Below are positions 1-64,000 of a DNA stretch of 64,000 nucleotides, one piece after another. The DNA lies in IMG/VR virus record IMGVR_UViG_3300032285_004008; one strand, given 5' to 3'. Source of the DNA: a virus. The translations under genes and the position numbers were made by a program. The notes under the pieces were generated by a model. That model saw only the letters and a list, made by a program, of their open reading frames with translations. It did not search any database and had not been told where the DNA came from. How positions within the stretch are numbered: the first letter of the stretch is position 1; every line of letters begins with the position of its first letter.

Positions 1-497
1 CGGTCACCTGACTGACGGAACTTAGCGTAAGGGAAGATCCAGTGGAAGTAAGGCAATAGACCGCCGCGCTTTCCATCCTTAACAGCGTGTGACCAAGCTT
101 CAATCGCAACACCGTTACCAGCAGGGTCATCGCCAACGCCAGGAGCAGCCCAACCGACTGACTTAACGTTTGCATCTGAAGATGATCCAATGTTCTTGCG
201 AAGTAGTAGACCACCAGATAGAAGAGCTGAAAGCTCTGGGTCTGGCTCACAGATAGCAAGTTCCATGGTGATACGCTTTAGGGTATCTGGAGCCTTGTAA
301 GTTACGCATACAACACCGTTTGCACCCTTTTCAGTGATCTCGTCGCCCTCTTCATATTCTGGGGTGAACGAAATACGCATGAAGGCAGAAGTGGTGTAGC
401 TATCAGCTGGACCAGTTAGTAGGTTACCAGAAGCGTCCAGACGGGTGACACGGATCGACACACCCTGGATGCTAGCTGCATATTCTTGAGTAGCCAT
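1..497 (-). CDS. Major tail protein (partial, runs off the window)
   Basis: Not in the ORF track. ATG at 497 with AAGGAG SD; translates MATQEYAASIQGVSIRVTRLDASG...FTPEYEEGDEITEKGANGVVCV..., resembling actinophage major tail proteins. Lies directly downstream of the capsid genes. Confidence 0.7.
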   Translation of the reverse strand, partial: MATQEYAASIQGVSIRVTRLDASGNLLTGPADSYTTSAFMRISFTPEYEEGDEITEKGANGVVCVTYKAPDTLKRITMELAICEPDPELSALLSGGLLLRKNIGSSSDANVKSVGWAAPGVGDDPAGNGVAIEAWSHAVKDGKRGGLLPYFHWIFPYAKFRQSGD

Positions 498-518
498 TTA
501 GCTATTTCTCCTTGATTT

Positions 519-1622
519 TTAGATTGCTGAGGTTGACAGGTCAACCTTGACAGCTAGGTGGATCGAGGTATCAAAGTAAGCCGCAACTGGGCGGGTTGCC
601 TTGATTCTCATGTCATTATTGTTATTCGCGACATCGTAAGCCTGAGCTAGGTTGTCGTTTACCACTTCTGATTCACCAAGGTAGATACCGATGGTGCCAG
701 TTGCGTAAATCCATTTTTTATCACTAGTAGCCTGCATCTGAGCCCAGCCAGTAGTGACAGTGGTCGAGCCCACGTTAGCGTGAGTCAAAGAATAAGTGAA
801 CGTATCACCATCAGGAGTACCTGTGACGGTGAAAGTTCCATTAAATACAGCACTAACACCAGTAATTTCTACACGGTCACCGATCTCAAGGAAGTGATTA
901 CCATTAGTGTTTACTGTTGCAACATTGCTAGTCAGAGATACAGATGCAATAGAGGTGTGCTTACCATTACCTGAGTAGCCAGCACCTAATACAACAGTAG
1001 TTCCACCATTGGTCTCGATGTGAATGTGACCAGGATCATCTTCAACACGCATAAGCATGTACTGAGATCCTAGAAGAGTCGCAACGTCGCGAGTCATGTG
1101 CAGAATACCCTGCTCACCTGAAGCTGAAGAGTTACCGATACCACGCTCTAGGTATGCAATTGCGTGGTGAGGTGGCACAGGAAGTCCACCATTTAGAACA
1201 GTAACTGTATTTGAATTAGTTAGGTATGTGTTTGGAAGAGATTCACCACGAGTGATATTTCCCTCCCAGAATTCGCGCTCTACAGTACGCTGAGTAACAG
1301 CCTCTAGCTGGCGTAGTGCACGCTCAAAACGGTTAAGACCAAGTAGGCCCATAGTTGTGGCGTGGTCTTCAACCTCGATGAACCAAGGCTTAACCTCTAG
1401 GTAGCGAGGAGCATTTGGATCTGAATAAGCAACATCTGATGTTGCACTGTTCTCGCTCCATGAACGTACATAGTTCGGACGAGATTCTAGGTCTACCTCA
1501 AAGCCACGGACCCAGCGGGTATCTACATCAGTTGATCCTGTAACCTCTGGCTTGGCTGCACTAAAAAGACCGAACTCCATTGGAGTCAGTTTCGGAGCCG
1601 GGAATATACCCTTAAAAGCCAT
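519..1622 (-). CDS. Capsid pentamer-like/minor capsid protein with an inserted FCCH-like beta domain
   Basis: Follows the major capsid gene. QRTVEREFWEG and WIYATG motifs resemble the 'major capsid pentamer' of cluster-B-like actinophages. Insert NHFLEIGDRVEITGV...FNGTFTV...DTFTY. Confidence 0.55.
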   Translation of the reverse strand: MAFKGIFPAPKLTPMEFGLFSAAKPEVTGSTDVDTRWVRGFEVDLESRPNYVRSWSENSATSDVAYSDPNAPRYLEVKPWFIEVEDHATTMGLLGLNRFERALRQLEAVTQRTVEREFWEGNITRGESLPNTYLTNSNTVTVLNGGLPVPPHHAIAYLERGIGNSSASGEQGILHMTRDVATLLGSQYMLMRVEDDPGHIHIETNGGTTVVLGAGYSGNGKHTSIASVSLTSNVATVNTNGNHFLEIGDRVEITGVSAVFNGTFTVTGTPDGDTFTYSLTHANVGSTTVTTGWAQMQATSDKKWIYATGTIGIYLGESEVVNDNLAQAYDVANNNNDMRIKATRPVAAYFDTSIHLAVKVDLSTSAI

Positions 1623-1664
1623 CTTCGATCCTTTATCTAAAAGTCTAAATATTTATTTCGTATT

Positions 1665-1690
1665 GGGGGAGCCGGTTTCCCGACTCCCCC
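1665..1690 (-). terminator. Strong hairpin after the major capsid gene
   Basis: Minus strand GGGGGAGTCGG-GAAA-CCGGCTCCCCC. No U-tract, so probably a leaky terminator or stabilising stem. Confidence 0.6.
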
Positions 1691-1727
1691 TCAACGATGT
1701 TGCTACTTATTTGTAGCTGTTGAGTTT

Positions 1728-3794
1728 TTAGTACTCTACAGCAGCGGCAGTAGCGCCACCAGTAGTGTCGCGCAGAGCTGCAGCTACACCGTTTACAGAG
1801 ATGGTTGAGGTGATCTTGAGTGACTCAATACCAACCTTAGCCAGACCTTCGAAGGTTTCTACGAACATCTTGTAGTCGTTAGTTCCAACTAGTGATGAGT
1901 CGCGGATAATACCAAGGTCAAGAGTACCACCGTCAAGGAACAGGAAGGTTCCTTCAGCGAATAGGTACCATGAGAAGGTGTCTGGGAACTCTAGAAGAGC
2001 GCCTGCACCCTGTGCACCAAAGTAGTTCTGGTCAGGAGATACAGTTAGCGAAACATTGCTGTTAGCTAGGTAGCCCTCGATCTCAGACTTTGCAAGTGCG
2101 ATAGTTCCGTCTCCAGGCATTGCCAGAGTCAAGTCTGCAGCCATAGCGTCAACTACCCAGTCAGGCACGATAGCCTTTAGCTGAGTTGCTGGGTCGATAC
2201 GGTGACGTGAACGGTAAGCAACTGCTGCACGGCGGATCTGAACTAGGAAGTCGCGACCGAAACCGATTAGTGAAGAAGTGGTAACAGCGGTTGAAGCAGT
2301 ACCAATCTTAGTTAGCAGGTTAACTTCTGCCTCACGAGCGTGCTGTACAAGAGCTAGCTCGTTGTGGCGAGCAATTAGCTCTGGGTAAGCACGAGTCATC
2401 AAGTTACCGAACTGTAGCTGTAGAGTTACAGCGTCAGTTGCTGCAGTAACTTCACCAGCTGCTGCTACGGTAAGAGATGTCTTGGTTGCGCTCTGTGGGT
2501 CAGCATCAACTGCAGCAGTCCATACACCAACAGCGTCAGCGTAGTCACCAGAAGCGAATGATGGTGGGGTTACGAAGCGGATACCACCACGGTCAGCCTG
2601 GAACTTAGGCAGCGCGTCACGAACTGGACGTGCAGTGCTTGAGCCAAGACCGAAGATGTCGTACTTAACTTCGTAAGGAGCAGCGTGACCACCAGAAGCA
2701 ACAAGAGCCTGAGACTCAGCTGCGAAAGCTGAGATCTTAGCTGAGTTAGCCTCTGCATCGGTAGTCAAGGTGCGTGCGTCGTCAAACTTAGTGGTGATCG
2801 AAGCAACAATGTGCTGCTCGCCATCTCCACCGTTTACACGACGTAGTGAGTGGATACGCTTCTCCATAGCCTGAGCTACTTCGTTCATATCGTTGATAGT
2901 GCTGCCTGCGGTGTAGCCAGGGATGTCAGCGCCAGCGGTAATTGCTACTACTGGCTCGGTAACCTGAACTACAGGCTGACGGTCAGCTGGAGCCTCGAAG
3001 GTTCCCTCTGCTGATGCGGTCACAGTTGCCTGCTCTTCCTGCTGAACTTCTTCAGCGATTGGTGATGATTCTAGAGTGGTTTCTTCAGCTGATGCCTCTG
3101 AGCCCTCTACTGCTTCTACTACTGCTTCTTCGGTAGCTACTTCTGCAGGTGCTGCAGGTGCTTCCTCAACAGTGCCATCAGCAGTGATGACTTCTTCGAC
3201 AACCTCTGATTCATTGGTTGATAGTTCTGATCCGGTTACCTGATCGGTTGATGCAACAGTCTCTTCTGAAGTAGTAGCCTCTTCAACTGCAACTTCTGCA
3301 GTTTCTTCTGGCTCAGCGGAAGCCTTCATAGGCTCCTTCTTCTCTTCTTCTGGAGTTTCCTTGGCTTCCTCTTCTGCAGTGCCTTCCTCTACCTGACCAT
3401 CGGTCTCGGCAGGGGTGTTGTCAGCAGCAGGGGTTTCTTCAGGGGCTTCTTCGGTAGGAGCAACTTCCTCTGCAGGAACTTCCTCTTCTACGATTGGCTT
3501 GTCTTCAGACATTGCCATTTCCTCTCCGGTCGCTTCCTGAGCGCCCTTAACACGTGCGGTGGCTTCTGCAGCCTGGGCAGCAAGTTCTTGAACTTGAGCC
3601 TCTCGGCGAGATAGCTCACCACGAACGATGTCAAGAGAGTCAGCAAGTGACGTCATAGCATCAACTGTCTCAGGAGTCGGGTCTTCACCCTCAACCATTT
3701 CGAACTGGCTGATAATATCTGCCTGAAGCTCTGCGAGTTGTTCGTCGCCAAGCTCAGAGATAGTATCTAGCTGAGTCTTAATCTGGTCGTACAC
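1728..3794 (-). CDS. Major capsid protein with N-terminal acidic scaffold-like region
   Basis: C-terminal ~330 aa has RPVRDALPKFQADRGG, LFAEGTFLFLDGGTLDLGIIRDS and NDYKMFVETFEG, typical of actinophage MCPs. GTG at 3794 follows an AGGAGG SD; the ORF track starts at 3827. Confidence 0.85.
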   Translation of the reverse strand: MYDQIKTQLDTISELGDEQLAELQADIISQFEMVEGEDPTPETVDAMTSLADSLDIVRGELSRREAQVQELAAQAAEATARVKGAQEATGEEMAMSEDKPIVEEEVPAEEVAPTEEAPEETPAADNTPAETDGQVEEGTAEEEAKETPEEEKKEPMKASAEPEETAEVAVEEATTSEETVASTDQVTGSELSTNESEVVEEVITADGTVEEAPAAPAEVATEEAVVEAVEGSEASAEETTLESSPIAEEVQQEEQATVTASAEGTFEAPADRQPVVQVTEPVVAITAGADIPGYTAGSTINDMNEVAQAMEKRIHSLRRVNGGDGEQHIVASITTKFDDARTLTTDAEANSAKISAFAAESQALVASGGHAAPYEVKYDIFGLGSSTARPVRDALPKFQADRGGIRFVTPPSFASGDYADAVGVWTAAVDADPQSATKTSLTVAAAGEVTAATDAVTLQLQFGNLMTRAYPELIARHNELALVQHAREAEVNLLTKIGTASTAVTTSSLIGFGRDFLVQIRRAAVAYRSRHRIDPATQLKAIVPDWVVDAMAADLTLAMPGDGTIALAKSEIEGYLANSNVSLTVSPDQNYFGAQGAGALLEFPDTFSWYLFAEGTFLFLDGGTLDLGIIRDSSLVGTNDYKMFVETFEGLAKVGIESLKITSTISVNGVAAALRDTTGGATAAAVEY

Positions 3795-3904
3795 TGTACC
3801 TCCTAGGCCAGTTATTTTGGTAGACACGGAATTGTGCCTATCGGTGAACAGTCAAGGCCGAGGGACTGACAACATTAAGTTGCAAGGCGCTCCACCTATT
3901 AGTA

Positions 3905-3912
3905 ATTTTACC
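3905..3912 (-). promoter_or_regulatory. Putative late/extended -10 promoter GGTAAAAT
   Basis: Upstream of the MCP. The same octamer precedes genes at 9397-9404 (-), 55485-55492 (-) and 51544-51551 (+). Confidence 0.45.
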
Positions 3913-3919
3913 TTATTTT

Positions 3920-5995
3920 TTAAGTAAGGAGTCGAAGGAGTTTACTCATCTCAGACTGAACCTCACCCTGATTGAAATAGTCTCCTCCGGACATATATGA
4001 TTGGAGCTTGTGGGTTGCCACTTCTCCATCTTTTTTACCGATCTTCTGGATTACTCGATCCGTCATGTTTTTCATGAGGTCCTGTAGTCCAGCTGGTAGA
4101 TCGCTAAATCTAAGCTTCTGAGCATCCTGCCCAAAAGGGAGCGGTAGGTTAGAAATAACCTTTCCTAACTCTCTTGCTGTAACTTTTACGTTCTCTAGGT
4201 CTTTAGGATTAAGAGCCTTAGTATCTAGTCTGTCTAGATTGTCTAGAAGAGCAGAAGCTGCCTTAGTAGATTCTTCGTAGTTACCTGCAAAGTCAAGTTT
4301 GTCTGCCTGCTGAGCCTGGTTAAGCGCTTCCTGAAGTCCAGCATCGCCTAGGTGCTGACTTAGACGAGCAAGAACTTCTCGGAACTTACCTCTATCATCG
4401 CGCGGCTGAGTTTCAGCGGTATATTTACTGCGGCCAGTTTCAGCGTACTTATTAGAGGTTTTTTCCTCGGTAGCATTCTTTTTAGCTTCTTCAGCTAGCT
4501 TTCCAGAAACCTTATCTTCGTGAAGCTGCTTAGCTGCTTTTACCTCTTTTTCGGTTTGAACATCAGCAGCCTTTTTAGCCTCCATAAGATCTTTAATATC
4601 TGCTGGAGTTGGTGTCTCTCCTTCAGCAAACTGGGTCGCAGGAATAGCTGCAATAACTGAGCGCATAGAAGCAACCATTGCCTCGGCGTCGGCTGAAGCT
4701 GCTGTCTTCCAATCATCAGGAATTGCGTTAGAAACCTTTAGCTGCTTCGCACGCTTCATGATGTGCTTACGAACTTTAGCTCGATCAGATTTCTTAGCGC
4801 GTCCAAATGCCTGAATAGCATTCTTAAGGTCTGCCTCGTTACGAATAGGGTAAGAACCGTCTGGTAGTGCTTTACCCTCTTCAGCAAGAGACTTACGTTC
4901 TTCTTCTGAAATAGATGATAACTCTGCATATGCAGAAGCTATTAGAGCACGCTCGCGGAGCATATCAATCTGAGCCGAGGCTGCAATAGTTTTTCCCTTA
5001 ACCCAGTTTTCTGGGATTAGGTCTGCAACCTTTAGTTGGTGAGCACGCTTGATGATGTGCTTGCGTACAGCAGCTTTGTGGCTTGGTTTTGCACGACCAT
5101 AAGCGTGAATAGCAGCCTTAACGTCATCCTTGGTCTTGATCGGGAATGAGCCATCTGGAAGTGCCTGACCTTTGTCAGCAGCCTTCATTCGCTCTTCCTT
5201 AGAGATATACGCAAAGTCACCATACATCTTGTTTTTAGCAGCCTCTACTCGAGTGCTTAGATCAAATGAATCTGCATACATTCCTAGCTCATTTAGAATC
5301 TGAGCTTGTGTAGAAAGATTATTAGCAGCAGTACTCTTCATAACTGCCATGTAGTGAGCTCCGGCTGCAACAAGTGCCATAACTTGGCCACCGGCAACAA
5401 TTGCACGAGCGATAGGGAATCCTGGAACGTTAACCTGGCAAACCGCTACAAGCTCAAGCTGGCCATTGATTGGACGCCAGTCGCCTGAAGGAGCAGAAGC
5501 ACGTAGCGCACGGATCTGAGCTTCGGTTGCGTCTGGGCGTAGCGAACCAGCTACCCAGATACCGTAGTCGTCTTCACCAGCGTGAACGTCAGCGATTGCA
5601 GATGCAGTATCGTCGTAGTGCTTAGCTGCTGCTTGAGCATCTGCTTGAAGCGATGCGTGACCGCCAGCAAGAGTTAGCTGACCTACTGGAATGTCCTTAC
5701 CTGAGTCGGTACGAACTACGCCAGTGTGAAAGTACGCATACTTGCTCTTCGAACGTGGTGGGCGAGTTGAACGAGGCATACCAATGTGGTTTACGTGCCA
5801 TGCGGCAATGTGACCGAATACTCTTCCAGACTCGTCTATGGTGAGTGGGGTTGGCTTAGTTAGCTTAGGCTTTTCAAACCATTCCTGAGGCGGGGTAGTT
5901 GGAATAGCTGACGCAAGAAAGCCAGAAGCGGTAATCGCTTCTAGCGACTCTGTTATAGCAACAGACTCTTCGTAAATTCCATCCTGAGGATTCAC
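3920..5995 (-). CDS. Head maturation-associated protein (second half of the protease locus) with a duplicated GKALPDGSYPI module
   Basis: PPQEWF..P.L..PTPLT...GRVFGHIAAW domain as in actinophage capsid-maturation proteins; two ~65-aa repeats; QPRDDRGKF motif. GTG start at 5995 with AGGAG SD. Confidence 0.6.
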   Translation of the reverse strand: MNPQDGIYEESVAITESLEAITASGFLASAIPTTPPQEWFEKPKLTKPTPLTIDESGRVFGHIAAWHVNHIGMPRSTRPPRSKSKYAYFHTGVVRTDSGKDIPVGQLTLAGGHASLQADAQAAAKHYDDTASAIADVHAGEDDYGIWVAGSLRPDATEAQIRALRASAPSGDWRPINGQLELVAVCQVNVPGFPIARAIVAGGQVMALVAAGAHYMAVMKSTAANNLSTQAQILNELGMYADSFDLSTRVEAAKNKMYGDFAYISKEERMKAADKGQALPDGSFPIKTKDDVKAAIHAYGRAKPSHKAAVRKHIIKRAHQLKVADLIPENWVKGKTIAASAQIDMLRERALIASAYAELSSISEEERKSLAEEGKALPDGSYPIRNEADLKNAIQAFGRAKKSDRAKVRKHIMKRAKQLKVSNAIPDDWKTAASADAEAMVASMRSVIAAIPATQFAEGETPTPADIKDLMEAKKAADVQTEKEVKAAKQLHEDKVSGKLAEEAKKNATEEKTSNKYAETGRSKYTAETQPRDDRGKFREVLARLSQHLGDAGLQEALNQAQQADKLDFAGNYEESTKAASALLDNLDRLDTKALNPKDLENVKVTARELGKVISNLPLPFGQDAQKLRFSDLPAGLQDLMKNMTDRVIQKIGKKDGEVATHKLQSYMSGGDYFNQGEVQSEMSKLLRLLT

Positions 5996-6009
5996 TGGTT
6001 CTCCTAGAT

Positions 6010-8979
6010 TTAAACCGCGCCAGCGCCGAGTTCGATGCAGCATTCTTGGAATGCAGGCTTAGCTACAATTGTAGCAGCCATTACACGTGCGTGATTAATG
6101 GTCATCTTCTTCTTACCAAGATCTTCACCACTGTCTTCGGCATTTTCCGGTGAGGCATCTTCTTTTGCTTCAAACTGATCAAGGTCTGCGGAAACTCCAC
6201 GAAGGAATCCTCCTCGAACCAGACGCTCTGCCTCACGGCCATAAGGACCGTTGTCAAATACACCTTCTGCATTACCAAGCCCGCCAGGGATTCGTTCTAG
6301 CTTGTCAATACGACCAACTACAACTGAACCATTGTGACCCTCGCCAGTCTGAATCTGCCACAGAAGAGGTAGAGGTAGTTCACGGATATCGATAGCATTA
6401 GCTTTAAACTTACGTCCATCGCCTGATTCCACGCCTTCTGGAACTAGCAGAGGAATAGTAAATCTAGAACCTGGAGCAATGTCGGTTTCTTCTCCGGCAC
6501 TTGCAACTAAGGCAAACTTAGAGCGAGCATCGTTAGCGCGAGCTGCTAGTGCGGCTGCTTCGATTACTGCTGTATTGAATTCTTCTACATTGCCAAAAGT
6601 ATTCTGCTTGTGACCAGGGTTAAATCGGCTTCCGGTATAAACACCAGTCGCTTCCTTGTGGCGCAGCTGGCAATAGCCCTTTGCCCTAAGTCCTAGGTAC
6701 TTAGATAGGTGACGAACGCAACGGGTCCAGTCTCCAGGAGTACCCCAACGAATCTTAAGAGCACCAGCCCCGTGAGTCCAATAACGACGAAGCTGTTCGG
6801 CATTACCTCTGTTACGATCTAGTCCACCAGCAGCAGTAATTGCACTAGCTAGTACGCAGTTAGGGACGTGTCTTCCATCCTTATCCTTAAAGCCAATCTG
6901 CTTGTAACCATCCCAGCAAGGATCTTCAGCAGAGTGGTCGGAAACGGTCGAGAAGTTACACATCTCTTCTTTACAGCCATCATCCTGAAGCATGTCTTCA
7001 ATTTCAGGCTCAGGAGTCCAACTCTCATCGTAAAGAGGGTCGTCAGCGTTCTTTTTGAATACGTCATCTAGAGGCATTAATAGATCGCGGTCAGTAACCT
7101 TTGTTGGCTCACCGATATTTTCGCCCCAAACTTCTTCCATGATGAATTCATCAGAAGAGAACTGCTTGTAACGGTCTTTGGCTGCGTGGGTAGCGGTGTA
7201 CATGCCAGTAGCTTCCTTGTGACGAAGCTGGCAGTAGCCTTTAGCGCGTGGTCCTAGATATTTAGCCAGGTGGCGAACACAGCGTGACCAGTCGCCAGGT
7301 TGGCCCCAACGAATCTTGGCAGCACCTTCTCCGTGTACCCAGTAGCGACGAAGTTTTTCTGCATTGCCGCGGTTGCGGTCTAATCCGCCGGCAGCAGAGA
7401 GGCTAGCAATTAGGGAAACTAGATTACGCTCCCAGAGAGGGGCAAGCGCGAGCGCACTAGCGGTAACGCCCTTTAGACCATCAGCCTGAGCAAGAACATC
7501 GTTTAGAAGCTCTGGAGTATCTAACTTAACTACTGGAGGAGGAGTTGCTGATTTTAGATCTGCAAGAATTTGATCATCTCGAACCCACTGCTTGTCTTGA
7601 CGACGGTAAGTGGTAGGAGCAGTAGTCTTATCGCTACTAGGAACAATAGCAATAACATCCATAACAGCCTGTAGGTCATCTGGAGAAACAATTGCTAGAT
7701 ATTTAGCTGGTACATCTGTATTATCTGGAGTTAATTCTTTAGTAGCAGCTGCGGCAGTTATATTCTGAAGTTTATTGTTCTTGCGAGTCTGAATAACATA
7801 GACAGTCCAAGAAGTTAGAGTATCTTTTAGCTCGCGAGCAGTTAGGGCTGGGATTGAAACACTGAGCTTAGCAATGTGAGATCTGTCCGAGTTTCTAGGT
7901 TCACCAAGAATTCCGGTTGTATCAATAGGGCTGATTTTCGGGACAAGCTTGGTATCTTCTGTATCTCCCGCAGCGGTCATAGCATATTCTACTAGTGACC
8001 AGTCAATATTCTCGATTGCTTCGGCTGCTAAAGCCGCCTCTTCTTCGTTAATATCGTCCAGGCTTACAGGGGTGTAGTCATTTTCGATGAAGCGAGCAGC
8101 AAGAATGACCGCAGATGCCGGGTCAATCATTACGTGAGTTTTTTCGCAGTTGTCGTAGACATCATCCAGGGCCTGGTCATACGAGTAAATGTCACCATCA
8201 ACATCGCCCATTGAGTCCCACTCGCCGCCATCCCATACAAATACTTCTGCATTGATGTCGATCATATATAGACGGTCAATTCCAGTTGCATCATGACGAA
8301 CACGTGCAATAAATTCTGGTCCCTGATTTTCGCTTAATTCCTGAGCATCTTGGAAACCATTTGCTGGCATACCGTAGTTCTCTAGCGCCTCTTCATATCC
8401 AGGAATACCGTAAGCACCGGCAGTTAAAGCCTTTTTATTTTCGCGCTCTACAATTGCAGATGCCCAGCGCTGCCCGGCATCTCCACCCCAGAGAGCCCAT
8501 GCAATACGACCGTTAGATGGGAAGTGATCTTCTCCAGGGTTAAATCCAGGAGCCTTTTTATCGACTTCATGACGAGGAAAATACTTGGCAATGTGTCGAA
8601 CCTTTTCGATGCCAATCTGGCCACCTCTTGCAAGGGTGCGAGCTGTATTTAATCCAACAGGAGTGCCGCCACGCTTTGCCTCATGACGCCACTTGAGCGC
8701 CTTCTTTGCTTCTGCCTGAACTCCACCAGGAATGGTATACATGCGATTACCATCACCAGAGGCTAGTACAGATTTAATATTAGGAATAATAAAGTGATCG
8801 TTTACTAGGCCAATAACTTCCGCAGATGGTACCTCAAAAGAGTCCTTAGAGAACTCTGATTTTAGGGTTGACAAAGAGCCAGAGTTGGTAATGAGGTTAA
8901 GTTCGGTGTCAACTATAACCGCTTTATCCCCATGAGAGAAAAGAGAAAAGTTACCCGATGTGCCTAGGTACTCGAACAT
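6010..8979 (-). CDS. Multi-module prohead (capsid maturation) protease polyprotein
   Basis: C-terminal EGVESGDGR...LPLPL...GH..SVVVGRI...LRGVSADLD...ATIVAKPAF protease-like domain. N-terminal modules GRIAWALWGG, two copies of LRRYW.HG.GA.KIRWG.PGDW.RC, and CWDGY...VPNCV. Confidence 0.65.
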   Translation of the reverse strand: MFEYLGTSGNFSLFSHGDKAVIVDTELNLITNSGSLSTLKSEFSKDSFEVPSAEVIGLVNDHFIIPNIKSVLASGDGNRMYTIPGGVQAEAKKALKWRHEAKRGGTPVGLNTARTLARGGQIGIEKVRHIAKYFPRHEVDKKAPGFNPGEDHFPSNGRIAWALWGGDAGQRWASAIVERENKKALTAGAYGIPGYEEALENYGMPANGFQDAQELSENQGPEFIARVRHDATGIDRLYMIDINAEVFVWDGGEWDSMGDVDGDIYSYDQALDDVYDNCEKTHVMIDPASAVILAARFIENDYTPVSLDDINEEEAALAAEAIENIDWSLVEYAMTAAGDTEDTKLVPKISPIDTTGILGEPRNSDRSHIAKLSVSIPALTARELKDTLTSWTVYVIQTRKNNKLQNITAAAATKELTPDNTDVPAKYLAIVSPDDLQAVMDVIAIVPSSDKTTAPTTYRRQDKQWVRDDQILADLKSATPPPVVKLDTPELLNDVLAQADGLKGVTASALALAPLWERNLVSLIASLSAAGGLDRNRGNAEKLRRYWVHGEGAAKIRWGQPGDWSRCVRHLAKYLGPRAKGYCQLRHKEATGMYTATHAAKDRYKQFSSDEFIMEEVWGENIGEPTKVTDRDLLMPLDDVFKKNADDPLYDESWTPEPEIEDMLQDDGCKEEMCNFSTVSDHSAEDPCWDGYKQIGFKDKDGRHVPNCVLASAITAAGGLDRNRGNAEQLRRYWTHGAGALKIRWGTPGDWTRCVRHLSKYLGLRAKGYCQLRHKEATGVYTGSRFNPGHKQNTFGNVEEFNTAVIEAAALAARANDARSKFALVASAGEETDIAPGSRFTIPLLVPEGVESGDGRKFKANAIDIRELPLPLLWQIQTGEGHNGSVVVGRIDKLERIPGGLGNAEGVFDNGPYGREAERLVRGGFLRGVSADLDQFEAKEDASPENAEDSGEDLGKKKMTINHARVMAATIVAKPAFQECCIELGAGAV

Positions 8980-9345
8980 TTACTGCTCCGTTAAATTATC
9001 GCTAGCTGGAGTGAAGTCGCTGTGGTCATAAATCTTATCTGCGTACTTTTCCAGTTCGCTAAGGTCTAGCTCACCGTTGTCATACATTTTTACCGCAATG
9101 TGGTCAGGATCAGAGCCTTCAGACATAAACGAGTTATCGATTTCAGCTTCATCCGTATCCCAGTCGAGCTGGTATACATCATCGTTATTAAGATCAGTGT
9201 CAATACGGCTTTCTTCACGAGTAGTGAAGTCCCAGTCAGCATTCTGACGAATAAATATTCCCATAGGGGAAAACGCATATACTCCATCGATAGCATTAGT
9301 CTGAGGGTTCACGTAGAACCATACATTTACTACATTGTCTGCCAT
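8980..9345 (-). CDS. Acidic hypothetical protein
   Basis: 121 aa, very D/E-rich; abuts the protease start; preceded by its own TGGTAAAAT. Confidence 0.6.
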   Translation of the reverse strand: MADNVVNVWFYVNPQTNAIDGVYAFSPMGIFIRQNADWDFTTREESRIDTDLNNDDVYQLDWDTDEAEIDNSFMSEGSDPDHIAVKMYDNGELDLSELEKYADKIYDHSDFTPASDNLTEQ

Positions 9346-9408
9346 TGGTTTCTTTCTGCTGACGAGCGGAAATATCTCTCTATAGAGTATATTATTATTT
9401 TACCACTA

Positions 9409-9879
9409 TTATTCATTAGTGTTGTTGCTGTTTACCTGGGTTATAGCCCTATACATAAGCTCTAGTCTTGCCTCAGGTACATCATCAATTATAGATTGAA
9501 GATCTGCATCAGAAGCATTCTTAATATCTAGATAGCCTCTAACCTTTTTTCCAGATTTAGGATCTTCATAGGTATAGCCAATATTAGTCTTATAATTACG
9601 CTCTAACGGCGAGGATGCTCGCTCAGCTACTCGCTTTTCAACACGGAGTATAAACTCTGATAGGGCTGGAGACAGGTCATCTAGAGACTCGGCTTTTAGC
9701 TCTTTTTCAGCCGCCTCCTTTAGGAGACTGGCATTATATTTAGCAGTAGTCTCGTTGAAATAGACAGTATCAGCATACGGATCCCAGGTTTCTCCGTCAG
9801 AGCTATAGTAGTCTGCGTCTACAGAGTTGAATAGCGCATCGGCTACTCGCTGATTAGTTTGAAAAAATGCAGGATTCAT
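9409..9879 (-). CDS. Hypothetical protein (candidate immunity protein)
   Basis: Starts 1 nt after the stop of the effector ORF. Confidence 0.5.
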   Translation of the reverse strand: MNPAFFQTNQRVADALFNSVDADYYSSDGETWDPYADTVYFNETTAKYNASLLKEAAEKELKAESLDDLSPALSEFILRVEKRVAERASSPLERNYKTNIGYTYEDPKSGKKVRGYLDIKNASDADLQSIIDDVPEARLELMYRAITQVNSNNTNE

Positions 9880-9880
9880 A

Positions 9881-12823
9881 TTATGCGATATCTTTCTTTC
9901 TAACCTGAAGTATACCTCTATTTAGGACAACAACATAGCCATTTGCAAACTCTATTGCATCATAGCCAAGTAGGAAGGCCATATTACTTTGACTTGCACC
10001 GTTAGGGCTTTCGGTAGGTAGTGCGTGATATAGAGCGCTAATTTTACTTGATACCGTAGAATCAGTAACATCTAGCTCAGGATGCTCTTCATTAAGAACA
10101 ATTGACTTAAGTAGGTCCTTTATTTGAGCCTGCACATCATCGATGTCAGTATCACCGTTACCCTTAGTTGCTCCTATTCTCGATGCTCTACCTACTACAT
10201 AGATTTTTGCATTTGGATCAACTGCCACCTCTAGGGTTTCATTATCCCTGGAATTATTATTGCGTCCATAACTGTCCGATTCTGACTTACTTGTTGAGAA
10301 GTATATGCCATCACCATACATGGTTCCACCCTTATCAGAATAGTAAGGGTCTTTAGTTGTCGAAAAGTCTCTCTGTAGCTCTCTGGCACTCTTGTATTTC
10401 CCATTAACGTCTAGTCCACCAACACCGCGGAAGATTGTCTTCCAGCCAGGAGTGAAGTCATCAACTATCTGAGGGGTATTCTCTCTAACTCCGTTTAATC
10501 TAGCTAATTTGTGGGCAGAAGCGGCACCAAGGATACCATGAGACCTAGATCCATACCCTCTTGACGATGGCGTATATAGGGATGCATCTGATTCCGGAGA
10601 TGTGCCACTATTATTTTCATGGCGTATTTTATCGATAAAACCTAGAAGATTAGATTTAATTCCAGTAACTGCTTGACGCCATAGAGTGCTTACTTTAGCT
10701 TTAGCAATGCCGCGAGATTCAAGCATTGCCACGAACCAGTCCGGAGCTTCACCGGTCAGAACATATTTAGCACCTAGCTCAGCGAAGTTTTCACTATCTC
10801 CAGCCGCACCGCGAATACTTACTGCAGGGATGGTTTGGTTGCTAGCCGCATGAGCTTTTTCTTGAACGCTAGCAGCGTCAGCCGAGTCACCTAGACCGAA
10901 CTTGTTAAGAATATAAGATCTACGGTTCTTAAGAGTTGTTTTTAGCTGCTGAGCAGCAGTAGGGTCAGTGATAATGCTGTCAACCAATGAATCAATATCT
11001 GACTCTTTTAGGCTTTGAACTCTCTTGGCGCTGTCAATCTTTTGCTGCTGGGTCATCTTTCCAAAGATAGACACTGCAGTAGGGTTTTGATGTCCAGATG
11101 TTAGAGTATCTAGCTCTAGTACTGAATCTCCAAAAGCTGTACCCTTAGCCCCGCCCTGAGCACGGAAGAGAAGTGACCCTCCTGGATCGATGCGAATAGG
11201 GTCGCCATTAGCATCGCTAACTATGTTGTCATTTAGAACAGAGTCCCAGTTGGCTAGGAATGCGTCAGCCGCAAAGCCCTCTTGAACCTTTTTTAGGTAA
11301 GAAGGGTCGCTAAGTTTTGAGTTAAAGTCGGTTTTAACTCCAGGAATCATTTCTGAATATGTTGCCGATCTACCCCCAACTGTGCCAGATACAATATTTG
11401 TAGATCCAATTCCCATTGCTTGATAGAGGGCTGAAGCTAGACGCTCGTTTTCTCCATGCAAAACGGTCTTAGGAAACTTAGCATATATCTGCTTACCAGT
11501 GGCTGGATCTTCAAAGGTTCCTCCATCATTAGATCCCATCTGACGCCCAACTTGCTTCCAGTTGGAAAGATCTTCTGAAGCCTTTTGACTGTCTACAATC
11601 TTTTGCACATCGGCGCTTACGGATGTATCTACAGCAGGTGCCTTTGTCCCATTAAGCTCTTTATTGTAGAACTTGCGCATATCGTCAGAGAGTGACTTGG
11701 CTGTTCCGGAACCGTAGATTTCATCAGCAATCTGGTGAAGTACCTCGTGAGCAACAAAATGCTTCATAGCACTAGTGTTGTCTGTAATATCAGTAGACCA
11801 GTAGCCAGGGTTTGCCTTGGCTGCTTCTACCTGACCATGTACGCGGTCTACATAAACTCTTACAGCGTTAGCCCCATCAAAAGTAAATGCAACAGTGTTG
11901 TCATTTATCCCGCTTAGATTTTCTGGGACAGAACTCTTATTATCTAATAGGTGAAGGTTTACGGTTCCTCTGTACAGGCCACCAGTCCTCACGGCTTTGA
12001 GACCCGCAACAGCTGCTGCAAAGTCTTCTGGTGTTGCTTTAGGGTTTAGCTTTCCAGAGTCATCTACAGTCATGTGGACATAGATACTGTTTCCAGTATC
12101 AGCATCAGTTACCTTAATGTTAGAGAACTTTTGATCTGTACTCTTAAGCTTAAGATTCTTTATTACTTCCCTTTGAGCTGTATATTTAGCTTCGGCAGGT
12201 CGGATATTAAAGTTACCAGTAAGAGCCTTATAGTTCTCGTCGAATGCCTCGGTTGCATCTGCTTTAGCACCTTTAATATCCCAGCTTCCGGGAACTCCAG
12301 AGTATAGATTATCAATACGAGGCATAGCACTTCTATATGCAGTGATCGTATCGTTAAAATCTGTGTCCAGAGTCTTTGCTTGAGTGCCTTGACGCGTCTT
12401 ATTGCGGAAGCGAGCGTTAATCATCGCTACCTCTTTAGGGCCGAGGAATCCATCAGACTTATAGTCGTATGGAGTATATGCCTCGGAATCTTTGAAGCTG
12501 CTCATGTGAGCATTAAGTAGATCAACTATTGCATCTTTGTATTCAGCAGTATCGCCAGCTTGACGAGCCTTACGTACCCTTTGAACTAAGCTATCTAGTT
12601 CCTTATCGTTATGCTCGGCAGGAATAGTGCCATAGATGTAATCTTCAAGATTACCTAGCGAGGCCCAGCTAGGGTCGAAGTTAGTTCTAGTTGCAGGTTT
12701 AGATGAACTATCTGAGGATGTCTTAGCCGATCTGGTAGGCCTTAGCCCGGATGTGTCAAACTTTCGAGTAGATGAGACCTTAGGGGCTGACGGCCCTGAG
12801 CTAGGACCCTCAGCCCTATTTAT
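9881..12823 (-). CDS. Polyvalent effector extension (zincin metallopeptidase + atypical kinase + ADP-ribosyltransferase), probably reached by -1 frameshift
   Basis: Peptidase motifs HEVLH...ENFAE; kinase motifs GSNDGG..YAK..ENE..DAFLANWD..DN..RIDPGG; ART motifs IFRG..YGDGIYFS..GYDAI..YVVVLNR. The frame is open 106 codons upstream of the ATG at 12505 with no ATG/GTG/TTG. Confidence 0.7.
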   Translation of the reverse strand: MNRAEGPSSGPSAPKVSSTRKFDTSGLRPTRSAKTSSDSSSKPATRTNFDPSWASLGNLEDYIYGTIPAEHNDKELDSLVQRVRKARQAGDTAEYKDAIVDLLNAHMSSFKDSEAYTPYDYKSDGFLGPKEVAMINARFRNKTRQGTQAKTLDTDFNDTITAYRSAMPRIDNLYSGVPGSWDIKGAKADATEAFDENYKALTGNFNIRPAEAKYTAQREVIKNLKLKSTDQKFSNIKVTDADTGNSIYVHMTVDDSGKLNPKATPEDFAAAVAGLKAVRTGGLYRGTVNLHLLDNKSSVPENLSGINDNTVAFTFDGANAVRVYVDRVHGQVEAAKANPGYWSTDITDNTSAMKHFVAHEVLHQIADEIYGSGTAKSLSDDMRKFYNKELNGTKAPAVDTSVSADVQKIVDSQKASEDLSNWKQVGRQMGSNDGGTFEDPATGKQIYAKFPKTVLHGENERLASALYQAMGIGSTNIVSGTVGGRSATYSEMIPGVKTDFNSKLSDPSYLKKVQEGFAADAFLANWDSVLNDNIVSDANGDPIRIDPGGSLLFRAQGGAKGTAFGDSVLELDTLTSGHQNPTAVSIFGKMTQQQKIDSAKRVQSLKESDIDSLVDSIITDPTAAQQLKTTLKNRRSYILNKFGLGDSADAASVQEKAHAASNQTIPAVSIRGAAGDSENFAELGAKYVLTGEAPDWFVAMLESRGIAKAKVSTLWRQAVTGIKSNLLGFIDKIRHENNSGTSPESDASLYTPSSRGYGSRSHGILGAASAHKLARLNGVRENTPQIVDDFTPGWKTIFRGVGGLDVNGKYKSARELQRDFSTTKDPYYSDKGGTMYGDGIYFSTSKSESDSYGRNNNSRDNETLEVAVDPNAKIYVVGRASRIGATKGNGDTDIDDVQAQIKDLLKSIVLNEEHPELDVTDSTVSSKISALYHALPTESPNGASQSNMAFLLGYDAIEFANGYVVVLNRGILQVRKKDIA

Positions 12824-12829
12824 TTTGGG
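12781..12829 (-). promoter_or_regulatory. -1 programmed ribosomal frameshift signal
   Basis: Slippery heptamer C CCA AAA (12829-12823) directly before the TAA. Hairpin TAGGGCTGA-G-GGTCCT-AGCTC-AGGGCC-G-TCAGCCCCTA follows at 12818-12781. Confidence 0.75.
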
Positions 12830-15813
12830 CCGCGGTTCTCGCTCTTCTCTACAATCTCTACCTGCTCATCGCCATTCTCATCGATGTAGAACACAGCTAA
12901 GCCAGGCTCTCCACCATCCTGAGCAGGAACTTCTTGAGTTTCTACTACAACACCCTTGTAGTCACCGTTCTCGTCATACCAGCTATCGTTTGGCTGAAGC
13001 TTGGTTACGTTACCTTCCTTAGGTGCTTCAGGTGTAGCATCCTTGCCGGTTTCGTCGGTGGTGTTTATTGCACTATCAGGAGCCGCGGCATCAGGAGTAG
13101 GGCTAGTAGAGTCATCGCTAATAACCTGCCCGTTGGAGTTGGTTTGCTGGCCATTACTGTTAATGTACGGAGCACCAGCATTAGGGTTAGCGACATCATC
13201 AGAGTTATCTGTAGAGTCTGGAGCAGAAGGTGGGTTGGCGCTAGATGGGGCGGTTCTACCCTCTTTTGCTGCCTTATCAGACTCACGCTTTTTATTAAAT
13301 GCATCAAGTGCAGGGCCGAGCATTGCCTTACGTAGTGCTAGTTTATTGTCTAGCTTAACATTTGCAGAGTAGTCAGTCAGATCCGAGTCTCCAAACTCTG
13401 AATCAGGCCCAGCTGGGAATGAGTTTCTAGTTTGTAGATTATTTATAACTGTTCCATCAGCAAATTGAATACTGGCTGTATCGTGATATCCGCCATTCTT
13501 TCCACTAGCTGGCTGGAACCCAACAATTCTACCAACCGAGTATTCATCGTGGTTCGGGAAGTAGAAGACTTTGTCTCCTACCTTAGCAACGGTATTTCCA
13601 TCACCCATAATGTATGGGGTTCTATTGATGTCACGTAGGTCAACATTGTTGCTGGCCATATACTTGTCGAGCAAGTTAGCATAAGTCTGGTAACTCTTAG
13701 CCTTCTTGACACCCTTAAAGTGTGAAATAGTCTCTTCGCGTAAGGTATCAACTAGCAACTTACGTGATTCAGGACTATCTGGCATTCTTCCAAGAAGCTG
13801 AGTAATACGGAACTTCATTCCGTTCCAGTCCTTGTCCTCCATAGACTTCCAGAAAGGAGATACCTGACCACGCATAACGTTTCCGAACTGATAGCGTGCC
13901 TCGCCATTTGGACCAACACCAGTCTGAGCCATACTCATGTTGTACTTAGGGTCAGTTCCATCAAGGAATTTCTTGATGTTTTCTTTTGGAGTTACTAGTC
14001 GGTATCCATATAAATCAGAACCCTTACGGTAGTACTTGAGTCGCTGATCTAGATTTTTGTTAGGACCAAAATAGGTAGAAAGCTCGCGAGTAAGTTTCTT
14101 ACCAGGAATATCCTCGCCGAGAAGCTGATCGCGCATACGAAGAATTCCGTTAGTCTTACTAAAAATTCCGGCAAAAGAATCTTTGTAGTCAGCAGCCTGG
14201 AATTCCTTTACTTCACCTGTAGTTTTATCGGTAAACTTATAGTGCTGAATGAACTGGTTTCCATAGGTTCTTGATACACCTAGTTCGAACTTGTATTCTT
14301 TACCATCAACGTCTGTGTAGTCGCGACGCTCTAGGATAATACGGTCATTGTCTCCCTGGACCTTAGCATCAGGGAAATTATCAAGTAGCCCGTTAATGCC
14401 CGCATTAGGGTCCTGAATGATCTTCTTAGGATTATTAGGATCGCGAAGAGGCTGACCATTCTCATCCATGAGAGGATCTAGCTTTAGATTACGTAGGTCT
14501 TCTTCAGACTTTCCATTAGTGTTTAGGGTAATGTCGCTGCCGTCATCCATACGCTTTTTAGCAAGAGCAATTTCTGAAGCAGTCTTCTTGCTAGTCTTTG
14601 GAGTTGCTTTAGCTGCAGCAGGTGCCTTCTTAGGTGCAACAATGGTAGGGGCAGCCTTAGGTGTAGTCTTCTGACCATAGTGAGCTTTAACCTGATCAAG
14701 AACAGTCTTTGCTTCGTCAGAGGATACATCTTCGGCATTATCAAGTTTAGATACAATATCGTCATAGCTCTTCTTCAAAGCTGGATCAATATTTGCATCA
14801 TTGCTGATCTTGTCAGCTAGGTTGTCGAGTTCGTCAACCTGCTTTGAGGTGGCAGGCTTAAATGCAGGAACCGGCTTAGCCTTTGCTGCTTTCTTAGGTG
14901 TTGCCGGTGCTGCTGTCTTCTTAGCCACGGCGGTACCGATCTTATCGTTCGGACCTGCAGAGTAACTAATCGTCTTACGATCAGGGGTTGTAATTATAAA
15001 ATCGTATTTGCCATTCTGAACACGTATGTCCGTAATTCGACCAACAGGTTTATTTTTATTATCTACTACCTCGTCGTCCTTTTTAAGATCTTTAGCTTCT
15101 TTGTCGATGACGTCAAACCCAGCTGGACCATTAGCTGCTGAAATTTGAATTGCCTTAATAGCATCATCAAGGTTGGCACCATCACCATAAGCGGCATCAT
15201 TCCAAAGCTTAGATGCAGCATCATCTACAGATGCTGGTTCAACTTTAGTTTCAGGGGTGGTTGGAATTTGATCCATACCCTTTTCGGCACCCGCAGGAGC
15301 ATTTGCTAGAGGGTGGTTTGCGCGAGCTTCATCAATGATCTTCTGCTGCTTCTTATCTGGAACGATAGATGCCATACGCTCGTCTTCAGCAGTTGCTGGA
15401 CGTACATTTTTATCATTTAGTTGGATAGTTTCAAGCGGAGCGATGTTGTCACCAATGTGACCACCCTGCTTGGTCTCGATTCCCTGACGCTTGAGTTCTT
15501 CACTAGAGATTCCAGCCTTATATTGGCGAACCAAGTGAGAAGGAACAGAGACAACGTTTTTTGTTCCATCTTTTTCACGAACTAGGAAGTTACCATTTCC
15601 AGGATTATTTAGATCTGGACCGATAAAGATACCATGCAGGGTCTTTTTAATGCCATCTTTAATGATGTCAAAGAGTGACCCGCGGCCCATCTCCATCCAC
15701 TTACCGTGATCATCGCGAAGCTGGTGCTCCCAGAAACCTTTGTTAGCTCCAGACCCGGTGCCCGGAATTGATGCAGCAGTAAGGGCTTGGTTTAGTTTGT
15801 CTAGGTAAGACAT
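12820..15813 (-). CDS. Large head-associated/internal virion protein
   Basis: 997 aa between portal and protease (the MuF-like position). N-terminal LTAAS and HQLRDDHGKW motifs; K/A/P-rich linkers. Confidence 0.55.
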   Translation of the reverse strand: MSYLDKLNQALTAASIPGTGSGANKGFWEHQLRDDHGKWMEMGRGSLFDIIKDGIKKTLHGIFIGPDLNNPGNGNFLVREKDGTKNVVSVPSHLVRQYKAGISSEELKRQGIETKQGGHIGDNIAPLETIQLNDKNVRPATAEDERMASIVPDKKQQKIIDEARANHPLANAPAGAEKGMDQIPTTPETKVEPASVDDAASKLWNDAAYGDGANLDDAIKAIQISAANGPAGFDVIDKEAKDLKKDDEVVDNKNKPVGRITDIRVQNGKYDFIITTPDRKTISYSAGPNDKIGTAVAKKTAAPATPKKAAKAKPVPAFKPATSKQVDELDNLADKISNDANIDPALKKSYDDIVSKLDNAEDVSSDEAKTVLDQVKAHYGQKTTPKAAPTIVAPKKAPAAAKATPKTSKKTASEIALAKKRMDDGSDITLNTNGKSEEDLRNLKLDPLMDENGQPLRDPNNPKKIIQDPNAGINGLLDNFPDAKVQGDNDRIILERRDYTDVDGKEYKFELGVSRTYGNQFIQHYKFTDKTTGEVKEFQAADYKDSFAGIFSKTNGILRMRDQLLGEDIPGKKLTRELSTYFGPNKNLDQRLKYYRKGSDLYGYRLVTPKENIKKFLDGTDPKYNMSMAQTGVGPNGEARYQFGNVMRGQVSPFWKSMEDKDWNGMKFRITQLLGRMPDSPESRKLLVDTLREETISHFKGVKKAKSYQTYANLLDKYMASNNVDLRDINRTPYIMGDGNTVAKVGDKVFYFPNHDEYSVGRIVGFQPASGKNGGYHDTASIQFADGTVINNLQTRNSFPAGPDSEFGDSDLTDYSANVKLDNKLALRKAMLGPALDAFNKKRESDKAAKEGRTAPSSANPPSAPDSTDNSDDVANPNAGAPYINSNGQQTNSNGQVISDDSTSPTPDAAAPDSAINTTDETGKDATPEAPKEGNVTKLQPNDSWYDENGDYKGVVVETQEVPAQDGGEPGLAVFYIDENGDEQVEIVEKSENRGPK

Positions 15814-15920
15814 CTGTATCCTTCGATTAATGACAGAAGTGAGGTAAGTTTATCGCAACACAAAATCGCCTACTTAAAGTTTACAGAATAGCCCAGTAGG
15901 TTATTTGGAAAGATAGACGA

Positions 15921-15948
15921 AAAACCCGACTACAAAGCAGTCGGGCTT
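15921..15948 (-). terminator. Intrinsic terminator after dps
   Basis: CCCGACT...AGTCGGG stem followed by a T-run on the minus strand. Confidence 0.7.
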
Positions 15949-15962
15949 GTCGATTAAAGCTA

Positions 15963-16415
15963 TTAGGCAGACAGAGATGAAGTGAGCTGCCAGTTCCAGA
16001 ACTGGTGCTTGTCAATACGTTCTGCAATAAAGTTAGCAATACCCTGCTCGTTAGCATCGGTTGCTACTGCAAATGTCTCGACACATAGGTCTAGAAGGAT
16101 CTGATTTACACGAACAAGAGAAGCAAGCATTGCATCGATGTTTCCATCCTCGATGCGATCCTCGTTAACTAGGGTCATCTCCTGGAAGTCATTCAGAAGG
16201 TATGGGGCATCGAAGCCGAGCTTACGAATGTTCTCGGAAGTAGGGTCAATAGCACTGTCGTAGTCGTTGTAGATCTCTTCGAAGAAGAAGTGGAACTCCT
16301 TGAAGTCCCTACCCTTTACGTTCCAGTGATATCCGTGTGCAATAAATTTTGCAGTTACTAGAGTGCTTACTAGGGCAGCTAGTTTTTCTGCTACTGGGAT
16401 TGAAGTCTGATTCAT
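15963..16415 (-). CDS. dps: Dps/ferritin-like DNA protection protein
   Basis: HGYHWNVKGRDF..FH..FEE.Y......D...E.IR.LG Dps signature. Confidence 0.9.
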   Translation of the reverse strand: MNQTSIPVAEKLAALVSTLVTAKFIAHGYHWNVKGRDFKEFHFFFEEIYNDYDSAIDPTSENIRKLGFDAPYLLNDFQEMTLVNEDRIEDGNIDAMLASLVRVNQILLDLCVETFAVATDANEQGIANFIAERIDKHQFWNWQLTSSLSA

Positions 16416-16422
16416 AGTAATA

Positions 16423-18150
16423 TTATACCTTTGGTTCTGCTAGGGGAGGAGCGGGGGTTGTGGCTGGAGCTTCAGCCGGAGCTGCTGGCTGTCCATTTTG
16501 GATCATCTGATCTACATCCTCAGGGATTGGTGCTCCTGATTCAGCCTGCGATACTTCACGAGTTAGATTGATAACATCTGGAGCAACTGCAGCAAGTAGG
16601 GACTCGGTTAGCTGAGGGGTGATTGCACCCTTCTCCAGAATTAGACGAAGGGCTACTTCTGAAGGAGTAGGGGCATCCTGATCCGAGAACCCATGAGCAC
16701 GACGCCATGTGTCGAAGCTAACAGCCATCTTCTCGAACCCAGAATCAGCATCGGTTGCTCGGTCATTACGGGTAGCAACCTGACTTGGGTCATACCAAAT
16801 ATGGATTCGATCAACGTCGGCTTCGGTATAGCCAATTGACTTTAGGTATGGGCGTAGGTAGACAACAGTTAGAGCATCTGCAATAAGAAGCATCAGAGGC
16901 TCGATGTGCGCCTTGTAGAGACCTTCATCAATCTGAAGCGCGTTCGAGTACTTAACGTTTGCTAGGCCTGTCACAACGTCCTTAGGAACGTCTAGTCCCT
17001 GCATGATGCGATCCAGTACTCGGTCAGCACGAGCAACGAGTGAGTCATCGAATGAACGCTCGAACTTGAACTGCTTGATCTTGTCACCAAGTTCTGCAGG
17101 ACCACGAATAAGAAGCGGAACAACTGCAGATGCAGAATCCTCGTCCTTAATCGGAGTGGTCATTGCATCGATGAGTTGATCTTCGAAGTCATCAGCAGCT
17201 TCTTCTGTGTTGTACTGCTCGTTGTACTCGCCGTTCTCGTCATATGGATAGTCAGGGTCTGGTGCAGCGGCAACAGAAAGACCATCTGGCAAATAAAGAG
17301 CACCAGCGTTGAGGCGAGAGCGTGCGGTTGCACGGAAAGTACGGTTAAGTAGAAGTAGTTCAGCACAAAGGTCAAGCAGACCTCGTAGTGAAGAGTCAGA
17401 CTCTAGAGAGTAGCGAGGGTGCGCCTTCCAGATGCGACCAATGAAAGCATCCTTTGGAAGAAGAAGAACGTTTTTACTTCCAGTAGCTGAAGAGCCTCCG
17501 CCAACATCGCGGATCGGGTTAATTACGTACTGACCCTTGGCATTAATCTGTAGCTCGTCAACCGAACGAATATCCCATGACTCAGGGAGCTGAGAGCCTA
17601 GACGTTCTGGAATCTGGACTAGGTAGCATTCACCAGTCACCTGAAGATTTAGAGCAGCATCCTTAAGAAGACCTGCCTGGCCACCATAGGCTGAATCAAG
17701 TCTGGCCAAAGCACGCTCAGCGGCCGCGGCCAGGTCTTTGTCAACAGTCTTTGACTTGTTTAGTGGTACTGGAGCCTCGGCTGGATCATCTACAACAGCA
17801 GCGTAAATGCGGATGCGAGATACCACAGCTGCAACAAGATTGAATGCATACTTAATTTCTCCAATTGCATCGTAATACTCCCATGCTTCGGTCTGCCAAG
17901 AAGATGCGGCTGATTGGCGGCGGGACTTAAAGCGTTCAGCCTCTCCCTTATCGTCCATACGAATTTGGGCAGCGGCAGCTGTTAGGGGTCTAGGAGTGTT
18001 GTATGCGGCTGGCTCAGCGTAAACTAGGCCAAATGCATCTACAGAGATTCCAGGAGCAATCGGAGTTGCTGAGCGTGGCGCTGTCGCACGAAGGCCAGGT
18101 GCTCGAAAGCGCTGATCTTCATTTTTTGGGGTGCGTTTAAAAATTCCCAA
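16423..18150 (-). CDS. Portal protein
   Basis: 575 aa after the terminase; WQTEAWEYYDAIGE, RIW..HPR, SR...AG and GLDVP motifs of actinophage portals. Confidence 0.8.
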   Translation of the reverse strand: MGIFKRTPKNEDQRFRAPGLRATAPRSATPIAPGISVDAFGLVYAEPAAYNTPRPLTAAAAQIRMDDKGEAERFKSRRQSAASSWQTEAWEYYDAIGEIKYAFNLVAAVVSRIRIYAAVVDDPAEAPVPLNKSKTVDKDLAAAAERALARLDSAYGGQAGLLKDAALNLQVTGECYLVQIPERLGSQLPESWDIRSVDELQINAKGQYVINPIRDVGGGSSATGSKNVLLLPKDAFIGRIWKAHPRYSLESDSSLRGLLDLCAELLLLNRTFRATARSRLNAGALYLPDGLSVAAAPDPDYPYDENGEYNEQYNTEEAADDFEDQLIDAMTTPIKDEDSASAVVPLLIRGPAELGDKIKQFKFERSFDDSLVARADRVLDRIMQGLDVPKDVVTGLANVKYSNALQIDEGLYKAHIEPLMLLIADALTVVYLRPYLKSIGYTEADVDRIHIWYDPSQVATRNDRATDADSGFEKMAVSFDTWRRAHGFSDQDAPTPSEVALRLILEKGAITPQLTESLLAAVAPDVINLTREVSQAESGAPIPEDVDQMIQNGQPAAPAEAPATTPAPPLAEPKV

Positions 18151-18162
18151 TGGGTCTCCCTA

Positions 18163-18462
18163 TTAATCGAGACGTGATGCGATAACCCCAACAATTGCTG
18201 AGATAGACAAAACTAATGATACCACATATGCAATCATTGGGACTACTAAGAATAGTCCAATTAGTGCAAACGATGTCCAGATACTCATGCACCAGTTGCA
18301 GGTGAATAGGTATCCAAATTTAGTTGAAGGTGGGAATTTCTTCCAAACCTTTTCACGTAGAGATTCAAAAATTACATCAGTAGTTAGTAACCTAGTTAGT
18401 CTATAGGATGCCAGAGCCAAGATTATGTAGGTGAAGAATGTTACTTCAGTTACTGGAGGCAT
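18163..18462 (-). CDS. DUF1360-like membrane protein
   Basis: LASYRLTRLLTTD.I...R and L..CNWC.S.W motifs; hydrophobic. Confidence 0.7.
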   Translation of the reverse strand: MPPVTEVTFFTYIILALASYRLTRLLTTDVIFESLREKVWKKFPPSTKFGYLFTCNWCMSIWTSFALIGLFLVVPMIAYVVSLVLSISAIVGVIASRLD

Positions 18463-18463
18463 T

Positions 18464-18823
18464 TTAGTCTTTCAGAGATGTAATTGTCTTGTAGGCATTC
18501 CAGCTGCGAAGGCGAGATCCGCATCCGCAATTAGTGTCCTTCTTGAATGCTAGCATCTTTCCACTCTTTGTGACAATCCTGTGATCAGTCTTTGTACCCT
18601 GACCTGGTAGGTACTCGTCATAACCCTCTCGGAATATGATCTGAGCACCATCAGGACTGTCTTGTGCAACTAGAACCATCTCATCGGTGACAATGACGCG
18701 AGTGGTTGCCAAATAGTGAGCATCTTTGGTCGCTGGAGATGAGTTTAGGGCTGTCACATCATCAGTAAAGCCTGCCGGAACTACCGCCAGGTGTGCTGGA
18801 AAAATATCTGCATGTATTTTCAT
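18464..18823 (-). CDS. Hypothetical protein with CGCGS motif
   Basis: Overlaps the terL stop (ATGA coupling). Confidence 0.6.
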   Translation of the reverse strand: MKIHADIFPAHLAVVPAGFTDDVTALNSSPATKDAHYLATTRVIVTDEMVLVAQDSPDGAQIIFREGYDEYLPGQGTKTDHRIVTKSGKMLAFKKDTNCGCGSRLRSWNAYKTITSLKD

Positions 18824-20220
18824 CGTACTCGGAATGTACTTCCGCCTCTTCCTGTCTGTGGAAGACCAATTTTACGGTCTGACATGCTCTTTGCACGGAT
18901 TTTACCGCCCGAAAAGCCCGCTGGAGGCTTAATTAGCAGTGCTGTAAGGGCGTGAACCAGAGCATCGATGCGGTCAGGAGATTTACCCTCTCCAGGCACC
19001 CAGGAGATCATTTGAGACTCTAAATCAGCTAAATAACCAATGTGATGGACTCTTTGTTGCTCGTAAGCTAGTGAGATTGGCTCTGCTCGGAGCTGTTTTC
19101 CTTGTTTTGAGTGGACTTCAAGTACTTTGATTGTTGGATCGATGGTATTGATCGCATTGCGTACAAGTGCACCACCCTGATTAACTTCTGCAACAACGGG
19201 ACAACCCCACTTTCTAGCCATTTTAACAACTTGATTGGCCCAAACGTCAGGCGAACCGTGAACTGAAGCATCTTCGAGCACCCAAGCATTGCGCTTATAT
19301 AGGTCATGTTCGGCAGAAGACGCTACTACAACGATACCGCACTCGTCACGGGGGTTCTCGGCAACAGATGGGTCAACTCCGATACAGCGTAGAGGCGTTG
19401 AAAGAGGGTAGAAGCTCTCACGACCTGCTTCGATCATCTCCTCAGTCCACATTGCCCCCTCCATGGCCTCAAGCATTTCACCATAGAGCTCCTGGCGAGC
19501 AAGGGAAGTCCCCTCATATACACCAAGCATCGTGTCAAGATATGAACCAGATAGGTTACCTGCGTTATCCATAGTAGAACCACGAGTAATGGCTACACGA
19601 CCGGTTTTTGCTTCTTCAATTAGCTTGTAAAGCAGCGGGGTTCTTTTTGGAGTTGTAGTGACCAAGATTTTTGGCTTTGACCCGAGACGAGTACCAACAC
19701 GTAAGTTGTCAAACGCGGTCATACCTGCAGCATCCGGAGTCTGACGCCAGGCTGCAATCTCATCTCCCCATGCGTGCGTAAACTGAGGACCACGAAGCGA
19801 GTCAGGCTCATCGGCGGTGAAGAGGGTGGCGGTATTTCCGTTAGGCCAAGTTAGACGACGCTTTGAAGGCTCGTAGAGTGGCTTTTCGGATGGCGGGGTG
19901 ACATTCATGATGCCAGACTCACCTTCAACGATAACGTCACGCACGTCAGCTGCAGTACGAGCAACAAGTGCAAAACGTCGCTGACCCTCAGTTGTATATT
20001 TCGCTTGCTCGCGAACCCATTCAGATGCAAGTCGAGTCTTACCAAAACCACGTCCAGCAAGTACAAGCCAGATGTTCCAATCGCCCTCGGGAGCTTGCTG
20101 TTCTGGACGTCCCCAAACAGACCAATCCCAAAGTAAAGTTTCTGGGTCCATACCCTCTAAGGCAAGGGCTCGTTCATCTTCCGGCAGAGCCGCAAGGATT
20201 TCCATAATACTTTTACCCAT
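18820..20220 (-). CDS. terL: Terminase large subunit
   Basis: Walker A AGRGFGKT, Walker B AWGDE, TTTP coupling motif, nuclease GVDP...SPDRIDA. Confidence 0.95.
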   Translation of the reverse strand: MGKSIMEILAALPEDERALALEGMDPETLLWDWSVWGRPEQQAPEGDWNIWLVLAGRGFGKTRLASEWVREQAKYTTEGQRRFALVARTAADVRDVIVEGESGIMNVTPPSEKPLYEPSKRRLTWPNGNTATLFTADEPDSLRGPQFTHAWGDEIAAWRQTPDAAGMTAFDNLRVGTRLGSKPKILVTTTPKRTPLLYKLIEEAKTGRVAITRGSTMDNAGNLSGSYLDTMLGVYEGTSLARQELYGEMLEAMEGAMWTEEMIEAGRESFYPLSTPLRCIGVDPSVAENPRDECGIVVVASSAEHDLYKRNAWVLEDASVHGSPDVWANQVVKMARKWGCPVVAEVNQGGALVRNAINTIDPTIKVLEVHSKQGKQLRAEPISLAYEQQRVHHIGYLADLESQMISWVPGEGKSPDRIDALVHALTALLIKPPAGFSGGKIRAKSMSDRKIGLPQTGRGGSTFRVR

Positions 20221-20269
20221 GAGGCTAGTTTACCTTAAAAGATCGAATAATAAATTACGCCCGTTGTAT

Positions 20270-20659
20270 TTACTTAGCAGGGTCCTGTGGCTTGCTAGTA
20301 TCTCGCTTGGCGTTCTTAGCTTCCTTGGCCTTTTCAGAAAGAACAGCCTGGGTAACATCGCGCCAAGTGTGAGGCTTTTCTGGCTCTTCTACGTAACCAA
20401 CTGTCTCGTAGAGGCTCTTTTGCATAAGTTCTTGGCCCTTAGCTAGAGATTCTTCATCCTCGGCCTGAACCTCAATACGAATTTCCTTCTGATCAATGAA
20501 GATGTCGACAAATCCAACAGCTCCGAAAGGAAAGTGCACAACGTTATCGGCAACGGTACCAATCTTTGCAGACTTAAGGTCAGATAGGGCCTGAACCTTT
20601 AGCTCTTCTAGATCCTTTTCGGTATTAATTCCAAGGATTGAATAGTGGTTGAATGACAT
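20270..20659 (-). CDS. Hypothetical protein
   Basis: Coupled to the upstream gene (TAATG). Confidence 0.55.
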   Translation of the reverse strand: MSFNHYSILGINTEKDLEELKVQALSDLKSAKIGTVADNVVHFPFGAVGFVDIFIDQKEIRIEVQAEDEESLAKGQELMQKSLYETVGYVEEPEKPHTWRDVTQAVLSEKAKEAKNAKRDTSKPQDPAK

Positions 20660-21219
20660 TACTTAACTCGATTCTCTTTGACAATTGGAGTATACACCTT
20701 AGAGGTGGCGGTTACTGGAGTCTTGTATCCATAACGAACAAGACGGAAACGGAGCGCACCGTGAGTTACGCCGAGACGCTTTGCTAGGCGATACAGGGTA
20801 ACGCCTTCTACAGTGTGAGCGTAGTTGAGCAGCTTGGTATACTCTTCCGCTTCCTCACGGTACTTCTTGCCGTTGGAACGCACCTGCTGAGCGTAAGGCT
20901 GCAACTCTAGAAGACGATTAAGAGTTGTTTCGGTAGGTTCAACGTAAACTGGTTTGGCCTTTACGGCATGAATTGGTGGCTCTGGAATCTCAACTGGAAA
21001 CTCCTGGTCCGGTGAGTCAGAGGTTGAGATCTGACGAACACGCTCTCGAGTTAGCTTAGACGCGCTTGCGATCGCTTCTAGGGTCCACTCGTTCTTGCGC
21101 AGGCTGCGAATTAGAAAGTCGCGCTGGGGGCTATTGCCAGATACATCTTCAAAAACTTCAGCGATGTACTCTGGGAGCTGCTGGTTCTTTTTTACGTAGT
21201 TCTTTTCTTCAGTTAGCAT
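20659..21219 (-). CDS. Double-HTH DNA-binding protein (sigma region-4-like)
   Basis: TLEAIASASKLTRERVRQI and TLYRLAKRLGVTHGALRFRL. Confidence 0.7.
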   Translation of the reverse strand: MLTEEKNYVKKNQQLPEYIAEVFEDVSGNSPQRDFLIRSLRKNEWTLEAIASASKLTRERVRQISTSDSPDQEFPVEIPEPPIHAVKAKPVYVEPTETTLNRLLELQPYAQQVRSNGKKYREEAEEYTKLLNYAHTVEGVTLYRLAKRLGVTHGALRFRLVRYGYKTPVTATSKVYTPIVKENRVK

Positions 21220-21280
21220 ATTCTGTCTTTCTTTGTCGCTATTAAATTCTACTGTATAGGATTAGATTTCAGTTGTCAAA

Positions 21281-21574
21281 TTATCTAGCATATTTAGGCT
21301 TGATGCTCTGAATGAGGATCTCTATATCATCGCGAGATTCGATATTAAAGTCTAGTTCGATTACGTTAATTGCTCCCTCTAGAAGCTTAGTAATTAGAGA
21401 TAGATCCGATACATGAGAGTTTGCAGAGGTTGTTATGAGGACTCTACAGTCAGTCATATCAAAAAGACCAGAGGTTGGTAGCTCGTCTCTAAACTGCTCT
21501 GCACTCTCAACGTTTAGCTTTATAGTTTTCAAAATAGTCCTCTTCTGAATGTAGGTCATCATAAGCCTCGCCAA
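21281..21574 (-). CDS. Hypothetical protein (start uncertain)
   Basis: ORF track; colinear with neighbours. Confidence 0.4.
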   Translation of the reverse strand: MARLMMTYIQKRTILKTIKLNVESAEQFRDELPTSGLFDMTDCRVLITTSANSHVSDLSLITKLLEGAINVIELDFNIESRDDIEILIQSIKPKYAR

Positions 21575-21776
21575 AGGCCGAGATCATCGTAACTACAGAT
21601 GCTATCACAAACATTCCTAGGATGCAAATTGCCAACACTGCTAGCAAAACAAGAATGGTAATTATAAATCCCACTTTGGCTTCTCTTTTCGGTAAGGGCG
21701 TTTATTATTCTGAGAAAAAAGAAAGCCACCTCTCTCCCGGGGGTGGCCTTCTTGCTTAAGCAGCTTTGCTAGTCTA

Positions 21777-21938
21777 CTACTCTTTTGCAAGAGTAGCTAG
21801 AGCATTTGCAGCAAGGCTGAAAACTATGGCAAGCGGGAAAAAGTCCTGAGTAGATACAGCCATCAGAATGATAGATGCAACTACCAATACAACTGCCAGA
21901 ATCGAAATCCAGCGTAGTGAGCGGAGCAGGTTAATCAT
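21777..21938 (-). CDS. Small two-TM membrane protein
   Basis: Below the ORF-track cutoff: MINLLRSLRWISILAVVLVVASIILMAVSTQDFFPLAIVFSLAANALATLAKE; followed by a terminator at ~21722-21750. Confidence 0.5.
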   Translation of the reverse strand: MINLLRSLRWISILAVVLVVASIILMAVSTQDFFPLAIVFSLAANALATLAKE

Positions 21939-22126
21939 TTAGATGTTTTTCCTTTTGTCTTTGAAGTTGTCTCTACTGGATATACTACACCAAGTAGTGC
22001 GGTATTATTTGCTGCCTCGTGAAGTTTCTTGAGGTTGCGGCGGTGGCGAATCTTGCCAATAACGTATGGGGCACCTAGGTATGCAACCAAGGCGATTAGA
22101 AGTGTAATTCCGAATGTCGTTGTCAT
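21935..22126 (-). CDS. Small membrane protein
   Basis: N-terminal TM helix and basic tail. Confidence 0.55.
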   Translation of the reverse strand: MTTTFGITLLIALVAYLGAPYVIGKIRHRRNLKKLHEAANNTALLGVVYPVETTSKTKGKTSK

Positions 22127-22201
22127 ATTTATATCCTAGTGTCTTTTGAGTAGTATGGTGAGCCAGTTTTTAGTCATGGCTCAGGACCTGTTTTACTTGG
22201 G

Positions 22202-22837
22202 CTACAAAGTTGTGTCCAAGATGTGGGTGTATGTGACCTTGCTGTAGTTTCCGGCAAACTTATCAATCGATTCGATTGAAGTAGATTGACCAGGACGTGG
22301 AGCGTCGATCATCATACCCTCTCCTAGATAAAGGCCAACGTGGTATGCAGACTGAGAACCCTTGTACGTGAAAGACACGATGTCTCCCGGCTGAGGGGTC
22401 TCAGTTAGCTTCCCAGCTAGCTTTTGTTCAGATGCGCGATGAGGTAACTCAATGCCTACCTGTTCGTATGCCCAAAGTACAAGACCTGAGCAGTCCCAGC
22501 CTGCGGGGCTGGCACCTGAAAACACGTACCATGTACGACCAACTCGAGCCTTAACGGCGTCTAGCATGTTGTGCATAGCAATCGTGTTGTTGTGTATTGT
22601 TGCAATGATCCCTTTTTCCTTAGCCAGCTCTGTAGCTGTCTTCGGAACCAGTGGATCAGTGTTTGTAGTTGTCACATCGGTTTTCGCTTTAGTGTAGTGG
22701 GCGAGGACCGCTTGGTCTCCGCCTACAACATTAAGCTCTGCCCTTACAAACTGGGCCTGTAGGTCTACCGGTGGAGGCGTTACGCATCCGCTTGTCGATA
22801 GAACTAGTACCACGACTATTCCAATTAGCCATTTCAT
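22202..22837 (-). CDS. Secreted/lipoprotein NlpC/P60 peptidoglycan hydrolase
   Basis: Signal/lipobox (TSGC); YVFSG...WDCSGL; PGDIV.F; HVGLYLG. Confidence 0.9.
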   Translation of the reverse strand: MKWLIGIVVVLVLSTSGCVTPPPVDLQAQFVRAELNVVGGDQAVLAHYTKAKTDVTTTNTDPLVPKTATELAKEKGIIATIHNNTIAMHNMLDAVKARVGRTWYVFSGASPAGWDCSGLVLWAYEQVGIELPHRASEQKLAGKLTETPQPGDIVSFTYKGSQSAYHVGLYLGEGMMIDAPRPGQSTSIESIDKFAGNYSKVTYTHILDTTL

Positions 22838-23952
22838 TTAGCGACCTACCTTTCAGAAGTGAATACCTTAGTACTCGGTCGTTTATTGTCTTGGTGTTAG
22901 ACATTATCATTTTCAGTTGTATTGTCACAGTGCGCGAAAAGCACCTTTTGGCTTTTATTGCCTAAGGTGCTTGTCGTCTTAATAGTTTAGCACTAGTTTA
23001 CGGTGCGTTGTCAAATTTTTAAGAAAAAACTGTCTTTTTCAGTGATTATTTGGGGGTAGGGGCGTTTATTATTTTGGCTCGTATGGTAAGGTTCGGACGA
23101 ATTTTTTGAAAATTTGTGGAGCTGGATTTTATAAATGGGGGGTCTTCAGGATTGGCATATTTGTATTAAGGGGGGTATATGGTATACTAGGCACTAACTG
23201 CTTTTGGGGTGCGAGACGGCAGTCGTTGTTTGGGGAGGTGTCCAGATTTGTTTCCTAACGGCAAGGGGGTCTTGCTTTTTTGGGCTGACTTCAAACTTCA
23301 AACAAAGACTAAGGCTCTTGTCTAGTTTCAAAGCAGACTAGACAACCAAGCCCAGCAGCCTTGCTCAAAACTGAGTCTAAGAATAGACACTGAAACTGTC
23401 TCATTCTTGGGCAGTTGTCATCTCATCTATTTCTCTAGGCAGAGGGTTCGGGAACTGATTACCTGAGGGAACTGAAACTAATCAAGAAAACACTTAGATA
23501 CTCAGACAGCCTGCGGAGCACTCGGCAAGCAGTCAGGAGTTGTCTAATGTTGCTGGGTTGAATTGCCAGTTATCAACCTGCGGGCTAGTTGCCACATTCA
23601 ACCCAGTCAAAGAATCTCAGGGGATTTACCTAAGGTCAGTCCGCGCCAAAGGTGCGCATTTGAATCTGCCTGCGTCACTAGCACCGACAAAGTTGCTTGA
23701 TGTTATTCCATACATTGATGGGCGAGCAGTGAAGGTTGTGGTGACTTTTAGTGCACTCAACTTTCTATGAACCGAGTTATGTTGAATTGGATGTGCGGAG
23801 ATCCGCCGTGTCATTCGCCGTGTAGCTGGCAACTACCCAGCTCTCTATTTGTATTTATTTTTTCTAGGAATGTCCCTCGCCCACGCACCCACGCAGGCAA
23901 AAGAAAAACCCCCAGCCCGAAGGCTGGAGGTTTGCCGTGTAAGGCTTAGAGG

Positions 23953-24180
23953 CTACAAAGCGTAGCCGCTAAAGTCCCCACGCATGACGCGGTCAATCGC
24001 GTCTACGCAAGGCTGGCAGAAGTCCATGAAAAGGGCTTCCGCAGGGAACGAGCCGTCGCAACGCTCGCATAGGGTTTCGCCCTCTAGGGCAGGAGCGACA
24101 GGCACGCACTCGCGAGCGTGGTTGTCGCCTGAGATGTGCCACTGGTGGCACGCCTCGCAACGAAGGTGAGTTCTTGACAT
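23953..24180 (-). CDS. Small Zn-finger protein (cassette gene)
   Basis: Three CxxC motifs; AGGGG SD; own promoter and terminator. Confidence 0.65.
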   Translation of the reverse strand: MSRTHLRCEACHQWHISGDNHARECVPVAPALEGETLCERCDGSFPAEALFMDFCQPCVDAIDRVMRGDFSGYAL

Positions 24181-24223
24181 CTGAGTCCCCTAACTTCAAG
24201 CAACCTTTTTGCTTGATAGTTCA

Positions 24224-24251
24224 AGCATACCAACAAACTGAAAAAAGTCAA
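24224..24251 (-). promoter_or_regulatory. SigmaA-type early promoter
   Basis: TTGACT-N16-TATGCT. Confidence 0.75.
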
Positions 24252-24386
24252 GCGAACAAGATCGATCTTTCTTGTCGCACTGAAGTCCACAGAAAAAATA
24301 AATACACTCGCCACTACGCCAAACTTCCAACGAACAAAAAGAAAACCCCCGCCAGCGAACTGGCGAGGGCTTTCGTTTGAACTTTA

Positions 24387-24548
24387 CTAAATAGTGCGGA
24401 AGGTAAAGGTTCGACCATCAGTCATCAACTGCTTGGTTGCGTCAATGATTTCAATCGCACGCTTGACCGTGTGAGCCTCATACACAGGCTGACCAACAAT
24501 AGTGCCATCTGCCTCGTAGACAGTAATTTCAATTCCAGTAAAACGCAT
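24387..24548 (-). CDS. Small hypothetical protein (cassette gene)
   Basis: 53 aa MRFTGIEITVYEADG..., below the ORF cutoff; AAAGGG SD. Confidence 0.6.
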   Translation of the reverse strand: MRFTGIEITVYEADGTIVGQPVYEAHTVKRAIEIIDATKQLMTDGRTFTFRTI

Positions 24549-24602
24549 TTGGTTATTCCCTTTCGTAGCCCTCAGTCCCCTTGACTTCCTGACTACATAA
24601 GT

Positions 24603-24631
24603 AGTCTACCCCAGTCCTGCGACAAAAGCAA
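24603..24631 (-). promoter_or_regulatory. SigmaA-type early promoter
   Basis: TTGCTT-N17-TAGACT. Confidence 0.7.
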
Positions 24632-24765
24632 ATCGCCTCGCCACGCGAGGGGAACCCATAGAAAAAATAAATACAGCGAGGCAGCAAAAAAAAAAAAAAA
24701 ACGAACAACGAACCAGACAAAAGAAAGCCCCCTGCCTTTCGGCAGAGGGTCTTTGAACTTTTAGG

Positions 24766-24990
24766 CTACTCGCCAATAACCTTGTCTAGAAAGTTATTTA
24801 CCTGAGTTGCGAAAGTGAAAAAGACTGCGCCAACGCCAGCGATTAGCCAACCATTCGACCACGCCTCATTCACCGTGATACCTGCGCCAGCACCAAGTCC
24901 AACTAATACTGCGTAGCCAAGCACACAAGCACTAGCAACGAATGGCACAGCAACAACTGCGATTACTGCTCTACGAACTACAAACTTCAC
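24766..24990 (-). CDS. Small two-TM membrane protein (cassette gene)
   Basis: GTG start with AAGGGG SD; promoter TTGACT-N16-TATGCT. Confidence 0.6.
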   Translation of the reverse strand: MKFVVRRAVIAVVAVPFVASACVLGYAVLVGLGAGAGITVNEAWSNGWLIAGVGAVFFTFATQVNNFLDKVIGE

Positions 24991-25201
24991 TTTGAACCCC
25001 TTTTCTATCAAGCCCTTTGCTTGATACTTCAAGCATAGCAACCCTCAACCATAAGTCAAGACTTCAACACAAACTTTTTTCTGCGTCTCGAAAAACGGAG
25101 AAAAAATAAATACAACCAGGCGACGCACGCATCACCAAACTTTCAACGAAAAAACCCCCGCCGAAGCGGGGGCTAGTTCTGCCGTGTTATGAGTTATGGG
25201 C

Positions 25202-25378
25202 TTAGTAGTTCTCATTCACCCAATCGTAGAGTTCCTGAAAGTTATCTGCCTTAGAAACCTGCCACATAAAATCTTTATCTTCTAATAGCAAGTTGTATTC
25301 GACAGTTGTATTTGCCGAAACATCCCCAACGATAATGCGAATGTCTAGCGTTGAAAGCAATGAACCAATAGCAACCAT
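25202..25378 (-). CDS. Small acidic hypothetical protein (cassette gene)
   Basis: 58 aa MVAIGSLLSTLDIRII..., below the ORF cutoff; AAGGGGG SD. Confidence 0.6.
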   Translation of the reverse strand: MVAIGSLLSTLDIRIIVGDVSANTTVEYNLLLEDKDFMWQVSKADNFQELYDWVNENY

Positions 25379-25788
25379 TTTGGTTGCCCCCTTTCTTGTT
25401 GATAAAACAATGCTATCAACTACCTACGACATTCTTCGCACGAACCTTCCCGTGTTATGGCAGCCCAGAGAAAAAATAAATACAGACGCAGGGTCAAAAA
25501 AAATTAGCGTTCTAACTTCAAACCAACCCACAAACAAAAAACCGCGAGCGCGAAAGGAATGACTGGAACAAAAAGATTAGGGTAGCCAATGGCAAATCCC
25601 ATTAGCCAACCAAAACCAAAACCAACTGCCAAGCCATAGAAAATAATGGCGAACTCTTTAGGAACTCTCACGCTTTGAAGCCTCTCGTCTAGCCGTGTAA
25701 GACGCATAGTTTGAATGCTGAAAAACTTGAAACGCAACTCGGCTAATGCCAAGCCAAAACTTATGCTTGAGCAAATAAACCTCACGCA

Positions 25789-26037
25789 TTACGCACCTGC
25801 TCTGTCTAGGAATACTTCATACAACTTAGCACGCAGACGGCTTAGGTTGCGCTCTGCCCTCTCGCTTGAGCCAATGAGATACATACCAGCAAGGGTCTTT
25901 ATTTCCTCGTTGCGATAGCACTCTGCCCAAATCGCAGACTTAGTGTGAATTGAATACTGGTCCTCGCCACCAGCAAGGCGGAACACTTCCTCATAGGCGA
26001 ACTCTGCCCTTGTGTCCTTTTGAACTGTCTTTAGCAC
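25789..26037 (-). CDS. Hypothetical protein (cassette gene)
   Basis: GTG start with AAGGGG SD; promoter TTGCTT-N17-TAAACT. Confidence 0.55.
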   Translation of the reverse strand: MLKTVQKDTRAEFAYEEVFRLAGGEDQYSIHTKSAIWAECYRNEEIKTLAGMYLIGSSERAERNLSRLRAKLYEVFLDRAGA

Positions 26038-26222
26038 TTGATACCCCTTTCGAACTCCACTCTGGAACTCATACCTTGAGTTTACCCCTCGACACCAAAT
26101 AAAGCAAGCAAGCAAGTCGCCGTGTTTAGATGTGGCAAGAAAAAATAAATACACTCGGCTTTCAAAAAAAAAACGGCAAGACAAAACCCCCGAGCCGAAG
26201 CCCGAGGGTCTGCCTCTCCTGC

Positions 26223-26546
26223 CTAAAGGGTCTTTAGGTAGTCATACTCGGTTGAGCGTAGAGTTGCCTCAAACGCCTCTGGAAAGTTTGCCTTCATTAG
26301 TTCTCGGTCAAAGTGAGTATTTGAGCCGTGAACAACACGAACGGCAACTACGCCCTCAACGATACCAGCCTGAGCCTCGCCCAAAGCCTCACGCAAAACT
26401 GCCTCTGCCTTAGCCTTGAGAGCCTTAGCCTTTGCCTCTGCTGCCTTTGCCTTGTTGAATGCTGCTAGTGCCTTTACTGCCTTTGCTGAAAGTTCTACAC
26501 CCTCAACTGCCTTGTTGCTCTTTGCTACTACAACTGCGTTAGCCAT
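26223..26546 (-). CDS. Coiled-coil hypothetical protein, paralog of 32539..32910
   Basis: MANAVVVAK start with SD; FDRELMK..FPE motif. Confidence 0.65.
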   Translation of the reverse strand: MANAVVVAKSNKAVEGVELSAKAVKALAAFNKAKAAEAKAKALKAKAEAVLREALGEAQAGIVEGVVAVRVVHGSNTHFDRELMKANFPEAFEATLRSTEYDYLKTL

Positions 26547-26824
26547 TTGGCTACCCCTTATCTTTTCTACCAGCCTTGTTGCTGATGTATTCAGCATACA
26601 AGCAAGCCACGACATTTGTCAAATCATTTCACCAGCGAGTTGAAAATCGTAGAAAAAATAAATACAGCCGGAAAACCAACTTCCAACGAGCAAAAAATAA
26701 CCCCGCCGAAGCGGGGTCATTCTTTTTGAAACTTAGACGAGCCGTGTAATCATCGTTGTAATAATCGCAATCGCAAACCACACGAACGCAACCACACAGG
26801 CAATCCCATCTATCTTTTTGGTGC

Positions 26825-27028
26825 TCACTTGACAACCACCCACTCCATAGCAACTCGAAGCAAGTTGTTGTAGTCCCCCGCCATTGACTCGGCTAGGTAG
26901 TTTGAAATCTCGTCTTTGTCTACCCCAGCCTTTTTCAAAGCACTCTGGACAGCGCCCATAATTGCGAACGCATTGCCATCACGCCCAACCAGTTGAACCT
27001 TGACATTTGGATACTTCACATCTGCCAT
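26825..27028 (-). CDS. Conserved small phage protein
   Basis: VQLVGRDGNAF...AL..AG...GDY..LL motif common in phages. Confidence 0.7.
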   Translation of the reverse strand: MADVKYPNVKVQLVGRDGNAFAIMGAVQSALKKAGVDKDEISNYLAESMAGDYNNLLRVAMEWVVVK

Positions 27029-27208
27029 TTTGAACCCCTTTTCTATTGACACTCTGCCAATACCAAAAGACTACCCCAAACCAGGGACAACTTCAAACGA
27101 ATGTTGCCCGTGTTCCTGGTGTGCCAAGAAAAAATAAATACGCCTCGACGCAAAAAAAAACGACGCAAAAAAAGAGGCTAGGTTTCCCTAGCCTCTCCTC
27201 TTTTGTCT

Positions 27209-27559
27209 TTAGTCCTCTAGCGCCATCAAGGTTTCCATTGACTTAGCCAAGTTCTTGATAAGGCTAATCTCTTCTTCGCCTAGCCCTAGAGTGTCGCCAT
27301 TCTCGTCAGTTCCACCCGTGAAGACAACTGAACCATGAATGGCATACTGTCCACCAATAGTTCCAAAAAACGCACTGGCAATTGGGTTTGTGTCTGGCTC
27401 GCTGCGAAGTAGAAACTCCTCGTTCACCCACATGGTCATGTTCTCGGTTAGGTCAATCGCCTCAATCCAGCCATCAACTCCAGCCTGTAGTTCCTTTAGT
27501 GAGATACCAGTTTCAGTAATCTCTGAGTTTGAATTTACAATCAAACCAATCTTGCTCAT
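27209..27559 (-). CDS. DUF3846-like protein
   Basis: LKELQ..V.G.IE...MWVNEE...N..AS...I.G.VV..G..DENG. Confidence 0.7.
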   Translation of the reverse strand: MSKIGLIVNSNSEITETGISLKELQAGVDGWIEAIDLTENMTMWVNEEFLLRSEPDTNPIASAFFGTIGGQYAIHGSVVFTGGTDENGDTLGLGEEEISLIKNLAKSMETLMALED

Positions 27560-27743
27560 TTGTTCCCCTTCTAACCCAACCTTTGGGTTATGTAATAAGC
27601 CTACTACTACCCACCGACATTTCTAACCAAGTTTCGTTTGTTGTTTTGAAGACGCAAGAAAAAATAAATACACCTAGACGCACGCACATCTCACGAGCAA
27701 AAAAATTGCCCCGTGTTTCCACGAGGCAACTTCTTTTCGTTTG

Positions 27744-27947
27744 TTAGACGAGTTTAGACATCTGCTGAATGTTCTCGTTCGCCTTTGTAAGTAAAAGGTT
27801 TACTGACTCCATTACAGTTGCCGCTAGTGCTAGATTCCCCTGCGCTACTAGGTCGCTGACGACACCAGTAAGCAAGTTTGCTGACGCTACATAATCAGTA
27901 GCCGTGTAGAGTTTGTCCTCTACATTCTTCGTTAGGCTATCTGCCAT
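27744..27947 (-). CDS. Small helical hypothetical protein
   Basis: GGGAG SD; own promoter and terminator. Confidence 0.6.
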   Translation of the reverse strand: MADSLTKNVEDKLYTATDYVASANLLTGVVSDLVAQGNLALAATVMESVNLLLTKANENIQQMSKLV

Positions 27948-28198
27948 AACTCCCTCTCTGTTAGCGATTTGCTAACTACTAAAACTCTACTTCCACCCAC
28001 TGACATTTTTATCATTCAAGTTCGCCTATTTCCAAAAAGTGTAGAAAAAATAAATACACATAGCGCAGAAAAAACTTCAAACAAAAAACAAAAAACCCGA
28101 TAGCAACTTCGCTATCGGGTCTTTCGGAGAAAGAAATGAGGGGGCATTTCCTTTATCTCTGTCGCTTGCCAAAGGGGGATAAGGCAAGCGAGTTCTAT

Positions 28199-28444
28199 TT
28201 ACTTTTCTGGGTCGTAGTCTGCCCAATAATCCTCTGCCAGTTCCTCTCGGCTTGGCAGTTCTTTTTCTAGGCTTTTTCCGCAGTCTGGACATTCAGCATA
28301 GGCGTTGTAGCCATAGTCGTCTGTCTGACCATCAAGTTCAAACTCTTTGTCGCACACCGAGCAATAGAAATCACCCGTGTAATCCTCCGAGTAGATACCT
28401 GACCCCATCATTGAGCGACCATCACCATAAGCACCTAGCGACAT
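28199..28444 (-). CDS. Acidic Zn-ribbon protein
   Basis: CSVC...CPDC; D/E-rich. Confidence 0.6.
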   Translation of the reverse strand: MSLGAYGDGRSMMGSGIYSEDYTGDFYCSVCDKEFELDGQTDDYGYNAYAECPDCGKSLEKELPSREELAEDYWADYDPEK

Positions 28445-28620
28445 TAGTGGTTCATCTCAAATCCAGCAGAATACTCAACCCCAGTAGGAGTTGGGTCGTA
28501 GCACTCCTCACAACTGCCAAATTGTGCGTAGTGTTCGCTTACTAGCGGATTCTTGGTTGTAATTTCACTTTCGCAGTCTGGACAAACCCCTAGCCCAGTT
28601 GCGTTCTTTGTTCCTGACAT
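28444..28620 (-). CDS. Small Zn-ribbon protein
   Basis: CPDC...CEEC; GGAGG SD before the ATG at 28620. Confidence 0.6.
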   Translation of the reverse strand: MSGTKNATGLGVCPDCESEITTKNPLVSEHYAQFGSCEECYDPTPTGVEYSAGFEMNH

Positions 28621-28889
28621 TTCTGCCTCCCTTTGACAACCCCTTGTTGTCATACTTCAACCTTACACAACTCCCACGACATTCGCAACCCCCCGCGAGC
28701 GCGAGTCTAGAAAAAATAAATACACTTCCAACGAACCATCTGGGCAAAAGAAAAACCCGCCTTTCGGCGGGCTTCCTCGTTTCAGTTAGCGATTACGCAA
28801 GGGCTTCCGTGTTCTAAACTCTCGTATTGACCAAGCCAGTCCAGCCAAGCCAGCGATAATCAGAATCAAACCAACGATAAGTGCGAGCA

Positions 28890-29243
28890 TTAGTAGTCCT
28901 CGTCTTCCTCGTCATCTGAAGAAAACTCGTCTTCCCACTCGTCTTCCTCTTCATCACCCTCGCCTTGACCTATCAAGGTCTCGAACCCAGCATTCGGGTC
29001 TTCAAGATTAGTTTCGACTGCGTTCACAAAACGCAACCCACACGAATCCCCATACCATTGCTTTACAGTTTCCAGCATCTCGCTAGGCGACATTTCATCA
29101 GCCGTGATTAGCGGGTCGTAGTCAAGTTCACGCATTTCCTGAACCTGCGCCTCGTCCATCAGCAAGTAAATCTTGTGGCAAGTATCCCAAGCAATTGCCT
29201 TTGCCTCGTCAATACGAGCCTCCACCAAACTAAAATCAACCAC
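28890..29243 (-). CDS. Highly acidic hypothetical protein
   Basis: WDTCHKIY, SCGLRF; poly-D/E tail. Confidence 0.65.
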   Translation of the reverse strand: MVDFSLVEARIDEAKAIAWDTCHKIYLLMDEAQVQEMRELDYDPLITADEMSPSEMLETVKQWYGDSCGLRFVNAVETNLEDPNAGFETLIGQGEGDEEEDEWEDEFSSDDEEDEDY

Positions 29244-29443
29244 TTTACTACCCCTTTTCTGTAGCCAGCCTTTGACTACATCAGTAGTCTATGCCCAACC
29301 TCGGACATTTGTAAACATTTGCGTTTCTCTGCGTGGCGTCTGTAGAAAAAATAAATACACTCGCAACCGGCGGCGCAACTTCGCACGAAACAAAAAAAGT
29401 CTGCCAGTCTTTCGACCAACAGACTTTCTTCGAGCCGTGTTTA

Positions 29444-29842
29444 TTATTCTTCTTCTTGCGCCTTACTGAAAGTGAACAATGCGCCCAACTCGTCATGGCT
29501 TGAACGAACGCAAGTCAAGTCTTTGCCTTCAAGTTTGTAGCGTAGAGTAAAGTCGCCATTCAAGGTTAGGCAGTCAATAGCCTCGCTTGCTCGAATGTTT
29601 GTCCAGCCAGCAACCTTATTCCAATTCATGTTTCCACTGAACACATAGACAACCGTGTCCTCATCCCAACCATTAGCCTCAAGCCAAGGTTGAAGAATAG
29701 TGTATTTGAAGTTGTCCTTCTCATCTTCCCAGCAACCGAAACATTCGTTGCTAGGCGATGAAGTGTCGTCATCTTCGTTGTAGTCTTCGCAGATACAGTC
29801 TGAAGTAATCTCAAACTTTACTGCCTCAGTTGTTATAGTCAT
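29444..29842 (-). CDS. Acidic hypothetical protein
   Basis: CxC...CxxC, SHDE; AAGGGG SD. Confidence 0.65.
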   Translation of the reverse strand: MTITTEAVKFEITSDCICEDYNEDDDTSSPSNECFGCWEDEKDNFKYTILQPWLEANGWDEDTVVYVFSGNMNWNKVAGWTNIRASEAIDCLTLNGDFTLRYKLEGKDLTCVRSSHDELGALFTFSKAQEEE

Positions 29843-30047
29843 TTGTTTCCCCTTTTCAGTGGCTTGTCTTTTCCACTAACTAAAGTTTATCGGCAGCCTC
29901 CGACATTTTCAACTTCCAACGAACAAACTCATCAAAAGTGTCGCCAGCCGCGAGAAAAAATAAATACACGCTGCGACGCATGCTTCGAGTCAAAAAAGAA
30001 AAACCCCGCACAAGGCGGGGCTTCTTTTTATTTATGTTTAGCCGTGT

Positions 30048-30344
30048 TTACTCTTCGTCTGCCCAAAACTCTTCTTCGTCAATAATCCAAGACTCCAAGT
30101 GATGACCTTCGACGATAGCCCAAGCAGGCGCTGAACTCTCTCCACGCCAAGTCGAGTTGTCTGGAAGTTTGAAGTGAGCATTTATGTCTCCCCCTTCGTT
30201 GAGGTGGCTGATAACATCTCTACAAATTGGCACCATTGTCTTTGGCACTGGCGGGAAGTGATTTCCCCTTAGGTGCCATTCAAGTTGCTCCTCTAATGAA
30301 AGCCCAGCCGTGTTGGCCATCTCCACTGCCTGCATTCTTCCCAT
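30048..30344 (-). CDS. Hypothetical protein
   Basis: LEWHLRGNHFPPVP...HHLESW; AAAGGGA SD. Confidence 0.6.
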   Translation of the reverse strand: MGRMQAVEMANTAGLSLEEQLEWHLRGNHFPPVPKTMVPICRDVISHLNEGGDINAHFKLPDNSTWRGESSAPAWAIVEGHHLESWIIDEEEFWADEE

Positions 30345-30512
30345 TCTGTCCCTTTCGTCTTTTGTAGTTAGTTCAACTACTAAGTTCACGATACCAGGTG
30401 CTTGCAAGTATTTTATTCCGCGAGCGCGAAGAGTCGTCAAACCCAGAGAAAAAATAAATACACTTGACGCTAAAAGAAAAACCCCGCGAGCGCGGGGCTA
30501 ATCTTTGTGTCT

Positions 30513-30794
30513 TTATGCGTGGCAGTCGCAGGTGCAGTCCTCCAACACCAACGCACGCTTACGCTCTTTGAGGTTAGTGCGCTCTACTATGAGGGCTAAC
30601 CACTCCGTGTTTAGTTCACGCATCTTGCGTGCCCAGTCTGTTAGGGGGTCTACTGAAATACCTAGCACAACGCTAGTCCCTTGCGCCTTAGCAAGTTCCA
30701 ACCCAGACTGCGACTGCTCTTGTCTAATCTCTGCTAGACGCTCGCCAATCTCTGCTAGACGCTCTTTGATTTCCTTGATTTGAGTAATGTCCAT
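30513..30794 (-). CDS. Coiled-coil protein with C-terminal CTCDCH
   Basis: Promoter TTGACT-N17-TAGACT at 30861-30833. Confidence 0.6.
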   Translation of the reverse strand: MDITQIKEIKERLAEIGERLAEIRQEQSQSGLELAKAQGTSVVLGISVDPLTDWARKMRELNTEWLALIVERTNLKERKRALVLEDCTCDCHA

Positions 30795-31034
30795 TACTGC
30801 CTTTCCGAGCCAAACCTTTTGACTACATTTGTAGTCTACCATACTCCACCTACAAAGTCAAATCTAAAAACCTACGCCGTGTTAGTTTGTAGAAAAAATA
30901 AATACACTTTGCGAGAAAAAAATAAAATCCAGATAAAACGAAACGACAGTCATTGGGGGAATGACTGTCGTTCGTTTGAGATAAGGGTTAGGGGGTAATC
31001 CTTATCTCTTTTAGTTAGGAGTAATCTCGACTAA

Positions 31035-31370
31035 CTAAACCTTTACTTTACAAAAATCTCGACATTCTACGCCTTGATAAGTGTAAGAGCCCGTGTCTGC
31101 GTTTACAACCACAGTTGGATTATCCATCCAAATTTCATCCTGCGCCCCAAAAGTGTCAATGCCGAAACTTAGTTCGCCATCATAGTTTCCAAGTTTCGCA
31201 AACTCGTAAAAAATCTGCGCAGTTAGATAACTTGAATCACCAATGCGACCAGTTCGAGCCAGCACATTACGCACAGCCTCTAAGTTCTGCTCGCCTGACC
31301 AATGTCCATAAAAAGCAATTGGACTTGTAAAAGCCTTAGCCTCTACAACAATCAAACTTCTGTCTCCCAA
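31035..31370 (-). CDS. Hypothetical protein
   Basis: TTG start with AAGGGG SD; GDRS...YGHWSG motif. Confidence 0.6.
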   Translation of the reverse strand: MGDRSLIVVEAKAFTSPIAFYGHWSGEQNLEAVRNVLARTGRIGDSSYLTAQIFYEFAKLGNYDGELSFGIDTFGAQDEIWMDNPTVVVNADTGSYTYQGVECRDFCKVKV

Positions 31371-31565
31371 TTTTGTTGCCCCTTTTCTGTAAGCCACTTG
31401 CCTACATAAATAATTTACTACATACCCGCGACAAATACAAATCAAAACCCCGTGTTCGTTTGAAGTGTCTCTACACTGCGAGAAAAAATAAATACACATA
31501 CACACAAAAAAATGGCAAAAGAAAACGGGCTACCATTTCGATAGCCCGTGCTCTTTCGTTTGAAG

Positions 31566-31700
31566 TTAGCCACCACGCAACGCAGTCGCAAACCAGTCGT
31601 AAAACTCATTCTCACATTTCTCACAAATAGGGTGAACCTGCGTAATGTCCTCGACTTCAATCTCTGCGTCGCACTGATAGCATTCGGTCTTTACAGCCAT
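31566..31700 (-). CDS. Small Zn-finger protein
   Basis: 44 aa MAVKTECYQC...HPICEKC, below the ORF cutoff. Confidence 0.5.
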   Translation of the reverse strand: MAVKTECYQCDAEIEVEDITQVHPICEKCENEFYDWFATALRGG

Positions 31701-31703
31701 TTC

Positions 31704-31910
31704 CTATTCCTTTGACAGAGGGACATTGTTTAGAATCTCTAAGGCTTGGTAATACAAATCCATTTCCTCATCAAACTCTTCCCATTCGGAAGTTTCCGTG
31801 TTCCACACTTGTTCTTCCTTGCCGAACCTTGCCGAGTAAGTGTCGTCATCTATGAACGGCACGCCCTCCTCTAAATCAACTGTCACTACAAAGTGAACTT
31901 GCTTTGCCAT
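31704..31910 (-). CDS. Small acidic protein
   Basis: MAKQVHFVV... with AAAGGA SD. Confidence 0.6.
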   Translation of the reverse strand: MAKQVHFVVTVDLEEGVPFIDDDTYSARFGKEEQVWNTETSEWEEFDEEMDLYYQALEILNNVPLSKE

Positions 31911-32066
31911 TGCGTTAGTCCTTTCCTTGACTATCTCCATCTTATTCCGCGAGCGCGACATTACGCCAACCATTTCTATTCGAGTTGAAGTTGATAGAAA
32001 AAATAAATACATCTGCGAGTCAAAAAAAAACGCTGACGATTTCTCGCCAGCGTTCGTTTGAAGTTC

Positions 32067-32375
32067 TTACAAAACTGATTCAGAATAATTTTCGATTCGA
32101 TTCAGCAAATCGTGTGCCGTGTCTGGAATCTGTATGCCACCCATAATGAGAGACGCACAATAAATAATCTCGGAGGGTTCTACTCCCATTCCCTCATAAG
32201 CAACTTTGTCTAAAAGTTCCGAACTAAGTTCCTTTGACCCTCGCTCAACTTCGGACAAATACCCAAGTGCGACAGACGCTTGCCCTGAAACCTGTCTTAG
32301 CGTTAGCCCCTGAGCCTGACGCTCATCACGAAGGGCTTGCCCCAACGCCACTCTAAACAAAACTCGTTTACTCAT
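32067..32375 (-). CDS. ClgR-like XRE/HTH transcriptional regulator
   Basis: [37 protein letters not shown] matches the actinobacterial ClgR HTH. Probably leaderless (TATCAT 6 nt upstream of the ATG). Confidence 0.8.
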
Positions 32376-32538
32376 ACTCAAATGATAGTTGCCGTGTTCA
32401 ACTTTGTAAACAACATTCGTTTGAAGTTTGTTCTTCGCTAGAAAAAATAAATACAAACCCCGTGCGAAAAACCCCGTGCGAAAAAAAAACCGCCAGCGAG
32501 AGGGGGGTCTCGCTGACGGCTTTTCTGGACTTATCTGT

Positions 32539-32910
32539 TTAGATTATGTCCACCCTTAGGGTTGCTTTACCAGCACCCTTTGGAATCGTGTATTCCTGTT
32601 TGAGCAAGACATACAACTCTGGCTGGGTCTTTTCAAGGCGTTCCCAGTCAAACGATTCGCTTGACGGAATAACCTTGACGCTAATCAAACGCTTTCCCTT
32701 AGCGTCCGTGCCAACTAGGTCGGTGAGAGTTTCCCCAACGAAGTCAAGAATCTCGGTGCGTGCCGAATCCCCTAGTGCCTTTGCCTGCTTGGCAAGGTTG
32801 CGTGATTCACGCAAGGCTTTCACCTTTGCCTGAACCTTTGGTGGCAAGACAACAATGTTGTCCTGTGTGGTGCTGGTGATAGTTGCTTTCGCAACCTTTG
32901 TGTTCGCCAT
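32539..32910 (-). CDS. Hypothetical protein, paralog of 26223..26546
   Basis: MANTKVAK...FDWERL...PELY. Confidence 0.65.
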
Positions 32911-33078
32911 TTGATTTCCTTTCGTAGAGTATCACTGGGCTTACAAGTTCCACATTACCTTAGTCTGCCGACATTACGCAAATCCTATCGTGGTCGTGTC
33001 GCCGTGTTCGTAGAAAAAATAAATACAACCCGCCCTGAAAAAAAGACTGGGCTTTCGCCCAGCCTTTCGTTTGAAGTT

Positions 33079-33939
33079 CTACTCCTCCGTGTTGTCCTCA
33101 TACTTCGGGAAAAGGTGTTCCCCTGTGTTCTCGTCTACAACTCGGAAACTATCTGCGTCCTCTGGTTCGAGGTTGTCTAGTCCGTCTTGGGCAAGTTCCC
33201 ACGCTTGCTCTGCGTTCTGGGCTTTGACCACATAACGGCGTTCGACTACAACTACGAAGTCCCTGTCCTCACGAGGGCAGTCCTCATAGAGGTCGTCTTC
33301 ATCACCGCTTTCGCACGCCCAGCAATCACGCCCTAGTTCCACATAGTCTGCGTGGCTATCGGGTATGTCCCACTCTTTCGTCATAATCAGCGACTTAGTT
33401 GGCTTGCCGTCTTCATCTACATCATCTGCGTCTGACGAAGTAAACTCCGCGCCCCAGCCCTGCTCTTCCTCCGAATAGAAGTCGAATGAAAGTTCTGGGT
33501 GCTGTCTGACTATTGCGTGGAATACTGGCTCTGGTATTGACCAAGCCGTTTGGAATGCGTAGTTCAGAAAAGGTGCTTTGTCGTCCGTGTTGTCCGTGAA
33601 GTCCACATCACTTGCGTCCCACTTAGTTCCCCACTCACGAACATTCCAGTCATACCAGCCGTTAGAAGAAAACTTCATTGAGTAAGCCATCTTATCTTCG
33701 ACAGACCAGTCGTTGTATCCGTCTGGCTTGTAGTCGCTTGCCCCGAAGTAGAGAGCCTTGTCCTCTGGCTCAATGAAGTTCCAAAATGAGAGTTCGCTCT
33801 TGTCGCCCTCCGTGTAAGTGAGCGAGCCGTCCTCCGTGTTCAGTCCGTCTGGTCGAGTTTTGCTCGCCTTATCACGGAACGCAATCAAGTCCTCTTTCGA
33901 GCCATTGACATTCATTGTGTTGTAGACCCAGTTTGGCAT
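33079..33939 (-). CDS. DUF1281/YubB (Api92)-like ferredoxin-fold protein
   Basis: MPNW..N, WYDWN...WGTKWD, F.TAW motifs. Confidence 0.75.
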   Translation of the reverse strand: MPNWVYNTMNVNGSKEDLIAFRDKASKTRPDGLNTEDGSLTYTEGDKSELSFWNFIEPEDKALYFGASDYKPDGYNDWSVEDKMAYSMKFSSNGWYDWNVREWGTKWDASDVDFTDNTDDKAPFLNYAFQTAWSIPEPVFHAIVRQHPELSFDFYSEEEQGWGAEFTSSDADDVDEDGKPTKSLIMTKEWDIPDSHADYVELGRDCWACESGDEDDLYEDCPREDRDFVVVVERRYVVKAQNAEQAWELAQDGLDNLEPEDADSFRVVDENTGEHLFPKYEDNTEE

Positions 33940-33941
33940 TT

Positions 33942-34238
33942 CTACCACTCCCCTTTCTTGATGTCCATTTTGTGCTTTTCAATCATCTCGTTCACAGTTT
34001 CACCTGCGAACAACTTGACTACGCCGAGCCGTGTTTCCAACTCCTCTATGCCCAACTTGCGAGCAAGGATTTCCGCTAGTGCCACAGCACGATACATAGT
34101 TGGGTCGCAGTATCCCTCTTGGCAATACTCCTCGACCATTACACCCAAAGTTGCTAGTGCGATACCAGCAATGTCCTCTGGCTCTAGGTCAGCGTGGTTC
34201 AACTCGTCCATTCGCTCACCTGAACACTTTACGCACAT
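33942..34238 (-). CDS. Hypothetical protein
   Basis: AAGGGG SD; promoter TTGTAT-N17-TAAAGT. Confidence 0.6.
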   Translation of the reverse strand: MCVKCSGERMDELNHADLEPEDIAGIALATLGVMVEEYCQEGYCDPTMYRAVALAEILARKLGIEELETRLGVVKLFAGETVNEMIEKHKMDIKKGEW

Positions 34239-34542
34239 CTCAATCCCCTTTCATTTGGATTAGTTCCACTTTACCCTAGTCCTACGACAAATACAAATAC
34301 CTCGTTGGAAGTGTCGTGGCGTTTCGTAGAAAAAATAAATACACACACTCGAAAAAAAAAACGCAACGCAACTTTTCATGAGTTCGTTTGAAGTTCACCA
34401 GACTCGGCAACAACTGGTGCGCACTTACACATGGCAAAGAAAACCCCCGACAATCCGTTAGGACTATCGGGGGTTCTCTGTTATCACTAACGGAGTGATG
34501 AAAGGACGAACAAACGCACTCCGTTAGCAAACTTGCTGGCGA

Positions 34543-36303
34543 CTAAACGCTTGCTTTCAAAAGTGCGTCCGTTGCGCTCTTACCAATCGCAGACGCAATC
34601 TCGCTGGTCGCTAGATTTCCTAGCACCACGCCGTTTCCCTTGACCAGTCTCTCGCCCATTCCTTGACCGCACTCTTTCGGTGTAATCCAAAGCAGAGCCA
34701 CGCCGTTCTCTTTACAGAGGCGAGCCGTCTCAATCGCACGCTCGGTCTCTGTGCCTGTGTAATGTCCGTCCGATACAACAACCAACATACGCACGCCAGT
34801 TCCAGTTAGCAGACCAAGTGCGCCGTCCAATGCTCGGAACGCCTTGCCAAAAACTTCCGTTCCGTCTGGTGCGGAGTAGACCGAAACCTTATCCAACTTC
34901 TGACCAACCTTGAGAGTTGGGAACACATCTTGTCCGTAGTAGACCATAGCGGTCTTGGCTTGAATACGGCGACCTGCCTCTGACAAAACCCAAGCCGTAG
35001 TCGCCATGCTTTTCATGGCAGACGACATAGAACCGCTAATGTCCACCATTACGCCAATGGTCAAAGTCGGGTCGTCTGTGTGCTTGCGTGTCTTGTGTCG
35101 CCACGCAGGGTTCAAGTCTCGCACGCCCTTTGCCTCTAGTGCCTTGTTCTGAACAAGCACTCGTGATTTCAGTCTGCCCTTTGGTTCGACAGACTTCACG
35201 ATAGTTTCCGAACGCTCACGATACTTTGCCTTTTCCAACATCTGCGCAAGTTTGACTGCGCTGGCTCGTTCGTGTCCAGTTGGGTCTCGTTGCTCTTGAA
35301 GTCGTGAGTGAGACGAAGTTCCCTCGCTACCACTTGACTTGCTAAAGACTTCCTGTGCGTCTCGCTTGCTCTCGCTTTGTCGCTTGCTCTCGCTCTGACG
35401 CTTTGAGACTTCCTCTTTCCATTCCTCTTGGGTCTGCTGGTCGCCCAAGTCTTTCGCAACGGAAGTTCCAGTCTCACCTGCGTCCTCGCTCAAAGCGTCA
35501 AGCAAGTCCTGAATGATTTGAGGAACGCCAGAACCACCCTCACCCTGTTCGCCCTCTGGGTCTGCCTCTTTCAAAAGGTCATTCCACTTTTGAGCAAGTT
35601 CGATACCACGAGCAACTTGGCTCGTGTGAAGTTGCTGAAACTCCACCCAAACTTTGCGAAGTTCATTGAACAAGTCTAACCCAATGACCTCAAGAACTTT
35701 GTCGAAAGTTGCTTGAACATCTGCCAACTTCAAAACACCTGCGTCCACTCGTGCGAGTGCCAACGCTGATACATGAGCGCACGCACGAACCTCTGTCAAG
35801 TTGTCAAGTGCCTCGTCTGTCAAGTCCTCTAGTGCCAAGTTCAAAGCAGACGCACGCAAGAACAACTGGTTCTCTGGCATTAGAACAACGCCCTTGCGTT
35901 CGATACGACTTTCGTCTAGCAACTGAAAAGTCCTGAAAGTTTTTTCGTCCATGCTTTCAAGCGCAGACATTTCCCAAACTGAAAAACGAGCGTGAAGTGC
36001 CTCGTGATAAATAACCCCTGTTGCCTCTGCGAAGTCATACTGGACTTCTCGCTCTGAAAAGTCGCCAACCATTTCTGGAGTGGTCGCAAGACCAAACGCC
36101 CCACCAATGTTGATTTCGATTTCAGCAGTCGTGTTGATAAAGCAAGCAATAGCCATGCCCATACCTGCGTCCTCGCCTGCGTAAACTGCCAAGTCATTTC
36201 GACCTGACCAAGTGTTTACAACCTGCCCAATCTGTGCGCAAGTTTTCAGCCACTCGTTAGGCGTGGTGCTGGTGCGTGTTGCTACTCGTGATAAGTGAGA
36301 CAT
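34543..36303 (-). CDS. VWA-domain protein with HExxH (MoxR partner)
   Basis: HEALH; MIDAS DISGSM, GT, VSDG. ATG at 36303 with SD. Confidence 0.85.
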   Translation of the reverse strand: MSHLSRVATRTSTTPNEWLKTCAQIGQVVNTWSGRNDLAVYAGEDAGMGMAIACFINTTAEIEINIGGAFGLATTPEMVGDFSEREVQYDFAEATGVIYHEALHARFSVWEMSALESMDEKTFRTFQLLDESRIERKGVVLMPENQLFLRASALNLALEDLTDEALDNLTEVRACAHVSALALARVDAGVLKLADVQATFDKVLEVIGLDLFNELRKVWVEFQQLHTSQVARGIELAQKWNDLLKEADPEGEQGEGGSGVPQIIQDLLDALSEDAGETGTSVAKDLGDQQTQEEWKEEVSKRQSESKRQSESKRDAQEVFSKSSGSEGTSSHSRLQEQRDPTGHERASAVKLAQMLEKAKYRERSETIVKSVEPKGRLKSRVLVQNKALEAKGVRDLNPAWRHKTRKHTDDPTLTIGVMVDISGSMSSAMKSMATTAWVLSEAGRRIQAKTAMVYYGQDVFPTLKVGQKLDKVSVYSAPDGTEVFGKAFRALDGALGLLTGTGVRMLVVVSDGHYTGTETERAIETARLCKENGVALLWITPKECGQGMGERLVKGNGVVLGNLATSEIASAIGKSATDALLKASV

Positions 36304-36424
36304 TTGATTTCGTCCTTTCGTTGTCTCTTGATTTGTTGCTAGTTCCAACCTTACCAGATTTGGCAGGGAACGCAAGTTCATTTACAAACTGCGTTCCCCA
36401 CCTTTTCTAGTAGGAACGGAACTA

Positions 36425-37453
36425 CTAGATTTTGGCTGGCAGAACTGCCTCGCCAAAAACTCGTGTGAACACATCTGCGACAACAGACCTGTCAATCTCT
36501 GGTGCGCTGGCAAGCAAGTTGGCAACTGCCCACTTAGAACCAAACAACTCGCTTAGGTCTCGGAACGCAAGCAACTCTCGCATTTGAGGCGACCATGAAG
36601 TTTCGCCATTCGCCTGTTTCTTTGCCAAGTTCTGTGAGGCTGAAACTGCTGTCGCAGGAACGCCCAACTTCTTTGCCAATGCCCAGTCAGTAGTCATTTC
36701 GACCTGAACGCTGAAACGAGAGAGCAACGCCTCTGAAAGTCGAACTCCGGGTGCGTTAGGGTTGGTCGCACCAATCACGAAAAATCCCTCTTGAGCCTTG
36801 ATAGTTCCTCGCTCTGGGTTCTGGGTAATCGTGATTTCCTTGCGTCCGTCCATAAGACCATAGACCGCAGACAAGACCTTTGGGTCAATCAGACCAATCT
36901 CGTCAATGAGCAAAACTTTTCCTTGCTCGGCAGACTTGACCAATGCGCCGTCCACCCATTCAAAACCGCCACTTGGAGTTTGAACATAGCCACCAATGAA
37001 GTCAGCAAGTTCGGTGTCGCCAGAACCAAGAATGGTGTAAAGTTCGTCAGGGAACGCACCCTCAACGAGTGCTGTCTTTCCAGTTCCAGGTGCGCCATAG
37101 AGCAAGACATACTGACCTGCGCCTCGTGCTTTGCGCAAGACTTCAATGTCTGTGTGTTCTCCCCATGAGCGAGAGTAGTAATCCTGACCATTAGGTCGTG
37201 CGTATTTCTCAACGCCCTCTAATGCCTCAACATTTACCACTTTGTTCGCCTTTACTTTTGGAGTGCCAGTTCCAACTTTAGCACGCACATTCGCACGAGC
37301 AGTCGTTGGCATTAGCGCACTTAGTTCTGCTGGAACTTTGGTTGCGTCCATGTCTTGAATGGCAACACCATAGACAAGTTTCGATAGGTCTTGGTAAAGG
37401 TCGTCCACATTTAGTTCGACCTCTGGAACTGCTGGAGTAATGAGAGTAGTCAT
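36425..37453 (-). CDS. MoxR/CbbQ/CobS-like AAA+ ATPase
   Basis: GAPGTGKT, LLIDE, ATNP, LSEALLSRF. Confidence 0.9.
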   Translation of the reverse strand: MTTLITPAVPEVELNVDDLYQDLSKLVYGVAIQDMDATKVPAELSALMPTTARANVRAKVGTGTPKVKANKVVNVEALEGVEKYARPNGQDYYSRSWGEHTDIEVLRKARGAGQYVLLYGAPGTGKTALVEGAFPDELYTILGSGDTELADFIGGYVQTPSGGFEWVDGALVKSAEQGKVLLIDEIGLIDPKVLSAVYGLMDGRKEITITQNPERGTIKAQEGFFVIGATNPNAPGVRLSEALLSRFSVQVEMTTDWALAKKLGVPATAVSASQNLAKKQANGETSWSPQMRELLAFRDLSELFGSKWAVANLLASAPEIDRSVVADVFTRVFGEAVLPAKI

Positions 37454-37477
37454 TTTATTTTCCGTCCTTTTCTATGA

Positions 37478-37996
37478 CTATGCTTTTGAGTTGTATGGCT
37501 TTTCAGGAAAGCCAAGTGCTAGGCGAGTTTTCTGAATACGGCGAAGTGCTGACGCTGGTGCTTTCCAATCGCCGATTTCGGTGAAGTCCATGTCTGTAAG
37601 TTCAAACACGATAGGCTTTGCGCCACGCAAGTTAGTCAGACCATACTTCATCTGACGCTTGAGAACACGCTCTACCTGCTCTGACATAGCAGACGCTTTT
37701 GCCTCTGCTGTGGTCAGTTCCTTATCAGGTCGAATGAAACTGATACGCCATTGCTTGCGTGGAGACCAATCGCTAATAGTGCGAGTGCTAATAGCCATTG
37801 CGACATCTTGACCCTTTTCGTTCTTTCCCTCTGGGGTAATCAAGATTTGAGTTGCTTGGTCGCCATTGGCATTTGGGAGTTCAAGGTAGATACCCATTCC
37901 CATTACCTTTGGCTTGTTGCTAACTTCACCAAGCGCAACTGCGCTGGCTAGTTCTGGGGTTAGTTCCCCGAATGTTCCCATTAGGTCTGGGTTCAT
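37478..37996 (-). CDS. Hypothetical protein
   Basis: AAAGGA SD; first gene of the AAA/VWA operon. Confidence 0.6.
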   Translation of the reverse strand: MNPDLMGTFGELTPELASAVALGEVSNKPKVMGMGIYLELPNANGDQATQILITPEGKNEKGQDVAMAISTRTISDWSPRKQWRISFIRPDKELTTAEAKASAMSEQVERVLKRQMKYGLTNLRGAKPIVFELTDMDFTEIGDWKAPASALRRIQKTRLALGFPEKPYNSKA

Positions 37997-38103
37997 TTTT
38001 TTCCGTCCTTTACTTTAGGTTTGTTGGATTTTTCCAACAAGTCAAACTTAGCAGGGTTCGTTGGAAGTTGTCAAGTTCTGCTGTATTTATTTTTCTGGCG
38101 TGT

Positions 38104-38640
38104 CTAGAAGTGAAAATCAACTGGGATTAGGAACTGCTTTTCAGGACTAGAGGCAACTCGCTTTGTGAAGTTGTCTAGTGAACCTGTCCAATAGTCCAAG
38201 TCGTAGATACCACTATCAGGTGTCCAGTCGTCATTCAGAAGTTGTGCCAACTTCTTAGTTCCCCACAACTCCATGTCTAGTTTGTTGTTGTATGGGTCGT
38301 AAGAATAACTAGATAGGTCTAGTGCCTGTGGCTGGAGAAGTCTGATTTCCTCGTAGCGATACTCCAGAAAACGAGTAATCACTTGTTCCGCGAGCGCGGG
38401 GTCGTCTGAATAGCGCAGATAGTTTGGGTTGGTATCTGTGTTGGTCATTACACCCTCCTCGTTGTATGACCCAAAGACTTCACCAGACCAGCGACCAGCA
38501 AAGTTCAAAGTGATAGCCCCTGACTGGTCTGCGTTGTGCCAGTCAGACCATTTTGGCTCGCCCTCTAGTTTGCGTGCTACTTCATCAAAAGCCTGTTCTG
38601 GTGTCTCTGCCTCTACTAGCAGGATTTGGCAAGTGTGCAT
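38104..38640 (-). CDS. Hypothetical protein
   Basis: WSDW...GRWSG...VDFH phage-type motif. Confidence 0.65.
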   Translation of the reverse strand: MHTCQILLVEAETPEQAFDEVARKLEGEPKWSDWHNADQSGAITLNFAGRWSGEVFGSYNEEGVMTNTDTNPNYLRYSDDPALAEQVITRFLEYRYEEIRLLQPQALDLSSYSYDPYNNKLDMELWGTKKLAQLLNDDWTPDSGIYDLDYWTGSLDNFTKRVASSPEKQFLIPVDFHF

Positions 38641-38790
38641 TTTCGTCCTTTCGATTTGCCTAGTTCCAAACTTACAACGAACCTATGACAAAATACAAGT
38701 TGTCAAACGAGCGTGTTTCGTAGAAAAAATAAATACAACTAGGGCAAAGAAAAAAGCCCCTCGTGTTTGAGAGGCTTTCGTTCTTTGTTG

Positions 38791-39303
38791 TTATGCGTAG
38801 AGTTCCTCACGCAAGAGGTAGCAGGTTTTACAGATTGGGAGGCTTAGGCTCTTACTTCCTCGCCAAGTCTTTCTTTCCTCGAACTCGTGGACGCCCTCTG
38901 CGAAGTGTTTCGCTAGTTCAATCGTGTTTGCGTTGTAGCGAAGTTTGTTCCACATTTCCATACTCCATTCAGAAGTATCAAGAACCAGCATTTCCTCTGC
39001 GTTTCCGAAACTAGACCCAGAGAAGTAAGTCTTATTTCTTGGTTGGAGGTTTAGTGGAACTGCGATAAAAGCCCTGCCAGCAATCGTGTTCTCTTTGGCA
39101 TACTTCTTTGCTCGTGCCTCTGCTAGAGGTAGTCGTGAGTGGACACTCCAAATGCTCTCGAACACCCCATCTTTGAGCATTACAACTCCAGCAGTAATGT
39201 CTGACCTATCTGACCATGTGTAGAGCATTGTTCCAGCCCAGTCGGAGACAGGCATACCTACTGGTAGTTCAGGTATGTATTTGAAAGTGTTGTATTCAGC
39301 CAT
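38791..39303 (-). CDS. Hypothetical protein
   Basis: AGGAG SD; TTGACA-type promoter. Confidence 0.6.
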   Translation of the reverse strand: MAEYNTFKYIPELPVGMPVSDWAGTMLYTWSDRSDITAGVVMLKDGVFESIWSVHSRLPLAEARAKKYAKENTIAGRAFIAVPLNLQPRNKTYFSGSSFGNAEEMLVLDTSEWSMEMWNKLRYNANTIELAKHFAEGVHEFEERKTWRGSKSLSLPICKTCYLLREELYA

Positions 39304-39405
39304 AAATAACTCCTGTTTGTTCGTTTGGAGTCAACTTTACCAGAGTAGATAAGTAGTGTCAAATCTTTTTGGCTTGGTGTGTTGCGCTAGAAAAAATAAA
39401 TACAA

Positions 39406-39984
39406 CTAGAGATTTAGTCGATGTTTATTTGCCAGCGCTTCGTAATTCTTTTCTGCCTGCTCGAAATCAAATCTAGTCAAGTATTGAACGAATTCGTCAT
39501 AGTCAGGGAGTTCCCTAGAACTAGATACATGAGGAACACTGGAGTATGGCCCTCCATTGAAAATCTTTGTGGATACTGCCTCAGGGTGGAGTATCTCGTC
39601 ACCCAAAGCGTCAGCAACCTTTTTTACAACTGCGCTTGGATCTTTACAGAAGTCTTCATAAAGAACGACAATTTCTGCATTTGAATCTATGAACCTCATC
39701 TTGTCCGAGAACTCGCGAATGTAGAGGTCTACCATGGCATGGTATCCCTCGTCTCCAATTTGACTGTGTCCCTTTTTGGCATTCATTGCAATCAGTGACG
39801 CCACTGAACTTTTAGGGTCGCGAATGATTGAAACGATTTGCATACCATCAGCATCATCATCAAAGTGTGTCCCACGTAGGTGGACTTCGGTCTGCAGTTC
39901 ATAAGTGTGGGTGAATGCATTGAGCCCAGAGCGTGGGTAGGTGTAAACGACGTATCCGTTCTTACGGGTTGAGTCTAATCCCAT
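39406..39984 (-). CDS. Sulfotransferase-like protein
   Basis: YPRSG (5'-PSB), IIRDP...AS (3'-PB), YEDF. Confidence 0.7.
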   Translation of the reverse strand: MGLDSTRKNGYVVYTYPRSGLNAFTHTYELQTEVHLRGTHFDDDADGMQIVSIIRDPKSSVASLIAMNAKKGHSQIGDEGYHAMVDLYIREFSDKMRFIDSNAEIVVLYEDFCKDPSAVVKKVADALGDEILHPEAVSTKIFNGGPYSSVPHVSSSRELPDYDEFVQYLTRFDFEQAEKNYEALANKHRLNL

Positions 39985-39988
39985 GGTG

Positions 39989-40225
39989 CTAAAAATCTTC
40001 CTCCGTTGCTACAACAGCTTCTGCGCACTGCAAGCAAACCGTCCATTGGTCTATGTCATCTAAAACTATAGCGTATGAGTAGAACCCACCGTTGATGTAC
40101 CCGACCTCTTCGTAGCATGCCGAGCATGCCGCGCCGTCAATGTCGTCGATGTCTAGCAAGCCAGCCATCATTGCTGCGTCGATGTCCGCTGCGGACTCTA
40201 TCGTGTGGAGTTCTATATTTCTCAT
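39989..40225 (-). CDS. Small acidic Zn-finger protein
   Basis: CSAC...CLQC. Confidence 0.55.
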   Translation of the reverse strand: MRNIELHTIESAADIDAAMMAGLLDIDDIDGAACSACYEEVGYINGGFYSYAIVLDDIDQWTVCLQCAEAVVATEEDF

Positions 40226-40502
40226 ACGGCTAGAATACCCCGTTGTTCAAATAGTGATTTGAACGCGCTCGCGGTATCCCTAGAAGACCGTTACTCCAAG
40301 CGGTGTTGTCTTCACGAGCAGCCATTCGACATGCCGTGATTCGTTAGAAGTTGCGGATCGCAGCTGAGCTTCAGCTTCCCGTTCGGTTTCAGCAAATGCT
40401 AGAACTCGCCCGTTTAGTGCTGGGTCATCGGCTTTTGTGATGAGATACTCGTATGCGTTCATGAGTCCAGGTTAGCATGCCCGTGCCGTTATTGCAAATT
40501 GA

Positions 40503-40811
40503 CTAGTGAGCAAGCCTGTCCATGAACCGTGCCGACCTTGGAAAGAATCCTTGATTGATTGGAAGCTCGAGAAAGTCGCGGGCCGTTAACTTCCCACCAA
40601 TCCGATTCTCTAGGCAGCCGATGCATAGCATCACATCCTCGCCGCAATAGTCATCCGCGTAGATGGTACCTAACTTCCACAGTTCATCCTCAACCATGTA
40701 GTACTCGTTGGCTTCCAAAGTATTGACCGTGCAGTCCCAGCAATTGAATGCAGTGTAGCAGCGTGCCGTTGAGCATCCGTCAGAGCAGATGCACTTCTCG
40801 TGAATAGTCAT
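40503..40811 (-). CDS. Cys-rich conserved phage protein
   Basis: CWDC...YYMV...W...LCIGCLE.RIG..L...DF. Confidence 0.6.
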   Translation of the reverse strand: MTIHEKCICSDGCSTARCYTAFNCWDCTVNTLEANEYYMVEDELWKLGTIYADDYCGEDVMLCIGCLENRIGGKLTARDFLELPINQGFFPRSARFMDRLAH

Positions 40812-40901
40812 GAGTTCACTGTAGCAAGCGCTCGCCGTTTTGTCAACCGGGCCCTGGCCGCGTGTCGAGTCTAACCGTTCGTTGGAAGTTGAGATCCGAA
40901 T

Positions 40902-41597
40902 CTACCGGCCGTCTCTTGTCCCATCGCGACGTAGTCCTTGTTCGTTGTACATCGAAATGAAGGATGGCAGCACGTAACGGTGCGGGCCTGCAAGAGGCGG
41001 CTTCACTCCGTGAGGGTAATCCGCGGTACCTGGGAAGAGCATCATCGCACCAGCCGGTACACGTAACTCGAGGTTCCTTGTTGGGAAGATGAGCTCGCCG
41101 CCGTTGTAGTCATCGTTGACGTAGATGATTGCAGCATATGCAACATATGGGTCCGTGTAGTTATCGACGTGCACTCTTAGCTCCGCGCCGTCGTATTGGC
41201 GCTGGATGGTACCCAGGCCGTTGTAGTACAAGAAATCGTACGGGCGGATGATGTCTTCAACTTGCCGGTTTAGCTTCTCCGTCAAATCACGAACCGTGTG
41301 AAGATGCAGATTCTTATCCGCCCAGTCCCAAGTGATCTCGAGCTTGCCGTCTTTATTCAGCTGCTCGATGTCACGCGTGCCGTGTTCTCGTTCGGCATGG
41401 TCGCGAAGGTGGTCCATGTAGTGGCCAAGCCAATCCTCCGGGCCGTATGTAACAACCTCGTCCATGATTCGCTTGCGGTCTTCAACATTGAGGAAATTCT
41501 TAATCATGAAGACGTGATCGTCGATCTCATCAACTTCCCAGCCCTGTGCTTCAATATCTGATTTGCGAACAGCTAGCATTTCCTGCTCCGTTAACAT
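40902..41597 (-). CDS. 2OG-Fe(II) oxygenase (prolyl-4-hydroxylase-like)
   Basis: HVD, Y.NDDY.GGE, HGV, RY. Confidence 0.85.
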   Translation of the reverse strand: MLTEQEMLAVRKSDIEAQGWEVDEIDDHVFMIKNFLNVEDRKRIMDEVVTYGPEDWLGHYMDHLRDHAEREHGTRDIEQLNKDGKLEITWDWADKNLHLHTVRDLTEKLNRQVEDIIRPYDFLYYNGLGTIQRQYDGAELRVHVDNYTDPYVAYAAIIYVNDDYNGGELIFPTRNLELRVPAGAMMLFPGTADYPHGVKPPLAGPHRYVLPSFISMYNEQGLRRDGTRDGR

Positions 41598-41600
41598 CCG

Positions 41601-42242
41601 TTACTCCTCGACGGTTTGTATGAATGAAGGCAGCACATACCTGGTTGGACCTGGCCCTACTGGATGCACGCCGTGTTTGTATTCGTTGGTTGTTGGAAAG
41701 AAGATGACGGATCCGGCCGGCGGCCTAACTTCCAACGAACGTGTTGGGAAGTACAGCTCGCCGCCAGTGTAATCATCATTCAAATAAAAGATTACCGCAT
41801 AGACAACAGCGGGTTCGGAATCACCATCCGTGTGAAGTTTGAGCTCCGCACCGAATGGCTGCCGCTGAGCATTACCGATGCCTCGGAATTCCAGGTGACC
41901 GTAAGGTTCAACTAGAGTCTGAATCTTTTCATCAAGTTCGTCAATAGTTGCTGATGGCTGCAGCTGGATCGTTTTATCAATCCACTCTTCATCCAGTGAG
42001 AGCACGCCGTCTTCGATGAGCTCCTCCATTGTTCGACCGAACTGACGCAGCGCGTACTCACGCATGCCGGTTACGTAGTTTTCTTTCCAGGCATCGTCAG
42101 TGTAGCTCTCGATCTCAGATAGCAGCAGGCCGCGTTCGTCGGATGTTAATACCCCCTTGACAAGAAACACCTGGTCATCGAGTACTTCCGGCGTCCAGCC
42201 AATTCGTTGGAAGTCTGAGATCTGCAACATGTTTTGAATCAT
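41601..42242 (-). CDS. 2OG-Fe(II) oxygenase (prolyl-4-hydroxylase-like)
   Basis: HTD, YLNDDYTGGE, HGV, RY; tandem paralog of the previous gene. Confidence 0.85.
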   Translation of the reverse strand: MIQNMLQISDFQRIGWTPEVLDDQVFLVKGVLTSDERGLLLSEIESYTDDAWKENYVTGMREYALRQFGRTMEELIEDGVLSLDEEWIDKTIQLQPSATIDELDEKIQTLVEPYGHLEFRGIGNAQRQPFGAELKLHTDGDSEPAVVYAVIFYLNDDYTGGELYFPTRSLEVRPPAGSVIFFPTTNEYKHGVHPVGPGPTRYVLPSFIQTVEE

Positions 42243-42252
42243 AGCACAGATT

Positions 42253-43101
42253 CTAATCGATCACAAAAAGCTTGGTCATCGCGGCGAGTCTCTTCAGGGT
42301 ACCGGCCTCCGGGGCTCCGTTAGCTTCAGATCCTACACGTCCGATGTTTCGTTGGAAGCGAGCAAACGCGCTCGCGGTAGCTCCATCCCACTTTCCTTCT
42401 TCAGCCCCTGAGATGTCGGTTACCTGGGAAAGCGCTAATTGAACAGCGGTTACGTGTTTGTTCTTAGATCCTGGCTGCAACTTCCTAACATCAACCGTTA
42501 GAAGTTGAGCTGCAGCTTCTGCTAGCTGAGCTAGTTCGATCCGATCTGCAGCGCTGAACTTCTTACGAATCCAGGCCGTTAGTTCCTTCCAGGCCGCCGC
42601 AGCTTGTACGTACAACAACTTCCGAATTCCTCGTTCGAAGTTAGCGGGCCGCAAGAAGATCGCAACATCAGTTGTGTATCGGATCCGTTGATGCACGCCG
42701 TCGAACTGTTGGTAAGAAGTTGATCCGGTCACGTTACCTTCAACGGTTAGGAACCGGCCGTTTGATTTGAACTCACGAGTATCTACTACCACGCCGCAGT
42801 GTGGCGCAGCAAAGCTTGATCCGTTAGTTACCGTGATTGATGAGAAGTTGAAGATCGCGATATCACCTGGCTGAGGCTTCTTACGAAGCTGGCCGTTACG
42901 TGCGAATTCCGCGAGCGCGGCTGGACTATAAACGAAGCTCGGTATATCCAGGCCGCTCTCCCGGGCGATCACATCAATGAACGAGCCGGACCACACCGTG
43001 GAATCATACCCTACGCGCTCGCCGAATATGTTCCGTCCAAGAAGCTCGGACTTATATCCGGTGTAGCGGCGGGCCGCTGCAATAAACGCATCTACCGTCA
43101 T
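42253..43101 (-). CDS. CHAP-like domain + peptidoglycan-binding domain protein
   Basis: WSGSF (canonical WCxxF), PQPGDI.IF, HCGVV, TVEGN; C-terminal PG_binding_1-like region. Confidence 0.7.
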   Translation of the reverse strand: MTVDAFIAAARRYTGYKSELLGRNIFGERVGYDSTVWSGSFIDVIARESGLDIPSFVYSPAALAEFARNGQLRKKPQPGDIAIFNFSSITVTNGSSFAAPHCGVVVDTREFKSNGRFLTVEGNVTGSTSYQQFDGVHQRIRYTTDVAIFLRPANFERGIRKLLYVQAAAAWKELTAWIRKKFSAADRIELAQLAEAAAQLLTVDVRKLQPGSKNKHVTAVQLALSQVTDISGAEEGKWDGATASAFARFQRNIGRVGSEANGAPEAGTLKRLAAMTKLFVID

Positions 43102-43146
43102 TATGTTCCTTCGTTAAAAGTTAAGGATCTGAGCTAGCTGCAGTTA

Positions 43147-43323
43147 CTAGTCCGTTTCAGGAAGTTGTTCGGAAGATAGCTCGAGTACTTGATTGTACAA
43201 GTTCTCGGCTTCCTGGGCAAGAGCGGTTAATCGGATGTGCTCGATACGGGTACCTGCATTGTTTATATCCGCTTTGAGGTTTTCGTACAAGTTGCTGGCC
43301 GCTATTACCAGATCTTCTTTTTG
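43147..43323 (-). CDS. Small hypothetical protein (start uncertain, 43323-43398)
   Basis: ORF track 43147..43398; a GTG near 43335 is the likely start. Confidence 0.4.
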   Translation of the reverse strand, partial: QKEDLVIAASNLYENLKADINNAGTRIEHIRLTALAQEAENLYNQVLELSSEQLPETD

Positions 43324-43327
43324 TTCT

Positions 43328-44236
43328 TTATTCACTAGCGGTTTCTTCCTTGTCCGTTTCAACGACTTCTGCATCAATGATGTCTTTTTCGGGTTCAACG
43401 TGAAGTCCCGCTTCAGCTAGTCTAGCAGCAGCTGAAATTGCACCTTGGGCGAGACGGTCAAGACGCTCGGCAATCACACTAGCAGCAGGCCGCACATCAA
43501 GGTTCACCGTTGTGTCTATCTCCACGCCGCCTCGAACTCCGGCACGATCTAGGATCTCCGTTGCAGCTTTCAACTTCACCGGTTCTGACTCCGCGTTCTC
43601 CATCAGATCTTCGAGTAGATCTACTGCGTACGGGGCCGCCTGTACCAACTTCGCACGAGCCCGTTCGATGTCGTCACTCGTTTTATGTTTGACGGATCTT
43701 AAGTGGATACGGCACAGGCCGTCATCTTTTGGACGGCCGCTGCTCCACAACATACAACGAATACCGTCATCTTTGATCTGGCGGCAGCGGTGGGGTTGGG
43801 CTAGAGGTTGACGCTTCGGGTTAAGTACACCCGTTTCCTGTTCTTTCAAATAGAGGCGGGTACTATGTACAACCCAAGGCGGTACTAAGTAGTCGCTCGC
43901 CTCTTCCGCTAGAAGATCCAGGCCGGTGATAAAGTCCGAGTTGTTGTCCGTCGGAACCATGAGAAGTGGGCGCTTTTCGGCAAGAGATTGGAGGCGACGC
44001 TCCATCCGACTTTCAACGCTTCGTGCGAAGATGAGTCCGGTAGCTTGGCCCGTTGTTGAATAAACAGGATCCCAAGACATACGCGCTCGCCGTAGGATAG
44101 CACGGTTTTGAAAGTTATCTTCGCAAACGCCCCTATCAACTTCTTCAATACCGAGAAGGGAAAGGTCGGGGCGGAGGTCGATAGGTTCATCAACCCGAGG
44201 AGCTAAGTCAGCCGGGTCTTCGTCTTTTTCGAACAT
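43328..44236 (-). CDS. Putative terminase small subunit-like protein
   Basis: RC..IK.DG.RC...G.C..H (HGGxSTG-like Zn motif) plus SEPVKLKAATEILDRAG and IIDAEVVE, features common in TerS-like proteins. Confidence 0.5.
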   Translation of the reverse strand: MFEKDEDPADLAPRVDEPIDLRPDLSLLGIEEVDRGVCEDNFQNRAILRRARMSWDPVYSTTGQATGLIFARSVESRMERRLQSLAEKRPLLMVPTDNNSDFITGLDLLAEEASDYLVPPWVVHSTRLYLKEQETGVLNPKRQPLAQPHRCRQIKDDGIRCMLWSSGRPKDDGLCRIHLRSVKHKTSDDIERARAKLVQAAPYAVDLLEDLMENAESEPVKLKAATEILDRAGVRGGVEIDTTVNLDVRPAASVIAERLDRLAQGAISAAARLAEAGLHVEPEKDIIDAEVVETDKEETASE

Positions 44237-44505
44237 CGTTCTCTCCGTTGGAAGTTGGCTTGTGGATATCTACAAAAGTTACCCTATTGTTTAGAAGTTA
44301 CAAGCCGTCATAAGTGTTAGGTGACGATGGCTCTGCCGACTGGGGAGAGGACTTGCGGGAGAACCACCGTCCTATTAATTTTACGCTATGGCAAATCCTG
44401 TGATTTGTCGTAGGGTATAGTCAAAAAGTTTTTTTGCCCGTGGACAGGGAGACGCCAGGGTAATCTCTTTACATTAACAACGAATGTACTCTAGTACAGT
44501 TCTTA

Positions 44506-44775
44506 CTAGTTGATTCGTTTAGCGGTCTTGTTGTTTAGCTTGCCGCTCAGTAGTCTAAATCGACCTTGCTCATCGCGAAGGAACTGTCTAGAGTTATCCT
44601 TCGCTCTCGCTGATTTTTGTTTTTGCTTCTCTAAATGAACTGACTCAACATCGTCTAAATGAACATAGCCAGGGTGGGCTAACTTAAGTGAACCGTCTTC
44701 AATCCAGTTGTAGATTGTTTTATAGCTGACGCCGATAACGATAGCGGCTACCCTAATCTTTGTCATTTTTCTCAT
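44506..44775 (-). CDS. Excisionase/MerR-type HTH DNA-binding protein
   Basis: AAIVIGVSYKTIYNWIEDGSL. Confidence 0.7.
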   Translation of the reverse strand: MRKMTKIRVAAIVIGVSYKTIYNWIEDGSLKLAHPGYVHLDDVESVHLEKQKQKSARAKDNSRQFLRDEQGRFRLLSGKLNNKTAKRIN

Positions 44776-44777
44776 GG

Positions 44778-45248
44778 CTAAACACTATCACTCTTGACCC
44801 ACCAACCGCGGTGGTCTTTCTTTAATTTCTTAACTTGCTCTCGAAGCTCTTCGATTCTATCTCGGTGGTGAATCCTATCTTCGATTTGACTTGGCAAAGC
44901 TAGAATTTCATATCGGTCTACGGCAAAGTGAATTTTGTTTCCATAGACATAGTGTCTTTTAATATACCCCATTTGAGCATAATAGCTAATCATCCTGGTC
45001 CCGACCTTTAGGATGTCTGCTGCTTCTTTGGTTGAGATTAGTCTTCCGGAATATCTCTTGAGGATAATCTCAAACTTGGAAAGTCCCATGATGTTTTTGA
45101 CTTCTTCAGAGTCAACTAAATAATTCCTCTTGTGAAAGTTAGCTGTTGGGTATTTCTTCAAGAGTCCGCTCTTGGTCCAATGAGTAATCATTGTGTCAGT
45201 TACGAATGCAAGTTTTGCTGCTTCATGTGGAGTGATTAATGGCATGTC
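44778..45248 (-). CDS. Tandem MerR-type HTH DNA-binding protein
   Basis: LITPHEAAKL..V....I..W...G.L and LISTKEAADILKV....I..Y...G.I. Confidence 0.7.
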   Translation of the reverse strand, partial: DMPLITPHEAAKLAFVTDTMITHWTKSGLLKKYPTANFHKRNYLVDSEEVKNIMGLSKFEIILKRYSGRLISTKEAADILKVGTRMISYYAQMGYIKRHYVYGNKIHFAVDRYEILALPSQIEDRIHHRDRIEELREQVKKLKKDHRGWWVKSDSV

Positions 45249-45340
45249 ATGAGTATAAAGAAAACGGACCCCAAACGCAAGTTTGAGATCCGTTTTCCAA
45301 ACTCCAGAAGGCAACCATATACTGACTGGAGTTTTAACCC

Positions 45341-45895
45341 TTACTTCTTTTTCGGGGCTGGCTTTTTCTTCTTAGCAACAGGAGTATCAGCAATGTCCTT
45401 CTTGATAGCATCCTTCTTTGCAGTGGTCTTAGCAACTGGCTTCTTTTCAGTAGCCTTAGCCTTAGCCTTAGCCTTAGCCTTCTTGTTCTCAGCAACCTTC
45501 TTGTTGATTCCATCAATCACGGCTGGCTTCTGAACAATGCCCTTAGCCTTCATGGCTTCTGCATCTTCGATGACCTGCTGTAGCTTTGGCTTACGTGCTG
45601 GCTTAGTAGCGGAAGCTGCTTCAATCTTAGAAGTCACGCTCTTTGCGTAAGTCTTCTTTTCATCTCCAGCCTTGCAGTAGCACTTATCTCCCTGACCACA
45701 AACACATGCTGGGTTGTCGTTAGCAGTTGCTTTCACAGTGGTAATCTTTGTGTGGTCTACTGGACACTTTGCTTCCTGCTTGTCTTCCATAACCCAGCGA
45801 CCCATATCATCACGCTTGATAAACATCGGACCGTGCTCATTTGGCAGAGCCTTACCGCCTCGTAGAATCCTACGAATTTTGTTAAAGATTCCCAT
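45341..45895 (-). CDS. Lysine-rich histone-H1-like protein
   Basis: KAKAKAKAT/PVAKK tail; small Cys cluster. Confidence 0.55.
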   Translation of the reverse strand: MGIFNKIRRILRGGKALPNEHGPMFIKRDDMGRWVMEDKQEAKCPVDHTKITTVKATANDNPACVCGQGDKCYCKAGDEKKTYAKSVTSKIEAASATKPARKPKLQQVIEDAEAMKAKGIVQKPAVIDGINKKVAENKKAKAKAKAKATEKKPVAKTTAKKDAIKKDIADTPVAKKKKPAPKKK

Positions 45896-46124
45896 CTTCC
45901 ATACCTTTCCAGATATCTTCTAGTTGATCGACATCCACAACTGGGTCGATTTTGTTGATAATACTCCAAATGTATTCAGTTAGAGTATCGGCTACTTGCA
46001 CATCGAGTACATCATAGTCAGTCAGAATTTGTAGATGCGCTTCGATCTGACGACCCGCTTCTTCCTTCATCATCGTTACCACACTCCTTGCATTGACAGT
46101 ACCACTTTTTCTCGTAATATTCAA
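45882..46124 (-). CDS. Hypothetical protein
   Basis: ORF track. Confidence 0.45.
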   Translation of the reverse strand: MNITRKSGTVNARSVVTMMKEEAGRQIEAHLQILTDYDVLDVQVADTLTEYIWSIINKIDPVVDVDQLEDIWKGMEDGNL

Positions 46125-46184
46125 TTACCTTTTTGCAGTCTTTATGAAAGCCAGTCATACACCAGCCACATTTCATTCTGCTCA

Positions 46185-46658
46185 CTACCGATTCCTACGG
46201 CATTCAGCACAGAGCATAACATTGTAGCCTTTGTCTTCATAAAGAATAACTCCACGCTCACTAACTGGAACTGGACTCAAATCCAAAGTTGATCCACATG
46301 GTCCACAAGTAGGAGTCCCAATCCACTCGAGTTTCTGTCCTGCCTTCTCAGCATCTCTGATACCTTGAGCCAAAGCATGCATAGGTCCAGGACCAGTAGT
46401 CTTGCGTAAAAAGATTCGAGTATCTTCTACAGTCAAAATCAATTGCTTCTTTTGGCATTTACAGTTTTGCTTATTCGCAGTGCAGAACTGAGCTCCTGCG
46501 CTAGTCACATCATGAAAACCATCCGCATGGCCGCACATGCAGATTGATTTACTCTTGGCTTTAACCTTCTTAGCTTCCTCAAGCACTTGGTCAATATCCT
46601 CAGCGGTGAAGTCAAAAACTGAAAGCAAGCTCTTGTTGTTATTTTCTTCCATAACCAT
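46185..46658 (-). CDS. Cys-rich Zn-binding protein
   Basis: CMCGH, C..CKC, CGPC, CAEC. Confidence 0.6.
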   Translation of the reverse strand: MVMEENNNKSLLSVFDFTAEDIDQVLEEAKKVKAKSKSICMCGHADGFHDVTSAGAQFCTANKQNCKCQKKQLILTVEDTRIFLRKTTGPGPMHALAQGIRDAEKAGQKLEWIGTPTCGPCGSTLDLSPVPVSERGVILYEDKGYNVMLCAECRRNR

Positions 46659-46679
46659 ATCCTTTCGCTTGACATTTCA

Positions 46680-47120
46680 TTTGTCAAGTCCATTTTCTGT
46701 CAAGTCCATTCTAACACCTATTTATATCTATTTATATTTATCATAGCTATTTAACCTATTTGACTGAACTTTACTAAAGGAATGACCCATACGTACACAC
46801 GCGTAGTACTAGATTAATCAAATAGGTTAAATAGATATAAATAGGTAGGTTATTATCAAATTTTTTATCTTTTTAAAACTTGTTTTTCTTGATAATACCT
46901 TACCCTGTATTATCACCTTTTTAGCATCTAATATTATTTTTTCTTGATAATAACTTTACTTGCTTTTACTTCATATTTATAGTAGAATACACTACCACTA
47001 TGCTACACTTCAAGTACCTATTTAACCTATTTAATTTAATTTATAGAGAGAAAAAATATCTAAGATTTTTCCCATTTAACTAGCAAAATAGGTCAGATAG
47101 ATTGAATAGGTTAGAGCCAA
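46680..47120. repeat. AT-rich region with nested inverted and direct repeats (putative replication origin)
   Basis: 17-bp IR CTATTTAACCTATTTGA at 46747-46763/46818-46834; 16-bp IR at 46717-46732/46830-46845; direct copy at 47018-47032; TGTCAAGTCCATT twice; TTTTTCTTGATAATA twice. Confidence 0.6.
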
Positions 47121-47238
47121 GATTAGATATCAAATCGTTACATATCAACTTCCAACGAATCTTTTTATCACTCGTCAGAAGATAATATATTAATTAATTC
47201 TAAAAATAACCACCAAATTTAAGATTTACAATAGTTCC

Positions 47239-47490
47239 ATGGAGCCGTACGATATTCTCACCCCAGATTATAGGGACCCGCTTAGACGCGCATTAGACCG
47301 TATAGAGCTCTGTACTTTTGCTATACAAGAAGCGCATTACGAAGTAGAACCACCCCAGGACCCAGAACACAAGGCTGACCTTCTACTTGCAGTTGAAGCT
47401 TTGGCACTCGAAGCTATAGACCTTTTGCACACGACAAAGTTATTTGTGTGGGGTCCAGAATCGGAATCAGAAGAAGACGAAAAAGATTAG
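47239..47490 (+). CDS. Acidic hypothetical protein
   Basis: Probably leaderless (TACAAT just upstream). Confidence 0.55.
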   Translation: MEPYDILTPDYRDPLRRALDRIELCTFAIQEAHYEVEPPQDPEHKADLLLAVEALALEAIDLLHTTKLFVWGPESESEEDEKD

Positions 47491-47699
47491 TTCTTACCCT
47501 TGTTCCTAGGGAATCTAGGAGGGTAGATTAGCTTTGTTAGGACGATCTGTCCTTCAACAGTCTTACGCAGTTCGCGGATAGATGGCATAACGCGTAGCCA
47601 AAAATAGATAGCGAAGCCAACAATAAAAGTCAGCCAGATAGCAAATATTACTATAAGTGCTATATCCCAGGTTTCCGCGTTTTCTACCATAGAAATCAT
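47487..47699 (-). CDS. Small membrane protein
   Basis: Single TM helix. Confidence 0.5.
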   Translation of the reverse strand: MISMVENAETWDIALIVIFAIWLTFIVGFAIYFWLRVMPSIRELRKTVEGQIVLTKLIYPPRFPRNKGKN

Positions 47700-47775
47700 T
47701 ATAGTGCCCGCCCTACATTGCTGATAAAATAGTACAGGGAGAGACCGCCAAATACAATACCGCTAAGGCCGTCTC

Positions 47776-50700
47776 ATGATTTTTAGAGGTAAATCTCTTA
47801 AAGTATTAAAAAAGCCGCTACTTATTACAGTAACGGCCCTTTTAGCTGCTCTACCTATTACAACAGCAGAAGTAGCGATAGCTCAGCAGGTTAGAACTTT
47901 CTCCTACCTCGAGAAGAATTATTACGAGCTCTACCCCCAGCAACAGCTGCAGCTATTACTAGCGCCACAAGCTCTACAAGAACAGTTAGGCCTACTCCCA
48001 GCCATAGGGATGCCCAATCAAGACCTGTTACAGCAACTACCATTTCACACCTCTTCTTCATCAGTTAGTGATTTACAGGCTACTCTAGCACAGCTACAGC
48101 AGCAATTGCAAGCGGCTCAGTCAACTCTTTCTTCAGCCCAGTCTGACCTACAAACTGCCCTATCCTCAAAAACCTCTACTTCAGCCCAGAGACAGTCAGC
48201 CCAGGATGCTTTAGACCAAGCACAGGGTCAGGTTGACACCCTACAGTCACAATACAATCAAGCCCTACTTGTCACCCAGTCTGCTCAACAGGCTCTACAG
48301 CAGGCTAACAATAACTACTCCCAAGCTCTTTCGCAGCTTCAAGATAGCAATCTAAATACTTCTACTCAAGTCACCAACTACAACCTAGCGCAATCAGCTC
48401 TAGAACTACAGCAACAGCGCGTACAAAACGCACTTGCAACTTTAAACGAAGCTATTCACCAGAACCAAGATGCACTTGATCTTCTAAACTCTGCTAACGA
48501 ATCGCTGACCGGTCAAACAAACACCACAAACCAAGCACAAGAAACATTAAGTGCCAAGCAAACTCAGTACGGCACAGCATCAGCAAACTTCCAACAAGCA
48601 ACTTCTGATTACAACTCAGCGCAGCAAGATTTAAATCAAGCTACAGCTACACAACAAGAAGAACAGCAGAACTACGATTATCTGTTAGGTGTCTACAATC
48701 AAGCAGTTGCAGATAGACAAGCAGCAGAAGTTTCCTACAATCAAGCAGTTTCCAACCACGCTTCAACCGAAGCAGATAAAGCAGCCAAACTAACTGCCAT
48801 GCAGCAAGCAGATGCTCGTGCTTATGAACTAAGTGCTATATACACAGCAGCTGCCGCTCAAGCAGACTTAACATATTCTCAGCTTGTTGTTGCTACACAA
48901 GATAAAGTATTTGCTCAGCAAACTTTGCAACAAGCACAAGCTGCATATGATGCTGCTGCTTCACTAACAATAACTCCACCAAGCACAGGTGCCGTTACTG
49001 CTGGACTGAAGGTAGATGTGTACAACAGCCTGAATCAGATTCCACCTCAACGCTCAACCACTGCCTACCACCTATGTAGGACAGAAACCATGAGCCAGAT
49101 TGCAAACAACTGGGGGTCTGGTTCTATAGAAGGTTGCGGTAGTGATCGCGTGATGGTTCACTACTACGGGTTTATTACCTACCCAACCACCGCTAGCGTC
49201 CAGTTCATGGCGCAGGCAGATGATGGTTTCTATATGACCATCAATGGAACACCTATTGTTACCGACTGGCGAGACAAGGGTTGCGGAGCTTCAAGCTTTA
49301 ATTACTTCCAATTCCAAGCAGGGGTTTCTTATGCCATCGATGCTTGGTTCTATGAGAATGGTGGCGGTGCTTGTTCTACCCTTTATGGCTACGACACCGC
49401 TTACTATCCTTACGGTTGGTTCGTAGTTCCTGCTTCTTTCTTCACCCAAGGTGAAGTCCCTCAGCCAATCCCAGTTCCAGTGCCTCAAACTATTATTGAT
49501 GCCCTTGCAGCTGCACAGGCACTTTACACAAACAAACTAGCAATCTATAACGATGCCGTAGCTCAAAATAACATTGCACAGGGTAATAAGCAAACAACCC
49601 TAGCTAATTACTCGAATGCAATTGATTACCGAAACCAGCGCATGTACGAGTATCAAGCAGCTGATGCAGCAAACAACCAAGCAATTCAAGACGAGCAGGA
49701 TGCCCTAGGAGTTCTTCAGTCTGCACAGGCTTCAGAGGAAGATGCTCTTCAAGCTCTCAATGAGCAAGCTCTTGTTCTAGATGCAGCTAATCAAGTTTTG
49801 GCAGATAAGCAAATGGTATTTGGTATAGCAACTTCTAATTTAGAGTCTGCACGCCAATCTCTATACCAAGCAGACCAAGAACTCGCAGCAGCTCAACAAG
49901 ACTACGACCAGCAAGTTTCTATTCTTCAGCAAGTACAGGACTATCGAGACCAGCTAGCAGCAAATCAAACTGCAACTGATTTACAGCAGCAAATTGCTCA
50001 GCAAGATTATGACAACGAACTAAACATCTTGCACTCACTAGAGCTAGCTCTTGCAGCCGCTCAGTCATCTCTAGAGCAAGCAACCGCAGCTGAGGCTGTT
50101 GCAGCGCAACTTCTAACCAGTGCTCAGCAAGACTTACTTCTAGCACAGCAAGACATAGAAGATGCACTAGTAGCAGAAGCTCAATCACTTGCAGATGCGC
50201 AATCTGCAGAGAGCGTAGAGTCCACCGTCTCATCAGAACTAAGTTCCGCAACCCAAATGGATGACTCTGCAACTACACAAGTTGCTTCTGCACAATCTTC
50301 AGTAGAATCAGCAACCGCTATTGTTTCCTCTACGCAAGATGCTATTGCCGCAATGGAAGCAGCTATAGCAGCTCAACAAGCAGCGGATGCTCAAGCAGCT
50401 CAGGAAGCTGCAGATGCAGCAGCAAAGGCAAAAGCAGAAGCAGACGCTAAAGCTGCAGCAGACGCACTAGCAGCTCAACAGGCGGCAGAAAAAGCAGCGG
50501 CAGAAAAAGCTGCAGCCGACAAGGCTGCTGCAGAAAAAGCAGCCGCTGATGCTCTTGCTGCACAACAAGCAGCTGATGCCGCCGCTAAAGCCAAAGCAGA
50601 TGCAGAGGCTGCCGCAGCAGCTAAAGCTGCCGCAGAAAAAGCAGCGGCAGAAAAAGCTGCAGCAGATGCTCAAGCAGCAGCCGAACAAGCAGCTAAAGAA

Positions 50701-51171
50701 GTTCCTAAGAAGGCAGCTGATATTCCAGTAACTATCTCTAGCGAACAACTTATGAAGGTAGACCTTAAACAAATTGTTGCTACTGATCTAACTCCAGTTC
50801 AGGCAGAGGCAATTAAATCTGCAGCTCTAGAAACTTTCCAAACTGCTGACCAAGGCTCACCACAGTATCAGCAAGCTCTTGATGCGCTAGCAGTGGCAGC
50901 TAAAGCAGATGACATTGTTGTTGACCCATCACTTGCAGCAATACCAGGTGTTGGACAGGCAGCTGAAGCTGCAGCAGCAGTAATTAACCTCCTTGGAAAC
51001 GTTGGTGCTGACATCTCTCCACAGGTTCGTAAGAAAGCTCAGGAAGCAACCGTTGCGGCAGTTATCGTCGGTCAGGTTGCAGGAGCAGCAGTATCAGCAG
51101 CAACTTCGGGTTCAGCGGGTGCATCCGGTGGATCTTCAAGAAACAACACCAATAGAAAGAATGGAAAATAG
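47776..51171 (+). CDS. Large secreted coiled-coil protein with a central PA14 domain and Ala-rich tail
   Basis: Signal peptide; Q/A heptads flanking GLKVDVY...NNWGSG...ADDGF...WFYENGGGA (PA14); TolA-like AAEKA repeats; hydrophobic C-terminus. Confidence 0.8.
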   Translation: MIFRGKSLKVLKKPLLITVTALLAALPITTAEVAIAQQVRTFSYLEKNYYELYPQQQLQLLLAPQALQEQLGLLPAIGMPNQDLLQQLPFHTSSSSVSDLQATLAQLQQQLQAAQSTLSSAQSDLQTALSSKTSTSAQRQSAQDALDQAQGQVDTLQSQYNQALLVTQSAQQALQQANNNYSQALSQLQDSNLNTSTQVTNYNLAQSALELQQQRVQNALATLNEAIHQNQDALDLLNSANESLTGQTNTTNQAQETLSAKQTQYGTASANFQQATSDYNSAQQDLNQATATQQEEQQNYDYLLGVYNQAVADRQAAEVSYNQAVSNHASTEADKAAKLTAMQQADARAYELSAIYTAAAAQADLTYSQLVVATQDKVFAQQTLQQAQAAYDAAASLTITPPSTGAVTAGLKVDVYNSLNQIPPQRSTTAYHLCRTETMSQIANNWGSGSIEGCGSDRVMVHYYGFITYPTTASVQFMAQADDGFYMTINGTPIVTDWRDKGCGASSFNYFQFQAGVSYAIDAWFYENGGGACSTLYGYDTAYYPYGWFVVPASFFTQGEVPQPIPVPVPQTIIDALAAAQALYTNKLAIYNDAVAQNNIAQGNKQTTLANYSNAIDYRNQRMYEYQAADAANNQAIQDEQDALGVLQSAQASEEDALQALNEQALVLDAANQVLADKQMVFGIATSNLESARQSLYQADQELAAAQQDYDQQVSILQQVQDYRDQLAANQTATDLQQQIAQQDYDNELNILHSLELALAAAQSSLEQATAAEAVAAQLLTSAQQDLLLAQQDIEDALVAEAQSLADAQSAESVESTVSSELSSATQMDDSATTQVASAQSSVESATAIVSSTQDAIAAMEAAIAAQQAADAQAAQEAADAAAKAKAEADAKAAADALAAQQAAEKAAAEKAAADKAAAEKAAADALAAQQAADAAAKAKADAEAAAAAKAAAEKAAAEKAAADAQAAAEQAAKEVPKKAADIPVTISSEQLMKVDLKQIVATDLTPVQAEAIKSAALETFQTADQGSPQYQQALDALAVAAKADDIVVDPSLAAIPGVGQAAEAAAAVINLLGNVGADISPQVRKKAQEATVAAVIVGQVAGAAVSAATSGSAGASGGSSRNNTNRKNGK

Positions 51172-51173
51172 AA

Positions 51174-51371
51174 ATGAAACACTTTCTTAAAGCACTACTA
51201 CAGGATCTAGTTGACCAAGCATGGACCTTGCTAGGTCTAGGAACTGCTTGGGTGCTACTAGAGGGCTCAGCAAGAGCTCTAGTTGGGAACATGATTCTAA
51301 TTACCCTTGCAATCTGGATAATTACATTCCCAATTTTCCGCTACGAAAAAGAAGACAAATCTGGTGAATAA
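51174..51371 (+). CDS. Small two-TM membrane protein
   Basis: DQAWTLLGLG.AW.LLEGSA; starts 2 nt after the PA14 gene. Confidence 0.7.
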   Translation: MKHFLKALLQDLVDQAWTLLGLGTAWVLLEGSARALVGNMILITLAIWIITFPIFRYEKEDKSGE

Positions 51372-51557
51372 CGGATCAGCCTGTCTAATTTGTGGAGAAT
51401 CGCATGATATCTCCATGGACATTCGTCAGGCTGCCTATACCGCTATTTACAGGGCCCAGATGGACTACGGGGACAAACTCCCATGGCGCGAAGAGCGGGA
51501 ACTTTTCCACAAAGTAGTCCACGAATACTCCGCAAATAACCCTGGTAAAATTAGCTA

Positions 51558-51779
51558 GTGAAACGCTTACTCAACTACCTAAAGTTCTACTTTGAGCCGA
51601 ACAGTAAAGACCTCCGTCGAGAGGCTTTTATTTCGGCTAAGTTCTATTTTAGAGATAAGCCCAAGCACAACAATTACACACTAAGAACAATAGAGTTTCA
51701 GGCATATCAACAGGCTTATATAAGGGCCTATAGAGAGTCTTATGCCGAAAAGAAACTTGAAACATTAACTTCTAACTAG
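51558..51779 (+). CDS. Hypothetical protein
   Basis: TGGTAAAAT 6 nt upstream of the GTG. Confidence 0.55.
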   Translation: MKRLLNYLKFYFEPNSKDLRREAFISAKFYFRDKPKHNNYTLRTIEFQAYQQAYIRAYRESYAEKKLETLTSN

Positions 51780-51788
51780 GAGAGAAAA

Positions 51789-52607
51789 GTGGCAGCAGCA
51801 AAACCACGCGTTCAATATAAAGAACCGTTTGATAAGAAGCTTCGTAATGACCAGTTTGGCAATATGGCTCCTTACCGTTCACACCCACACCGCGGGACCG
51901 ACTGGTCTCCAAAGGAACTTAGCCCAATCCCATCTGCAGCCGAGGGTAAGGTTACTCAGGTATTCTGGTCTAACGTTCTAGGCTGGGTTGTAGAAATTCT
52001 TCACGCAGATGGCGTTTACTTCCAGTACTGCCACATCGCACCAAAGACTGTATGCGTTGACCCAGGCGAGACTGTAAAGCTTGGTCAGATTATTGGTAAA
52101 GTTGGTGGCGGTAAGAAGACTCCGTCGGGCTCTGCCTCAACTGGTGCCCACCTACATCTTGGAGCTTCACGCGTCAAGAACGGGCACCTTGCACCTTATG
52201 ACAAGCTGATGGACCCAACCAAGTGGATTGTTGCTAACCTAAATCCAGTAACCCCAGCGGCTGACGCAGCCCCTGCAACCCCTGCAGCCTCTGCAGAACC
52301 AGTAGCAGCAGCTACAACACCTGATGCAGCTCCGGCTGCACCAGCAGCACCTGTAGCAAATGCACCTGCAGCACCCGCAGACTTCCACTCAGAAGTTCTA
52401 AAGATTGACCTCTCAAAGCGTCCAAAGATTAAGCCAGGAGACAAGAGCAACTACGTTGCTTACGTTCAGGCTAAGTTTGGTCAGACCCCTACTGGCGTCT
52501 ATGACAACAAGCTAAAGAAGGCAGTTATTGATCTTCAGAAGAAGAACAAGTATGTAGCTGACGGTGTCTTCGGAAACCTAACCTGGGCAAAGGTTATTGA
52601 ACTCTAA
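51789..52607 (+). CDS. Endolysin: M23 peptidase + peptidoglycan-binding domain
   Basis: HRGTD, YCH, STGAHLH; P/A linker; DG.FG..TW. Confidence 0.85.
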   Translation: MAAAKPRVQYKEPFDKKLRNDQFGNMAPYRSHPHRGTDWSPKELSPIPSAAEGKVTQVFWSNVLGWVVEILHADGVYFQYCHIAPKTVCVDPGETVKLGQIIGKVGGGKKTPSGSASTGAHLHLGASRVKNGHLAPYDKLMDPTKWIVANLNPVTPAADAAPATPAASAEPVAAATTPDAAPAAPAAPVANAPAAPADFHSEVLKIDLSKRPKIKPGDKSNYVAYVQAKFGQTPTGVYDNKLKKAVIDLQKKNKYVADGVFGNLTWAKVIEL

Positions 52608-53134
52608 TGAAGAAGATTCTTGCTACCCTAGCTACTCTATTGCTTGCACTAGGCACAACTGCCCCAGCTCTAGCAATTGACTGGCAGCTACAGGATAAGA
52701 AGATTACCCCAGGATTGCTCAATCCTTCAGTGGTTCAGTCTGACATTAAAACAACTGTTTGTAAGTCTGGTTGGACAGCAACAATTCGTCCAACTGTCAC
52801 ATATACAAATAAGTTGAAGATGGTTCAGCTTAAGGGCGAATATGCTTTTGAGACCAAGGTATATGGTACCGATGCCTCAGCTTACGAAGAAGATCACCTA
52901 ATCTCTTTGCAGCTGGGTGGAGACCCATCTAATCCTAAGAACCTATGGCCTCAACCATATGTCGGTCAAAATGCTCGTAAAAAGGATGTTGTAGAGACAG
53001 CTCTAAAGCGTCTAGTTTGCGCAGGAACTATTACTCTTGCTACTGCCCAGTCTGCAATTCTTGACTGGCCTACAGCCTATAAGAAGTACGTTACTAAGGC
53101 AGATACCACTGTAGTTAATAACGAAGATAACTAA
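52607..53134 (+). CDS. Secreted HNH-like protein
   Basis: Signal peptide; YEEDHLISLQLGG...NLWPQP...KD.VE. Confidence 0.65.
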   Translation: MKKILATLATLLLALGTTAPALAIDWQLQDKKITPGLLNPSVVQSDIKTTVCKSGWTATIRPTVTYTNKLKMVQLKGEYAFETKVYGTDASAYEEDHLISLQLGGDPSNPKNLWPQPYVGQNARKKDVVETALKRLVCAGTITLATAQSAILDWPTAYKKYVTKADTTVVNNEDN

Positions 53135-53198
53135 ATAGCTTCTTAAGAAGACCCCTATTAATTTAGGGGTTTTTCTTTTTTAGGAGTACAATAGGCTT

Positions 53199-53384
53199 AT
53201 GGATACTAAAAAGAAGAGTATATTTAAGAGTTTTAGCTGGCAGATATCTCACGGTATGATTGCTATGTTGTTTGCATATTTAATCTCTGGAAAGCTATAT
53301 GTCGCTGCTGCTATCGCAGGCGTAGAGCTTCTCTGGGAACCAGTAGCCTACTACCTACACGAACGAGCATGGTCTAAATTTTAA
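53199..53384 (+). CDS. DUF2061-like membrane protein
   Basis: KS..K..SW...YY.HERAW. Confidence 0.75.
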   Translation: MDTKKKSIFKSFSWQISHGMIAMLFAYLISGKLYVAAAIAGVELLWEPVAYYLHERAWSKF

Positions 53385-53392
53385 GGATAAAC

Positions 53393-53587
53393 ATGGATAC
53401 CAAGAAGAGAAGCCTTCTTAAAACCATCAGCTGGCACATTGTTCACCTGCTAGTTGCTGGAACCGTCGCACTTATCATCACTCACCGATTTGATTTTGCA
53501 GCTATGATTGCCTCTGCTGAGCTCTTATGGGAGTCAGTACTGTTCTATACTCATGAGCGAGCATGGTCTAAAGTGCCTAAGAAGTAG
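53393..53587 (+). CDS. DUF2061-like membrane protein (tandem paralog)
   Basis: KRSLLKTISW...FYTHERAW. Confidence 0.75.
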   Translation: MDTKKRSLLKTISWHIVHLLVAGTVALIITHRFDFAAMIASAELLWESVLFYTHERAWSKVPKK

Positions 53588-53627
53588 AAAAAACCCCCGT
53601 AGATATCTCTACAGGGGGTTCTTTTTT
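53587..53627. terminator. Bidirectional terminator
   Basis: AAAAAACCCC-GTAGA-TATC-TCTAC-AGGGGGTTCTTTTT between convergent genes. Confidence 0.7.
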
Positions 53628-53632
53628 AGGCT

Positions 53633-53944
53633 TTACTTAAATGGATCGTCATCCCCAAAGTCATCATCCTCATCGAGTTCATCTAGAAGCTCCATATTAA
53701 GACTACGGTTAATAGAATCAATAATGTCCTTGAAGGAAGTATTTACACGAGCTAGATTCTGATTACGAGCATGTAGCTCAATCATCTCAGCCTTATAAAT
53801 CAAGACTGCCATCTTCTTCTGATCACGCTCAGATAGATTTTTAAACAGAGGATTGCTCAGAAGCATAATAAAAATGTCTGACATGTGGCGTTGCTTCTGG
53901 ATCTTTAGTAACTGACGTTCATTCATTGAAGCAGTGCCTTTCAA
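53633..53944 (-). CDS. Hypothetical protein with acidic tail
   Basis: ORF track. Confidence 0.55.
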   Translation of the reverse strand: MKGTASMNERQLLKIQKQRHMSDIFIMLLSNPLFKNLSERDQKKMAVLIYKAEMIELHARNQNLARVNTSFKDIIDSINRSLNMELLDELDEDDDFGDDDPFK

Positions 53945-53974
53945 TTTATTTCTTTTATTTAGTTTACAAGTATT

Positions 53975-54295
53975 TTAAAAGAACTTATTTAGTTCTTCCT
54001 GCAATACAGACTTAGGCTTAGCTCCAGTTATGGAATGTAGCACTTCTCCACCCTTAAATACAAGTAGGGTAGGGATGCTTGATACTCCATATTTTGAAAC
54101 TGTATCAGGGTTTGCATCAGCGTCAACCTTAAACCATGATGCTTTATCTGCATTTTCTTCAGAAAGCATGTTCAAAATAGGAGCCAACTGCTTACAAGGA
54201 CCACACCAAGTAGCCCAAATATCGACAATTACAGTTCCTTCTGCATTGACAACCTTGTCATCAAAGTCAGCAGTAGTCAAAACTTCCAGTGCCAT
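53975..54295 (-). CDS. trxA: Thioredoxin
   Basis: WATWCGPCK, cis-Pro SIPT. Confidence 0.95.
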   Translation of the reverse strand: MALEVLTTADFDDKVVNAEGTVIVDIWATWCGPCKQLAPILNMLSEENADKASWFKVDADANPDTVSKYGVSSIPTLLVFKGGEVLHSITGAKPKSVLQEELNKFF

Positions 54296-54302
54296 TTCAT
54301 TC

Positions 54303-54488
54303 CTATTCGTATTTAAAGATATGTAGGATTCCGTCTTTATCTAAGAAATAGACATCATCCCAACTACTATAGTTGATAATCCCTAGCTTATGTAGATACT
54401 CAAAAGTTTCTTTACGTCCAGCGTATTTAACTTCATCTTTGATTTCCCGTGGCTTCCTTTTTGGAGGCTTAGCGGGTCCGTGATCCAT
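54303..54488 (-). CDS. Hypothetical protein
   Basis: TAATG coupling. Confidence 0.5.
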   Translation of the reverse strand: MDHGPAKPPKRKPREIKDEVKYAGRKETFEYLHKLGIINYSSWDDVYFLDKDGILHIFKYE

Positions 54489-54661
54489 TAGTTAACAGTT
54501 TCGTCGTCTAGCTCCAAGACCATTTCCCAAAATTGAATATCAGTAACAAGAGCATCTAATTTACGTCCAACTTCTTCAAGATTCTTAGCAGTTCTGTCAA
54601 CCTTTGCATCGATTCGATCCCACTCCTCGTGAATCCATTCGCTACTTTCATTATGTTCCAT
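54488..54661 (-). CDS. Small coiled-coil protein
   Basis: MEHNESS start with GAGG SD; the longer ORF-track version overlaps a tRNA. Confidence 0.5.
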   Translation of the reverse strand: MEHNESSEWIHEEWDRIDAKVDRTAKNLEEVGRKLDALVTDIQFWEMVLELDDETVN

Positions 54662-54707
54662 TGAACTGCCTCTCTTATCTCTATTCATAGTTGCGTCTAC
54701 TATATAG

Positions 54708-54781
54708 CGAACCCAACCGGACTTGAACCGGCGACCTCCGCCGTGACAGGGCGGCGCTCTAACCAACTGAGCTATGAGTCC
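54708..54781 (-). tRNA. tRNA-Asp(GTC)
   Basis: GGACTCA-TAGCTCAGTTGGTTAGAGC-G-CCGCC-CTGTCAC-GGCGG-AGGTC-GCCGG-TTCAAGT-CCGGT-TGGGTTC-G; no encoded CCA. Confidence 0.9.
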
Positions 54782-54800
54782 ATCTACTTAAAGTATACAG

Positions 54801-54873
54801 CCCCCTATGAGAGATTCGAACTCCCGGCCTTACGGGTAGAAACCGTCTGCGCTATCCACTGCGCCAATAGGGG
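54801..54873 (-). tRNA. tRNA-Arg(TCT)
   Basis: CCCCTAT-TGGCGCAGTGGATAGCGC-A-GACGG-TTTCTAC-CCGTA...GTTCGAATC...ATAGGGG-G. Confidence 0.85.
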
Positions 54874-54917
54874 GTATATAAGGTAAGTATAGAAACCTAT
54901 AAACCCTATGTCAAATT

Positions 54918-55451
54918 TTAGCTATTAATAGGCTCGAGAGTAGGCTGATCTGGCTCGATAACAAAGATATCTTCTGGGATAGCGTAACGGAAAGATCCTT
55001 CATTTATTGCACGAATATTGAATGCATGATCTTCAGTTGGAGAGAAGTAAATAATGCTTCCAGACTTAGGCTTTACTACAAACTCCTGATTTACGAAGTC
55101 GAGCTCCCCACCTTCATAGTCATCATTCACAATAATCAAGCATGACATAAGACAGCGATCATCTTCACGAAGGTGCGCATAGTGCACTACATCGTGCTCT
55201 CCAGGCTCACGACGCTGAATACGATTAGCGTTTCTAACTATATATTCTGACGGGTCAAATAGCGTACGTAGTCTATCTAATACAGCAGATGACAGCCCAA
55301 TGCTACTGATATTAGGGCTCTCGTCTCCTCGCTTATTCCAGTCTTCAGTTGTAAGGGTGGAGCAGTAGTTCAAAATTAGAGCTACCTCTTCTTGAGATAG
55401 AAAGTTTTCGGCAATGAAAATACCTGGGTGTACTTCGATTGGAGCATCCAT
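54918..55451 (-). CDS. Divergent 2OG-Fe(II) oxygenase
   Basis: NDDYEGGEL.F, KP..GS, RY; HxD...H triad is degenerate. Confidence 0.7.
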   Translation of the reverse strand: MDAPIEVHPGIFIAENFLSQEEVALILNYCSTLTTEDWNKRGDESPNISSIGLSSAVLDRLRTLFDPSEYIVRNANRIQRREPGEHDVVHYAHLREDDRCLMSCLIIVNDDYEGGELDFVNQEFVVKPKSGSIIYFSPTEDHAFNIRAINEGSFRYAIPEDIFVIEPDQPTLEPINS

Positions 55452-55548
55452 TTTAGGTCCTAATATTGGGAGAGTTATACCCCAATTTTACCACAGGGCG
55501 GGCAATAAGAAACCGGACAGCCCTAAGGGCTGCCCGGCTCCTAAGCTC

Positions 55549-55989
55549 TTAAAGAGCTACTTTAATTACCTGCGGTAGGCGATACTTATCATAATTGTAG
55601 CTTTTATTAGCATTGAACTCCTTTGATGCCTCTTCATAGGTCTCAAATAGCTGAATAAAAACCTCCATATGACCAAGGTTATTGCGTCTACCATTTTGCT
55701 CTGACCCATAGTAATCGCCAGAGTATCTCTCACGAATGACTGCCCAATTACCGCTACCGTCAATATATGGGCGGTCTAGGTGCGCATTCTCACCATTGTG
55801 CCGATAACGCTTACCAATAGCACATTTAAAGAAGGTCTCAGCAGTCTTATGTGACTTAGAACATTTACAGTTGCTCCATGTAGATACTGGAGCTTTAGCG
55901 GCAATTTCTTTAGCTTTCTGCTCATACTTCTGACGAGACTCTTCACCAAGAGCAGCAAGTTCTGCCCACGAGATCTGATTAGATGACAT
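55549..55989 (-). CDS. Hypothetical protein
   Basis: CxC..H...C motif. Confidence 0.55.
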   Translation of the reverse strand: MSSNQISWAELAALGEESRQKYEQKAKEIAAKAPVSTWSNCKCSKSHKTAETFFKCAIGKRYRHNGENAHLDRPYIDGSGNWAVIRERYSGDYYGSEQNGRRNNLGHMEVFIQLFETYEEASKEFNANKSYNYDKYRLPQVIKVAL

Positions 55990-56843
55990 TATGCCTCCAC
56001 GATCTTCTTGTAGGCAATCATGTAGCCAGTACTCGAGTACTTACCATCTTTATTCACACAATGAGGGCTACGATGCTCTGGCTCATATTTACCATCATTA
56101 CCTTCAGGCATACCATGGGTGTGATATTTCAAGCACTCATCACAATAGACATATACAATCTCTGCACCAGGGTAGCTAGGATTTGGTTCTGATTTATCAA
56201 TGTAGAGAATAGGTATATCAGACGTACCTTCTTTTACAGAGATATCAACTACATCGTCATACTCCACAGGGTATTCTTCAACGACGGTAATGACTAGCAT
56301 TCCATTATCTAAAAAGGCTTTACGAACCTTAGCCCACGGGGTTAGTAGGAAACTACGATGAAAGTTACGAGCAGCAATCCCGCTGTACTGAGTAGTTTCA
56401 GAAAGTACTACCGTCTCACTATCATCCGAGTTCTTATTAACCTTAAATTGAGCTGTACCTTTAGGAGCTTCACCATCAATATATAGGGTCCCACGGATCA
56501 AAGATACTGATAAATCACCTGCTGTAAACCCAGATACCGCCATAGTAATCTGATACTCAGTAGATTTTAGTGATGATTTACTATCATAAATGTGTTTAAC
56601 ATTAATCGTATGAAATGGATAATTATCCTTTTGAGGGTACTCAAAGAAGTCTGTCATCTCCTGTAGAAGAGATTGATACCCAATTGAATACTTATGTATT
56701 CCAGGATAGTTTTTTTCCATTTCAGCATTTAGTTTCTCTAGATAGTCAGCTACTCGCTCTGTATCTACAAGCCCAAATGGACGAGATGGTACATCTGCAT
56801 CTAGTGCTTTGACGCCATCTTCTTTTGTTCTATTTACTGCCAT
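55989..56843 (-). CDS. Small heat-shock protein (Hsp20/IbpA-like) with C-terminal Cys/His domain
   Basis: NYP..., MAVSGF, GIAARNF.RSF.L, A.LDNGML.I. Confidence 0.8.
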   Translation of the reverse strand: MAVNRTKEDGVKALDADVPSRPFGLVDTERVADYLEKLNAEMEKNYPGIHKYSIGYQSLLQEMTDFFEYPQKDNYPFHTINVKHIYDSKSSLKSTEYQITMAVSGFTAGDLSVSLIRGTLYIDGEAPKGTAQFKVNKNSDDSETVVLSETTQYSGIAARNFHRSFLLTPWAKVRKAFLDNGMLVITVVEEYPVEYDDVVDISVKEGTSDIPILYIDKSEPNPSYPGAEIVYVYCDECLKYHTHGMPEGNDGKYEPEHRSPHCVNKDGKYSSTGYMIAYKKIVEA

Positions 56844-56957
56844 ACTAATTCACTCCTTACGACGTGAAGTTACGGCTGTGCCCCAGTTATAAATCCTGCC
56901 CGAAGCACAGCACTTGTTATAGAGACCCGATTGGCATCTCTACATTTAGTATAGGGG

Positions 56958-57647
56958 TTATTCTTCATTAAGTCCAGTAGCGGCGTCCACTATATTTTTC
57001 ACAGTTGACGGATGCCACTTACGTCCATTTTGAGTAGGGATTCCATCAGAATTAAGGGCGTCTGCTATTTCGCGGTAGGACAGTCCTTTAAGTCTAGAGC
57101 TTATGATTCTATCTTTGACTTCTTCTGGAGTCTTGTTCTTTGGCCCCATATCCACACCCCAGACTACCCCTCTATCTCTGCGGTCCTTGTGCACATCCTT
57201 CTGACGAGCAGCGATGATTCCTCGCTCCATCTCTGCCAAAGCACTCATCACAGTAACTACGAATCGTCCTTGGTACGTGCTAGTGTCAAGATTCAAGTCC
57301 AACATAATCAATCGCCAACCACCCTTGTTAGCGCGGTCAACAATATCCAAGAAGTCAGTTGTACTTCTGGCAAGTCGATCGATTCTAGTAACAATAAGGG
57401 CGTCTGCTTCTTTTTGCTCAAGCGTCTTCAAAGCAGCTGTCAAAGCAGGGCGTCCAGTAATACTCTTTCCAGAACGACCCTCCTCGCGCACCATCTCCCA
57501 TTCAGTGAACCCGTGGAACTCGGCAGCATTAACTAGCTGGCGTTCCTGAACATCCAACGAAACACCTTCATTAACCTGCATTGATGTACTTACTCGAGCA
57601 TAGAGAAGAGCTTTGCCAGGATTTATTTCTTCATTCATAGGAGCCAA
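56958..57647 (-). CDS. Serine recombinase (resolvase family)
   Basis: YARVST, SG....RP.L, DRLAR, AE.ER; C-terminal IA..LN..G...W HTH. Confidence 0.9.
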   Translation of the reverse strand: MAPMNEEINPGKALLYARVSTSMQVNEGVSLDVQERQLVNAAEFHGFTEWEMVREEGRSGKSITGRPALTAALKTLEQKEADALIVTRIDRLARSTTDFLDIVDRANKGGWRLIMLDLNLDTSTYQGRFVVTVMSALAEMERGIIAARQKDVHKDRRDRGVVWGVDMGPKNKTPEEVKDRIISSRLKGLSYREIADALNSDGIPTQNGRKWHPSTVKNIVDAATGLNEE

Positions 57648-58378
57648 GATTCTGTGATGATAGTTGTACTTAGTTTACTTTTAGTAGGGAACTTAAGATC
57701 TTCCAACCACGTGTATCCATCCGATGCTGCTACCAAGGCATTAGTTTCTGTTTTATAGTTCAGACTATTGCTATCAATCGCCAGCACACAATGGGTGAAT
57801 ACCTCTTCAATATTTCTGTACTGCCTAGCTATATCTTCTAGACCATCTCCACCAGTTATATTCGCAAGTAAAATGCCATAAGGATTTAGCAGCTTTGATA
57901 GCTCAGAATAGAACCCCACTGTTGTTAGAGATTCTGGAGTACTAATCCCCATATAGATGTCAGCAATGATTAAATCAAAACTATTCGGTGGAAGAGCTCT
58001 AACAATACTTTTAGCATCGCCATATATGATTTCAGCAGGAGTCTTTAGAGGAGCAACTTCTTCTACAAGATCTACTATTTCTTTCTCAAGCTCAACAATA
58101 ACTTGCAGAGCATCAGGATACTTAGCACCTATATACCTAACTATACTCATAGCACCAGCACCTAGGTGTAGTACGGAAAGATCCTCGCTGCTAGGGAAAT
58201 AGTGGTCAATCATATCCCCTAGACGTCTAACGTAGTCCAGATTAAGAATGCTCGGATCTTCAGGCACAACGTTAGATTGCGTTACCCCGTCCACAATCAA
58301 ATCAAATCCCCCATAAAACTCAGACTTAGCCATCTTTGCAGATAGACCACTGATACTTAGATTTATAGGGGCGTCCAT
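57635..58378 (-). CDS. Spermidine-synthase-like SAM-dependent transferase
   Basis: LIVDG..QS, VLHLGAGA, VE, GDA, DLII.D.Y. Confidence 0.75.
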   Translation of the reverse strand: MDAPINLSISGLSAKMAKSEFYGGFDLIVDGVTQSNVVPEDPSILNLDYVRRLGDMIDHYFPSSEDLSVLHLGAGAMSIVRYIGAKYPDALQVIVELEKEIVDLVEEVAPLKTPAEIIYGDAKSIVRALPPNSFDLIIADIYMGISTPESLTTVGFYSELSKLLNPYGILLANITGGDGLEDIARQYRNIEEVFTHCVLAIDSNSLNYKTETNALVAASDGYTWLEDLKFPTKSKLSTTIITESWLL

Positions 58379-58599
58379 TACTTTCTACTATCTAAGAAAG
58401 CAAGAAGGTCATTAGAGGTGAAGTGGTCACGAGTAACACCAATTCCCGCCTCCAGTTCCATATAAGAGGTATTATCCTTTACCCAATCGCGAATAGCCTT
58501 ACGCTCCTCGGCTGCACCGGCAAGTTCCCCATCCTTCTTCCCAGTATTGTATCCGTCATCATAAAGCCAGCTCTCTGAGCTTGAATTGTGTGGCATCAT
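58378..58599 (-). CDS. Hypothetical protein
   Basis: GGAGG SD. Confidence 0.55.
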   Translation of the reverse strand: MMPHNSSSESWLYDDGYNTGKKDGELAGAAEERKAIRDWVKDNTSYMELEAGIGVTRDHFTSNDLLAFLDSRK

Positions 58600-58697
58600 C
58601 CCTCCTTAGGGGCGTTTACTACTAACTATTCTATCGGTTGCGGCGTCTATTATTTTGATGTAAGATATAGACAAATAACCCCCATATAAGGAGTATC

Positions 58698-58994
58698 ATG
58701 AAAATTCGCTCAGAAGCAGGCAAGCTACGTGGAGTTCGCGTAATGGCTGATCCAGAGGGGATCCTACTGGACCCATTCTTGGATATGGATGGCATCACTA
58801 CTTTTGGTTATCTATTGATTCCTCACGAAGGATCTCCAGCTGTATATGACGGTCGCGACTGGCACCCAGTCTATGATGGCGATGACCTAGACCTACACGA
58901 CCTAGCAGCAAAGCAGTATGCAGATATTAAGACTGCTATCGAAAATGGAAACTCTAGCTACGCTCAGCTAGCTGCACTACTTCAAAGTGCCTAA
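58698..58994 (+). CDS. Hypothetical protein
   Basis: AAGGAG SD. Confidence 0.6.
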   Translation: MKIRSEAGKLRGVRVMADPEGILLDPFLDMDGITTFGYLLIPHEGSPAVYDGRDWHPVYDGDDLDLHDLAAKQYADIKTAIENGNSSYAQLAALLQSA

Positions 58995-58997
58995 TAA

Positions 58998-60203
58998 ATG
59001 GAGATTATTGACCACGGTCATGACATTATCGAATACCGTAATGCCATAACCAACCCCTATGCTCTCATAGCCGATATTGAAGAGCTTGATAGTGATAGGG
59101 GCGTCTATCAAGTTTTACCTAAATTTACCGAGTGGAAAGAGGGCTATACCCAACCAGACGGGGTATGGCGAGCTGTAAACGTCAAAGGGCGTAACAAGGT
59201 ATTTAGGTGGAACGAGAGTCTACAAGTATCAGATAAGTCAGCTAGAGAATTAGCTTCTGAAAAAGTAATCGACCCGATAGTCAACCCCATTATAAAATGC
59301 TCCAATGATTATGCTGAAAAAGTAGGGATACCTCTACCAAATACTGTCAGCAAGAACGTTGATCTTAGGGTATATGCCACTGGAGAGAATCTAGGTGTTC
59401 ATGAAGACACCAATCACGGGGAGCCAGCTACAACCCACAGCCTAGTTATATATCTAAATGATGATTATGAAGGCGGAGAAATAAATTTTCCGAATATAGG
59501 ACTCAAAATAAAGCCACAGGCAGGCTCTATAGTTGCATTCCCAGCAACCACTCCCCACGAATCTATGAAGGTTACAAAAGGGGAAAAGTGGCACAGCCCA
59601 TACTTTTGGTACAGCAGCATCGGATTGATAACCTCAGGCAAAGAGGCACCCAGTATCGACAGATTCAGACCAACAACAAACATTGCTTTAATCGGCTTTG
59701 GACTAGTTGGTAGGGAAGTCTATAGACAGCTAACTAATCACCCAGACTATGAAAGTAAATTTATAGTCTCCCGCATTCAGGTTCTTAATTCAGATATTGA
59801 TAGGGGCGTCCAGCATAACGGGGTAATTATTACTAATGATTTAGCCTCCCTCCAAGAGACAGATATCTACAATACAGTCATTGACTGCTCTGAATACACA
59901 CCTCAATCTAAAGATCTAATAACTAACTTGCTAAAAAGAAAGATAAATCTACATACCTGCAGCAAAGGGTTGGTTGAAGAAAACTGGCAAGAGCTGGTAG
60001 AGCTAGCCAAAGCATCAGGATCAACTATCACTTTTAATTCGATTCCGGCGAGCGCCACTTTAGAGAAATATAAGGGCATAGACCTAACAGACAAGAACTT
60101 TTCTGAACACAATAGTCCCGATCTGTATATCTTTAGAGGAGCCGGACCTAAGGAAACTGCATCTTACATAGTTAATGATGTACTCAACCAGGCAACAATA
60201 TGA
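58998..60203 (+). CDS. 2OG-Fe(II) oxygenase fused to a homoserine-dehydrogenase-like NAD-binding domain
   Basis: HED, YLNDDYEGGE, HES; then NIALIGFGLVG Rossmann motif and GAG..ETAS..V.DV. Confidence 0.75.
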   Translation: MEIIDHGHDIIEYRNAITNPYALIADIEELDSDRGVYQVLPKFTEWKEGYTQPDGVWRAVNVKGRNKVFRWNESLQVSDKSARELASEKVIDPIVNPIIKCSNDYAEKVGIPLPNTVSKNVDLRVYATGENLGVHEDTNHGEPATTHSLVIYLNDDYEGGEINFPNIGLKIKPQAGSIVAFPATTPHESMKVTKGEKWHSPYFWYSSIGLITSGKEAPSIDRFRPTTNIALIGFGLVGREVYRQLTNHPDYESKFIVSRIQVLNSDIDRGVQHNGVIITNDLASLQETDIYNTVIDCSEYTPQSKDLITNLLKRKINLHTCSKGLVEENWQELVELAKASGSTITFNSIPASATLEKYKGIDLTDKNFSEHNSPDLYIFRGAGPKETASYIVNDVLNQATI

Positions 60204-60853
60204 TTAACCAGCTAGCTACATATAAATCAGGAACCCTAGAGGCAGTTGAACTATACAAGGGTATCTATCAAATTGACAATGCTCTGCAGCCAGAAGATAT
60301 TCTCTATTTAAGGACATTAGCTGAAGGATTGCCACAAGATAGTTGGAAAGAGCGAAATCATGAAGTTTTGCATTCCCAGGCGGTGGAGCTCTACGGTGAA
60401 GAGGCAGAAGAGGATATCGCTGCATACATCGAACGAAACCACTCCGCCTACTGGGATGACAAGATAATAAAGATTCCAGATACTGCTTTTAATGACAAAA
60501 TCAATCAGCGTCTAGCTCCCTTCTTCGAGGGGCTATATGATCTGGCGTATCTAGAAGAGGTACAGCGTCAGTATGAGGGTGTTGGTCTAGACGAGCACGT
60601 TGACGCTGAATATGACTCAAGAATCAAGTTCGCTGTAGTTATGTATATAAATGATGACTTTACTGGTGGAGAGTTATATTTCCCACTTAAAGGCATTGAA
60701 ATCAAACCAAAGGCTGGATCCTGCCTAATCTTTGATACAGGCAAAGAATTTCTCCACGGGGTGCGTAAAGTTGGTCCTGGACCAGGAAGATACGCTATGG
60801 CAGGTTTCGCCTGGGAATATGGCACTGGAGAAGGCTGGATAGCCTCGCATTAA
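60200..60853 (+). CDS. 2OG-Fe(II) oxygenase (prolyl-4-hydroxylase-like)
   Basis: HVD, YINDDF.GGE, HGV, RY. Confidence 0.85.
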   Translation: MINQLATYKSGTLEAVELYKGIYQIDNALQPEDILYLRTLAEGLPQDSWKERNHEVLHSQAVELYGEEAEEDIAAYIERNHSAYWDDKIIKIPDTAFNDKINQRLAPFFEGLYDLAYLEEVQRQYEGVGLDEHVDAEYDSRIKFAVVMYINDDFTGGELYFPLKGIEIKPKAGSCLIFDTGKEFLHGVRKVGPGPGRYAMAGFAWEYGTGEGWIASH

Positions 60854-60935
60854 CGTACAAACTTAATCCTAAGTTTATACACTTAGTTCAAAATATAGCA
60901 TATTCTGAATGTTCGAACAGCTGTTCGATAACGGG

Positions 60936-61235
60936 CTAGATCCCGCATTCTGTAAGGCATTCGATACGAGTTACCTCAGAAGTACGTCTATTGGTGAAAG
61001 TATTATCCTCAGTAGCGATGTCAGAGGTCCAGATGAACATAGGACCGCCTACCTCAGCTACAACAGTTAGAAAGGGGAACCACTCACGGTCTTTACGCAT
61101 TTCGGCAGCATCTTTGCCAGGATTACGTTTTGCACGTTTAGTGTCATAGTCAATTAGGTAGGAGCTATTCTCGGTAGATACCTTGAACATTCCGCTGGTA
61201 ACCCCAGCTAGGTTTGATTGATTACTCGAGCTCAT
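60936..61235 (-). CDS. Hypothetical protein
   Basis: T.NS.Y...RRTS.V..I motif. Confidence 0.55.
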   Translation of the reverse strand: MSSSNQSNLAGVTSGMFKVSTENSSYLIDYDTKRAKRNPGKDAAEMRKDREWFPFLTVVAEVGGPMFIWTSDIATEDNTFTNRRTSEVTRIECLTECGI

Positions 61236-61506
61236 TATCTAATTCTACCGCTTCTACGCAGCAGCCATCACAGCCATGAACACCACGGCCCCCATACTCA
61301 AGCCCAATTTCATCTGGATCTGGGTGCCCAACTCCGTGCTTACAGATACGCTCCATAAGACCTTTATCTTCACGCCACTTCTGAGGAGCATTTTTTAGTG
61401 GATGATCAGACCAGTTGTGTATCGAACAGTACTCCTTGAGGCACGTCCCAGCATCATGGATATTGGTCAGCCTCTGATTGAAGCTAGTTGTATAGGTCTC
61501 AGACAT
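61222..61506 (-). CDS. His/Cys-rich conserved phage protein
   Basis: C.IHN.SDH...ER.C.HG.GHPDPD...HGCDGCC. Confidence 0.65.
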   Translation of the reverse strand: MSETYTTSFNQRLTNIHDAGTCLKEYCSIHNWSDHPLKNAPQKWREDKGLMERICKHGVGHPDPDEIGLEYGGRGVHGCDGCCVEAVELDNELE

Positions 61507-61681
61507 GTTTCATATCCTTTATAGCCTGAATAATGAATCCAATATGCAGAGCATGCTCAGGATTGGTTCTTAGTAGAGCTTTGGCTTGCTTTTCTAGGGC
61601 TTCAATAATGTCTAGTCGCTCAAACTCACGACCATTCTTTAGAAACTCTAGATCTCTCTCAGTCAAAGAAGTGGTTGACAT
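61499..61681 (-). CDS. Hypothetical protein
   Basis: Likely start MSTTSL with AAGGAG SD. Confidence 0.5.
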   Translation of the reverse strand: MSTTSLTERDLEFLKNGREFERLDIIEALEKQAKALLRTNPEHALHIGFIIQAIKDMKHV

Positions 61682-62156
61682 AGCCCTCTCCTTCGCACTC
61701 TGAACACTCTTCGTCATACTCTTCTTCCTCCCCACTGCGATTACATACAGTGCATGGTAGGTAGGCACCAACCTGTACTGACTCAAAATGATCATCAGGA
61801 CCTTCCCATGGCTTAGTCATTACATACCAACCATAGCCTTCCCAGCAACCACAGCCCCCACCGCTAAACTCATAAAAGCCATTAGTTACCCTAGGATCTT
61901 CGCAGGTTCCATGATCAGTCCAAACAAGACGGGTATCTATAGCTTTAACCTTTTCTAGGTTTTCTTCAGAGGTTTCCAGGTACTCGTGAGGACCATACTC
62001 TTTTAACCAACTATTGAATTCTTCTTGTAGCTCATCAGCAGTTGGGTTATCTGCATAGTAGTCAGGGGCTTCTTCTACATCTAGCTCAGCTAGTGCAGCA
62101 TTCTCCTCTAAATGATGACAGGAACCTACTTGGCAGTTAGGGCAATCTGGCTTCAT
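61659..62156 (-). CDS. Acidic Zn-finger protein
   Basis: CxxC motifs; CSECEGEG (DnaJ-type repeat). Confidence 0.6.
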   Translation of the reverse strand: MKPDCPNCQVGSCHHLEENAALAELDVEEAPDYYADNPTADELQEEFNSWLKEYGPHEYLETSEENLEKVKAIDTRLVWTDHGTCEDPRVTNGFYEFSGGGCGCWEGYGWYVMTKPWEGPDDHFESVQVGAYLPCTVCNRSGEEEEYDEECSECEGEGYVNHFFD

Positions 62157-62393
62157 CTACTTATCTTTCTTTTTCTTGATAATAGGATCGATATCTTGAA
62201 TAGCTCGATCGTACTCAATTCCACCGTACACATCTACAAACTGATACATCCACTCCATACCAGTAGTGGCATGCGAAACAAGATCTAAGACATGACACTT
62301 TTCAGAACCAAAGTCACGCTCAAGAGTATTTTTCATCACTGTAGAGATAATCTTGACAAACTCTTCAGGAGTTAGGTACTTATCCATTTTCAT
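62157..62393 (-). CDS. Hypothetical protein
   Basis: ORF track; tightly packed with neighbours. Confidence 0.55.
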   Translation of the reverse strand: MKMDKYLTPEEFVKIISTVMKNTLERDFGSEKCHVLDLVSHATTGMEWMYQFVDVYGGIEYDRAIQDIDPIIKKKKDK

Positions 62394-62395
62394 CC

Positions 62396-62872
62396 TTAAT
62401 TAACGTGTGTAACCCAATAGTAGTTGCACTTCTCACAGCAGGGCTGGTTATTGCTATCAACTACTGCTGACTTAAAATCATAGTAGTAAGCATCATCTTT
62501 TCGATACAGGTTGGCTCGGTGAGTCGTAGTGACACGGCTCATAATCTCATGATTACCAAACCACTCAGGAAGTCCACTACCCCAGTTAGCAATAGTTGCT
62601 ACACGAAGAGCCATAAGATTCTCTTTGTTCTTGTCAGTCTTGATGCCACGTCGATCTGCCTCAGCAACCATAGCCATGGTGTATTCAAATAAAGCATTTT
62701 CATACCCACGCCACATCTTGACAGCTGGGTGGTTGCGCCATCCAGCCTTAGGATCTGGGTTATTTAGAACCTTGAGGATCTGGTAGCACTCAAGAATCTG
62801 CTTGTTGAGGCGCTTCGAGTCCAGCACGCTAGCTGTCTTATCAAAGTCGTTATACGGTAGGAATGTTTGCAT
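62396..62872 (-). CDS. Pyrimidine-dimer DNA glycosylase family (MSMEG_6728-like)
   Basis: MQTFLPY..F...A..LD.KRL.KQ..E..QIL...W.NHPA..MW.G...H...L.RK. Confidence 0.85.
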   Translation of the reverse strand: MQTFLPYNDFDKTASVLDSKRLNKQILECYQILKVLNNPDPKAGWRNHPAVKMWRGYENALFEYTMAMVAEADRRGIKTDKNKENLMALRVATIANWGSGLPEWFGNHEIMSRVTTTHRANLYRKDDAYYYDFKSAVVDSNNQPCCEKCNYYWVTHVN

Positions 62873-62992
62873 TAGCTTCTTTCTTTGCTAGATACTGACC
62901 ATATTGCATTCCTGCAATAAATCCTTTATAGGCTGCTTCGTTCTCACGACGTAGTAGGTACCAACTAATTTTAGTTTTAATTTTCTTAAGCA

Positions 62993-64000
62993 TTATTTAA
63001 CTCTCACGGTTAGGCTAGGTTGTCCAGTGCCCAATGAGCCAACAGCACTAACTCGATAATAACCAGCTACTGCAACATCTGCAAATACATCTAAAGTTTT
63101 AGTGGTACTTACCACAACCCATGTACTTCCGGTGGCGCTACTTTCAATCATGTAGCCAATGATTCCAGAGGTAGGAGCATTTGCTGGTGCAGACCAAGAT
63201 AGCTTGTAACCCGTTCCGCTCTTAGTTGCAGATACTACCGAGACCTTACCTGGAAGAGTAGTCCCGACTGTCTTAGGGGTTACTATAGCAGGGGCATTAG
63301 CAATCGGACCCAAGAATGAAGTATTAAGTAAATAGTTTCCATTCTTAGACTGAGCATCAACTACTACATCCCTGAGAGCCCCGGCACGTAGTGCGCTAGC
63401 AACCTCGGCTGGCTTGGCAGTCGGGTTCTTCTCTAAATATAGAGCAGCTACACCAACAACATGAGGAGTAGCCATAGATGTACCAGTCATTGTTTTATAT
63501 CCTGATGAATTTTGCCAGTCTTCCGAATCAATTAATCCACCTGGAGCAAAAATATCTACGCAGTCTCCGTATGCAGAAGTATTTGTACGCTGGTCATTTT
63601 TATTGATACCGGCAACAGTAAAAGCATTAGGAGCACCTGAAGGACTCCATTTACATGCATCTGTATTTGTATTTGATGCAGCTACTACTGGAAGAATTCC
63701 AGCATTATAAAGACGATCAATAGCGGCATCTACGGCCGGGCTTTTACCAACAGTAATGCTGATATTCACTACTGCAGGACCATTATTTATTGCAAGTACT
63801 TTATCTATACCAGCAATTAAATCTTTTGGATAAACTACACCATTACAATCCGCAACCCTAATCGAGACAATTTTAACCCCTCGAGCCACACCAAACTGAG
63901 AAGATCCAATAGTTCCGGCAACATGGGTACCGTGTCCATTGCAGTCAATATCACCAGAAGCACGTCCACCAAAACCCGGATCACTAATAGCAACTCCAGT
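62993..64000 (-). CDS. S8 subtilisin-like serine protease with C-terminal FN3-like domain (5' partial)
   Basis: Frame is open to the window edge: TGV...DCNGHGTHVAG; AASN; GTSMATPHV; LSWSAP...GY.IE. Confidence 0.9.
   Translation of the reverse strand, partial: TGVAISDPGFGGRASGDIDCNGHGTHVAGTIGSSQFGVARGVKIVSIRVADCNGVVYPKDLIAGIDKVLAINNGPAVVNISITVGKSPAVDAAIDRLYNAGILPVVAASNTNTDACKWSPSGAPNAFTVAGINKNDQRTNTSAYGDCVDIFAPGGLIDSEDWQNSSGYKTMTGTSMATPHVVGVAALYLEKNPTAKPAEVASALRAGALRDVVVDAQSKNGNYLLNTSFLGPIANAPAIVTPKTVGTTLPGKVSVVSATKSGTGYKLSWSAPANAPTSGIIGYMIESSATGSTWVVVSTTKTLDVFADVAVAGYYRVSAVGSLGTGQPSLTVRVK

Follow-up and report, generated by a model that had tools for sequence, protein, structure and literature searches.

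Programmed frameshifting is well established in tailed phages, the textbook cases being the tail assembly chaperones and small Ig-like extensions of capsid proteins. In the -1 capsid extensions (the major head protein of Lactobacillus phage A2, gene 10A/10B of T3/T7, and Listeria phages A118/A500), a slippery heptamer in the last codons of a structural-module gene gives rise to a short and a C-terminally extended product, and what is added to the shell protein is small, in most cases an Ig-like decoration domain, with a length of up to about 100 aa. The A2 capsid -1 frameshift is listed in a review of recoding (PMC5009743), and for A2-like Lactobacillus phages CCCAAAA has been reported as the slippery sequence of the major head gene (PMC6950654). 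The G/G-T frameshift of the lambda tail assembly chaperone was described by Xu, Hendrix and Duda (2004), as cited in PMC7302621 and PMC10885494. There, the recoding site is kept across a wide group of phages despite divergence of the flanking proteins, the frameshift fixes the ratio of short to long product, and some lineages use separate or fused genes instead.

The delivery of an enzyme from the phage head has a well-known example in T4 Alt, an ADP-ribosyltransferase (ART) that is packaged and injected; Alt is a stand-alone gene product with a capsid-targeting sequence and involves no frameshift. MuF polymorphic toxins (reportedly treated by Jamet in 2017) and phage polyvalent proteins (reportedly treated by Iyer in 2017) are large post-portal proteins with exchangeable C-terminal enzyme or toxin domains (ART, zincin-type peptidase, nucleases, helicases) and are presumably packaged together with the DNA and delivered along with it. 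MuF-VIP2 ART fusions occur in Microbacterium phages (PMC7302621), and the PRFect paper remarks that MuF-like/VIP2 gene pairs are among its unannotated frameshift predictions (PMC10885494). This remark is the only earlier hint that we found of MuF-type cargo linked by recoding, and our literature search returned no description of a frameshift that attaches an exchangeable multi-enzyme cargo of ~50-110 kDa to a structural-module protein.

The locus described here lies in a 64,000-nucleotide stretch of DNA from a large uncultured phage (IMG/VR record IMGVR_UViG_3300032285_004008), which we call the window. Its features are listed in Table 1. The 3′ codons of ORF1, on the minus strand, are GGC (12831-12829), CCA (12828-12826), AAA (12825-12823) and TAA (12822-12820). 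These codon boundaries place C CCA AAA in the correct X XXY YYZ phase, and the coordinates agree with those of the heptamer in the original prediction. Reading through the junction in the -1 frame gives the predicted peptide ...ENRGPK-INRAEGPSSGPSAPKV... and reproduces the fusion size that had been proposed, 997 + 980 = 1977 aa.

Table 1. Features of the ORF1/cargo locus in the window
Feature	Position	Strand	Size or basis
ORF1 (ORF-997, P0001), zero-frame product	12820..15813	-	997 codons
Slippery heptamer C CCA AAA (X XXY YYZ), in phase with ORF1	12823..12829	-	
Zero-frame stop UAA, directly 3′ of the heptamer	12820..12822	-	
Spacer UAAAUA, heptamer to hairpin	12817..12822	-	6 nt
Putative stimulatory hairpin	12784..12816	-	13 bp; -26.3 kcal/mol
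-1-frame extension, formerly read as a non-coding gap	12506..12826	-	no start codon; dN/dS
Rest of the -1-frame ORF, annotated 874-aa ORF (P0004)	9881..12505	-	
Zincin-like domain, N-terminal part (P0002 ~110-390)	11657..12499	-	motif and fold matches
Invariant HEVLH of the zincin-like domain	11749-11735	-	
ENFAE motif (P0002 679-683), candidate third zinc-ligand Glu	10778..10792	-	
Protein-kinase-like domain (P0002 ~411-660)	10847..11596	-	fold matches
C-terminal ART-PolyVal/PARP-like domain (P0002 ~785-981)	9884..10474	-	sub-threshold or lead-level matches

A lone CCCAAAATAR in 64 kb is not improbable (at least one occurrence was found in 22 of 100 shuffles of the sequence); the significance of the signal comes from its conservation and architecture. 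As a control, metagenomes were searched with a degenerate 22-nt junction pattern. The search retrieved 80 matches, 77 of them non-homologous, with short ORFs on both sides (the largest pair being 249 and 5 codons). In the three homologous matches the upstream frame-0 ORF spans 905-1143 codons, and the downstream ORF in frame -1 spans 729 and 842 codons in two of them and at least 440 in the third, where the contig ends.

Twelve relatives were found by protein similarity alone and not by motif (L002, L005, L009-L011, L013-L015 and L017-L020). The heptamer C CCA AAA is kept in all twelve and is followed by UAA or UAG, except that in L020 the stop comes one codon later (GCU UAA), with the hairpin still 6 nt past the heptamer and no AUA after it. 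The phase of the heptamer is the same in all relatives. The codon before CCA varies (GGC, AAC, AGC, TCC or GTC, for Gly, Asn, Ser or Val), and its third base is always C, as the X XXY YYZ pattern demands; this C and CCA AAA stay while synonymous sites nearby are 40-78% diverged. The frame arrangement with a stop right behind the heptamer recurs in about two dozen independently assembled contigs from different samples and studies, with protein divergence of up to 65%.

The predicted stimulatory hairpin consists of 7 bp, a 1 × 1 internal loop and 6 bp, closed by the loop AGCUC, with outer stem GGGCUGA/UCAGCCC and inner stem GGUCCU/AGGGCC. Its minimum free energy corresponds to z = -3.4 to -4.0 against dinucleotide shuffles, and no other 48-nt window within ±1.5 kb is as stable. 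The existence of a hairpin had been predicted correctly, but at 12818-12781 and 4-6 nt from the heptamer; the limits in Table 1 replace those, and the spacing in the window is exactly 6 nt. Across the relatives the spacing is 4-6 nt, and the hairpin is the top local structure by stability in nearly all of the 24 loci tested, with weaker hairpins in several distant relatives (L021, -14 to -16 kcal/mol; L019, -16 to -22; L017, about -20). RNAalifold identified four inner-stem pairs with changes on both sides and pairing kept, and the inner stems of L009, L010, L002, L004, L018, L025 and L028 differ in sequence yet pair. Six outer-stem pairs are unchanged in 17 of 17 sequences; since these pairs also encode conserved residues (R-A, S-A-P), their invariance is not assignable to RNA alone.

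Counted from 12829, the -1 frame runs for 982 codons without interruption up to a stop at 9883-9881, and its first ATG/GTG/TTG is codon 108, the ATG at 12505. Both the openness of this frame down to 9881 and the 106 preceding codons with no canonical start had been pointed out before, and both hold. Upstream of the heptamer the frame is closed after 12 codons in the window and after 9-44 codons in the relatives, with no start codon (ATG/GTG/TTG in the relatives) between. The extension comprises a Pro/Ser-rich linker, a conserved R-x-F-D-x-S-x-L-R motif and the first zincin helices. Coding in the 315-nt gap, as originally claimed, is strongly supported: against the five closest relatives its -1 frame has a dN/dS of 0.13-0.20, i.e., is under purifying selection, and every relative has an open -1 frame of 457-1004 codons, with stops throughout the other frames. 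Purifying selection acts on both ORF1 and the -1-frame part. No Shine-Dalgarno-like sequence was found upstream of ATG 12505; five of nine close relatives have Leu or Lys at this codon, and no downstream start position is conserved among the relatives; canonical starts are absent from the 140 codons after the heptamer in L010 and from 131 in L030. A search of the gap for promoter-like sites found none. As shown by sequence comparison, the -1-frame ORF appears to lack a usable start of its own.

In distant relatives the two halves are fused in frame. P0033, P0034, P0036 and P0037 (1390-1984 aa) are homologues of ORF1 (E 1e-27 to 1e-33) that bear the zincin cargo in the same frame (E 5e-20 to 5e-34). 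In these four proteins and in P0061, the C-terminal barrel of ORF1 ends internally at ...R-[AG]-P-K and the linker follows directly, so that the halves are joined at the same residue as at the frameshift junction. The same barrel ends 34 of 85 representative ORF1 homologues, most of them at ...R-x-P-K. Among proteins of at least 1718 aa, no single-ORF fusion from a close relative was found, which is weak evidence against the frameshift.

If the downstream frame were instead a separate gene, translation of ORF2 would begin at ATG 12505, or else through termination-reinitiation or a non-canonical start such as a stop-overlapping AUA, and the hairpin would only couple or regulate the two genes. 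Gene callers do list ORF2 apart, with starts that vary (826-970 aa); an AUA lies directly 3′ of the heptamer in the -1 frame in most clades, where rare reinitiation at a non-canonical codon is conceivable, and internal initiation at ATG 12505 could yield an additional product. We nevertheless consider two genes improbable, given that this ATG is neither conserved nor preceded by a Shine-Dalgarno sequence, that the codons before it are under purifying selection, and that L010 and L030 offer no canonical start for more than 130 codons. L020 has no AUA but retains heptamer, hairpin and 6-nt spacing, reinitiation leaves the strict third-position C and CCA AAA unexplained amid diverged synonymous sites, and the fusions of distant relatives join both halves at the same residue. 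Slippage of RNA polymerase, adding or dropping an A in the A-run and thereby shifting the message, would have a similar protein outcome, and the site does contain a run of four A. Known slippage sites in bacteria and phages are homopolymer runs of about twice this length or longer, and the precisely spaced, covarying hairpin, together with the X XXY YYZ phase and its conserved C, fits ribosomal and not polymerase slippage, which makes this reading very improbable.

A 1-nt assembly error in one 1977-codon gene, or a recently broken pseudogene, has in its favour that one added base at the junction restores a single ORF of the kind found in distant relatives. It is hardly credible given the recurrence of a stop directly after the heptamer in so many independent and strongly diverged contigs and the purifying selection on both halves; an indel artefact in particular is excluded since independent assemblies from at least 12 different samples agree. 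We regard a programmed -1 ribosomal frameshift that fuses ORF1 to the downstream ~980 codons as the best reading of these sequences, and a highly likely one, because the heptamer, its spacing and a covarying hairpin are conserved, the gap is under selection, no start is conserved and in-frame fusions occur elsewhere. The comparative data thus strongly support the core of the original prediction and widen it to a phage family, in which, as had been anticipated for an alignment of related phages, heptamer and hairpin are conserved and the downstream domains variable.

The cargo is built of modules: every version has a zincin core, which can be joined by an RNase_T exonuclease, an ART-PolyVal-like domain or, as in the window, a CtkA/PI4K-like kinase inserted in the zincin. 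Residues H360, E361, H364 and E679-x-F-A-E683 are invariant in alignment A1, and the same columns are invariant across cargo variants and in-frame fusions (A4). The zincin profile PF07737 (ATLF) reached at best 20.7 bits, below its cut-off of 27.4, in 3 of 16 members. The region 223-716 gave discontinuous fold matches to PPEP-3 (Z 8.3, rmsd 4.6, 177 aligned) and lugdulysin (Z 8.3, rmsd 4.1, 139 aligned), and to lethal factor with Z 10.0 but an rmsd of 10.9; these matches lie in the middling range of the tool. The invariant HExxH and E-x-FAE, with moderate fold matches of Z ~8, point to a zincin-like domain.

The kinase-like domain is inserted between the zincin HExxH and the third-ligand motif and the ~710-aa and 457-aa cargo variants of relatives lack it. 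In the structural model, the bilobal kinase-like fold of residues 411-660 is clear: CtkA matched with Z 15.0 (rmsd 3.2, 210 aligned over 416-660), a score clearly higher than those of unrelated entries, followed by CotH (Z 13.1), PI4KII-alpha (Z 12.4) and HipA (Z 11.6), and Foldseek matched PI3K/CtkA with E 3e-5. The fold resembles these atypical kinases at 9-15% identity, and unlike them the domain here sits inside a zincin. K450, E461, D521, N526, D528, N534 and D547 are invariant in 10 sequences; judging by motif order, Lys450, Glu461, Asp528/Asn534 and Asp547 would take the expected kinase-motif positions.

In the C-terminal domain R800 and, in a Y-G-D-G-x-Y motif, G838, G840 and Y842 are invariant, and E959 is nearly so. 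Its ADP-ribosyltransferase assignment is sub-threshold: PARP (PF00644) scored 22.7 bits, below the cut-off of 26.7, in 3 of 11 members, ART-PolyVal (PF18760) gave E 0.05-0.1, below the 31.2-bit cut-off, and a profile search against PDB sequences returned no match. At lead level, the ESM Atlas gave a feature score of 0.93, with 179-183 features common with ART-PolyVal clusters, and TM 0.48-0.53 to an ART-PolyVal cluster; the structurally nearest cluster, also at lead level, was the C-terminal part of Phage_Mu_F minor capsid proteins (TM 0.63). Of the triple-enzyme cargo originally proposed, the kinase-like fold is thus clear, the zincin stands on its motif and moderate fold matches, and the ART is a sub-threshold call.

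ORF1 has a conserved N-terminal domain (~16-180), a core (~410-730) with no recognised fold, three small SH3/KOW-like beta-barrels (233-297, 733-806 and 936-996) and the C-terminus ...E-N-R-G-P-K. P0001 matched no Pfam family at E ≤ 0.1 and no PHROG at E ≤ 0.01, and its model (m10aafa1337d8) gave small beta-barrel and helical matches only (VIA wide, BFVD), the core 410-730 being barely probed in the 997-residue model. Relatives of the N-terminal domain carry UvrD-type helicases. The gene order is TerL, portal, a Dps-like gene, ORF1/cargo, ..., a protease-like gene and the major capsid protein, and the synteny of portal, Dps-like gene, ORF1/cargo, prohead protease and major capsid protein is strictly conserved in relatives. 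ORF1 is labelled a putative head protein from this gene order. It resembles MuF proteins by position only, in the portal-downstream slot of the head module with one small gene between; its identification as a MuF/SPP1 gp7 head morphogenesis protein (PF04233) was rejected, no Phage_Mu_F profile matching. In the related phage DSL-LC01, the ORF1/cargo slot holds a single ORF of 3289 aa.

Under programmed frameshifting, most ribosomes on ORF1 would stop at the UAA and release the 997-aa protein. A fraction would be paused by the hairpin, which lies 6 nt downstream, while their P site contains tRNA-Pro on CCA and their A site tRNA-Lys on AAA. These ribosomes would slip one base back to CCC AAA and translate 980 further codons in the -1 frame. 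In the 1977-aa product, ORF1 would be followed by the Pro/Ser-rich linker, then by a zincin-like metallopeptidase that contains the kinase-like insert, and finally by an ART-PolyVal-like domain. The frameshift site would be the fixed junction of the phage family at which the appended cargo is swapped. Both forms may be internal to the virion and loaded beside the portal, the enzymes may enter the host along with the DNA, and the zincin may process the fusion; we give this virion-cargo part about an even chance. Alternatively, with the frameshift equally real, ORF1 and the fusion could have their role inside infected cells, for instance in assembly or takeover, and the frameshift would determine how much of a scaffold-like form is made relative to an enzyme-bearing one. 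ORF1 indeed has no homology to known virion proteins, only SH3/KOW-like barrels being recognised in it, and the helicases of N-terminal-domain relatives and one exonuclease cargo type could work intracellularly. The conserved head-gene synteny, the single DSL-LC01 ORF in the same slot, the structural proximity of the ART-like domain to Phage_Mu_F C-termini, and BFVD matches of the cargo model that include proteins annotated as portal or head-morphogenesis domain argue against an intracellular role, which we find possible but doubtful.

Compared with the described systems, the locus shares with the capsid extensions a heptamer in the last codons of a structural-module gene and a short and an extended product, but adds enzyme domains of ~460-1000 aa to a protein other than the capsid shell, with cargo swapped between relatives. 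As for lambda G/G-T, the recoding site outlasts the divergence of its flanks, some lineages have fused genes, and the frameshift would fix the product ratio; the gene is a different one, in a head-proximal and not a tail module, with another signal and a roughly ten-fold larger, catalytic trans-frame part. The exchangeable enzyme domains in a post-portal protein, and an ART-like domain nearest to ART-PolyVal clusters and Phage_Mu_F C-termini, recall the MuF toxins and polyvalent proteins, whereas the carrier here has no PF04233 match and its cargo is, in this clade, probably joined by recoding and not by direct fusion. With T4 Alt the likeness is one of concept, a head-internal ART delivered with the genome; no sequence relationship was detected.

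Very probably, then, a known recoding trick is put to a new use at this locus, the addition of enzyme cargo to a portal-adjacent gene product. Since the two halves are joined by a frameshift in some lineages and by in-frame fusion in others, the family offers a natural experiment on recoding versus fusion. We tentatively suggest, as a possibility on the unlikely side, that heptamer, stop, hairpin and Pro/Ser linker together form a recoding signal that serves as a conserved docking junction, to which polymorphic effector cargo is attached. Through frameshift efficiency, a family of freshwater actinophage-like viruses would load each capsid with only a few enzyme-armed molecules of an internal protein that is abundant and portal-proximal. 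Behind the junction, exonuclease, kinase and ART modules would be exchanged, and the ever-present zincin would release the cargo once it has been ejected into the host. If the attachment of cargo by frameshifting is confirmed, it would add a major class to phage recoding and would mean that automated annotation systematically mis-calls such loci (a truncated ORF2, arbitrary starts, a false intergenic gap). It would also provide a searchable signature on the 22-nt scale for further loci of this kind, and a simple stoichiometric means of dosing potentially self-toxic effectors.

The -1 frame entered at the slippery heptamer at the end of ORF1 (protein P0001) contains 982 sense codons from position 12829 to a stop codon at 9883-9881, and its first ATG, GTG or TTG is codon 108, the annotated ATG at 12505. 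5′ of the heptamer, the same frame is closed after 12 codons and has no start codon. A hairpin separated from the heptamer by a 6-nt spacer (UAAAUA) has a minimum free energy of -26.3 kcal/mol (z-score of -3.4 to -4.0 relative to shuffled sequences) and lacks a U-tract. A search of the coding strand of the gap (the stretch between the heptamer and ATG 12505, formerly read as noncoding) for intrinsic terminator-like or promoter-like sites revealed none. Recomputation of the sequence statements confirmed the observation behind the original prediction as a whole; only the limits of the hairpin had to be shifted, by 2-3 nt, with all other coordinates being exact.

Positions of the frameshift site, neighbouring head genes and tRNA genes, and corresponding genes in related loci
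Feature	Sequence	Position	Strand	Details
ORF1 (P0001)	window	12820-15813	minus	997 codons; 3′ end GGC CCA AAA TAA
Slippery heptamer C CCA AAA	window	12829-12823	minus	X XXY YYZ phase
Hairpin	window	12816-12784	minus	7 bp, 1x1 internal loop, 6 bp; loop AGCUC
Large terminase	window	18820-20220	minus	
Portal	window	16423-18150	minus	
Dps/ferritin-like gene	window	15963-16415	minus	PF00210, E 1.3e-12
Major capsid protein	window	1728-3827	minus	
tRNA-Asp(GTC) and tRNA-Arg(TCT), adjacent	window	54707-54873	minus	phage tRNA genes
Dps-like gene	L005	289-741		
Dps-like gene	L010	1-498		
Dps-like gene	L017	2676-3134		
Dps-like gene	L018	2070-2525		
Dps-like gene	L019	501-953		
Dps-like gene	L020	3923-4405		
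3289-aa ORF of DSL-LC01	L016 (OQ999401.1)	4003-13872 (52800-62669)		between portal-proximal genes and capsid maturation protease

Several further signals were noted around this site. On the plus strand, positions 12796-12813, comprising part of the hairpin followed by CCCTATTTAT, were flagged as terminator-like; since no plus-strand gene converges on them, this signal is probably a by-product of the hairpin and the A-rich heptamer. The conserved Gly-Glu codons (GGN GAR) at 12830-12850 (minus strand) belong to the ...G-E-x-R-x-P-K ending of ORF1 and in many relatives yield GGAG/GAGG/GGGG-like strings that precede the heptamer by ~10-17 nt (loci considered at homologous positions: L005, L010 and L017-L020). 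Such strings might stimulate frameshifting as an internal Shine-Dalgarno sequence in the style of dnaX; the one in the window is weak (GAGAAC). The tRNA gene pair includes no tRNA-Lys or tRNA-Pro relevant to the slippery site.

Related loci were collected independently of the motif, by protein-based look-ups. L002, L005, L009, L010, L011 and L013-L015 share 37-85% identity in the cargo, i.e., the enzyme domains encoded in the -1 frame (the gene of L005 is also present on L006-L008, and the protein of L011 on L012), and L017-L020 are much more distant (31-40% identity in ORF1). The relatives found in this way stem from different runs and studies. In every one of them, the ORF1 homologue ends with an in-phase C CCA AAA, a UAA or UAG stop follows right behind it (GCU UAA in L020), the hairpin starts 4-6 nt after the heptamer, and the -1 frame is open for 457-1004 codons. 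In L020, the stop comes one codon later, yet the 6-nt distance between heptamer and hairpin is kept. The codon before CCA is GGC, AAC, AGC, TCC or GTC, specifying four amino acids; its third position is always C, since the X of the X XXY YYZ heptamer requires it. A pattern scan added L004, L021 and L023-L031 from IMG/VR and L051, L082 and L083 from metagenomes, all with the same long/long ORF architecture. With a degenerate junction pattern, 77 of the 80 matches in the metagenome scan were chance matches with short ORFs only, and these served as a negative control. Across the relatives, the heptamer and hairpin are kept, and the downstream domains vary.

In the clade of the window, the outer stem of the hairpin, GGGCUG(A)/(U)CAGCCC, is unchanged, and the inner stem is swapped between loci for other sequences with complementarity kept: GGCCCU/AGGGCC in L009, GGACC/GGUCC in L010, GGGUCCUGGGG/CCCCAGGGUCU in L002 and CCGUCG/CGACGG in L004. 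Further complementary versions are found in the UAG clades. RNAalifold analysis of 17 sequences returned six invariant pairs and four pairs changed on both sides, and in almost every one of the 24 loci tested, no other 48-nt window within ±1.5 kb was as stable as the hairpin. In the outer stem, which also specifies R-A and S-A-P, both conserved in the -1 frame, constraint on the RNA cannot be told apart from constraint on the protein; the covariation sits in the inner stem, whose encoded residues are variable.

The claim that the gap is coding also held. Its -1-frame translation can be aligned across all relatives, with R-x-F-D-x-S-x-L-R and D-x-S-W motifs and a conserved helical segment, and its dN/dS is 0.13-0.20 relative to the five closest relatives (Nei-Gojobori; synonymous divergence 0.40-0.57). 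The start codon is not conserved: canonical starts in the relatives lie at different, non-homologous positions, the -1 frame is free of them for 140 codons in L010 and 131 in L030, and Met-12505 is replaced by Leu or Lys in L013, L009, L010, L002 and L004. The ATG at 12505 also lacks the GGA/GGAG-type motif found before many neighbouring genes. Because no conserved start exists, the lengths called for the homologues by gene callers (826-970 aa) are arbitrary. Predicted tryptic peptides encoded in the -1 frame within 12506-12822 include AEGPSSGPSAPK. The linear motif R-x-F-D-x-S-x-L-R, 20-30 residues past the junction (~12740-12765, minus strand; residues 21-29 of the cargo protein P0002), is conserved, and the linker around it is not; in-frame fusions P0035, P0061 and P0091 have a counterpart, D-P-D-F-D-L-D, after an internal R-G-P-[KRN]. 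This motif may serve for cleavage or docking.

A full HMMER scan gave 85 representatives of ORF1 homologues; of these, 34 terminate in the C-terminal small beta-barrel that also closes ORF1, most at ...G-E-x-R-x-P-K and some one or two residues later. Both halves are present in continuous ORFs of P0033, P0034, P0036 and P0037 (1390-1984 aa) and, less completely, of P0035, P0061, P0069 and P0091. These fusions retain ORF1-like domains and an internal barrel ending ...R-[AG]-P-K (the junction in P0061 is ...ETRGPK-IEING...), followed by a linker and the zincin cargo (cargo HMM matches with E of 5e-20 to 5e-34). As judged from these sequences, the same two parts appear in the same order and with the same junction residue, joined either by direct fusion or by a predicted frameshift signal, so evolution would have joined them in two ways. 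No close single-ORF fusion was found among proteins of at least 1718 aa, which constitutes weak evidence.

A programmed -1 frameshift is strongly supported as the best explanation of these comparative sequence data. tRNA-Pro and tRNA-Lys would slip in tandem by -1 on C CCA AAA; the hairpin, and perhaps also the stop next to the heptamer, would promote this, and two products, of 997 and 1977 aa, would result. Were the downstream ORF instead translated by independent initiation or reinitiation, the conserved X position, the arrangement in L020, the selection acting on the linker and the existence of in-frame fusions would all be left unexplained, which makes this alternative unlikely. Transcriptional slippage would require more than the run of four A, which is too short, and the character of the signal is ribosomal. 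An assembly error at the junction is excluded, as about two dozen independent assemblies carry the same arrangement.

The cargo was modelled from 10 sequences (mean pLDDT 72). Its zincin-like domain has invariant HExxH (H360, E361, H364) and E679-x-FAE; Pfam ATLF matches were weak and below cut-off, and moderate fold matches to PPEP-3 and lugdulysin (Z ~8) extend discontinuously over 223-716 of the model. Between the two zincin motifs lies a kinase-like domain (411-660) similar to CtkA (Z 15.0), CotH (Z 13.1), PI4KII-alpha (Z 12.4) and HipA (Z 11.6), with which Foldseek concurs; its homologues, often within proteins that carry an ADP-ribosyltransferase annotation, are found in Felix-O1-like and Gordonia phages. 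The C-terminal domain of ~200 aa gave PARP and ART-PolyVal matches, both sub-threshold, and in the ESM Atlas it lies near ART-PolyVal clusters (score 0.93) and near the C-termini of Phage_Mu_F minor capsid proteins (TM 0.63). Comparison of the ART region with PDB sequences (profile) and with P0094, a relative with ADPrib_exo_Tox (hhalign), yielded nothing usable.

By predicted domain content, the cargo is modular across relatives: linker and zincin (457 aa; L017, L020), an extra N-terminal region and zincin (686 aa; L019), zincin and ART-like domain with the kinase absent (704-729 aa; L018, L023-L031, L051), RNase_T exonuclease (PF00929, 47 bits) and zincin (842 aa in L082; L021 is of the same type), or, in the window clade, zincin with kinase insert and ART-like domain (974-1004 aa). 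A 156-aa ORF (9409-9879, minus strand) without a Pfam or PHROG match begins 1 nt past the cargo stop. ORFs of 155-158 aa are kept behind every kinase-plus-ART cargo of this clade (L002, L005, L009, L010, L013-L015); the ~710-, 686- and 457-aa types are followed by ORFs of 60-99 aa instead.

ORF1 matches no Pfam or PHROG family. Its model (38 sequences, pLDDT 78) contains three small SH3/KOW/Tudor-like barrels (233-297, 733-806 and 936-996), the first of which resembles EF-P domain I (Z 9.2, rmsd 1.6, 60 aligned), and a core that folds confidently without a recognised match. Searches of VIA and BFVD returned no virion-protein match, which is absence of evidence only, and the N-terminal domain gave no usable match in the ESM Atlas. 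The latter domain (~16-180) heads proteins of 2.3-2.7 kaa with UvrD-type helicase domains and a 1583-aa protein with ADPrib_exo_Tox and kinase-like domains; given these partners, ORF1 resembles the carrier module of a phage polyvalent protein.

The locus lies in a minus-strand head module with the order terminase, portal, Dps-like gene, ORF1, -1-frame ORF, two small ORFs, genes of 989- and 707-aa proteins with prohead-protease/portal-associated PHROG domains, and capsid. Synteny, not homology, suggests that ORF1 is a head protein. Together with MuF- and portal-fused relatives of the cargo domains, it favours virion cargo as the role of the products, which could alternatively be intracellular factors. 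The Dps/ferritin-like gene adjoins the portal gene in every relative whose contig extends there and is an unusual constant member of the module. The 989- and 707-aa ORFs share a 34-nt overlap (6010-6043, minus strand) and jointly span phrog_859 (346-533, then 540-759). A second frameshift considered at this overlap was rejected, since it holds no slippery heptamer and since a properly spaced AGGAG precedes a GTG near 5995, ~16 codons after the ATG call; ordinary coupled initiation of the 707-aa protein at this GTG is the likelier reading. The only isolate-level DNA relative, Actinomycetia phage DSL-LC01 (a 180-nt match), is a lake metagenome-assembled genome (PMC10611076). A single ORF of 3289 aa fills the corresponding slot there. 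It includes a domain of the kinase-like type (49.6% identity over 226 aa), and its relation to ORF1 is not detectable by tblastn; tblastn with ORF1 against 50,697 phage records gave no match.

The frameshifts known from phages yield tail chaperones or extend capsid or tail proteins by short stretches (PMC5009743), and A2-like major head genes also use CCCAAAA as their heptamer (PMC6950654). The MuF-VIP2 ART proteins described so far are fused directly (PMC7302621), whereas the cargo in the window is joined via a predicted frameshift. An account of freshwater phages with ARTs mentions no recoding (PMC6802176). Among the unannotated frameshift predictions of the PRFect paper are MuF-like/VIP2 pairs, and the paper considers in general terms that frameshifts might produce fusions (PMC10885494); this remark is the only prior hint found in the literature. 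The frameshift first proposed for the window has gained strong support from comparative evidence, which widens it to a putative phage family with swappable cargo. In such phages, frameshifting would set the dose of the cargo, which may be injected with the genome.

Follow-up and report, generated by a model that had tools for sequence, protein, structure and literature searches.

What is the role of a near-invariant 16-bp box that recurs upstream of small genes on one strand of a large, uncultured, actinophage-related freshwater phage? The portal, terminase and MCP of this phage are related to those of DSL-LC01 and of Microbacterium, Arthrobacter and Gordonia phages. In the 64-kb stretch of DNA analysed (the window), the boxes are flanked on the upstream side by an oxygenase/transferase block (beyond 39.4 kb) and on the other by the terminase-portal-head module (below 22.9 kb), and form the following array:

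23850..39404, minus strand: whole array, 21 co-oriented box-promoter-gene-terminator cassettes

With moderate confidence, the locus is interpreted as an array of putatively early genes in cassettes resembling the PeSL (promoter-early stem-loop) regulatory cassettes of T4-type phages (Arbiol et al. 2010, PMC2839356; Comeau et al. 2014, PMC4122927), the box probably being both a face-of-helix upstream promoter site for a sequence-specific factor and a crossover point.

The box, TGTATTTATTTTTTCT, is T-rich and asymmetric. On the minus strand, co-oriented with the genes, it is present 21 times between 24291 and 39404 (20 exact copies and one with a single mismatch, C at position 1, at 27127). A scan allowing three or fewer mismatches gave 25 matches against 0.99 expected, and none of 100 shuffles reached 25. 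The plus strand carries one exact copy, at 23850, and a nominal three-mismatch match at 38082 that is the box with a T5 run in place of T6, one base shorter, so that an earlier note on this DNA was right to count 21 co-oriented boxes and two inverted ones. The motif scan proposed in the same note places the box nowhere else in the 64 kb outside the array, and finds it in relatives as lineage-specific variants. The inverted copies are:

23850..23865, plus strand: orphan inverted box, exact copy, directly past the last terminator
38082..38096, plus strand: inverted box variant with T5 run, within cassette 2

Since neither strand has a promoter after it, the copy at 23850 is regarded as an orphan that marks the end of the array. 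The variant at 38082, which is kept at the same site in the related lineage L179, lies 7 nt upstream of a predicted internal promoter (TTGACA-18-TAAGTT) for a 172-aa gene.

The order within a unit is hairpin/T-run terminator, box, promoter, 5' hairpin, SD and one to four genes. A hairpin with a T-run is found upstream of 20 of the 21 boxes (18 of these with dG of -13.7 to -27.7), and terminator-like sites number 49, compared with 19.6+-4.6 in shuffles. A generic promoter, TTGnnn-16..18-TAnnnT, occurs within 75 nt downstream of 14/21 boxes, compared with 1.2+-1.1 in shuffles, none upstream of boxes and none antisense; the remaining seven boxes have near-consensus promoters. The 5' leader hairpins have a mean z of -2.0 (p = 1.6e-5), and an SD and a start codon are present in every cassette. 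These shuffle-controlled counts and the leader-hairpin z bear out the unit structure of terminator, promoter, leader hairpin and SD that had been read from the sequence alone. Individually, the promoters, terminators and hairpins are diverse, with merely 14-27-nt pieces common to a few cassette pairs. The array would comprise 21 autonomous transcription units, each with its own host-sigma-type promoter, 5' stabilising hairpin, SD and intrinsic terminator, as listed below with predicted promoter hexamers:

38738..39404, minus strand: cassette 1; box 39389-39404; -35 39357-39362 TTGACA; -10 39334-39339 TAAAGT; gene 39303-38791 (170 aa)
34344..38737, minus strand: cassette 2; box 38722-38737; -35 38693-38698; -10 38669-38674; genes 38640-38104 (178 aa), 37996-37478 (172 aa), 37453-36425 (AAA/MoxR-like ATPase), 36303-34543 (VWA/CobT-like, 586 aa)
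33028..34343, minus strand: cassette 3; box 34328-34343; -35 34291-34296; -10 34268-34273; genes 34238-33942 (98 aa), 33939-33079 (286 aa, DUF1281_C)
32456..33027, minus strand: cassette 4; box 33012-33027; -35 32976-32981; -10 32952-32957; gene 32910-32539 (123 aa, basic)
32012..32455, minus strand: cassette 5; box 32440-32455; -35 32405-32410 TTTACA; -10 32382-32387 TATCAT; Xre-type HTH gene 32375-32067 (102 aa)
31497..32011, minus strand: cassette 6; box 31996-32011; -35 31964-31969; -10 31939-31944; genes 31910-31704 (68 aa), 31700-31566 (44 aa, zinc ribbon)
30907..31496, minus strand: cassette 7; box 31481-31496; -35 31435-31440; -10 31412-31417; gene 31370-31035 (111 aa)
30463..30906, minus strand: cassette 8; box 30891-30906; -35 30856-30861 TTGACT; -10 30833-30838 TAGACT; gene 30794-30513 (93 aa)
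29969..30462, minus strand: cassette 9; box 30447-30462; -35 30435-30440; -10 30410-30415; gene 30344-30048 (98 aa)
29360..29968, minus strand: cassette 10; box 29953-29968; -35 29907-29912; -10 29884-29889; gene 29842-29444 (132 aa)
28725..29359, minus strand: cassette 11; box 29344-29359; -35 29310-29315; -10 29286-29291; gene 29243-28890 (117 aa, very acidic)
28059..28724, minus strand: cassette 12; box 28709-28724; -35 28683-28688; -10 28660-28665; genes 28620-28444 (58 aa), 28444-28199 (81 aa), both zinc-ribbon-like
27673..28058, minus strand: cassette 13; box 28043-28058; weak -35 28007-28012; -10 27984-27989; gene 27947-27744 (67 aa)
27143..27672, minus strand: cassette 14; box 27657-27672; -35 27620-27625; -10 27598-27603; gene 27559-27209 (116 aa, DUF3846)
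26667..27142, minus strand: cassette 15; box 27127-27142 (one-mismatch copy); -35 27091-27096; -10 27068-27073; gene 27028-26825 (67 aa)
26154..26666, minus strand: cassette 16; box 26651-26666; -35 26617-26622 TTGACA; -10 26593-26598; gene 26546-26223 (107 aa, basic)
25485..26153, minus strand: cassette 17; box 26138-26153; -35 26102-26107; -10 26079-26084; genes 26037-25789 (82 aa), 25785-25504 (93 aa, membrane-like)
25115..25484, minus strand: cassette 18; box 25469-25484; weak -35 25434-25439; -10 25410-25415; gene 25378-25202 (58 aa)
24676..25114, minus strand: cassette 19; box 25099-25114; -35 25054-25059 TTGACT; -10 25032-25037 TATGCT; gene 24990-24766 (74 aa, membrane-like)
24307..24675, minus strand: cassette 20; box 24660-24675; -35 24626-24631; -10 24603-24608; gene 24548-24387 (53 aa)
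23900..24306, minus strand: cassette 21; box 24291-24306; -35 24246-24251 TTGACT; -10 24224-24229 TATGCT; gene 24180-23953 (75 aa, 7 Cys); terminator 23933-23906

Most units fit the earlier description of a repeat every ~0.35-1.3 kb with one or two small genes, box-to-box spacing being 369-1316 bp, but the single 4394-bp unit, cassette 2, with its four larger genes and internal promoter, does not. The box of cassette 1 has no terminator upstream and adjoins the stop of gene 39406-39984, and homology with L179 begins 4 nt ahead of it. The Xre-type HTH gene of cassette 5 is apparently leaderless, the gap from box to -35 in cassette 9 is just 6 nt, and the protein of cassette 16 is paralog-like to that of cassette 4. 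The cassette proteins are mostly small ORFans (acidic, Cys-rich or membrane-like); towards the distal part of the array the cassettes vary, and most lack a family assignment. A host-takeover or anti-defence role of these genes, as proposed in the earlier note, would be conjectural, and a PADLOC defence-library scan of four cassette proteins gave no match.

The distance from the box to the -35 hexamer is variable yet helically phased, a property that is new here and absent from the earlier note. Among 48-60 de-duplicated promoters of four box lineages, the distance recurs with a period of about 10.4 bp (best fit 10.25-10.5 bp), with R of 0.52-0.56, a Rayleigh p of about 1e-7 and the same phase in each lineage, the promoter model having been refined on the same type of sequences and the cassettes of related genomes being only partly independent. 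None of 5000 jitter controls reached the observed value, and the phasing was replicated in three further, unused lineages (n = 33, R 0.68, p = 3e-7; distance peaks at 17-20, 27-31 and 37-42). The box thus lies one to four helical turns upstream of the -35, mostly three, with about one quarter of the distances off-phase (23, 26, 33-36). Its predicted centres fall near -52, -63, -73 or -83, positions that rest on hexamer calls and predicted transcription starts; in the window they are at -63 to -84 for 20 of the 21 boxes and at -51.5 for one. Class-I sites of CRP are centred at -61.5, -71.5 and -82.5, and Fis site I of rrnB P1 at -71. The predicted box centres (about -52, -63, -73 and -83) mirror these positions, and, as for a class-I-type site, they are spaced by whole helical turns along a single face of the DNA ahead of the predicted -35.

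In orthologous cassettes of genomes about 77-86% identical, the box is 99.2% identical, whereas the 16 nt on each side are just 64% identical, and edges this sharp against diverged flanks point to selection acting on precisely these positions. Within any one genome the 12-21 copies are without A/T wobble, and the G/C edge positions are fixed too. Between lineages the box differs: TGTATTTATTTTTTCT is shared by the window, L179 and L180, L307 has a CC ending, L308 has GGTATTTATTTTTTCTG, every copy in L183 is TGTATTTATTTATTCTG, L181 and L306 have GGTATTCATTTTTTATC, and L133 and L134 have ATTTTTCATTTTTTCCAGATA. These lineage-specific, concerted variants are new here and had been missed before. In the relatives, the 7.5 kb ahead of the array are free of the box, and no cultured phage with the box was found; more distant relatives have as their invariant element the promoter itself, of the extended -10 type.

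Relatives differ from one another by whole cassettes, through presence or absence, replacement and reordering, with junctions inside the box. A single box in one genome aligns with two consecutive boxes in another, and the box of cassette 8 is a junction at which L179 and L180 carry an extra cassette that the window does not. The earlier proposal that cassettes are gained, lost and reordered via shared DNA is upheld by the synteny comparison suggested with it: gene order in relatives is not fixed, and 17 of 41 breakpoints fall in the box zone (p = 1e-6). Homologous crossovers would delete, insert, replace or reorder cassettes at the box because it is the only long identity common to all of them.

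The PeSLs, named as an analogue at the outset, are indeed the closest described system. In both, composites of a terminator and a sigma70-like promoter (here predicted) are intergenic, flank ORFans in a hyperplastic region and give each gene autonomous expression (here judged from predicted promoters and terminators); in both, the indel and replacement junctions of close relatives fall in the shared motif, which has 'dialects' per phage lineage. However, what PeSLs have in common is the promoter and the stem-loop as such, together with a generic AT-rich stretch, whereas here the shared identity is a separate, sharply bounded 16-bp box set helical turns away from the -35, and the phage, judging by its actinophage-like portal, terminase and MCP, is unrelated to T4. 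The SPO1 host-takeover module and the T5 pre-early region, for which timing and function are demonstrated, are likewise clusters of small genes near one genome end with many strong host-type promoters and terminators (here predicted), and they are early; by analogy, the genes of the array may be early as well. To our knowledge, both lack a distinct invariant and phased box ahead of their individual promoters.

The invariant box would be an upstream promoter element that acts as DNA and is positioned on one helical face. Most likely one sequence-specific protein docks at it, touching RNA polymerase or bending DNA towards it, much as a class-I activator does, or Fis at rrnB P1. For classical dimeric activators, an asymmetric T-rich site of 16 bp is unusual, and in its asymmetry the box differs from CRP and Fis sites. 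Searches of Pfam, PHROGs, PDB and Atlas and a presence matrix yielded no candidate for a protein that reads the box. Only one protein of the array is recognisable as DNA-binding, the Xre HTH of cassette 5, and it speaks against such a role that its recognition helix is invariant while the box varies among lineages. Likewise C4, the only basic protein specific to T-box lineages, is absent from L307-L309, which share the box core.

It is possible, if rather unlikely, that host RNA polymerase reads the box directly, through its alpha C-terminal domains and/or T-tract curvature, as a UP-like booster with no dedicated factor. The box core ATTTATTTTTT matches the distal UP (-52) consensus AWWWWWTTTTT (quoted in PMC5658200) at 11/11 positions in the right orientation, so that RNA polymerase itself could be the reader. 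Like UP elements and class-I or Fis sites, the box is A/T-rich upstream DNA on one helical face, and helical phasing is a requirement of alpha-CTD or curvature effects; the core GTATTTATTTTTTC is kept across lineages down to 64% VWA identity, as for a conserved reader such as RNA polymerase. However, the 20 predicted centres at -63 to -84 lie outside -40 to -60; UP recognition is degenerate at its W positions, yet the copies in a genome show zero wobble and have fixed G/C edges; and the variant lineages L181, L183 and L133 break the UP consensus (C at a W position, or an A interrupting the T run), every copy being changed at once. The box is far more invariant than UP elements, mostly too far upstream, and phage-lineage-specific.

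Improbable is a stoperator-like roadblock or insulator, in which a phage protein on the box would, depending on orientation, halt read-through or silence the array, like the L5 repressor. The stoperators/operators of the cluster A mycobacteriophages L5 and Bxb1, of which that of L5 is recognised by a phage protein in monomeric form (PMC6550527, PMC9283540), are likewise asymmetric 13-16-bp sites in 20-30 copies, near-invariant, intergenic, mostly in one orientation to transcription and with a lineage-specific consensus, and the box is placed between a terminator and the next promoter. However, stoperators occur throughout the genomes of temperate phages, are mostly not promoter-associated and block elongation, whereas here the sites are limited to one array of 15.5 kb, where each is in phase with a promoter and follows an intrinsic terminator, and neither a cognate repressor nor an integrase was recognised in the window. 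A roadblock would need no helical register with the next -35, yet the phasing is strong; the units are already insulated by strong intrinsic terminators, and ahead of the first box there is neither a terminator nor a cassette from which it would need insulating.

Quite improbable, too, is a recombination signal without a role in transcription, whether a recombinase or nuclease target, a concertedly evolving microhomology or an integron-attC-like address. The box-to-box deletions and insertions, the enrichment of junctions at the box, the change of all copies in concert per lineage and the orphan inverted box at the array end would suit such a signal, but it leaves the helical phasing to the promoter unexplained, and in none of the lineages was a recombinase recognised beside the array. 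If gene conversion alone were at work, the flanks too would be homogenised, yet these are the least conserved part, and ordinary homologous recombination at the longest stretch of common identity accounts for the junctions equally well, as for PeSLs (PMC2839356, PMC4122927).

An RNA-level element, namely a U-rich single-stranded processing site of the RNase E/J/Y type or a protein site at which polycistrons are cut into hairpin-protected monocistrons, is very improbable: the box is AU-rich, unstructured and situated between a 3' terminator hairpin and the following unit, and hairpins at both 5' and 3' ends suggest attention to RNA stability, but the box, being upstream of each promoter, would be transcribed solely by read-through, and phasing to the -35 is a property of DNA. 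Inverted copies (in L183, and at 38082 in the window), which would give a different RNA, still occupy the slot between terminator and promoter, which fits a DNA role and not an RNA role, and Rfam has no family that matches the box. That the box is itself a promoter, or part of one, for an RNA polymerase or sigma that the phage encodes or injects, the sigma70-like hexamers being secondary, is likewise very improbable: although a 16-bp invariant co-oriented word before each unit resembles T7/N4-type phage promoters, and the invariant extended -10 promoter of the more distant relatives could be read likewise, the box is without a -10-like hexamer, good -35/-10 pairs lie specifically downstream of it, the start codon follows it at distances that differ by >30 nt in helical steps, which would be odd if the box were a start site, and no RNA polymerase or sigma was recognised in the scanned part of the window.

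The preferred interpretation remains that of a phased upstream site for a sequence-specific factor. If one protein docks at every box, all cassettes would be under one factor, which may either activate them or shut them off, and a common regulator of the whole array is plausible from the sharing of the box. A cassette array with an invariant, phased box thus points to a predicted regulator that would act on the cassette promoters of this phage.

The box, the invariant T-rich 16-bp word TGTATTTATTTTTTCT, occurs on the minus strand at 24291-39404 as 20 exact copies and one copy with a single mismatch, and on the plus strand as one exact copy at 23850; at a tolerance of up to three mismatches, chance alone would give about one match in the entire window. 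A second inverted copy, at 38082, is the box with a run of five T residues rather than six. A motif scan of the window confines the copies to the array, with none elsewhere in the 64 kb, and conservation stops abruptly at the edges of each direct copy. A hairpin with a T-run lies upstream of 20 of the 21 boxes, and terminator-like sites number 49, compared with 19.6 ± 4.6 in shuffled sequences. Generic promoters (TTGnnn-16..18-TAnnnT) follow 14 of the 21 boxes (1.2 ± 1.1 in shuffles), with none in the segments upstream of boxes and none on the opposite strand; the promoters of the other seven are slightly off-consensus. A strict-consensus promoter scanner does not find the region enriched overall (17 matches versus 17.8), although its minus-strand matches inside the array lie where promoters are expected. 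Predicted transcripts start with hairpins more stable than those of shuffled sequences (mean z -2.0, p 1.6e-5), followed by a Shine-Dalgarno sequence and a start codon. Most of the products are ORFans (small, acidic, membrane-like or rich in Cys); exceptions are an AAA/MoxR-like and VWA/CobT-like pair, DUF1281_C, DUF3846 and an HTH protein. The earlier note's description of the array is therefore accurate in its box counts, terminators, promoters, hairpins, Shine-Dalgarno sequences and small genes. The Xre-type HTH gene of cassette 5 (32375-32067, minus strand) is apparently leaderless, its ATG beginning 7 nt past the -10 hexamer TATCAT (6 nt between).

Other words recur in the array. A second over-represented 12-mer, ACTTC[CA]AACGAA, has 30 matches (up to one mismatch) at 22271-48450, with 0.7 expected, for example:

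24323, 28724, 29912, plus strand, copies of ACTTC[CA]AACGAA
31455, 32053, 33066, 34383, 38057, minus strand, copies of ACTTC[CA]AACGAA

Near 30-31 kb its orientation flips. Gene-strand copies directly follow stop codons, ahead of terminators, or lie between box and -35 hexamer, and inverted copies stand past the terminator T-run and ahead of the box; the 12-mer is similar to the AACGACGAAAGGA leader seen in distant relatives. The hexamer ACACGG has a strong strand bias (39 minus versus 5 plus in the window), is enriched in the array (29 in its 15.5 kb) and often lies 3-25 nt past a box on the gene strand of 23850-39404, and was rejected as a third positioned element because it keeps no fixed distance to the box or the -35 hexamer. 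The word CGCGCTCGCGG recurs seven times on the array's gene strand.

Structural genes adjoin the array on its downstream side:

20220-18820, minus strand, terminase (PHROG/Pfam matches)
18150-16423, minus strand, portal (PHROG/Pfam matches)
3827-1728, minus strand, major head protein (PHROG/Pfam matches)

The portal shares 70% identity with its counterpart in the metagenome-assembled Actinomycetia phage DSL-LC01, 60-65% with those of large Microbacterium phages and 47% with those of Arthrobacter phages; the window is therefore assigned to a large uncultured phage from a group related to actinophages. No cultured phage was found to share near-identical DNA with it, and an Rfam scan yields two tRNAs and no other match. 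The stretch of about 1.1 kb from the last array terminator to the next gene (22837-22202), at 22838-23905, has no convincing ORF and no Rfam match; the sign of the GC skew flips within it, and it holds an orphan inverted box. It also holds a box-less promoter (TTGACA-17-TAAACT) for the 211-aa gene, at about 23013-22985 on the minus strand.

The gap from box to -35 hexamer is neither constant nor random. Of the window's cassettes, 13 have a gap of 28-31 nt and four have one of 39-40 nt, with rarer values of 26 (twice), 23, 20 and 6 nt. De-duplicated promoters of four lineages with the box were pooled (n = 48-60); their periodogram has its maximum at 10.25-10.5 bp (R 0.52-0.56, Rayleigh p about 1e-7), the phase is equal across the four lineages, and none of 5000 jittered controls reaches so strong a periodicity. 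The phasing is replicated in L307-L309, relatives' loci fetched later (n = 33; R 0.68, p 3e-7), with gap peaks at 17-20, 27-31 and 37-42 nt. With the start site set at a predicted 7 nt past the -10 hexamer, the box centre falls at -51.5, -63.5, -67.5 to -74.5 (15 cassettes) or -81.5 to -83.5, positions that are classic for face-of-helix upstream activator sites. Inverted boxes still occupy slots upstream of promoters: the 38082 copy lies 7 nt ahead of an internal TTGACA-18-TAAGTT promoter and is kept in L179, and L183 has two cassettes with inverted boxes. These inverted copies, together with the phasing, point to a DNA-level, promoter-linked role of the box rather than to an RNA element or a roadblock. 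The array's first promoter has two tandem boxes, 37-48 nt apart, in L183 (7553/7595), L307 (8101/8149) and L308 (7749/7786), followed by a near-consensus TTGACA-17-TAAAGT in L307 and L308 and by a weaker TTGAAA-17-TATCGT in L183; such pairs may reflect cooperative binding at the array entry.

Relatives were found by anchoring on the array's VWA/CobT-like gene (cassette 2, 36303-34543). The T-rich box and the terminator-box-promoter layout are kept in all closer relatives. In L179 and L180 (91-92%) the box is identical to that of the window, in 19 and 12-13 copies respectively; elsewhere it is TGTATTTATTTTTTCC (L307), GGTATTTATTTTTTCTG (L308), [CT]GTATTTATTTTTTCT (L309), TGTATTTATTTATTCTG in all copies (L183, L184), GGTATTCATTTTTTATC (L181, L182, L306) or ATTTTTCATTTTTTCCAGATA (L133, L134), and is thus uniform within genomes, with concerted differences between lineages. 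Orthologous cassettes in the window and in L179/L180 have an overall identity of about 77-86%; within them, box identity is 99.2% and the 16 nt flanking it on each side are 64% identical, the lowest value of the profile; from the alignments, so sharp an island argues for selection on exact bases, not mere homogenisation. Among the distant relatives (39-49% identity), which include DSL-LC01, those at 44-49% have an invariant element in 10-19 copies that is itself an extended -10 promoter, with the lineage-specific upstream parts ACCTGATATAAT, CCAGAGTTTATATAAT or TCTAAAGATGTTATAAT; no comparably repeated word was found in the loci at 39-41% (L015-L017, L163, L174). The invariant extended -10 stands before 10-19 small genes in L001 (DSL-LC01), L003-L012, L144, L159 and others; the 8-10 nt before its hexamer vary by lineage (TCTAAAGATG-, ACC-, CCAGAGTT-), and the units have a constant ACGACGAAAGGACA leader. 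Sequence comparison thereby suggests promoter "dialects" across the whole phage group. The paper on DSL-LC01 does not mention promoters or repeats, and the cultured Microbacterium phage Pumpernickel was rejected as an experimental model, being without an invariant element.

The earlier proposal that cassettes are gained, lost or reordered via shared regulatory DNA is borne out by junctions in the box and by gene orders that are not fixed among relatives. L133 and L134 are 85% identical and colinear save for one 396-bp one-gene cassette, both alignment breakpoints of which lie inside the box. Several cassettes are present or absent, or replaced, among the window, L179 and L180, including four instances of one box corresponding to two consecutive boxes in the other genome; at the base level, window box 30906 has the upstream flank of L179 box 12462 and the downstream flank of L179 box 13001. 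The earlier note proposed to check whether breakpoints coincide with the boxes: of 41 internal ones, 17 lie in the zone from -25 to +35 around a box start in each of the two genomes (p 1.3e-6 under a uniform null, 3.4e-4 when the null is limited to intergenic DNA, the comparisons sharing some events), and window-L179 homology starts 4 nt ahead of the first box. Cassette 9, for example, precedes cassette 7 in L133, cassettes 12b and 15 precede cassette 7 in L181, and cassette 6b follows cassette 9 in L183. Cassettes 2, 3, 5 and 7 are a core conserved in all box lineages, and the distal cassettes are fluid. L181 (15409-15618) differs from L182 (5574-5628), an otherwise 100% identical contig, by a 155-bp duplication with 55-nt repeat flanks inside the SSB gene; this may have arisen in assembly or else be a natural variant that shifts the frame.

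Direct reading of the box by the RNA polymerase alpha subunits is a live rival to a dedicated protein: the box core matches the distal UP consensus AWWWWWTTTTT, but the position of mostly -73, the complete absence of A/T wobble among the copies, and concerted variants at odds with the UP consensus all favour a dedicated sequence-specific protein. The Xre HTH of cassette 5, which all lineages with the box encode (homologs in L179, L180, L181, L183, L133 and L307-L309), was rejected as the reader because its recognition helix is unchanged when the box changes and because it is also found in L016, a locus without the box. Its helix, ALGYLSE[VI]ERG, is invariant, and the "recognition" positions are unusually apolar. 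C4, the basic 123-aa protein of cassette 4 and the only basic lineage-specific protein, was rejected because L307-L309 lack it despite having the same box core. Two cassette proteins are basic (32910-32539, 123 aa, pI 9.5, and 26546-26223, 107 aa, pI 9.2, both minus strand); they share an N-terminal region that is Lys/Ala-rich and coiled-coil-like, and resemble paralogs. The 123-aa protein also matches, weakly, the C-terminal part of RecE-like exonuclease families in PHROGs. No reader protein emerged from Pfam/PHROG, PDB and Atlas searches. An exact-box scan of viral_contigs and genome_contigs gave, among the matches listed, single hits only, in scattered AT-rich taxa, and no bacterial genome with multiple copies, which is neutral with respect to a host regulon. 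The box is not a sigma70 -10 or T4-late-like element, having by inspection no TAnnnT, and its reverse complement as a promoter would fire antisense into the terminator.

As for the dedicated protein, a tentative proposal, which we consider rather improbable, is that the box is the operator of a co-evolving, phage-encoded or virion-delivered master regulator that couples about 20 promoters and gene flow. This putative regulator, possibly injected together with a frameshift-extended head protein, would switch the approximately 20 host-type promoters jointly from one fixed helical face, and the box dialects would also decide which co-infecting phages can swap cassettes, because crossovers need an identical box. 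If so, a single 16-bp word would couple regulation with gene flow. All cassettes may be under one switch, and their genes may serve host takeover or anti-defence, as was first proposed from the sequence.

The closest described system is the promoter-early stem-loop (PeSL) cassettes of T4-type phages, in which composite terminator/promoter motifs surround ORFans and mediate deletions, insertions and mini-circles through recombination (PMC2839356, PMC4122927). The earlier note correctly named this analogue, which matches in its composite motifs, its ORFans and its recombination. The identity shared among PeSLs comprises the promoter, the stem-loop and a generic AT-rich stretch, whereas what the window's cassettes share is an invariant, phased box distinct from promoter and terminator, in a phage lineage unrelated to the T4-type. 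The stoperators of cluster A mycobacteriophages, which are read by a protein, resemble the box in being asymmetric, co-oriented, lineage-specific and multi-copy (PMC6550527, PMC9283540). Unlike the box, they are genome-wide and are not phased to promoters.

Arrays of ORFan cassettes, each self-contained, are the store of fast-evolving accessory genes of large phages, genes that probably function in host takeover or counter-defence, and to our knowledge the sole mechanistic model of cassette turnover is that of T4-type phages. Here the same cassette logic is found in uncultured lake phages, an abundant group unrelated to these, with a cleaner handle, one sharply bounded word separable from promoter and terminator. 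Being under strong purifying selection, phased to promoters and represented by a natural allelic series across lineages, the box can serve as a direct bait for a new phage factor that regulates host RNA polymerase, as a test case for face-of-helix control in hosts that are probably actinobacterial, and as a simple metagenome marker of cassette exchange.

Follow-up and report, generated by a model that had tools for sequence, protein, structure and literature searches.

The question raised by this locus is why some 16 kb of a phage genome should be almost free of short palindromes, while the genes flanking it are not. The window (the whole stretch of DNA that was analysed, 64,000 nucleotides of the IMG/VR virus record IMGVR_UViG_3300032285_004008) derives from a roughly 130-kb, actinophage-like genome, of which the block makes up about 12%. 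In a first-pass annotation, a strong depletion of 4-bp palindromes had been claimed, together with a positional origin of this depletion and with entry of the segment into the host cell ahead of the other DNA.

Extent of the palindrome depletion

The depletion was confirmed and proved even stronger than claimed: between 23,851 and 39,403, ten palindromes (ACGT, AGCT, ATAT, CCGG, GATC, GGCC, GTAC, TATA, TGCA, and TTAA) total 11 sites, versus ~595 expected at the flank rate. Site-free stretches extend from 24264 to 39639 for GATC, 23839 to 40016 for AGCT, 22524 to 39874 for ACGT, 23166 to 40586 for TTAA, 23177 to 40215 for ATAT, and 22871 to 40097 for GTAC (present at 22807 and 22871). Sites retained inside the block are CCGG at 26668, 29367, and 36747, GGCC at 30315, TGCA at 30331, 30403, 30533, and 38636, and TATA at 29834. 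The exceptions lie as listed in the first-pass annotation, with the corrections that one CCGG is at 36747 (not 36727) and that the GTAC edge is at 22871 (not ~22540).

For the same interval, a second-order Markov model predicts 10-73 copies of each of the ten palindromes, and shuffling of synonymous codons, which preserves the proteins and the block's own codon usage, predicts 14-53 per palindrome versus 0-4 observed. Local codon or base composition thus does not account for the counts, and the claim of a positional effect was supported, with symmetric sites as the target. The most depleted 4-mers and 5-mers in the block are palindromes or interrupted palindromes (e.g., GTNAC, GGNCC, CCNGG, and GCNGC), AATT and CGCG are likewise depleted, and 53 of the 64 six-base palindromes are depleted (19 observed versus ~220 expected); none of the non-palindromic 4-mers of the block was depleted to a comparable degree in the Markov comparison. 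CTAG, GCGC, and TCGA showed no depletion in the block. (The long genes are consistent with the standard code, and the use of TAG or TGA as sense codons, prompted by the frequent CTAG, was rejected.) The flanking structural genes carry 572 sites versus 600 expected and thus show no avoidance. The base (GC) skew and the oligomer usage of the block differ from those of the flanks, and a megablast search with the block against the phage collection gave no match.

The cassette array and its boundaries

The purged block coincides exactly with an array of putative early-gene cassettes (23866..39403, minus strand), as judged by the positions of the sites and of a 15-mer box, GTATTTATTTTTTCT. The array holds 21 co-oriented exact copies of the box, the first at 39389-39403 and the last at 24291-24305, and is capped at its distal end by a single inverted copy (23851..23865, plus strand); all 22 copies are confined to the array, and one inverted box was also found at the distal array end in the related phage L102. 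Each cassette consists of a terminator hairpin, the 15-mer, a predicted promoter, and one or a few small genes, in this order. Terminator-like hairpins number 49 versus 19.6 expected. The predicted promoters have TTGACA-like -35 and TAnnnT -10 boxes that avoid TATA and ATAT, whereas relatives use TATAAT-type boxes; a generic sigma-70 scan accordingly detected no promoter excess in the array, as expected where the -10 boxes avoid TATAAT. This anatomy supports the assignment of the segment as an early-type gene block with its own predicted promoters and terminators, and would fit earliest genes transcribed by host RNA polymerase. That part of the first-pass interpretation stands, as does the purge of restriction-type sites; first entry is considered with the genome ends below.

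Two long array genes, on the minus strand as are the others given here, encode an AAA_5 (MoxR-like) ATPase (36425..37453; PF07728, E 9e-20), which is 59-73% identical in relatives, and a VWA-domain protein (CoxE/CobT-like; 34543..36381; weak PF05762), which served as the anchor to fetch the relatives; both lie inside the purge. Further products are an acidic 289-aa protein (33079..33948; pI 4.1) with a DUF1281_C ferredoxin-like domain, a helix-turn-helix protein (32067..32456), a DUF3846 protein (27209..27559; pI 4.1), on which nothing relevant was found in the literature, and a very acidic 117-aa protein (28890..29243; 32% D+E, poly-D/E tail). Of the small early proteins, the last is the most strongly conserved (538 relatives), and its AlphaFold model (pLDDT 77) gave no match to the PDB with Foldseek. 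Several small proteins of the array are very acidic, and no family or fold match was found. Searches of 20 array proteins against Pfam and PHROGs detected no anti-restriction family, and no nuclease domain was found among array proteins with these profiles.

At the upstream edge, site density drops abruptly at the first cassette box (39,403). The sulfotransferase-like gene directly upstream of this box (39406..39984, minus strand) is unpurged and looks like an insertion, because it is absent from the close relatives L096 and L097; the next gene (39989..40225, minus strand), encoding a conserved 78-aa protein, marks the upstream purge boundary in all lineages. At the distal edge, the array is followed by a non-coding tail (23184..23850), still purged: the ten palindromes are absent from 23184-23751, and a four-site island at 23,752-23,839 interrupts the tail. 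The injection-stop region of T5 contains a cluster of DnaA boxes; no such cluster was found at 22.9-23.85 kb. Repeats in the tail are only weak, no similarity of the tail to G001 was detected, an Rfam scan of 22-41 kb gave no match, and relatives have a repeat-rich non-coding stretch at this position. The first gene past the distal boundary encodes an NlpC/P60 peptidase (22202..22837, minus strand), as it does in related phages. Farther on, on the minus strand, lie a gene for a Sigma70_r4-like HTH protein (20659..21219), at a guess the small terminase, and the large terminase gene (18820..20220). The portal and major head protein genes are downstream of the latter on the same strand, and the head module includes three proteins of ~1000 aa, of which one gave a weak PARP-like match.

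Related phages, ongoing selection, and genome ends

In at least seven uncultured lineages related to this phage (G001/L015-17/L078, L048-51, L066, L096/97, L101/102, L104-106, and L111), the syntenic position shows the same sharply bounded purge, and the set of retained palindromes differs from lineage to lineage. Over 10 kb, the window and L096 differ by 1,501 substitutions (15% divergence), for which the neutral expectation is ~199 sites (minimum of 163 in 300 simulations); the window has 8 sites, and L096 has 16. In the comparison of L015 and L016, roughly 70 sites were expected for six palindromes that are absent there, and neither sequence has one within the stretch compared. Note that placing the substitutions alone on the L016 backbone creates a few apparent sites beside gaps, of which the real sequences carry none. 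Since ~199 sites are expected and 8 are present in the window, the purge is kept up by ongoing, region-specific purifying selection, which argues against codon bias and against recent transfer without continuing selection. In the G001 clade, ATAT and GTAC are common in the flanks and not in the block; in G001 itself, the 135 kb contain no ACGT, AGCT, GATC, or GCGC. Some palindromes are rarer in the remaining genome than in the array, namely TCGA in G001 and G002, and CATG in G001.

Among the relatives, the cultured Microbacterium phage Zooman (TerL 62% identical) is the only one with mapped ends. An exact 17,079-bp direct repeat at its termini contains the homologous array, which begins ~2.9 kb inward of the physical end. 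In the window, the array is flanked by homologs of Zooman genes 1, 4, 5, and 40 in conserved order: two conserved genes at 42253..44236 (minus strand) correspond to terminal-repeat genes 4 and 1, the 78-aa gene to gene 5, and the Sigma70_r4-like gene to gene 40, the last gene of the Zooman repeat. By this synteny, a terminal repeat would span ~44.3 kb to ~20.6 kb of the window. With borders as in Zooman, the array would lie behind an unpurged leader of ~4.8 kb or, should the opposite end lead, an unpurged trailer of ~3.2 kb. The leader syntenic to that of Zooman (40-44.3 kb) has a normal site density, with palindromes in the two conserved genes at the codon-shuffle expectation. The purge follows the transcription units and not the physical end deduced from synteny. 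The Zooman repeat shows no regional palindrome avoidance, and for Phendrix, which is less closely related (TerL 48%), the annotation gives a circularly permuted genome. Several IMG/VR relatives have contig ends clustered ~2 kb upstream of the VWA gene; these were judged assembly breaks and not genome ends, because they coincide with repeated promoter motifs. That the block may be injected first is favoured by analogy with the Zooman terminal repeat; the offset of the array from the end in Zooman and the unpurged leader of the window weigh against it.

Explanations of the purge and comparison with known systems

We hold it somewhat probable that the early module was purged through time-ordered exposure to host restriction. 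The array, whose 21 cassettes each have their own promoter and terminator and which precedes the packaging genes, would be the early-gene module of the phage, and strong continuing selection against nearly every short symmetric (Type II-like) site would be confined to this module. The likely cause would be that host polymerase must transcribe the array before any phage counter-measure exists, at a time when the other DNA may still be outside the cell owing to stepwise or slow entry (cf. T5 first-step transfer and the T7 leading region) or, alternatively, may be shielded by array products once these have been made; because of either condition, only sites internal to the array would cost fitness. 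We infer the existence of an anti-restriction product, and that no recognisable gene of this kind was found counts against the explanation, as do the unpurged repeat of Zooman, the annotation of Phendrix, the offset of the array from the synteny-inferred physical end, and the lack of a T5-like DnaA-box cluster. The scarcity of TCGA and CATG outside the array in G001 and G002 is not predicted by a pure model of the most exposed segment. Tentatively, and with considerable doubt, the idea may be extended to a widespread group of uncultured ~130-kb, probably freshwater actinophages with programmed stepwise delivery, in which a dedicated "stealth" array almost free of symmetric sites would neutralise restriction before the site-rich rest of the genome becomes accessible; transcription from its 21 co-oriented promoters might draw the array into the cell like a ratchet.

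Entry of the whole genome at once, with the early cassettes as the only unprotected and hence site-free part, appears unlikely, though less so than the other alternatives. The other DNA would be shielded by co-injected head proteins, for which the three ~1000-aa proteins of the head module could be candidates, by a DNA modification that the early block does not tolerate or cannot receive (a block free of modification was the alternative reading of the first-pass annotation), or by host nucleoid proteins, which would have to be kept off the transcribed block. Such an expression platform would agree with the exact match of the purge to the cassette array and not to the synteny-inferred terminal repeat, and flanks without any avoidance must be protected somehow; however, the window yielded no gene for DNA modification or shielding, no known mechanism excludes a modification from a 16-kb block, and the genome-wide avoidance of four palindromes in G001 would serve no purpose in a phage whose bulk DNA carried a modification or a shield. 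Quite improbable, in our view, is that early phage nucleases which destroy host DNA cut short palindromes, so that the early block, as the sole phage DNA present or required at that stage, lacks their sites. Davison proposed this self-avoidance for A1 of T5 (10.1101/866236), and the regional pattern would fit any nuclease active while only the early block is exposed. Ordered entry is needed here too, however, the array proteins include no detected nuclease domain, and at least twelve symmetric specificities are avoided in a set that varies among close relatives, which is more in keeping with diverse host R-M repertoires than with an enzyme encoded by the phage.

A recent import of the module from a phage avoiding these sites genome-wide, with the signature as a relic, would account for the GC skew and oligomer usage unlike those of the flanks and for the VWA protein being nearer to that of L002-L007 (49%) than to that of G001 (39%), whereas TerL is closest to G001; early modules are also generally mosaic. 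Nevertheless, this origin is very improbable: almost no sites arose in either lineage during the divergence from L096, the G001 clade behaves likewise, even for ATAT and GTAC, the boundaries are syntenic in lineages with differing site sets, and a donor with such a genome-wide pattern was not seen. An artefact of composition or codon usage, for which nothing beyond the different base skew speaks, has practically no chance of being correct; only symmetric words are affected, and the Markov model, the codon shuffle, and the L096 substitution test refute it.

The purge provides a sequence-only marker, applicable to uncultured phages, of the genome segment that meets host defences without protection. 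Prediction of restriction escape needs the position of sites and not their count alone, on which experiments with T5-like and T7-like phages agree. The different purged sets of sister lineages open a route to the R-M specificities of hosts that have never been grown; if the stepwise-delivery reading is true, the retained and purged sets record these specificities, including bare ATAT and TATA, for which no characterised enzyme is known. The array is also a natural collection of early proteins without known function, and the very acidic family with more than 500 members is a reasonable place to seek new anti-defence functions.

Genome-wide counter-selection of short palindromes is known from phages and broad-host-range plasmids; compared with such avoidance, as in the relative G001, that of the window is limited to 12% of the genome and covers a far broader range of sites. 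The host-takeover module of SPO1 and the terminal-repeat genes of Twort-like phages also combine many small early genes with a long terminal redundancy, and each gene has its own strong promoter and terminator, as in the present cassettes; no regional palindrome purge is known for these modules, and SPO1 relies on hydroxymethyluracil. The first-step-transfer DNA of T5 and BF23 (Tequintavirus) resembles the present block in comprising ~10-17 kb of small pre-early genes that end in a non-coding region, and in the location of the homologous array within the 17-kb terminal repeat of Zooman. Resistance of T5-like phages to R-M systems requires that no sites fall within the terminal repeats (PMC10644984; 10.1101/866236); sites matter there only inside the long-terminal-repeat block, and here they are avoided inside and tolerated outside. 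The differences are that no homology to T5 genes and no DnaA-box stop signal were detected, that the sites of a few host enzymes are avoided in T5 and nearly all short palindromes here, and that, as judged by synteny, the array does not reach the physical end. In T7-like Autographiviridae, the leading region is transcribed by host RNA polymerase from co-oriented early genes, an orientation shared by the present array, and the position of R-M motifs in this first-injected region decides sensitivity (PMC12455610). That case concerns a Type I motif and a short leading region, whereas the present one involves Type II-like palindromes and a 16-kb region with 21 terminated cassettes; entry driven by transcription is a conjecture for the present phage. 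The principle is thus already known from T5 and T7-like phages, and the present case is a new and extreme form of it.

Symmetric sites in the promoter-cassette array

Under the standard code, every gene between 1 and 46.7 kb of the window is on the minus strand, and the purged block (23,851-39,403) is the span of 21 exact minus-strand copies of a 15-mer box, GTATTTATTTTTTCT, with a single inverted copy at 23,851 and none elsewhere in the window. The copies are spaced 0.35-0.7 kb apart within the small-gene part, and a 4.4-kb gap between them is taken up by the AAA-VWA operon. The cassettes consist, in order, of a terminator hairpin with a T-run, the box, 15-30 nt, a TTGACA-like -35 element, a TAnnnT -10 element (without TATA and ATAT), and one or a few small genes; terminator-like hairpins were enriched 2.5-fold in the array. 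The recognisable products (all minus strand) comprise a MoxR-like AAA_5 ATPase, a VWA protein, and one protein each of the DUF1281_C, HTH, and DUF3846 types. Several array products are very acidic; for an acidic 117-aa protein (28890-29243, minus strand), 538 relatives are 56-85% identical. This protein has a poly-D/E tail, its Cys22, His23, and Cys68 are invariant, and its confident predicted model had no fold match in the PDB. Downstream of the array follow 0.9 kb of non-coding DNA and the genes for an NlpC/P60 peptidase and a sigma70_r4-like protein, then those for large terminase, portal, and major head protein.

Binned counts and a position listing were obtained for the 16 four-base palindromes of the window. 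Between about 23.2 and 39.5 kb, ACGT, AGCT, ATAT, GTAC, and TTAA were absent, and CCGG, GGCC, TATA, and TGCA occurred one to four times each. The site coordinates in the first-pass annotation agreed with this listing except for two small slips: further GTAC sites lie at 22,807 and 22,871, inside the stretch described as free of them, and one exceptional CCGG is actually at 36,747. The sole GATC of the array is in GATCGATC (24260-24267), between the last box and the -35 element of that box, an operator-like placement. These ten words together numbered 11 in exactly 23,851-39,403 versus about 595 predicted from the flank rate, and the window's structural and terminase genes had 572 sites versus 600 expected (no avoidance); the purge is thus positional, as originally proposed. 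It also exceeds what local codon or base composition gives, since a second-order Markov model of the region predicted 10-73 occurrences per word, and shuffling of synonymous codons among its 28 genes (proteins and codon usage held constant) predicted 14-53 versus 0-4 observed. AATT (14 vs 54 expected) and CGCG (12 vs 38 expected) were likewise depleted in the coding DNA of the array; depletion of CTAG, GCGC, and TCGA was not found there, and the Markov comparison gave no asymmetric 4-mer depleted to a comparable degree in the region.

The avoidance reaches past four-base sites. Six-base palindromes, for which observed and expected counts were also compared, numbered 19 versus about 220 at the flank rate, and 53 of the 64 types were missing from the array. 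Among interrupted palindromes, GTNAC occurred once versus 25 expected, and GGNCC, CCNGG, GCNGC, ACNGT, CCNNGG, and GGNNCC were strongly depleted; the most depleted 5-mers were again symmetric. Of the four TGCA sites that survive, two lie in codon pairs for which TGCA is unavoidable (Met-His and Met-Gln), and Trp-Pro pairs, which would force GGCC, do not occur in the array.

Recurrence and maintenance of the purge

Related loci were fetched via the VWA and NlpC/P60 proteins. No fewer than seven lineages have the same kind of bounded purge at the syntenic place, and each retains a particular set of palindromes. Two close relatives (L096 and L097; 84% nucleotide identity, identical 15-mer box) have the pattern of the window; CTAG is almost the only palindrome left in L048-L051 and L111, L066 retains CGCG, GCGC, TCGA, and CCGG, and seven palindromes are purged in L104-L106. 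In some other relatives, TTAA alone or nothing is purged. A complete relative, G001 (135,069 bp, loci L025-L031; TerL 81-83% identical), has no ACGT, AGCT, GATC, or GCGC genome-wide and, in the array only, also lacks ATAT (72,907-85,706), GTAC (72,920-90,095), AATT, and GGCC. In all heavily purged lineages with an examined upstream edge (G001, L048, L049, L066, and L096), this edge adjoins a homolog of the window's 78-aa gene (39,989-40,225); the distal edge, in those for which it was fetched, lies 0.3-1.3 kb before the NlpC/P60 gene. The relatives' arrays have their own conserved promoter motifs, commonly of the TGnTATAAT type, which suggests that the window promoters were rewritten to lose TATA and ATAT.

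An alignment of the array over 10 kb has 1,501 substitutions between the window and L096; when that many substitutions were placed at random, about 199 sites of the ten words arose (300 trials, lowest count 163), versus 8 actually present in the window and 16 in L096. L015 and L016, loci grouped with G001, differ by 766 substitutions, for which about 70 sites of ACGT, AGCT, GATC, GCGC, ATAT, and GTAC were expected; both have zero in that stretch, and just outside it ATAT and GTAC are frequent. Therefore, the purge is held in place across several lineages by selection on the array only.

Several further features of the relatives were observed. The few purged-set sites of L096 (ACGT, AGCT, and TGCA; 13000-16000) cluster near cassettes absent from the window (an SSB gene and a reverse-strand gene), which look newly acquired and incompletely cleaned. 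The distal array end in relatives has non-coding short degenerate repeats (L111:6000-7200, L102:6550-6810, L101:4000-5000, and L098:500-800), dense in the sole retained palindrome (18-27 CTAG per kb) or in AGATCT-containing iterons (L098/L099), and may be a cis-acting site for packaging, injection stop, or origin; the window tail (23,184-23,850) has only six CTAG. Phage DSL-LC01 (L001) has neither ATAT nor TTAA over 41 kb, and TTAA is essentially missing over 63 kb of Microbacterium phage Zooman (L046/L047). To our knowledge, no enzyme that recognises ATAT or TATA alone has been characterised, and these absences may thus point to novel host specificities.

Phage identity and physical ends

The large terminase shares 73% identity with its counterpart in DSL-LC01, a metagenome-assembled Actinomycetia phage, 62% with those of Microbacterium phages such as Zooman, and 48% with those of Gordonia phages; judged from this similarity, the host is probably an actinobacterium. 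Between the portal and protease/head genes, three proteins of about 1000 aa (6010-15849, minus strand), one with a weak PARP-like match (9881-12865), occupy the place of a single 3,289-aa gene in DSL-LC01 and may be ejected head proteins. The window has at least five 2OG-Fe(II) oxygenase genes (40902-42242, 54918-55487, and 58998-60853); the pair at 40.9-42.2 kb was unmatched in the relative genomes G001-G003 save one weak match in G003, and this stretch does not align with L096. A serine recombinase (56958-57674, minus strand) is 64-71% identical in G001-G003; the phage is otherwise lytic-looking.

The Zooman record has an exact direct terminal repeat of 17,079 bp. Zooman genes 1, 4, 5, and 40 have homologs in the window at 43,328, 42,253, 39,989, and 20,659, respectively, and its repeated promoter motifs (2.95-15.8 kb) are all within the repeat. 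On these grounds, the homologous early array is terminal and duplicated in Zooman, the nearest phage with known ends. The Zooman terminase is annotated in several pieces (L046, 22688-27528), with the tblastn match split in two, which suggests an intervening element.

Proposed early exposure of the array and other explanations

Site removal from 12% of the genome would pay only if sites there counted more than elsewhere, and the simplest reason would be exposure of the array before counter-measures exist, an explanation to which we incline. The terminal, duplicated array of Zooman is what the first-entry idea of the first-pass annotation would require. Caution is needed: a 2.9-kb leader separates the Zooman array from the physical end, the window counterpart of this leader (40-44.3 kb) has normal site density, Zooman has no regional avoidance, and the annotation of the more distant relative Phendrix gives a circularly permuted genome. 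A less probable explanation is an expression platform left unshielded or unmodified, with no ordered entry, and avoidance of the phage's own early nucleases seems quite unlikely. Mosaic ancestry has still less to commend it, as maintenance of the purge makes a recent import now free of selection very unlikely, and an artefact is hardly conceivable, codon bias being ruled out by both substitution tests. The marked scarcity outside the array of CCGG, CGCG, CATG, and TCGA in G001, where CATG and TCGA are normal inside (TCGA is also rarer outside than inside in G002), is, for TCGA and CATG, unexplained by early exposure or any of these alternatives.

Early exposure has documented precedents: T5-like phages are restricted solely via sites in the terminal repeat (PMC10644984; 10.1101/866236), and the sensitivity of T7-like phages is set by motifs in the first-injected region (PMC12455610). 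Positional restriction-site avoidance is known in principle; new here are its breadth, covering nearly every short symmetric site, the contrast with avoidance-free flanks, the exact coincidence with a promoter-cassette array, and the recurrence, with shifting site sets, across an uncultured phage family.
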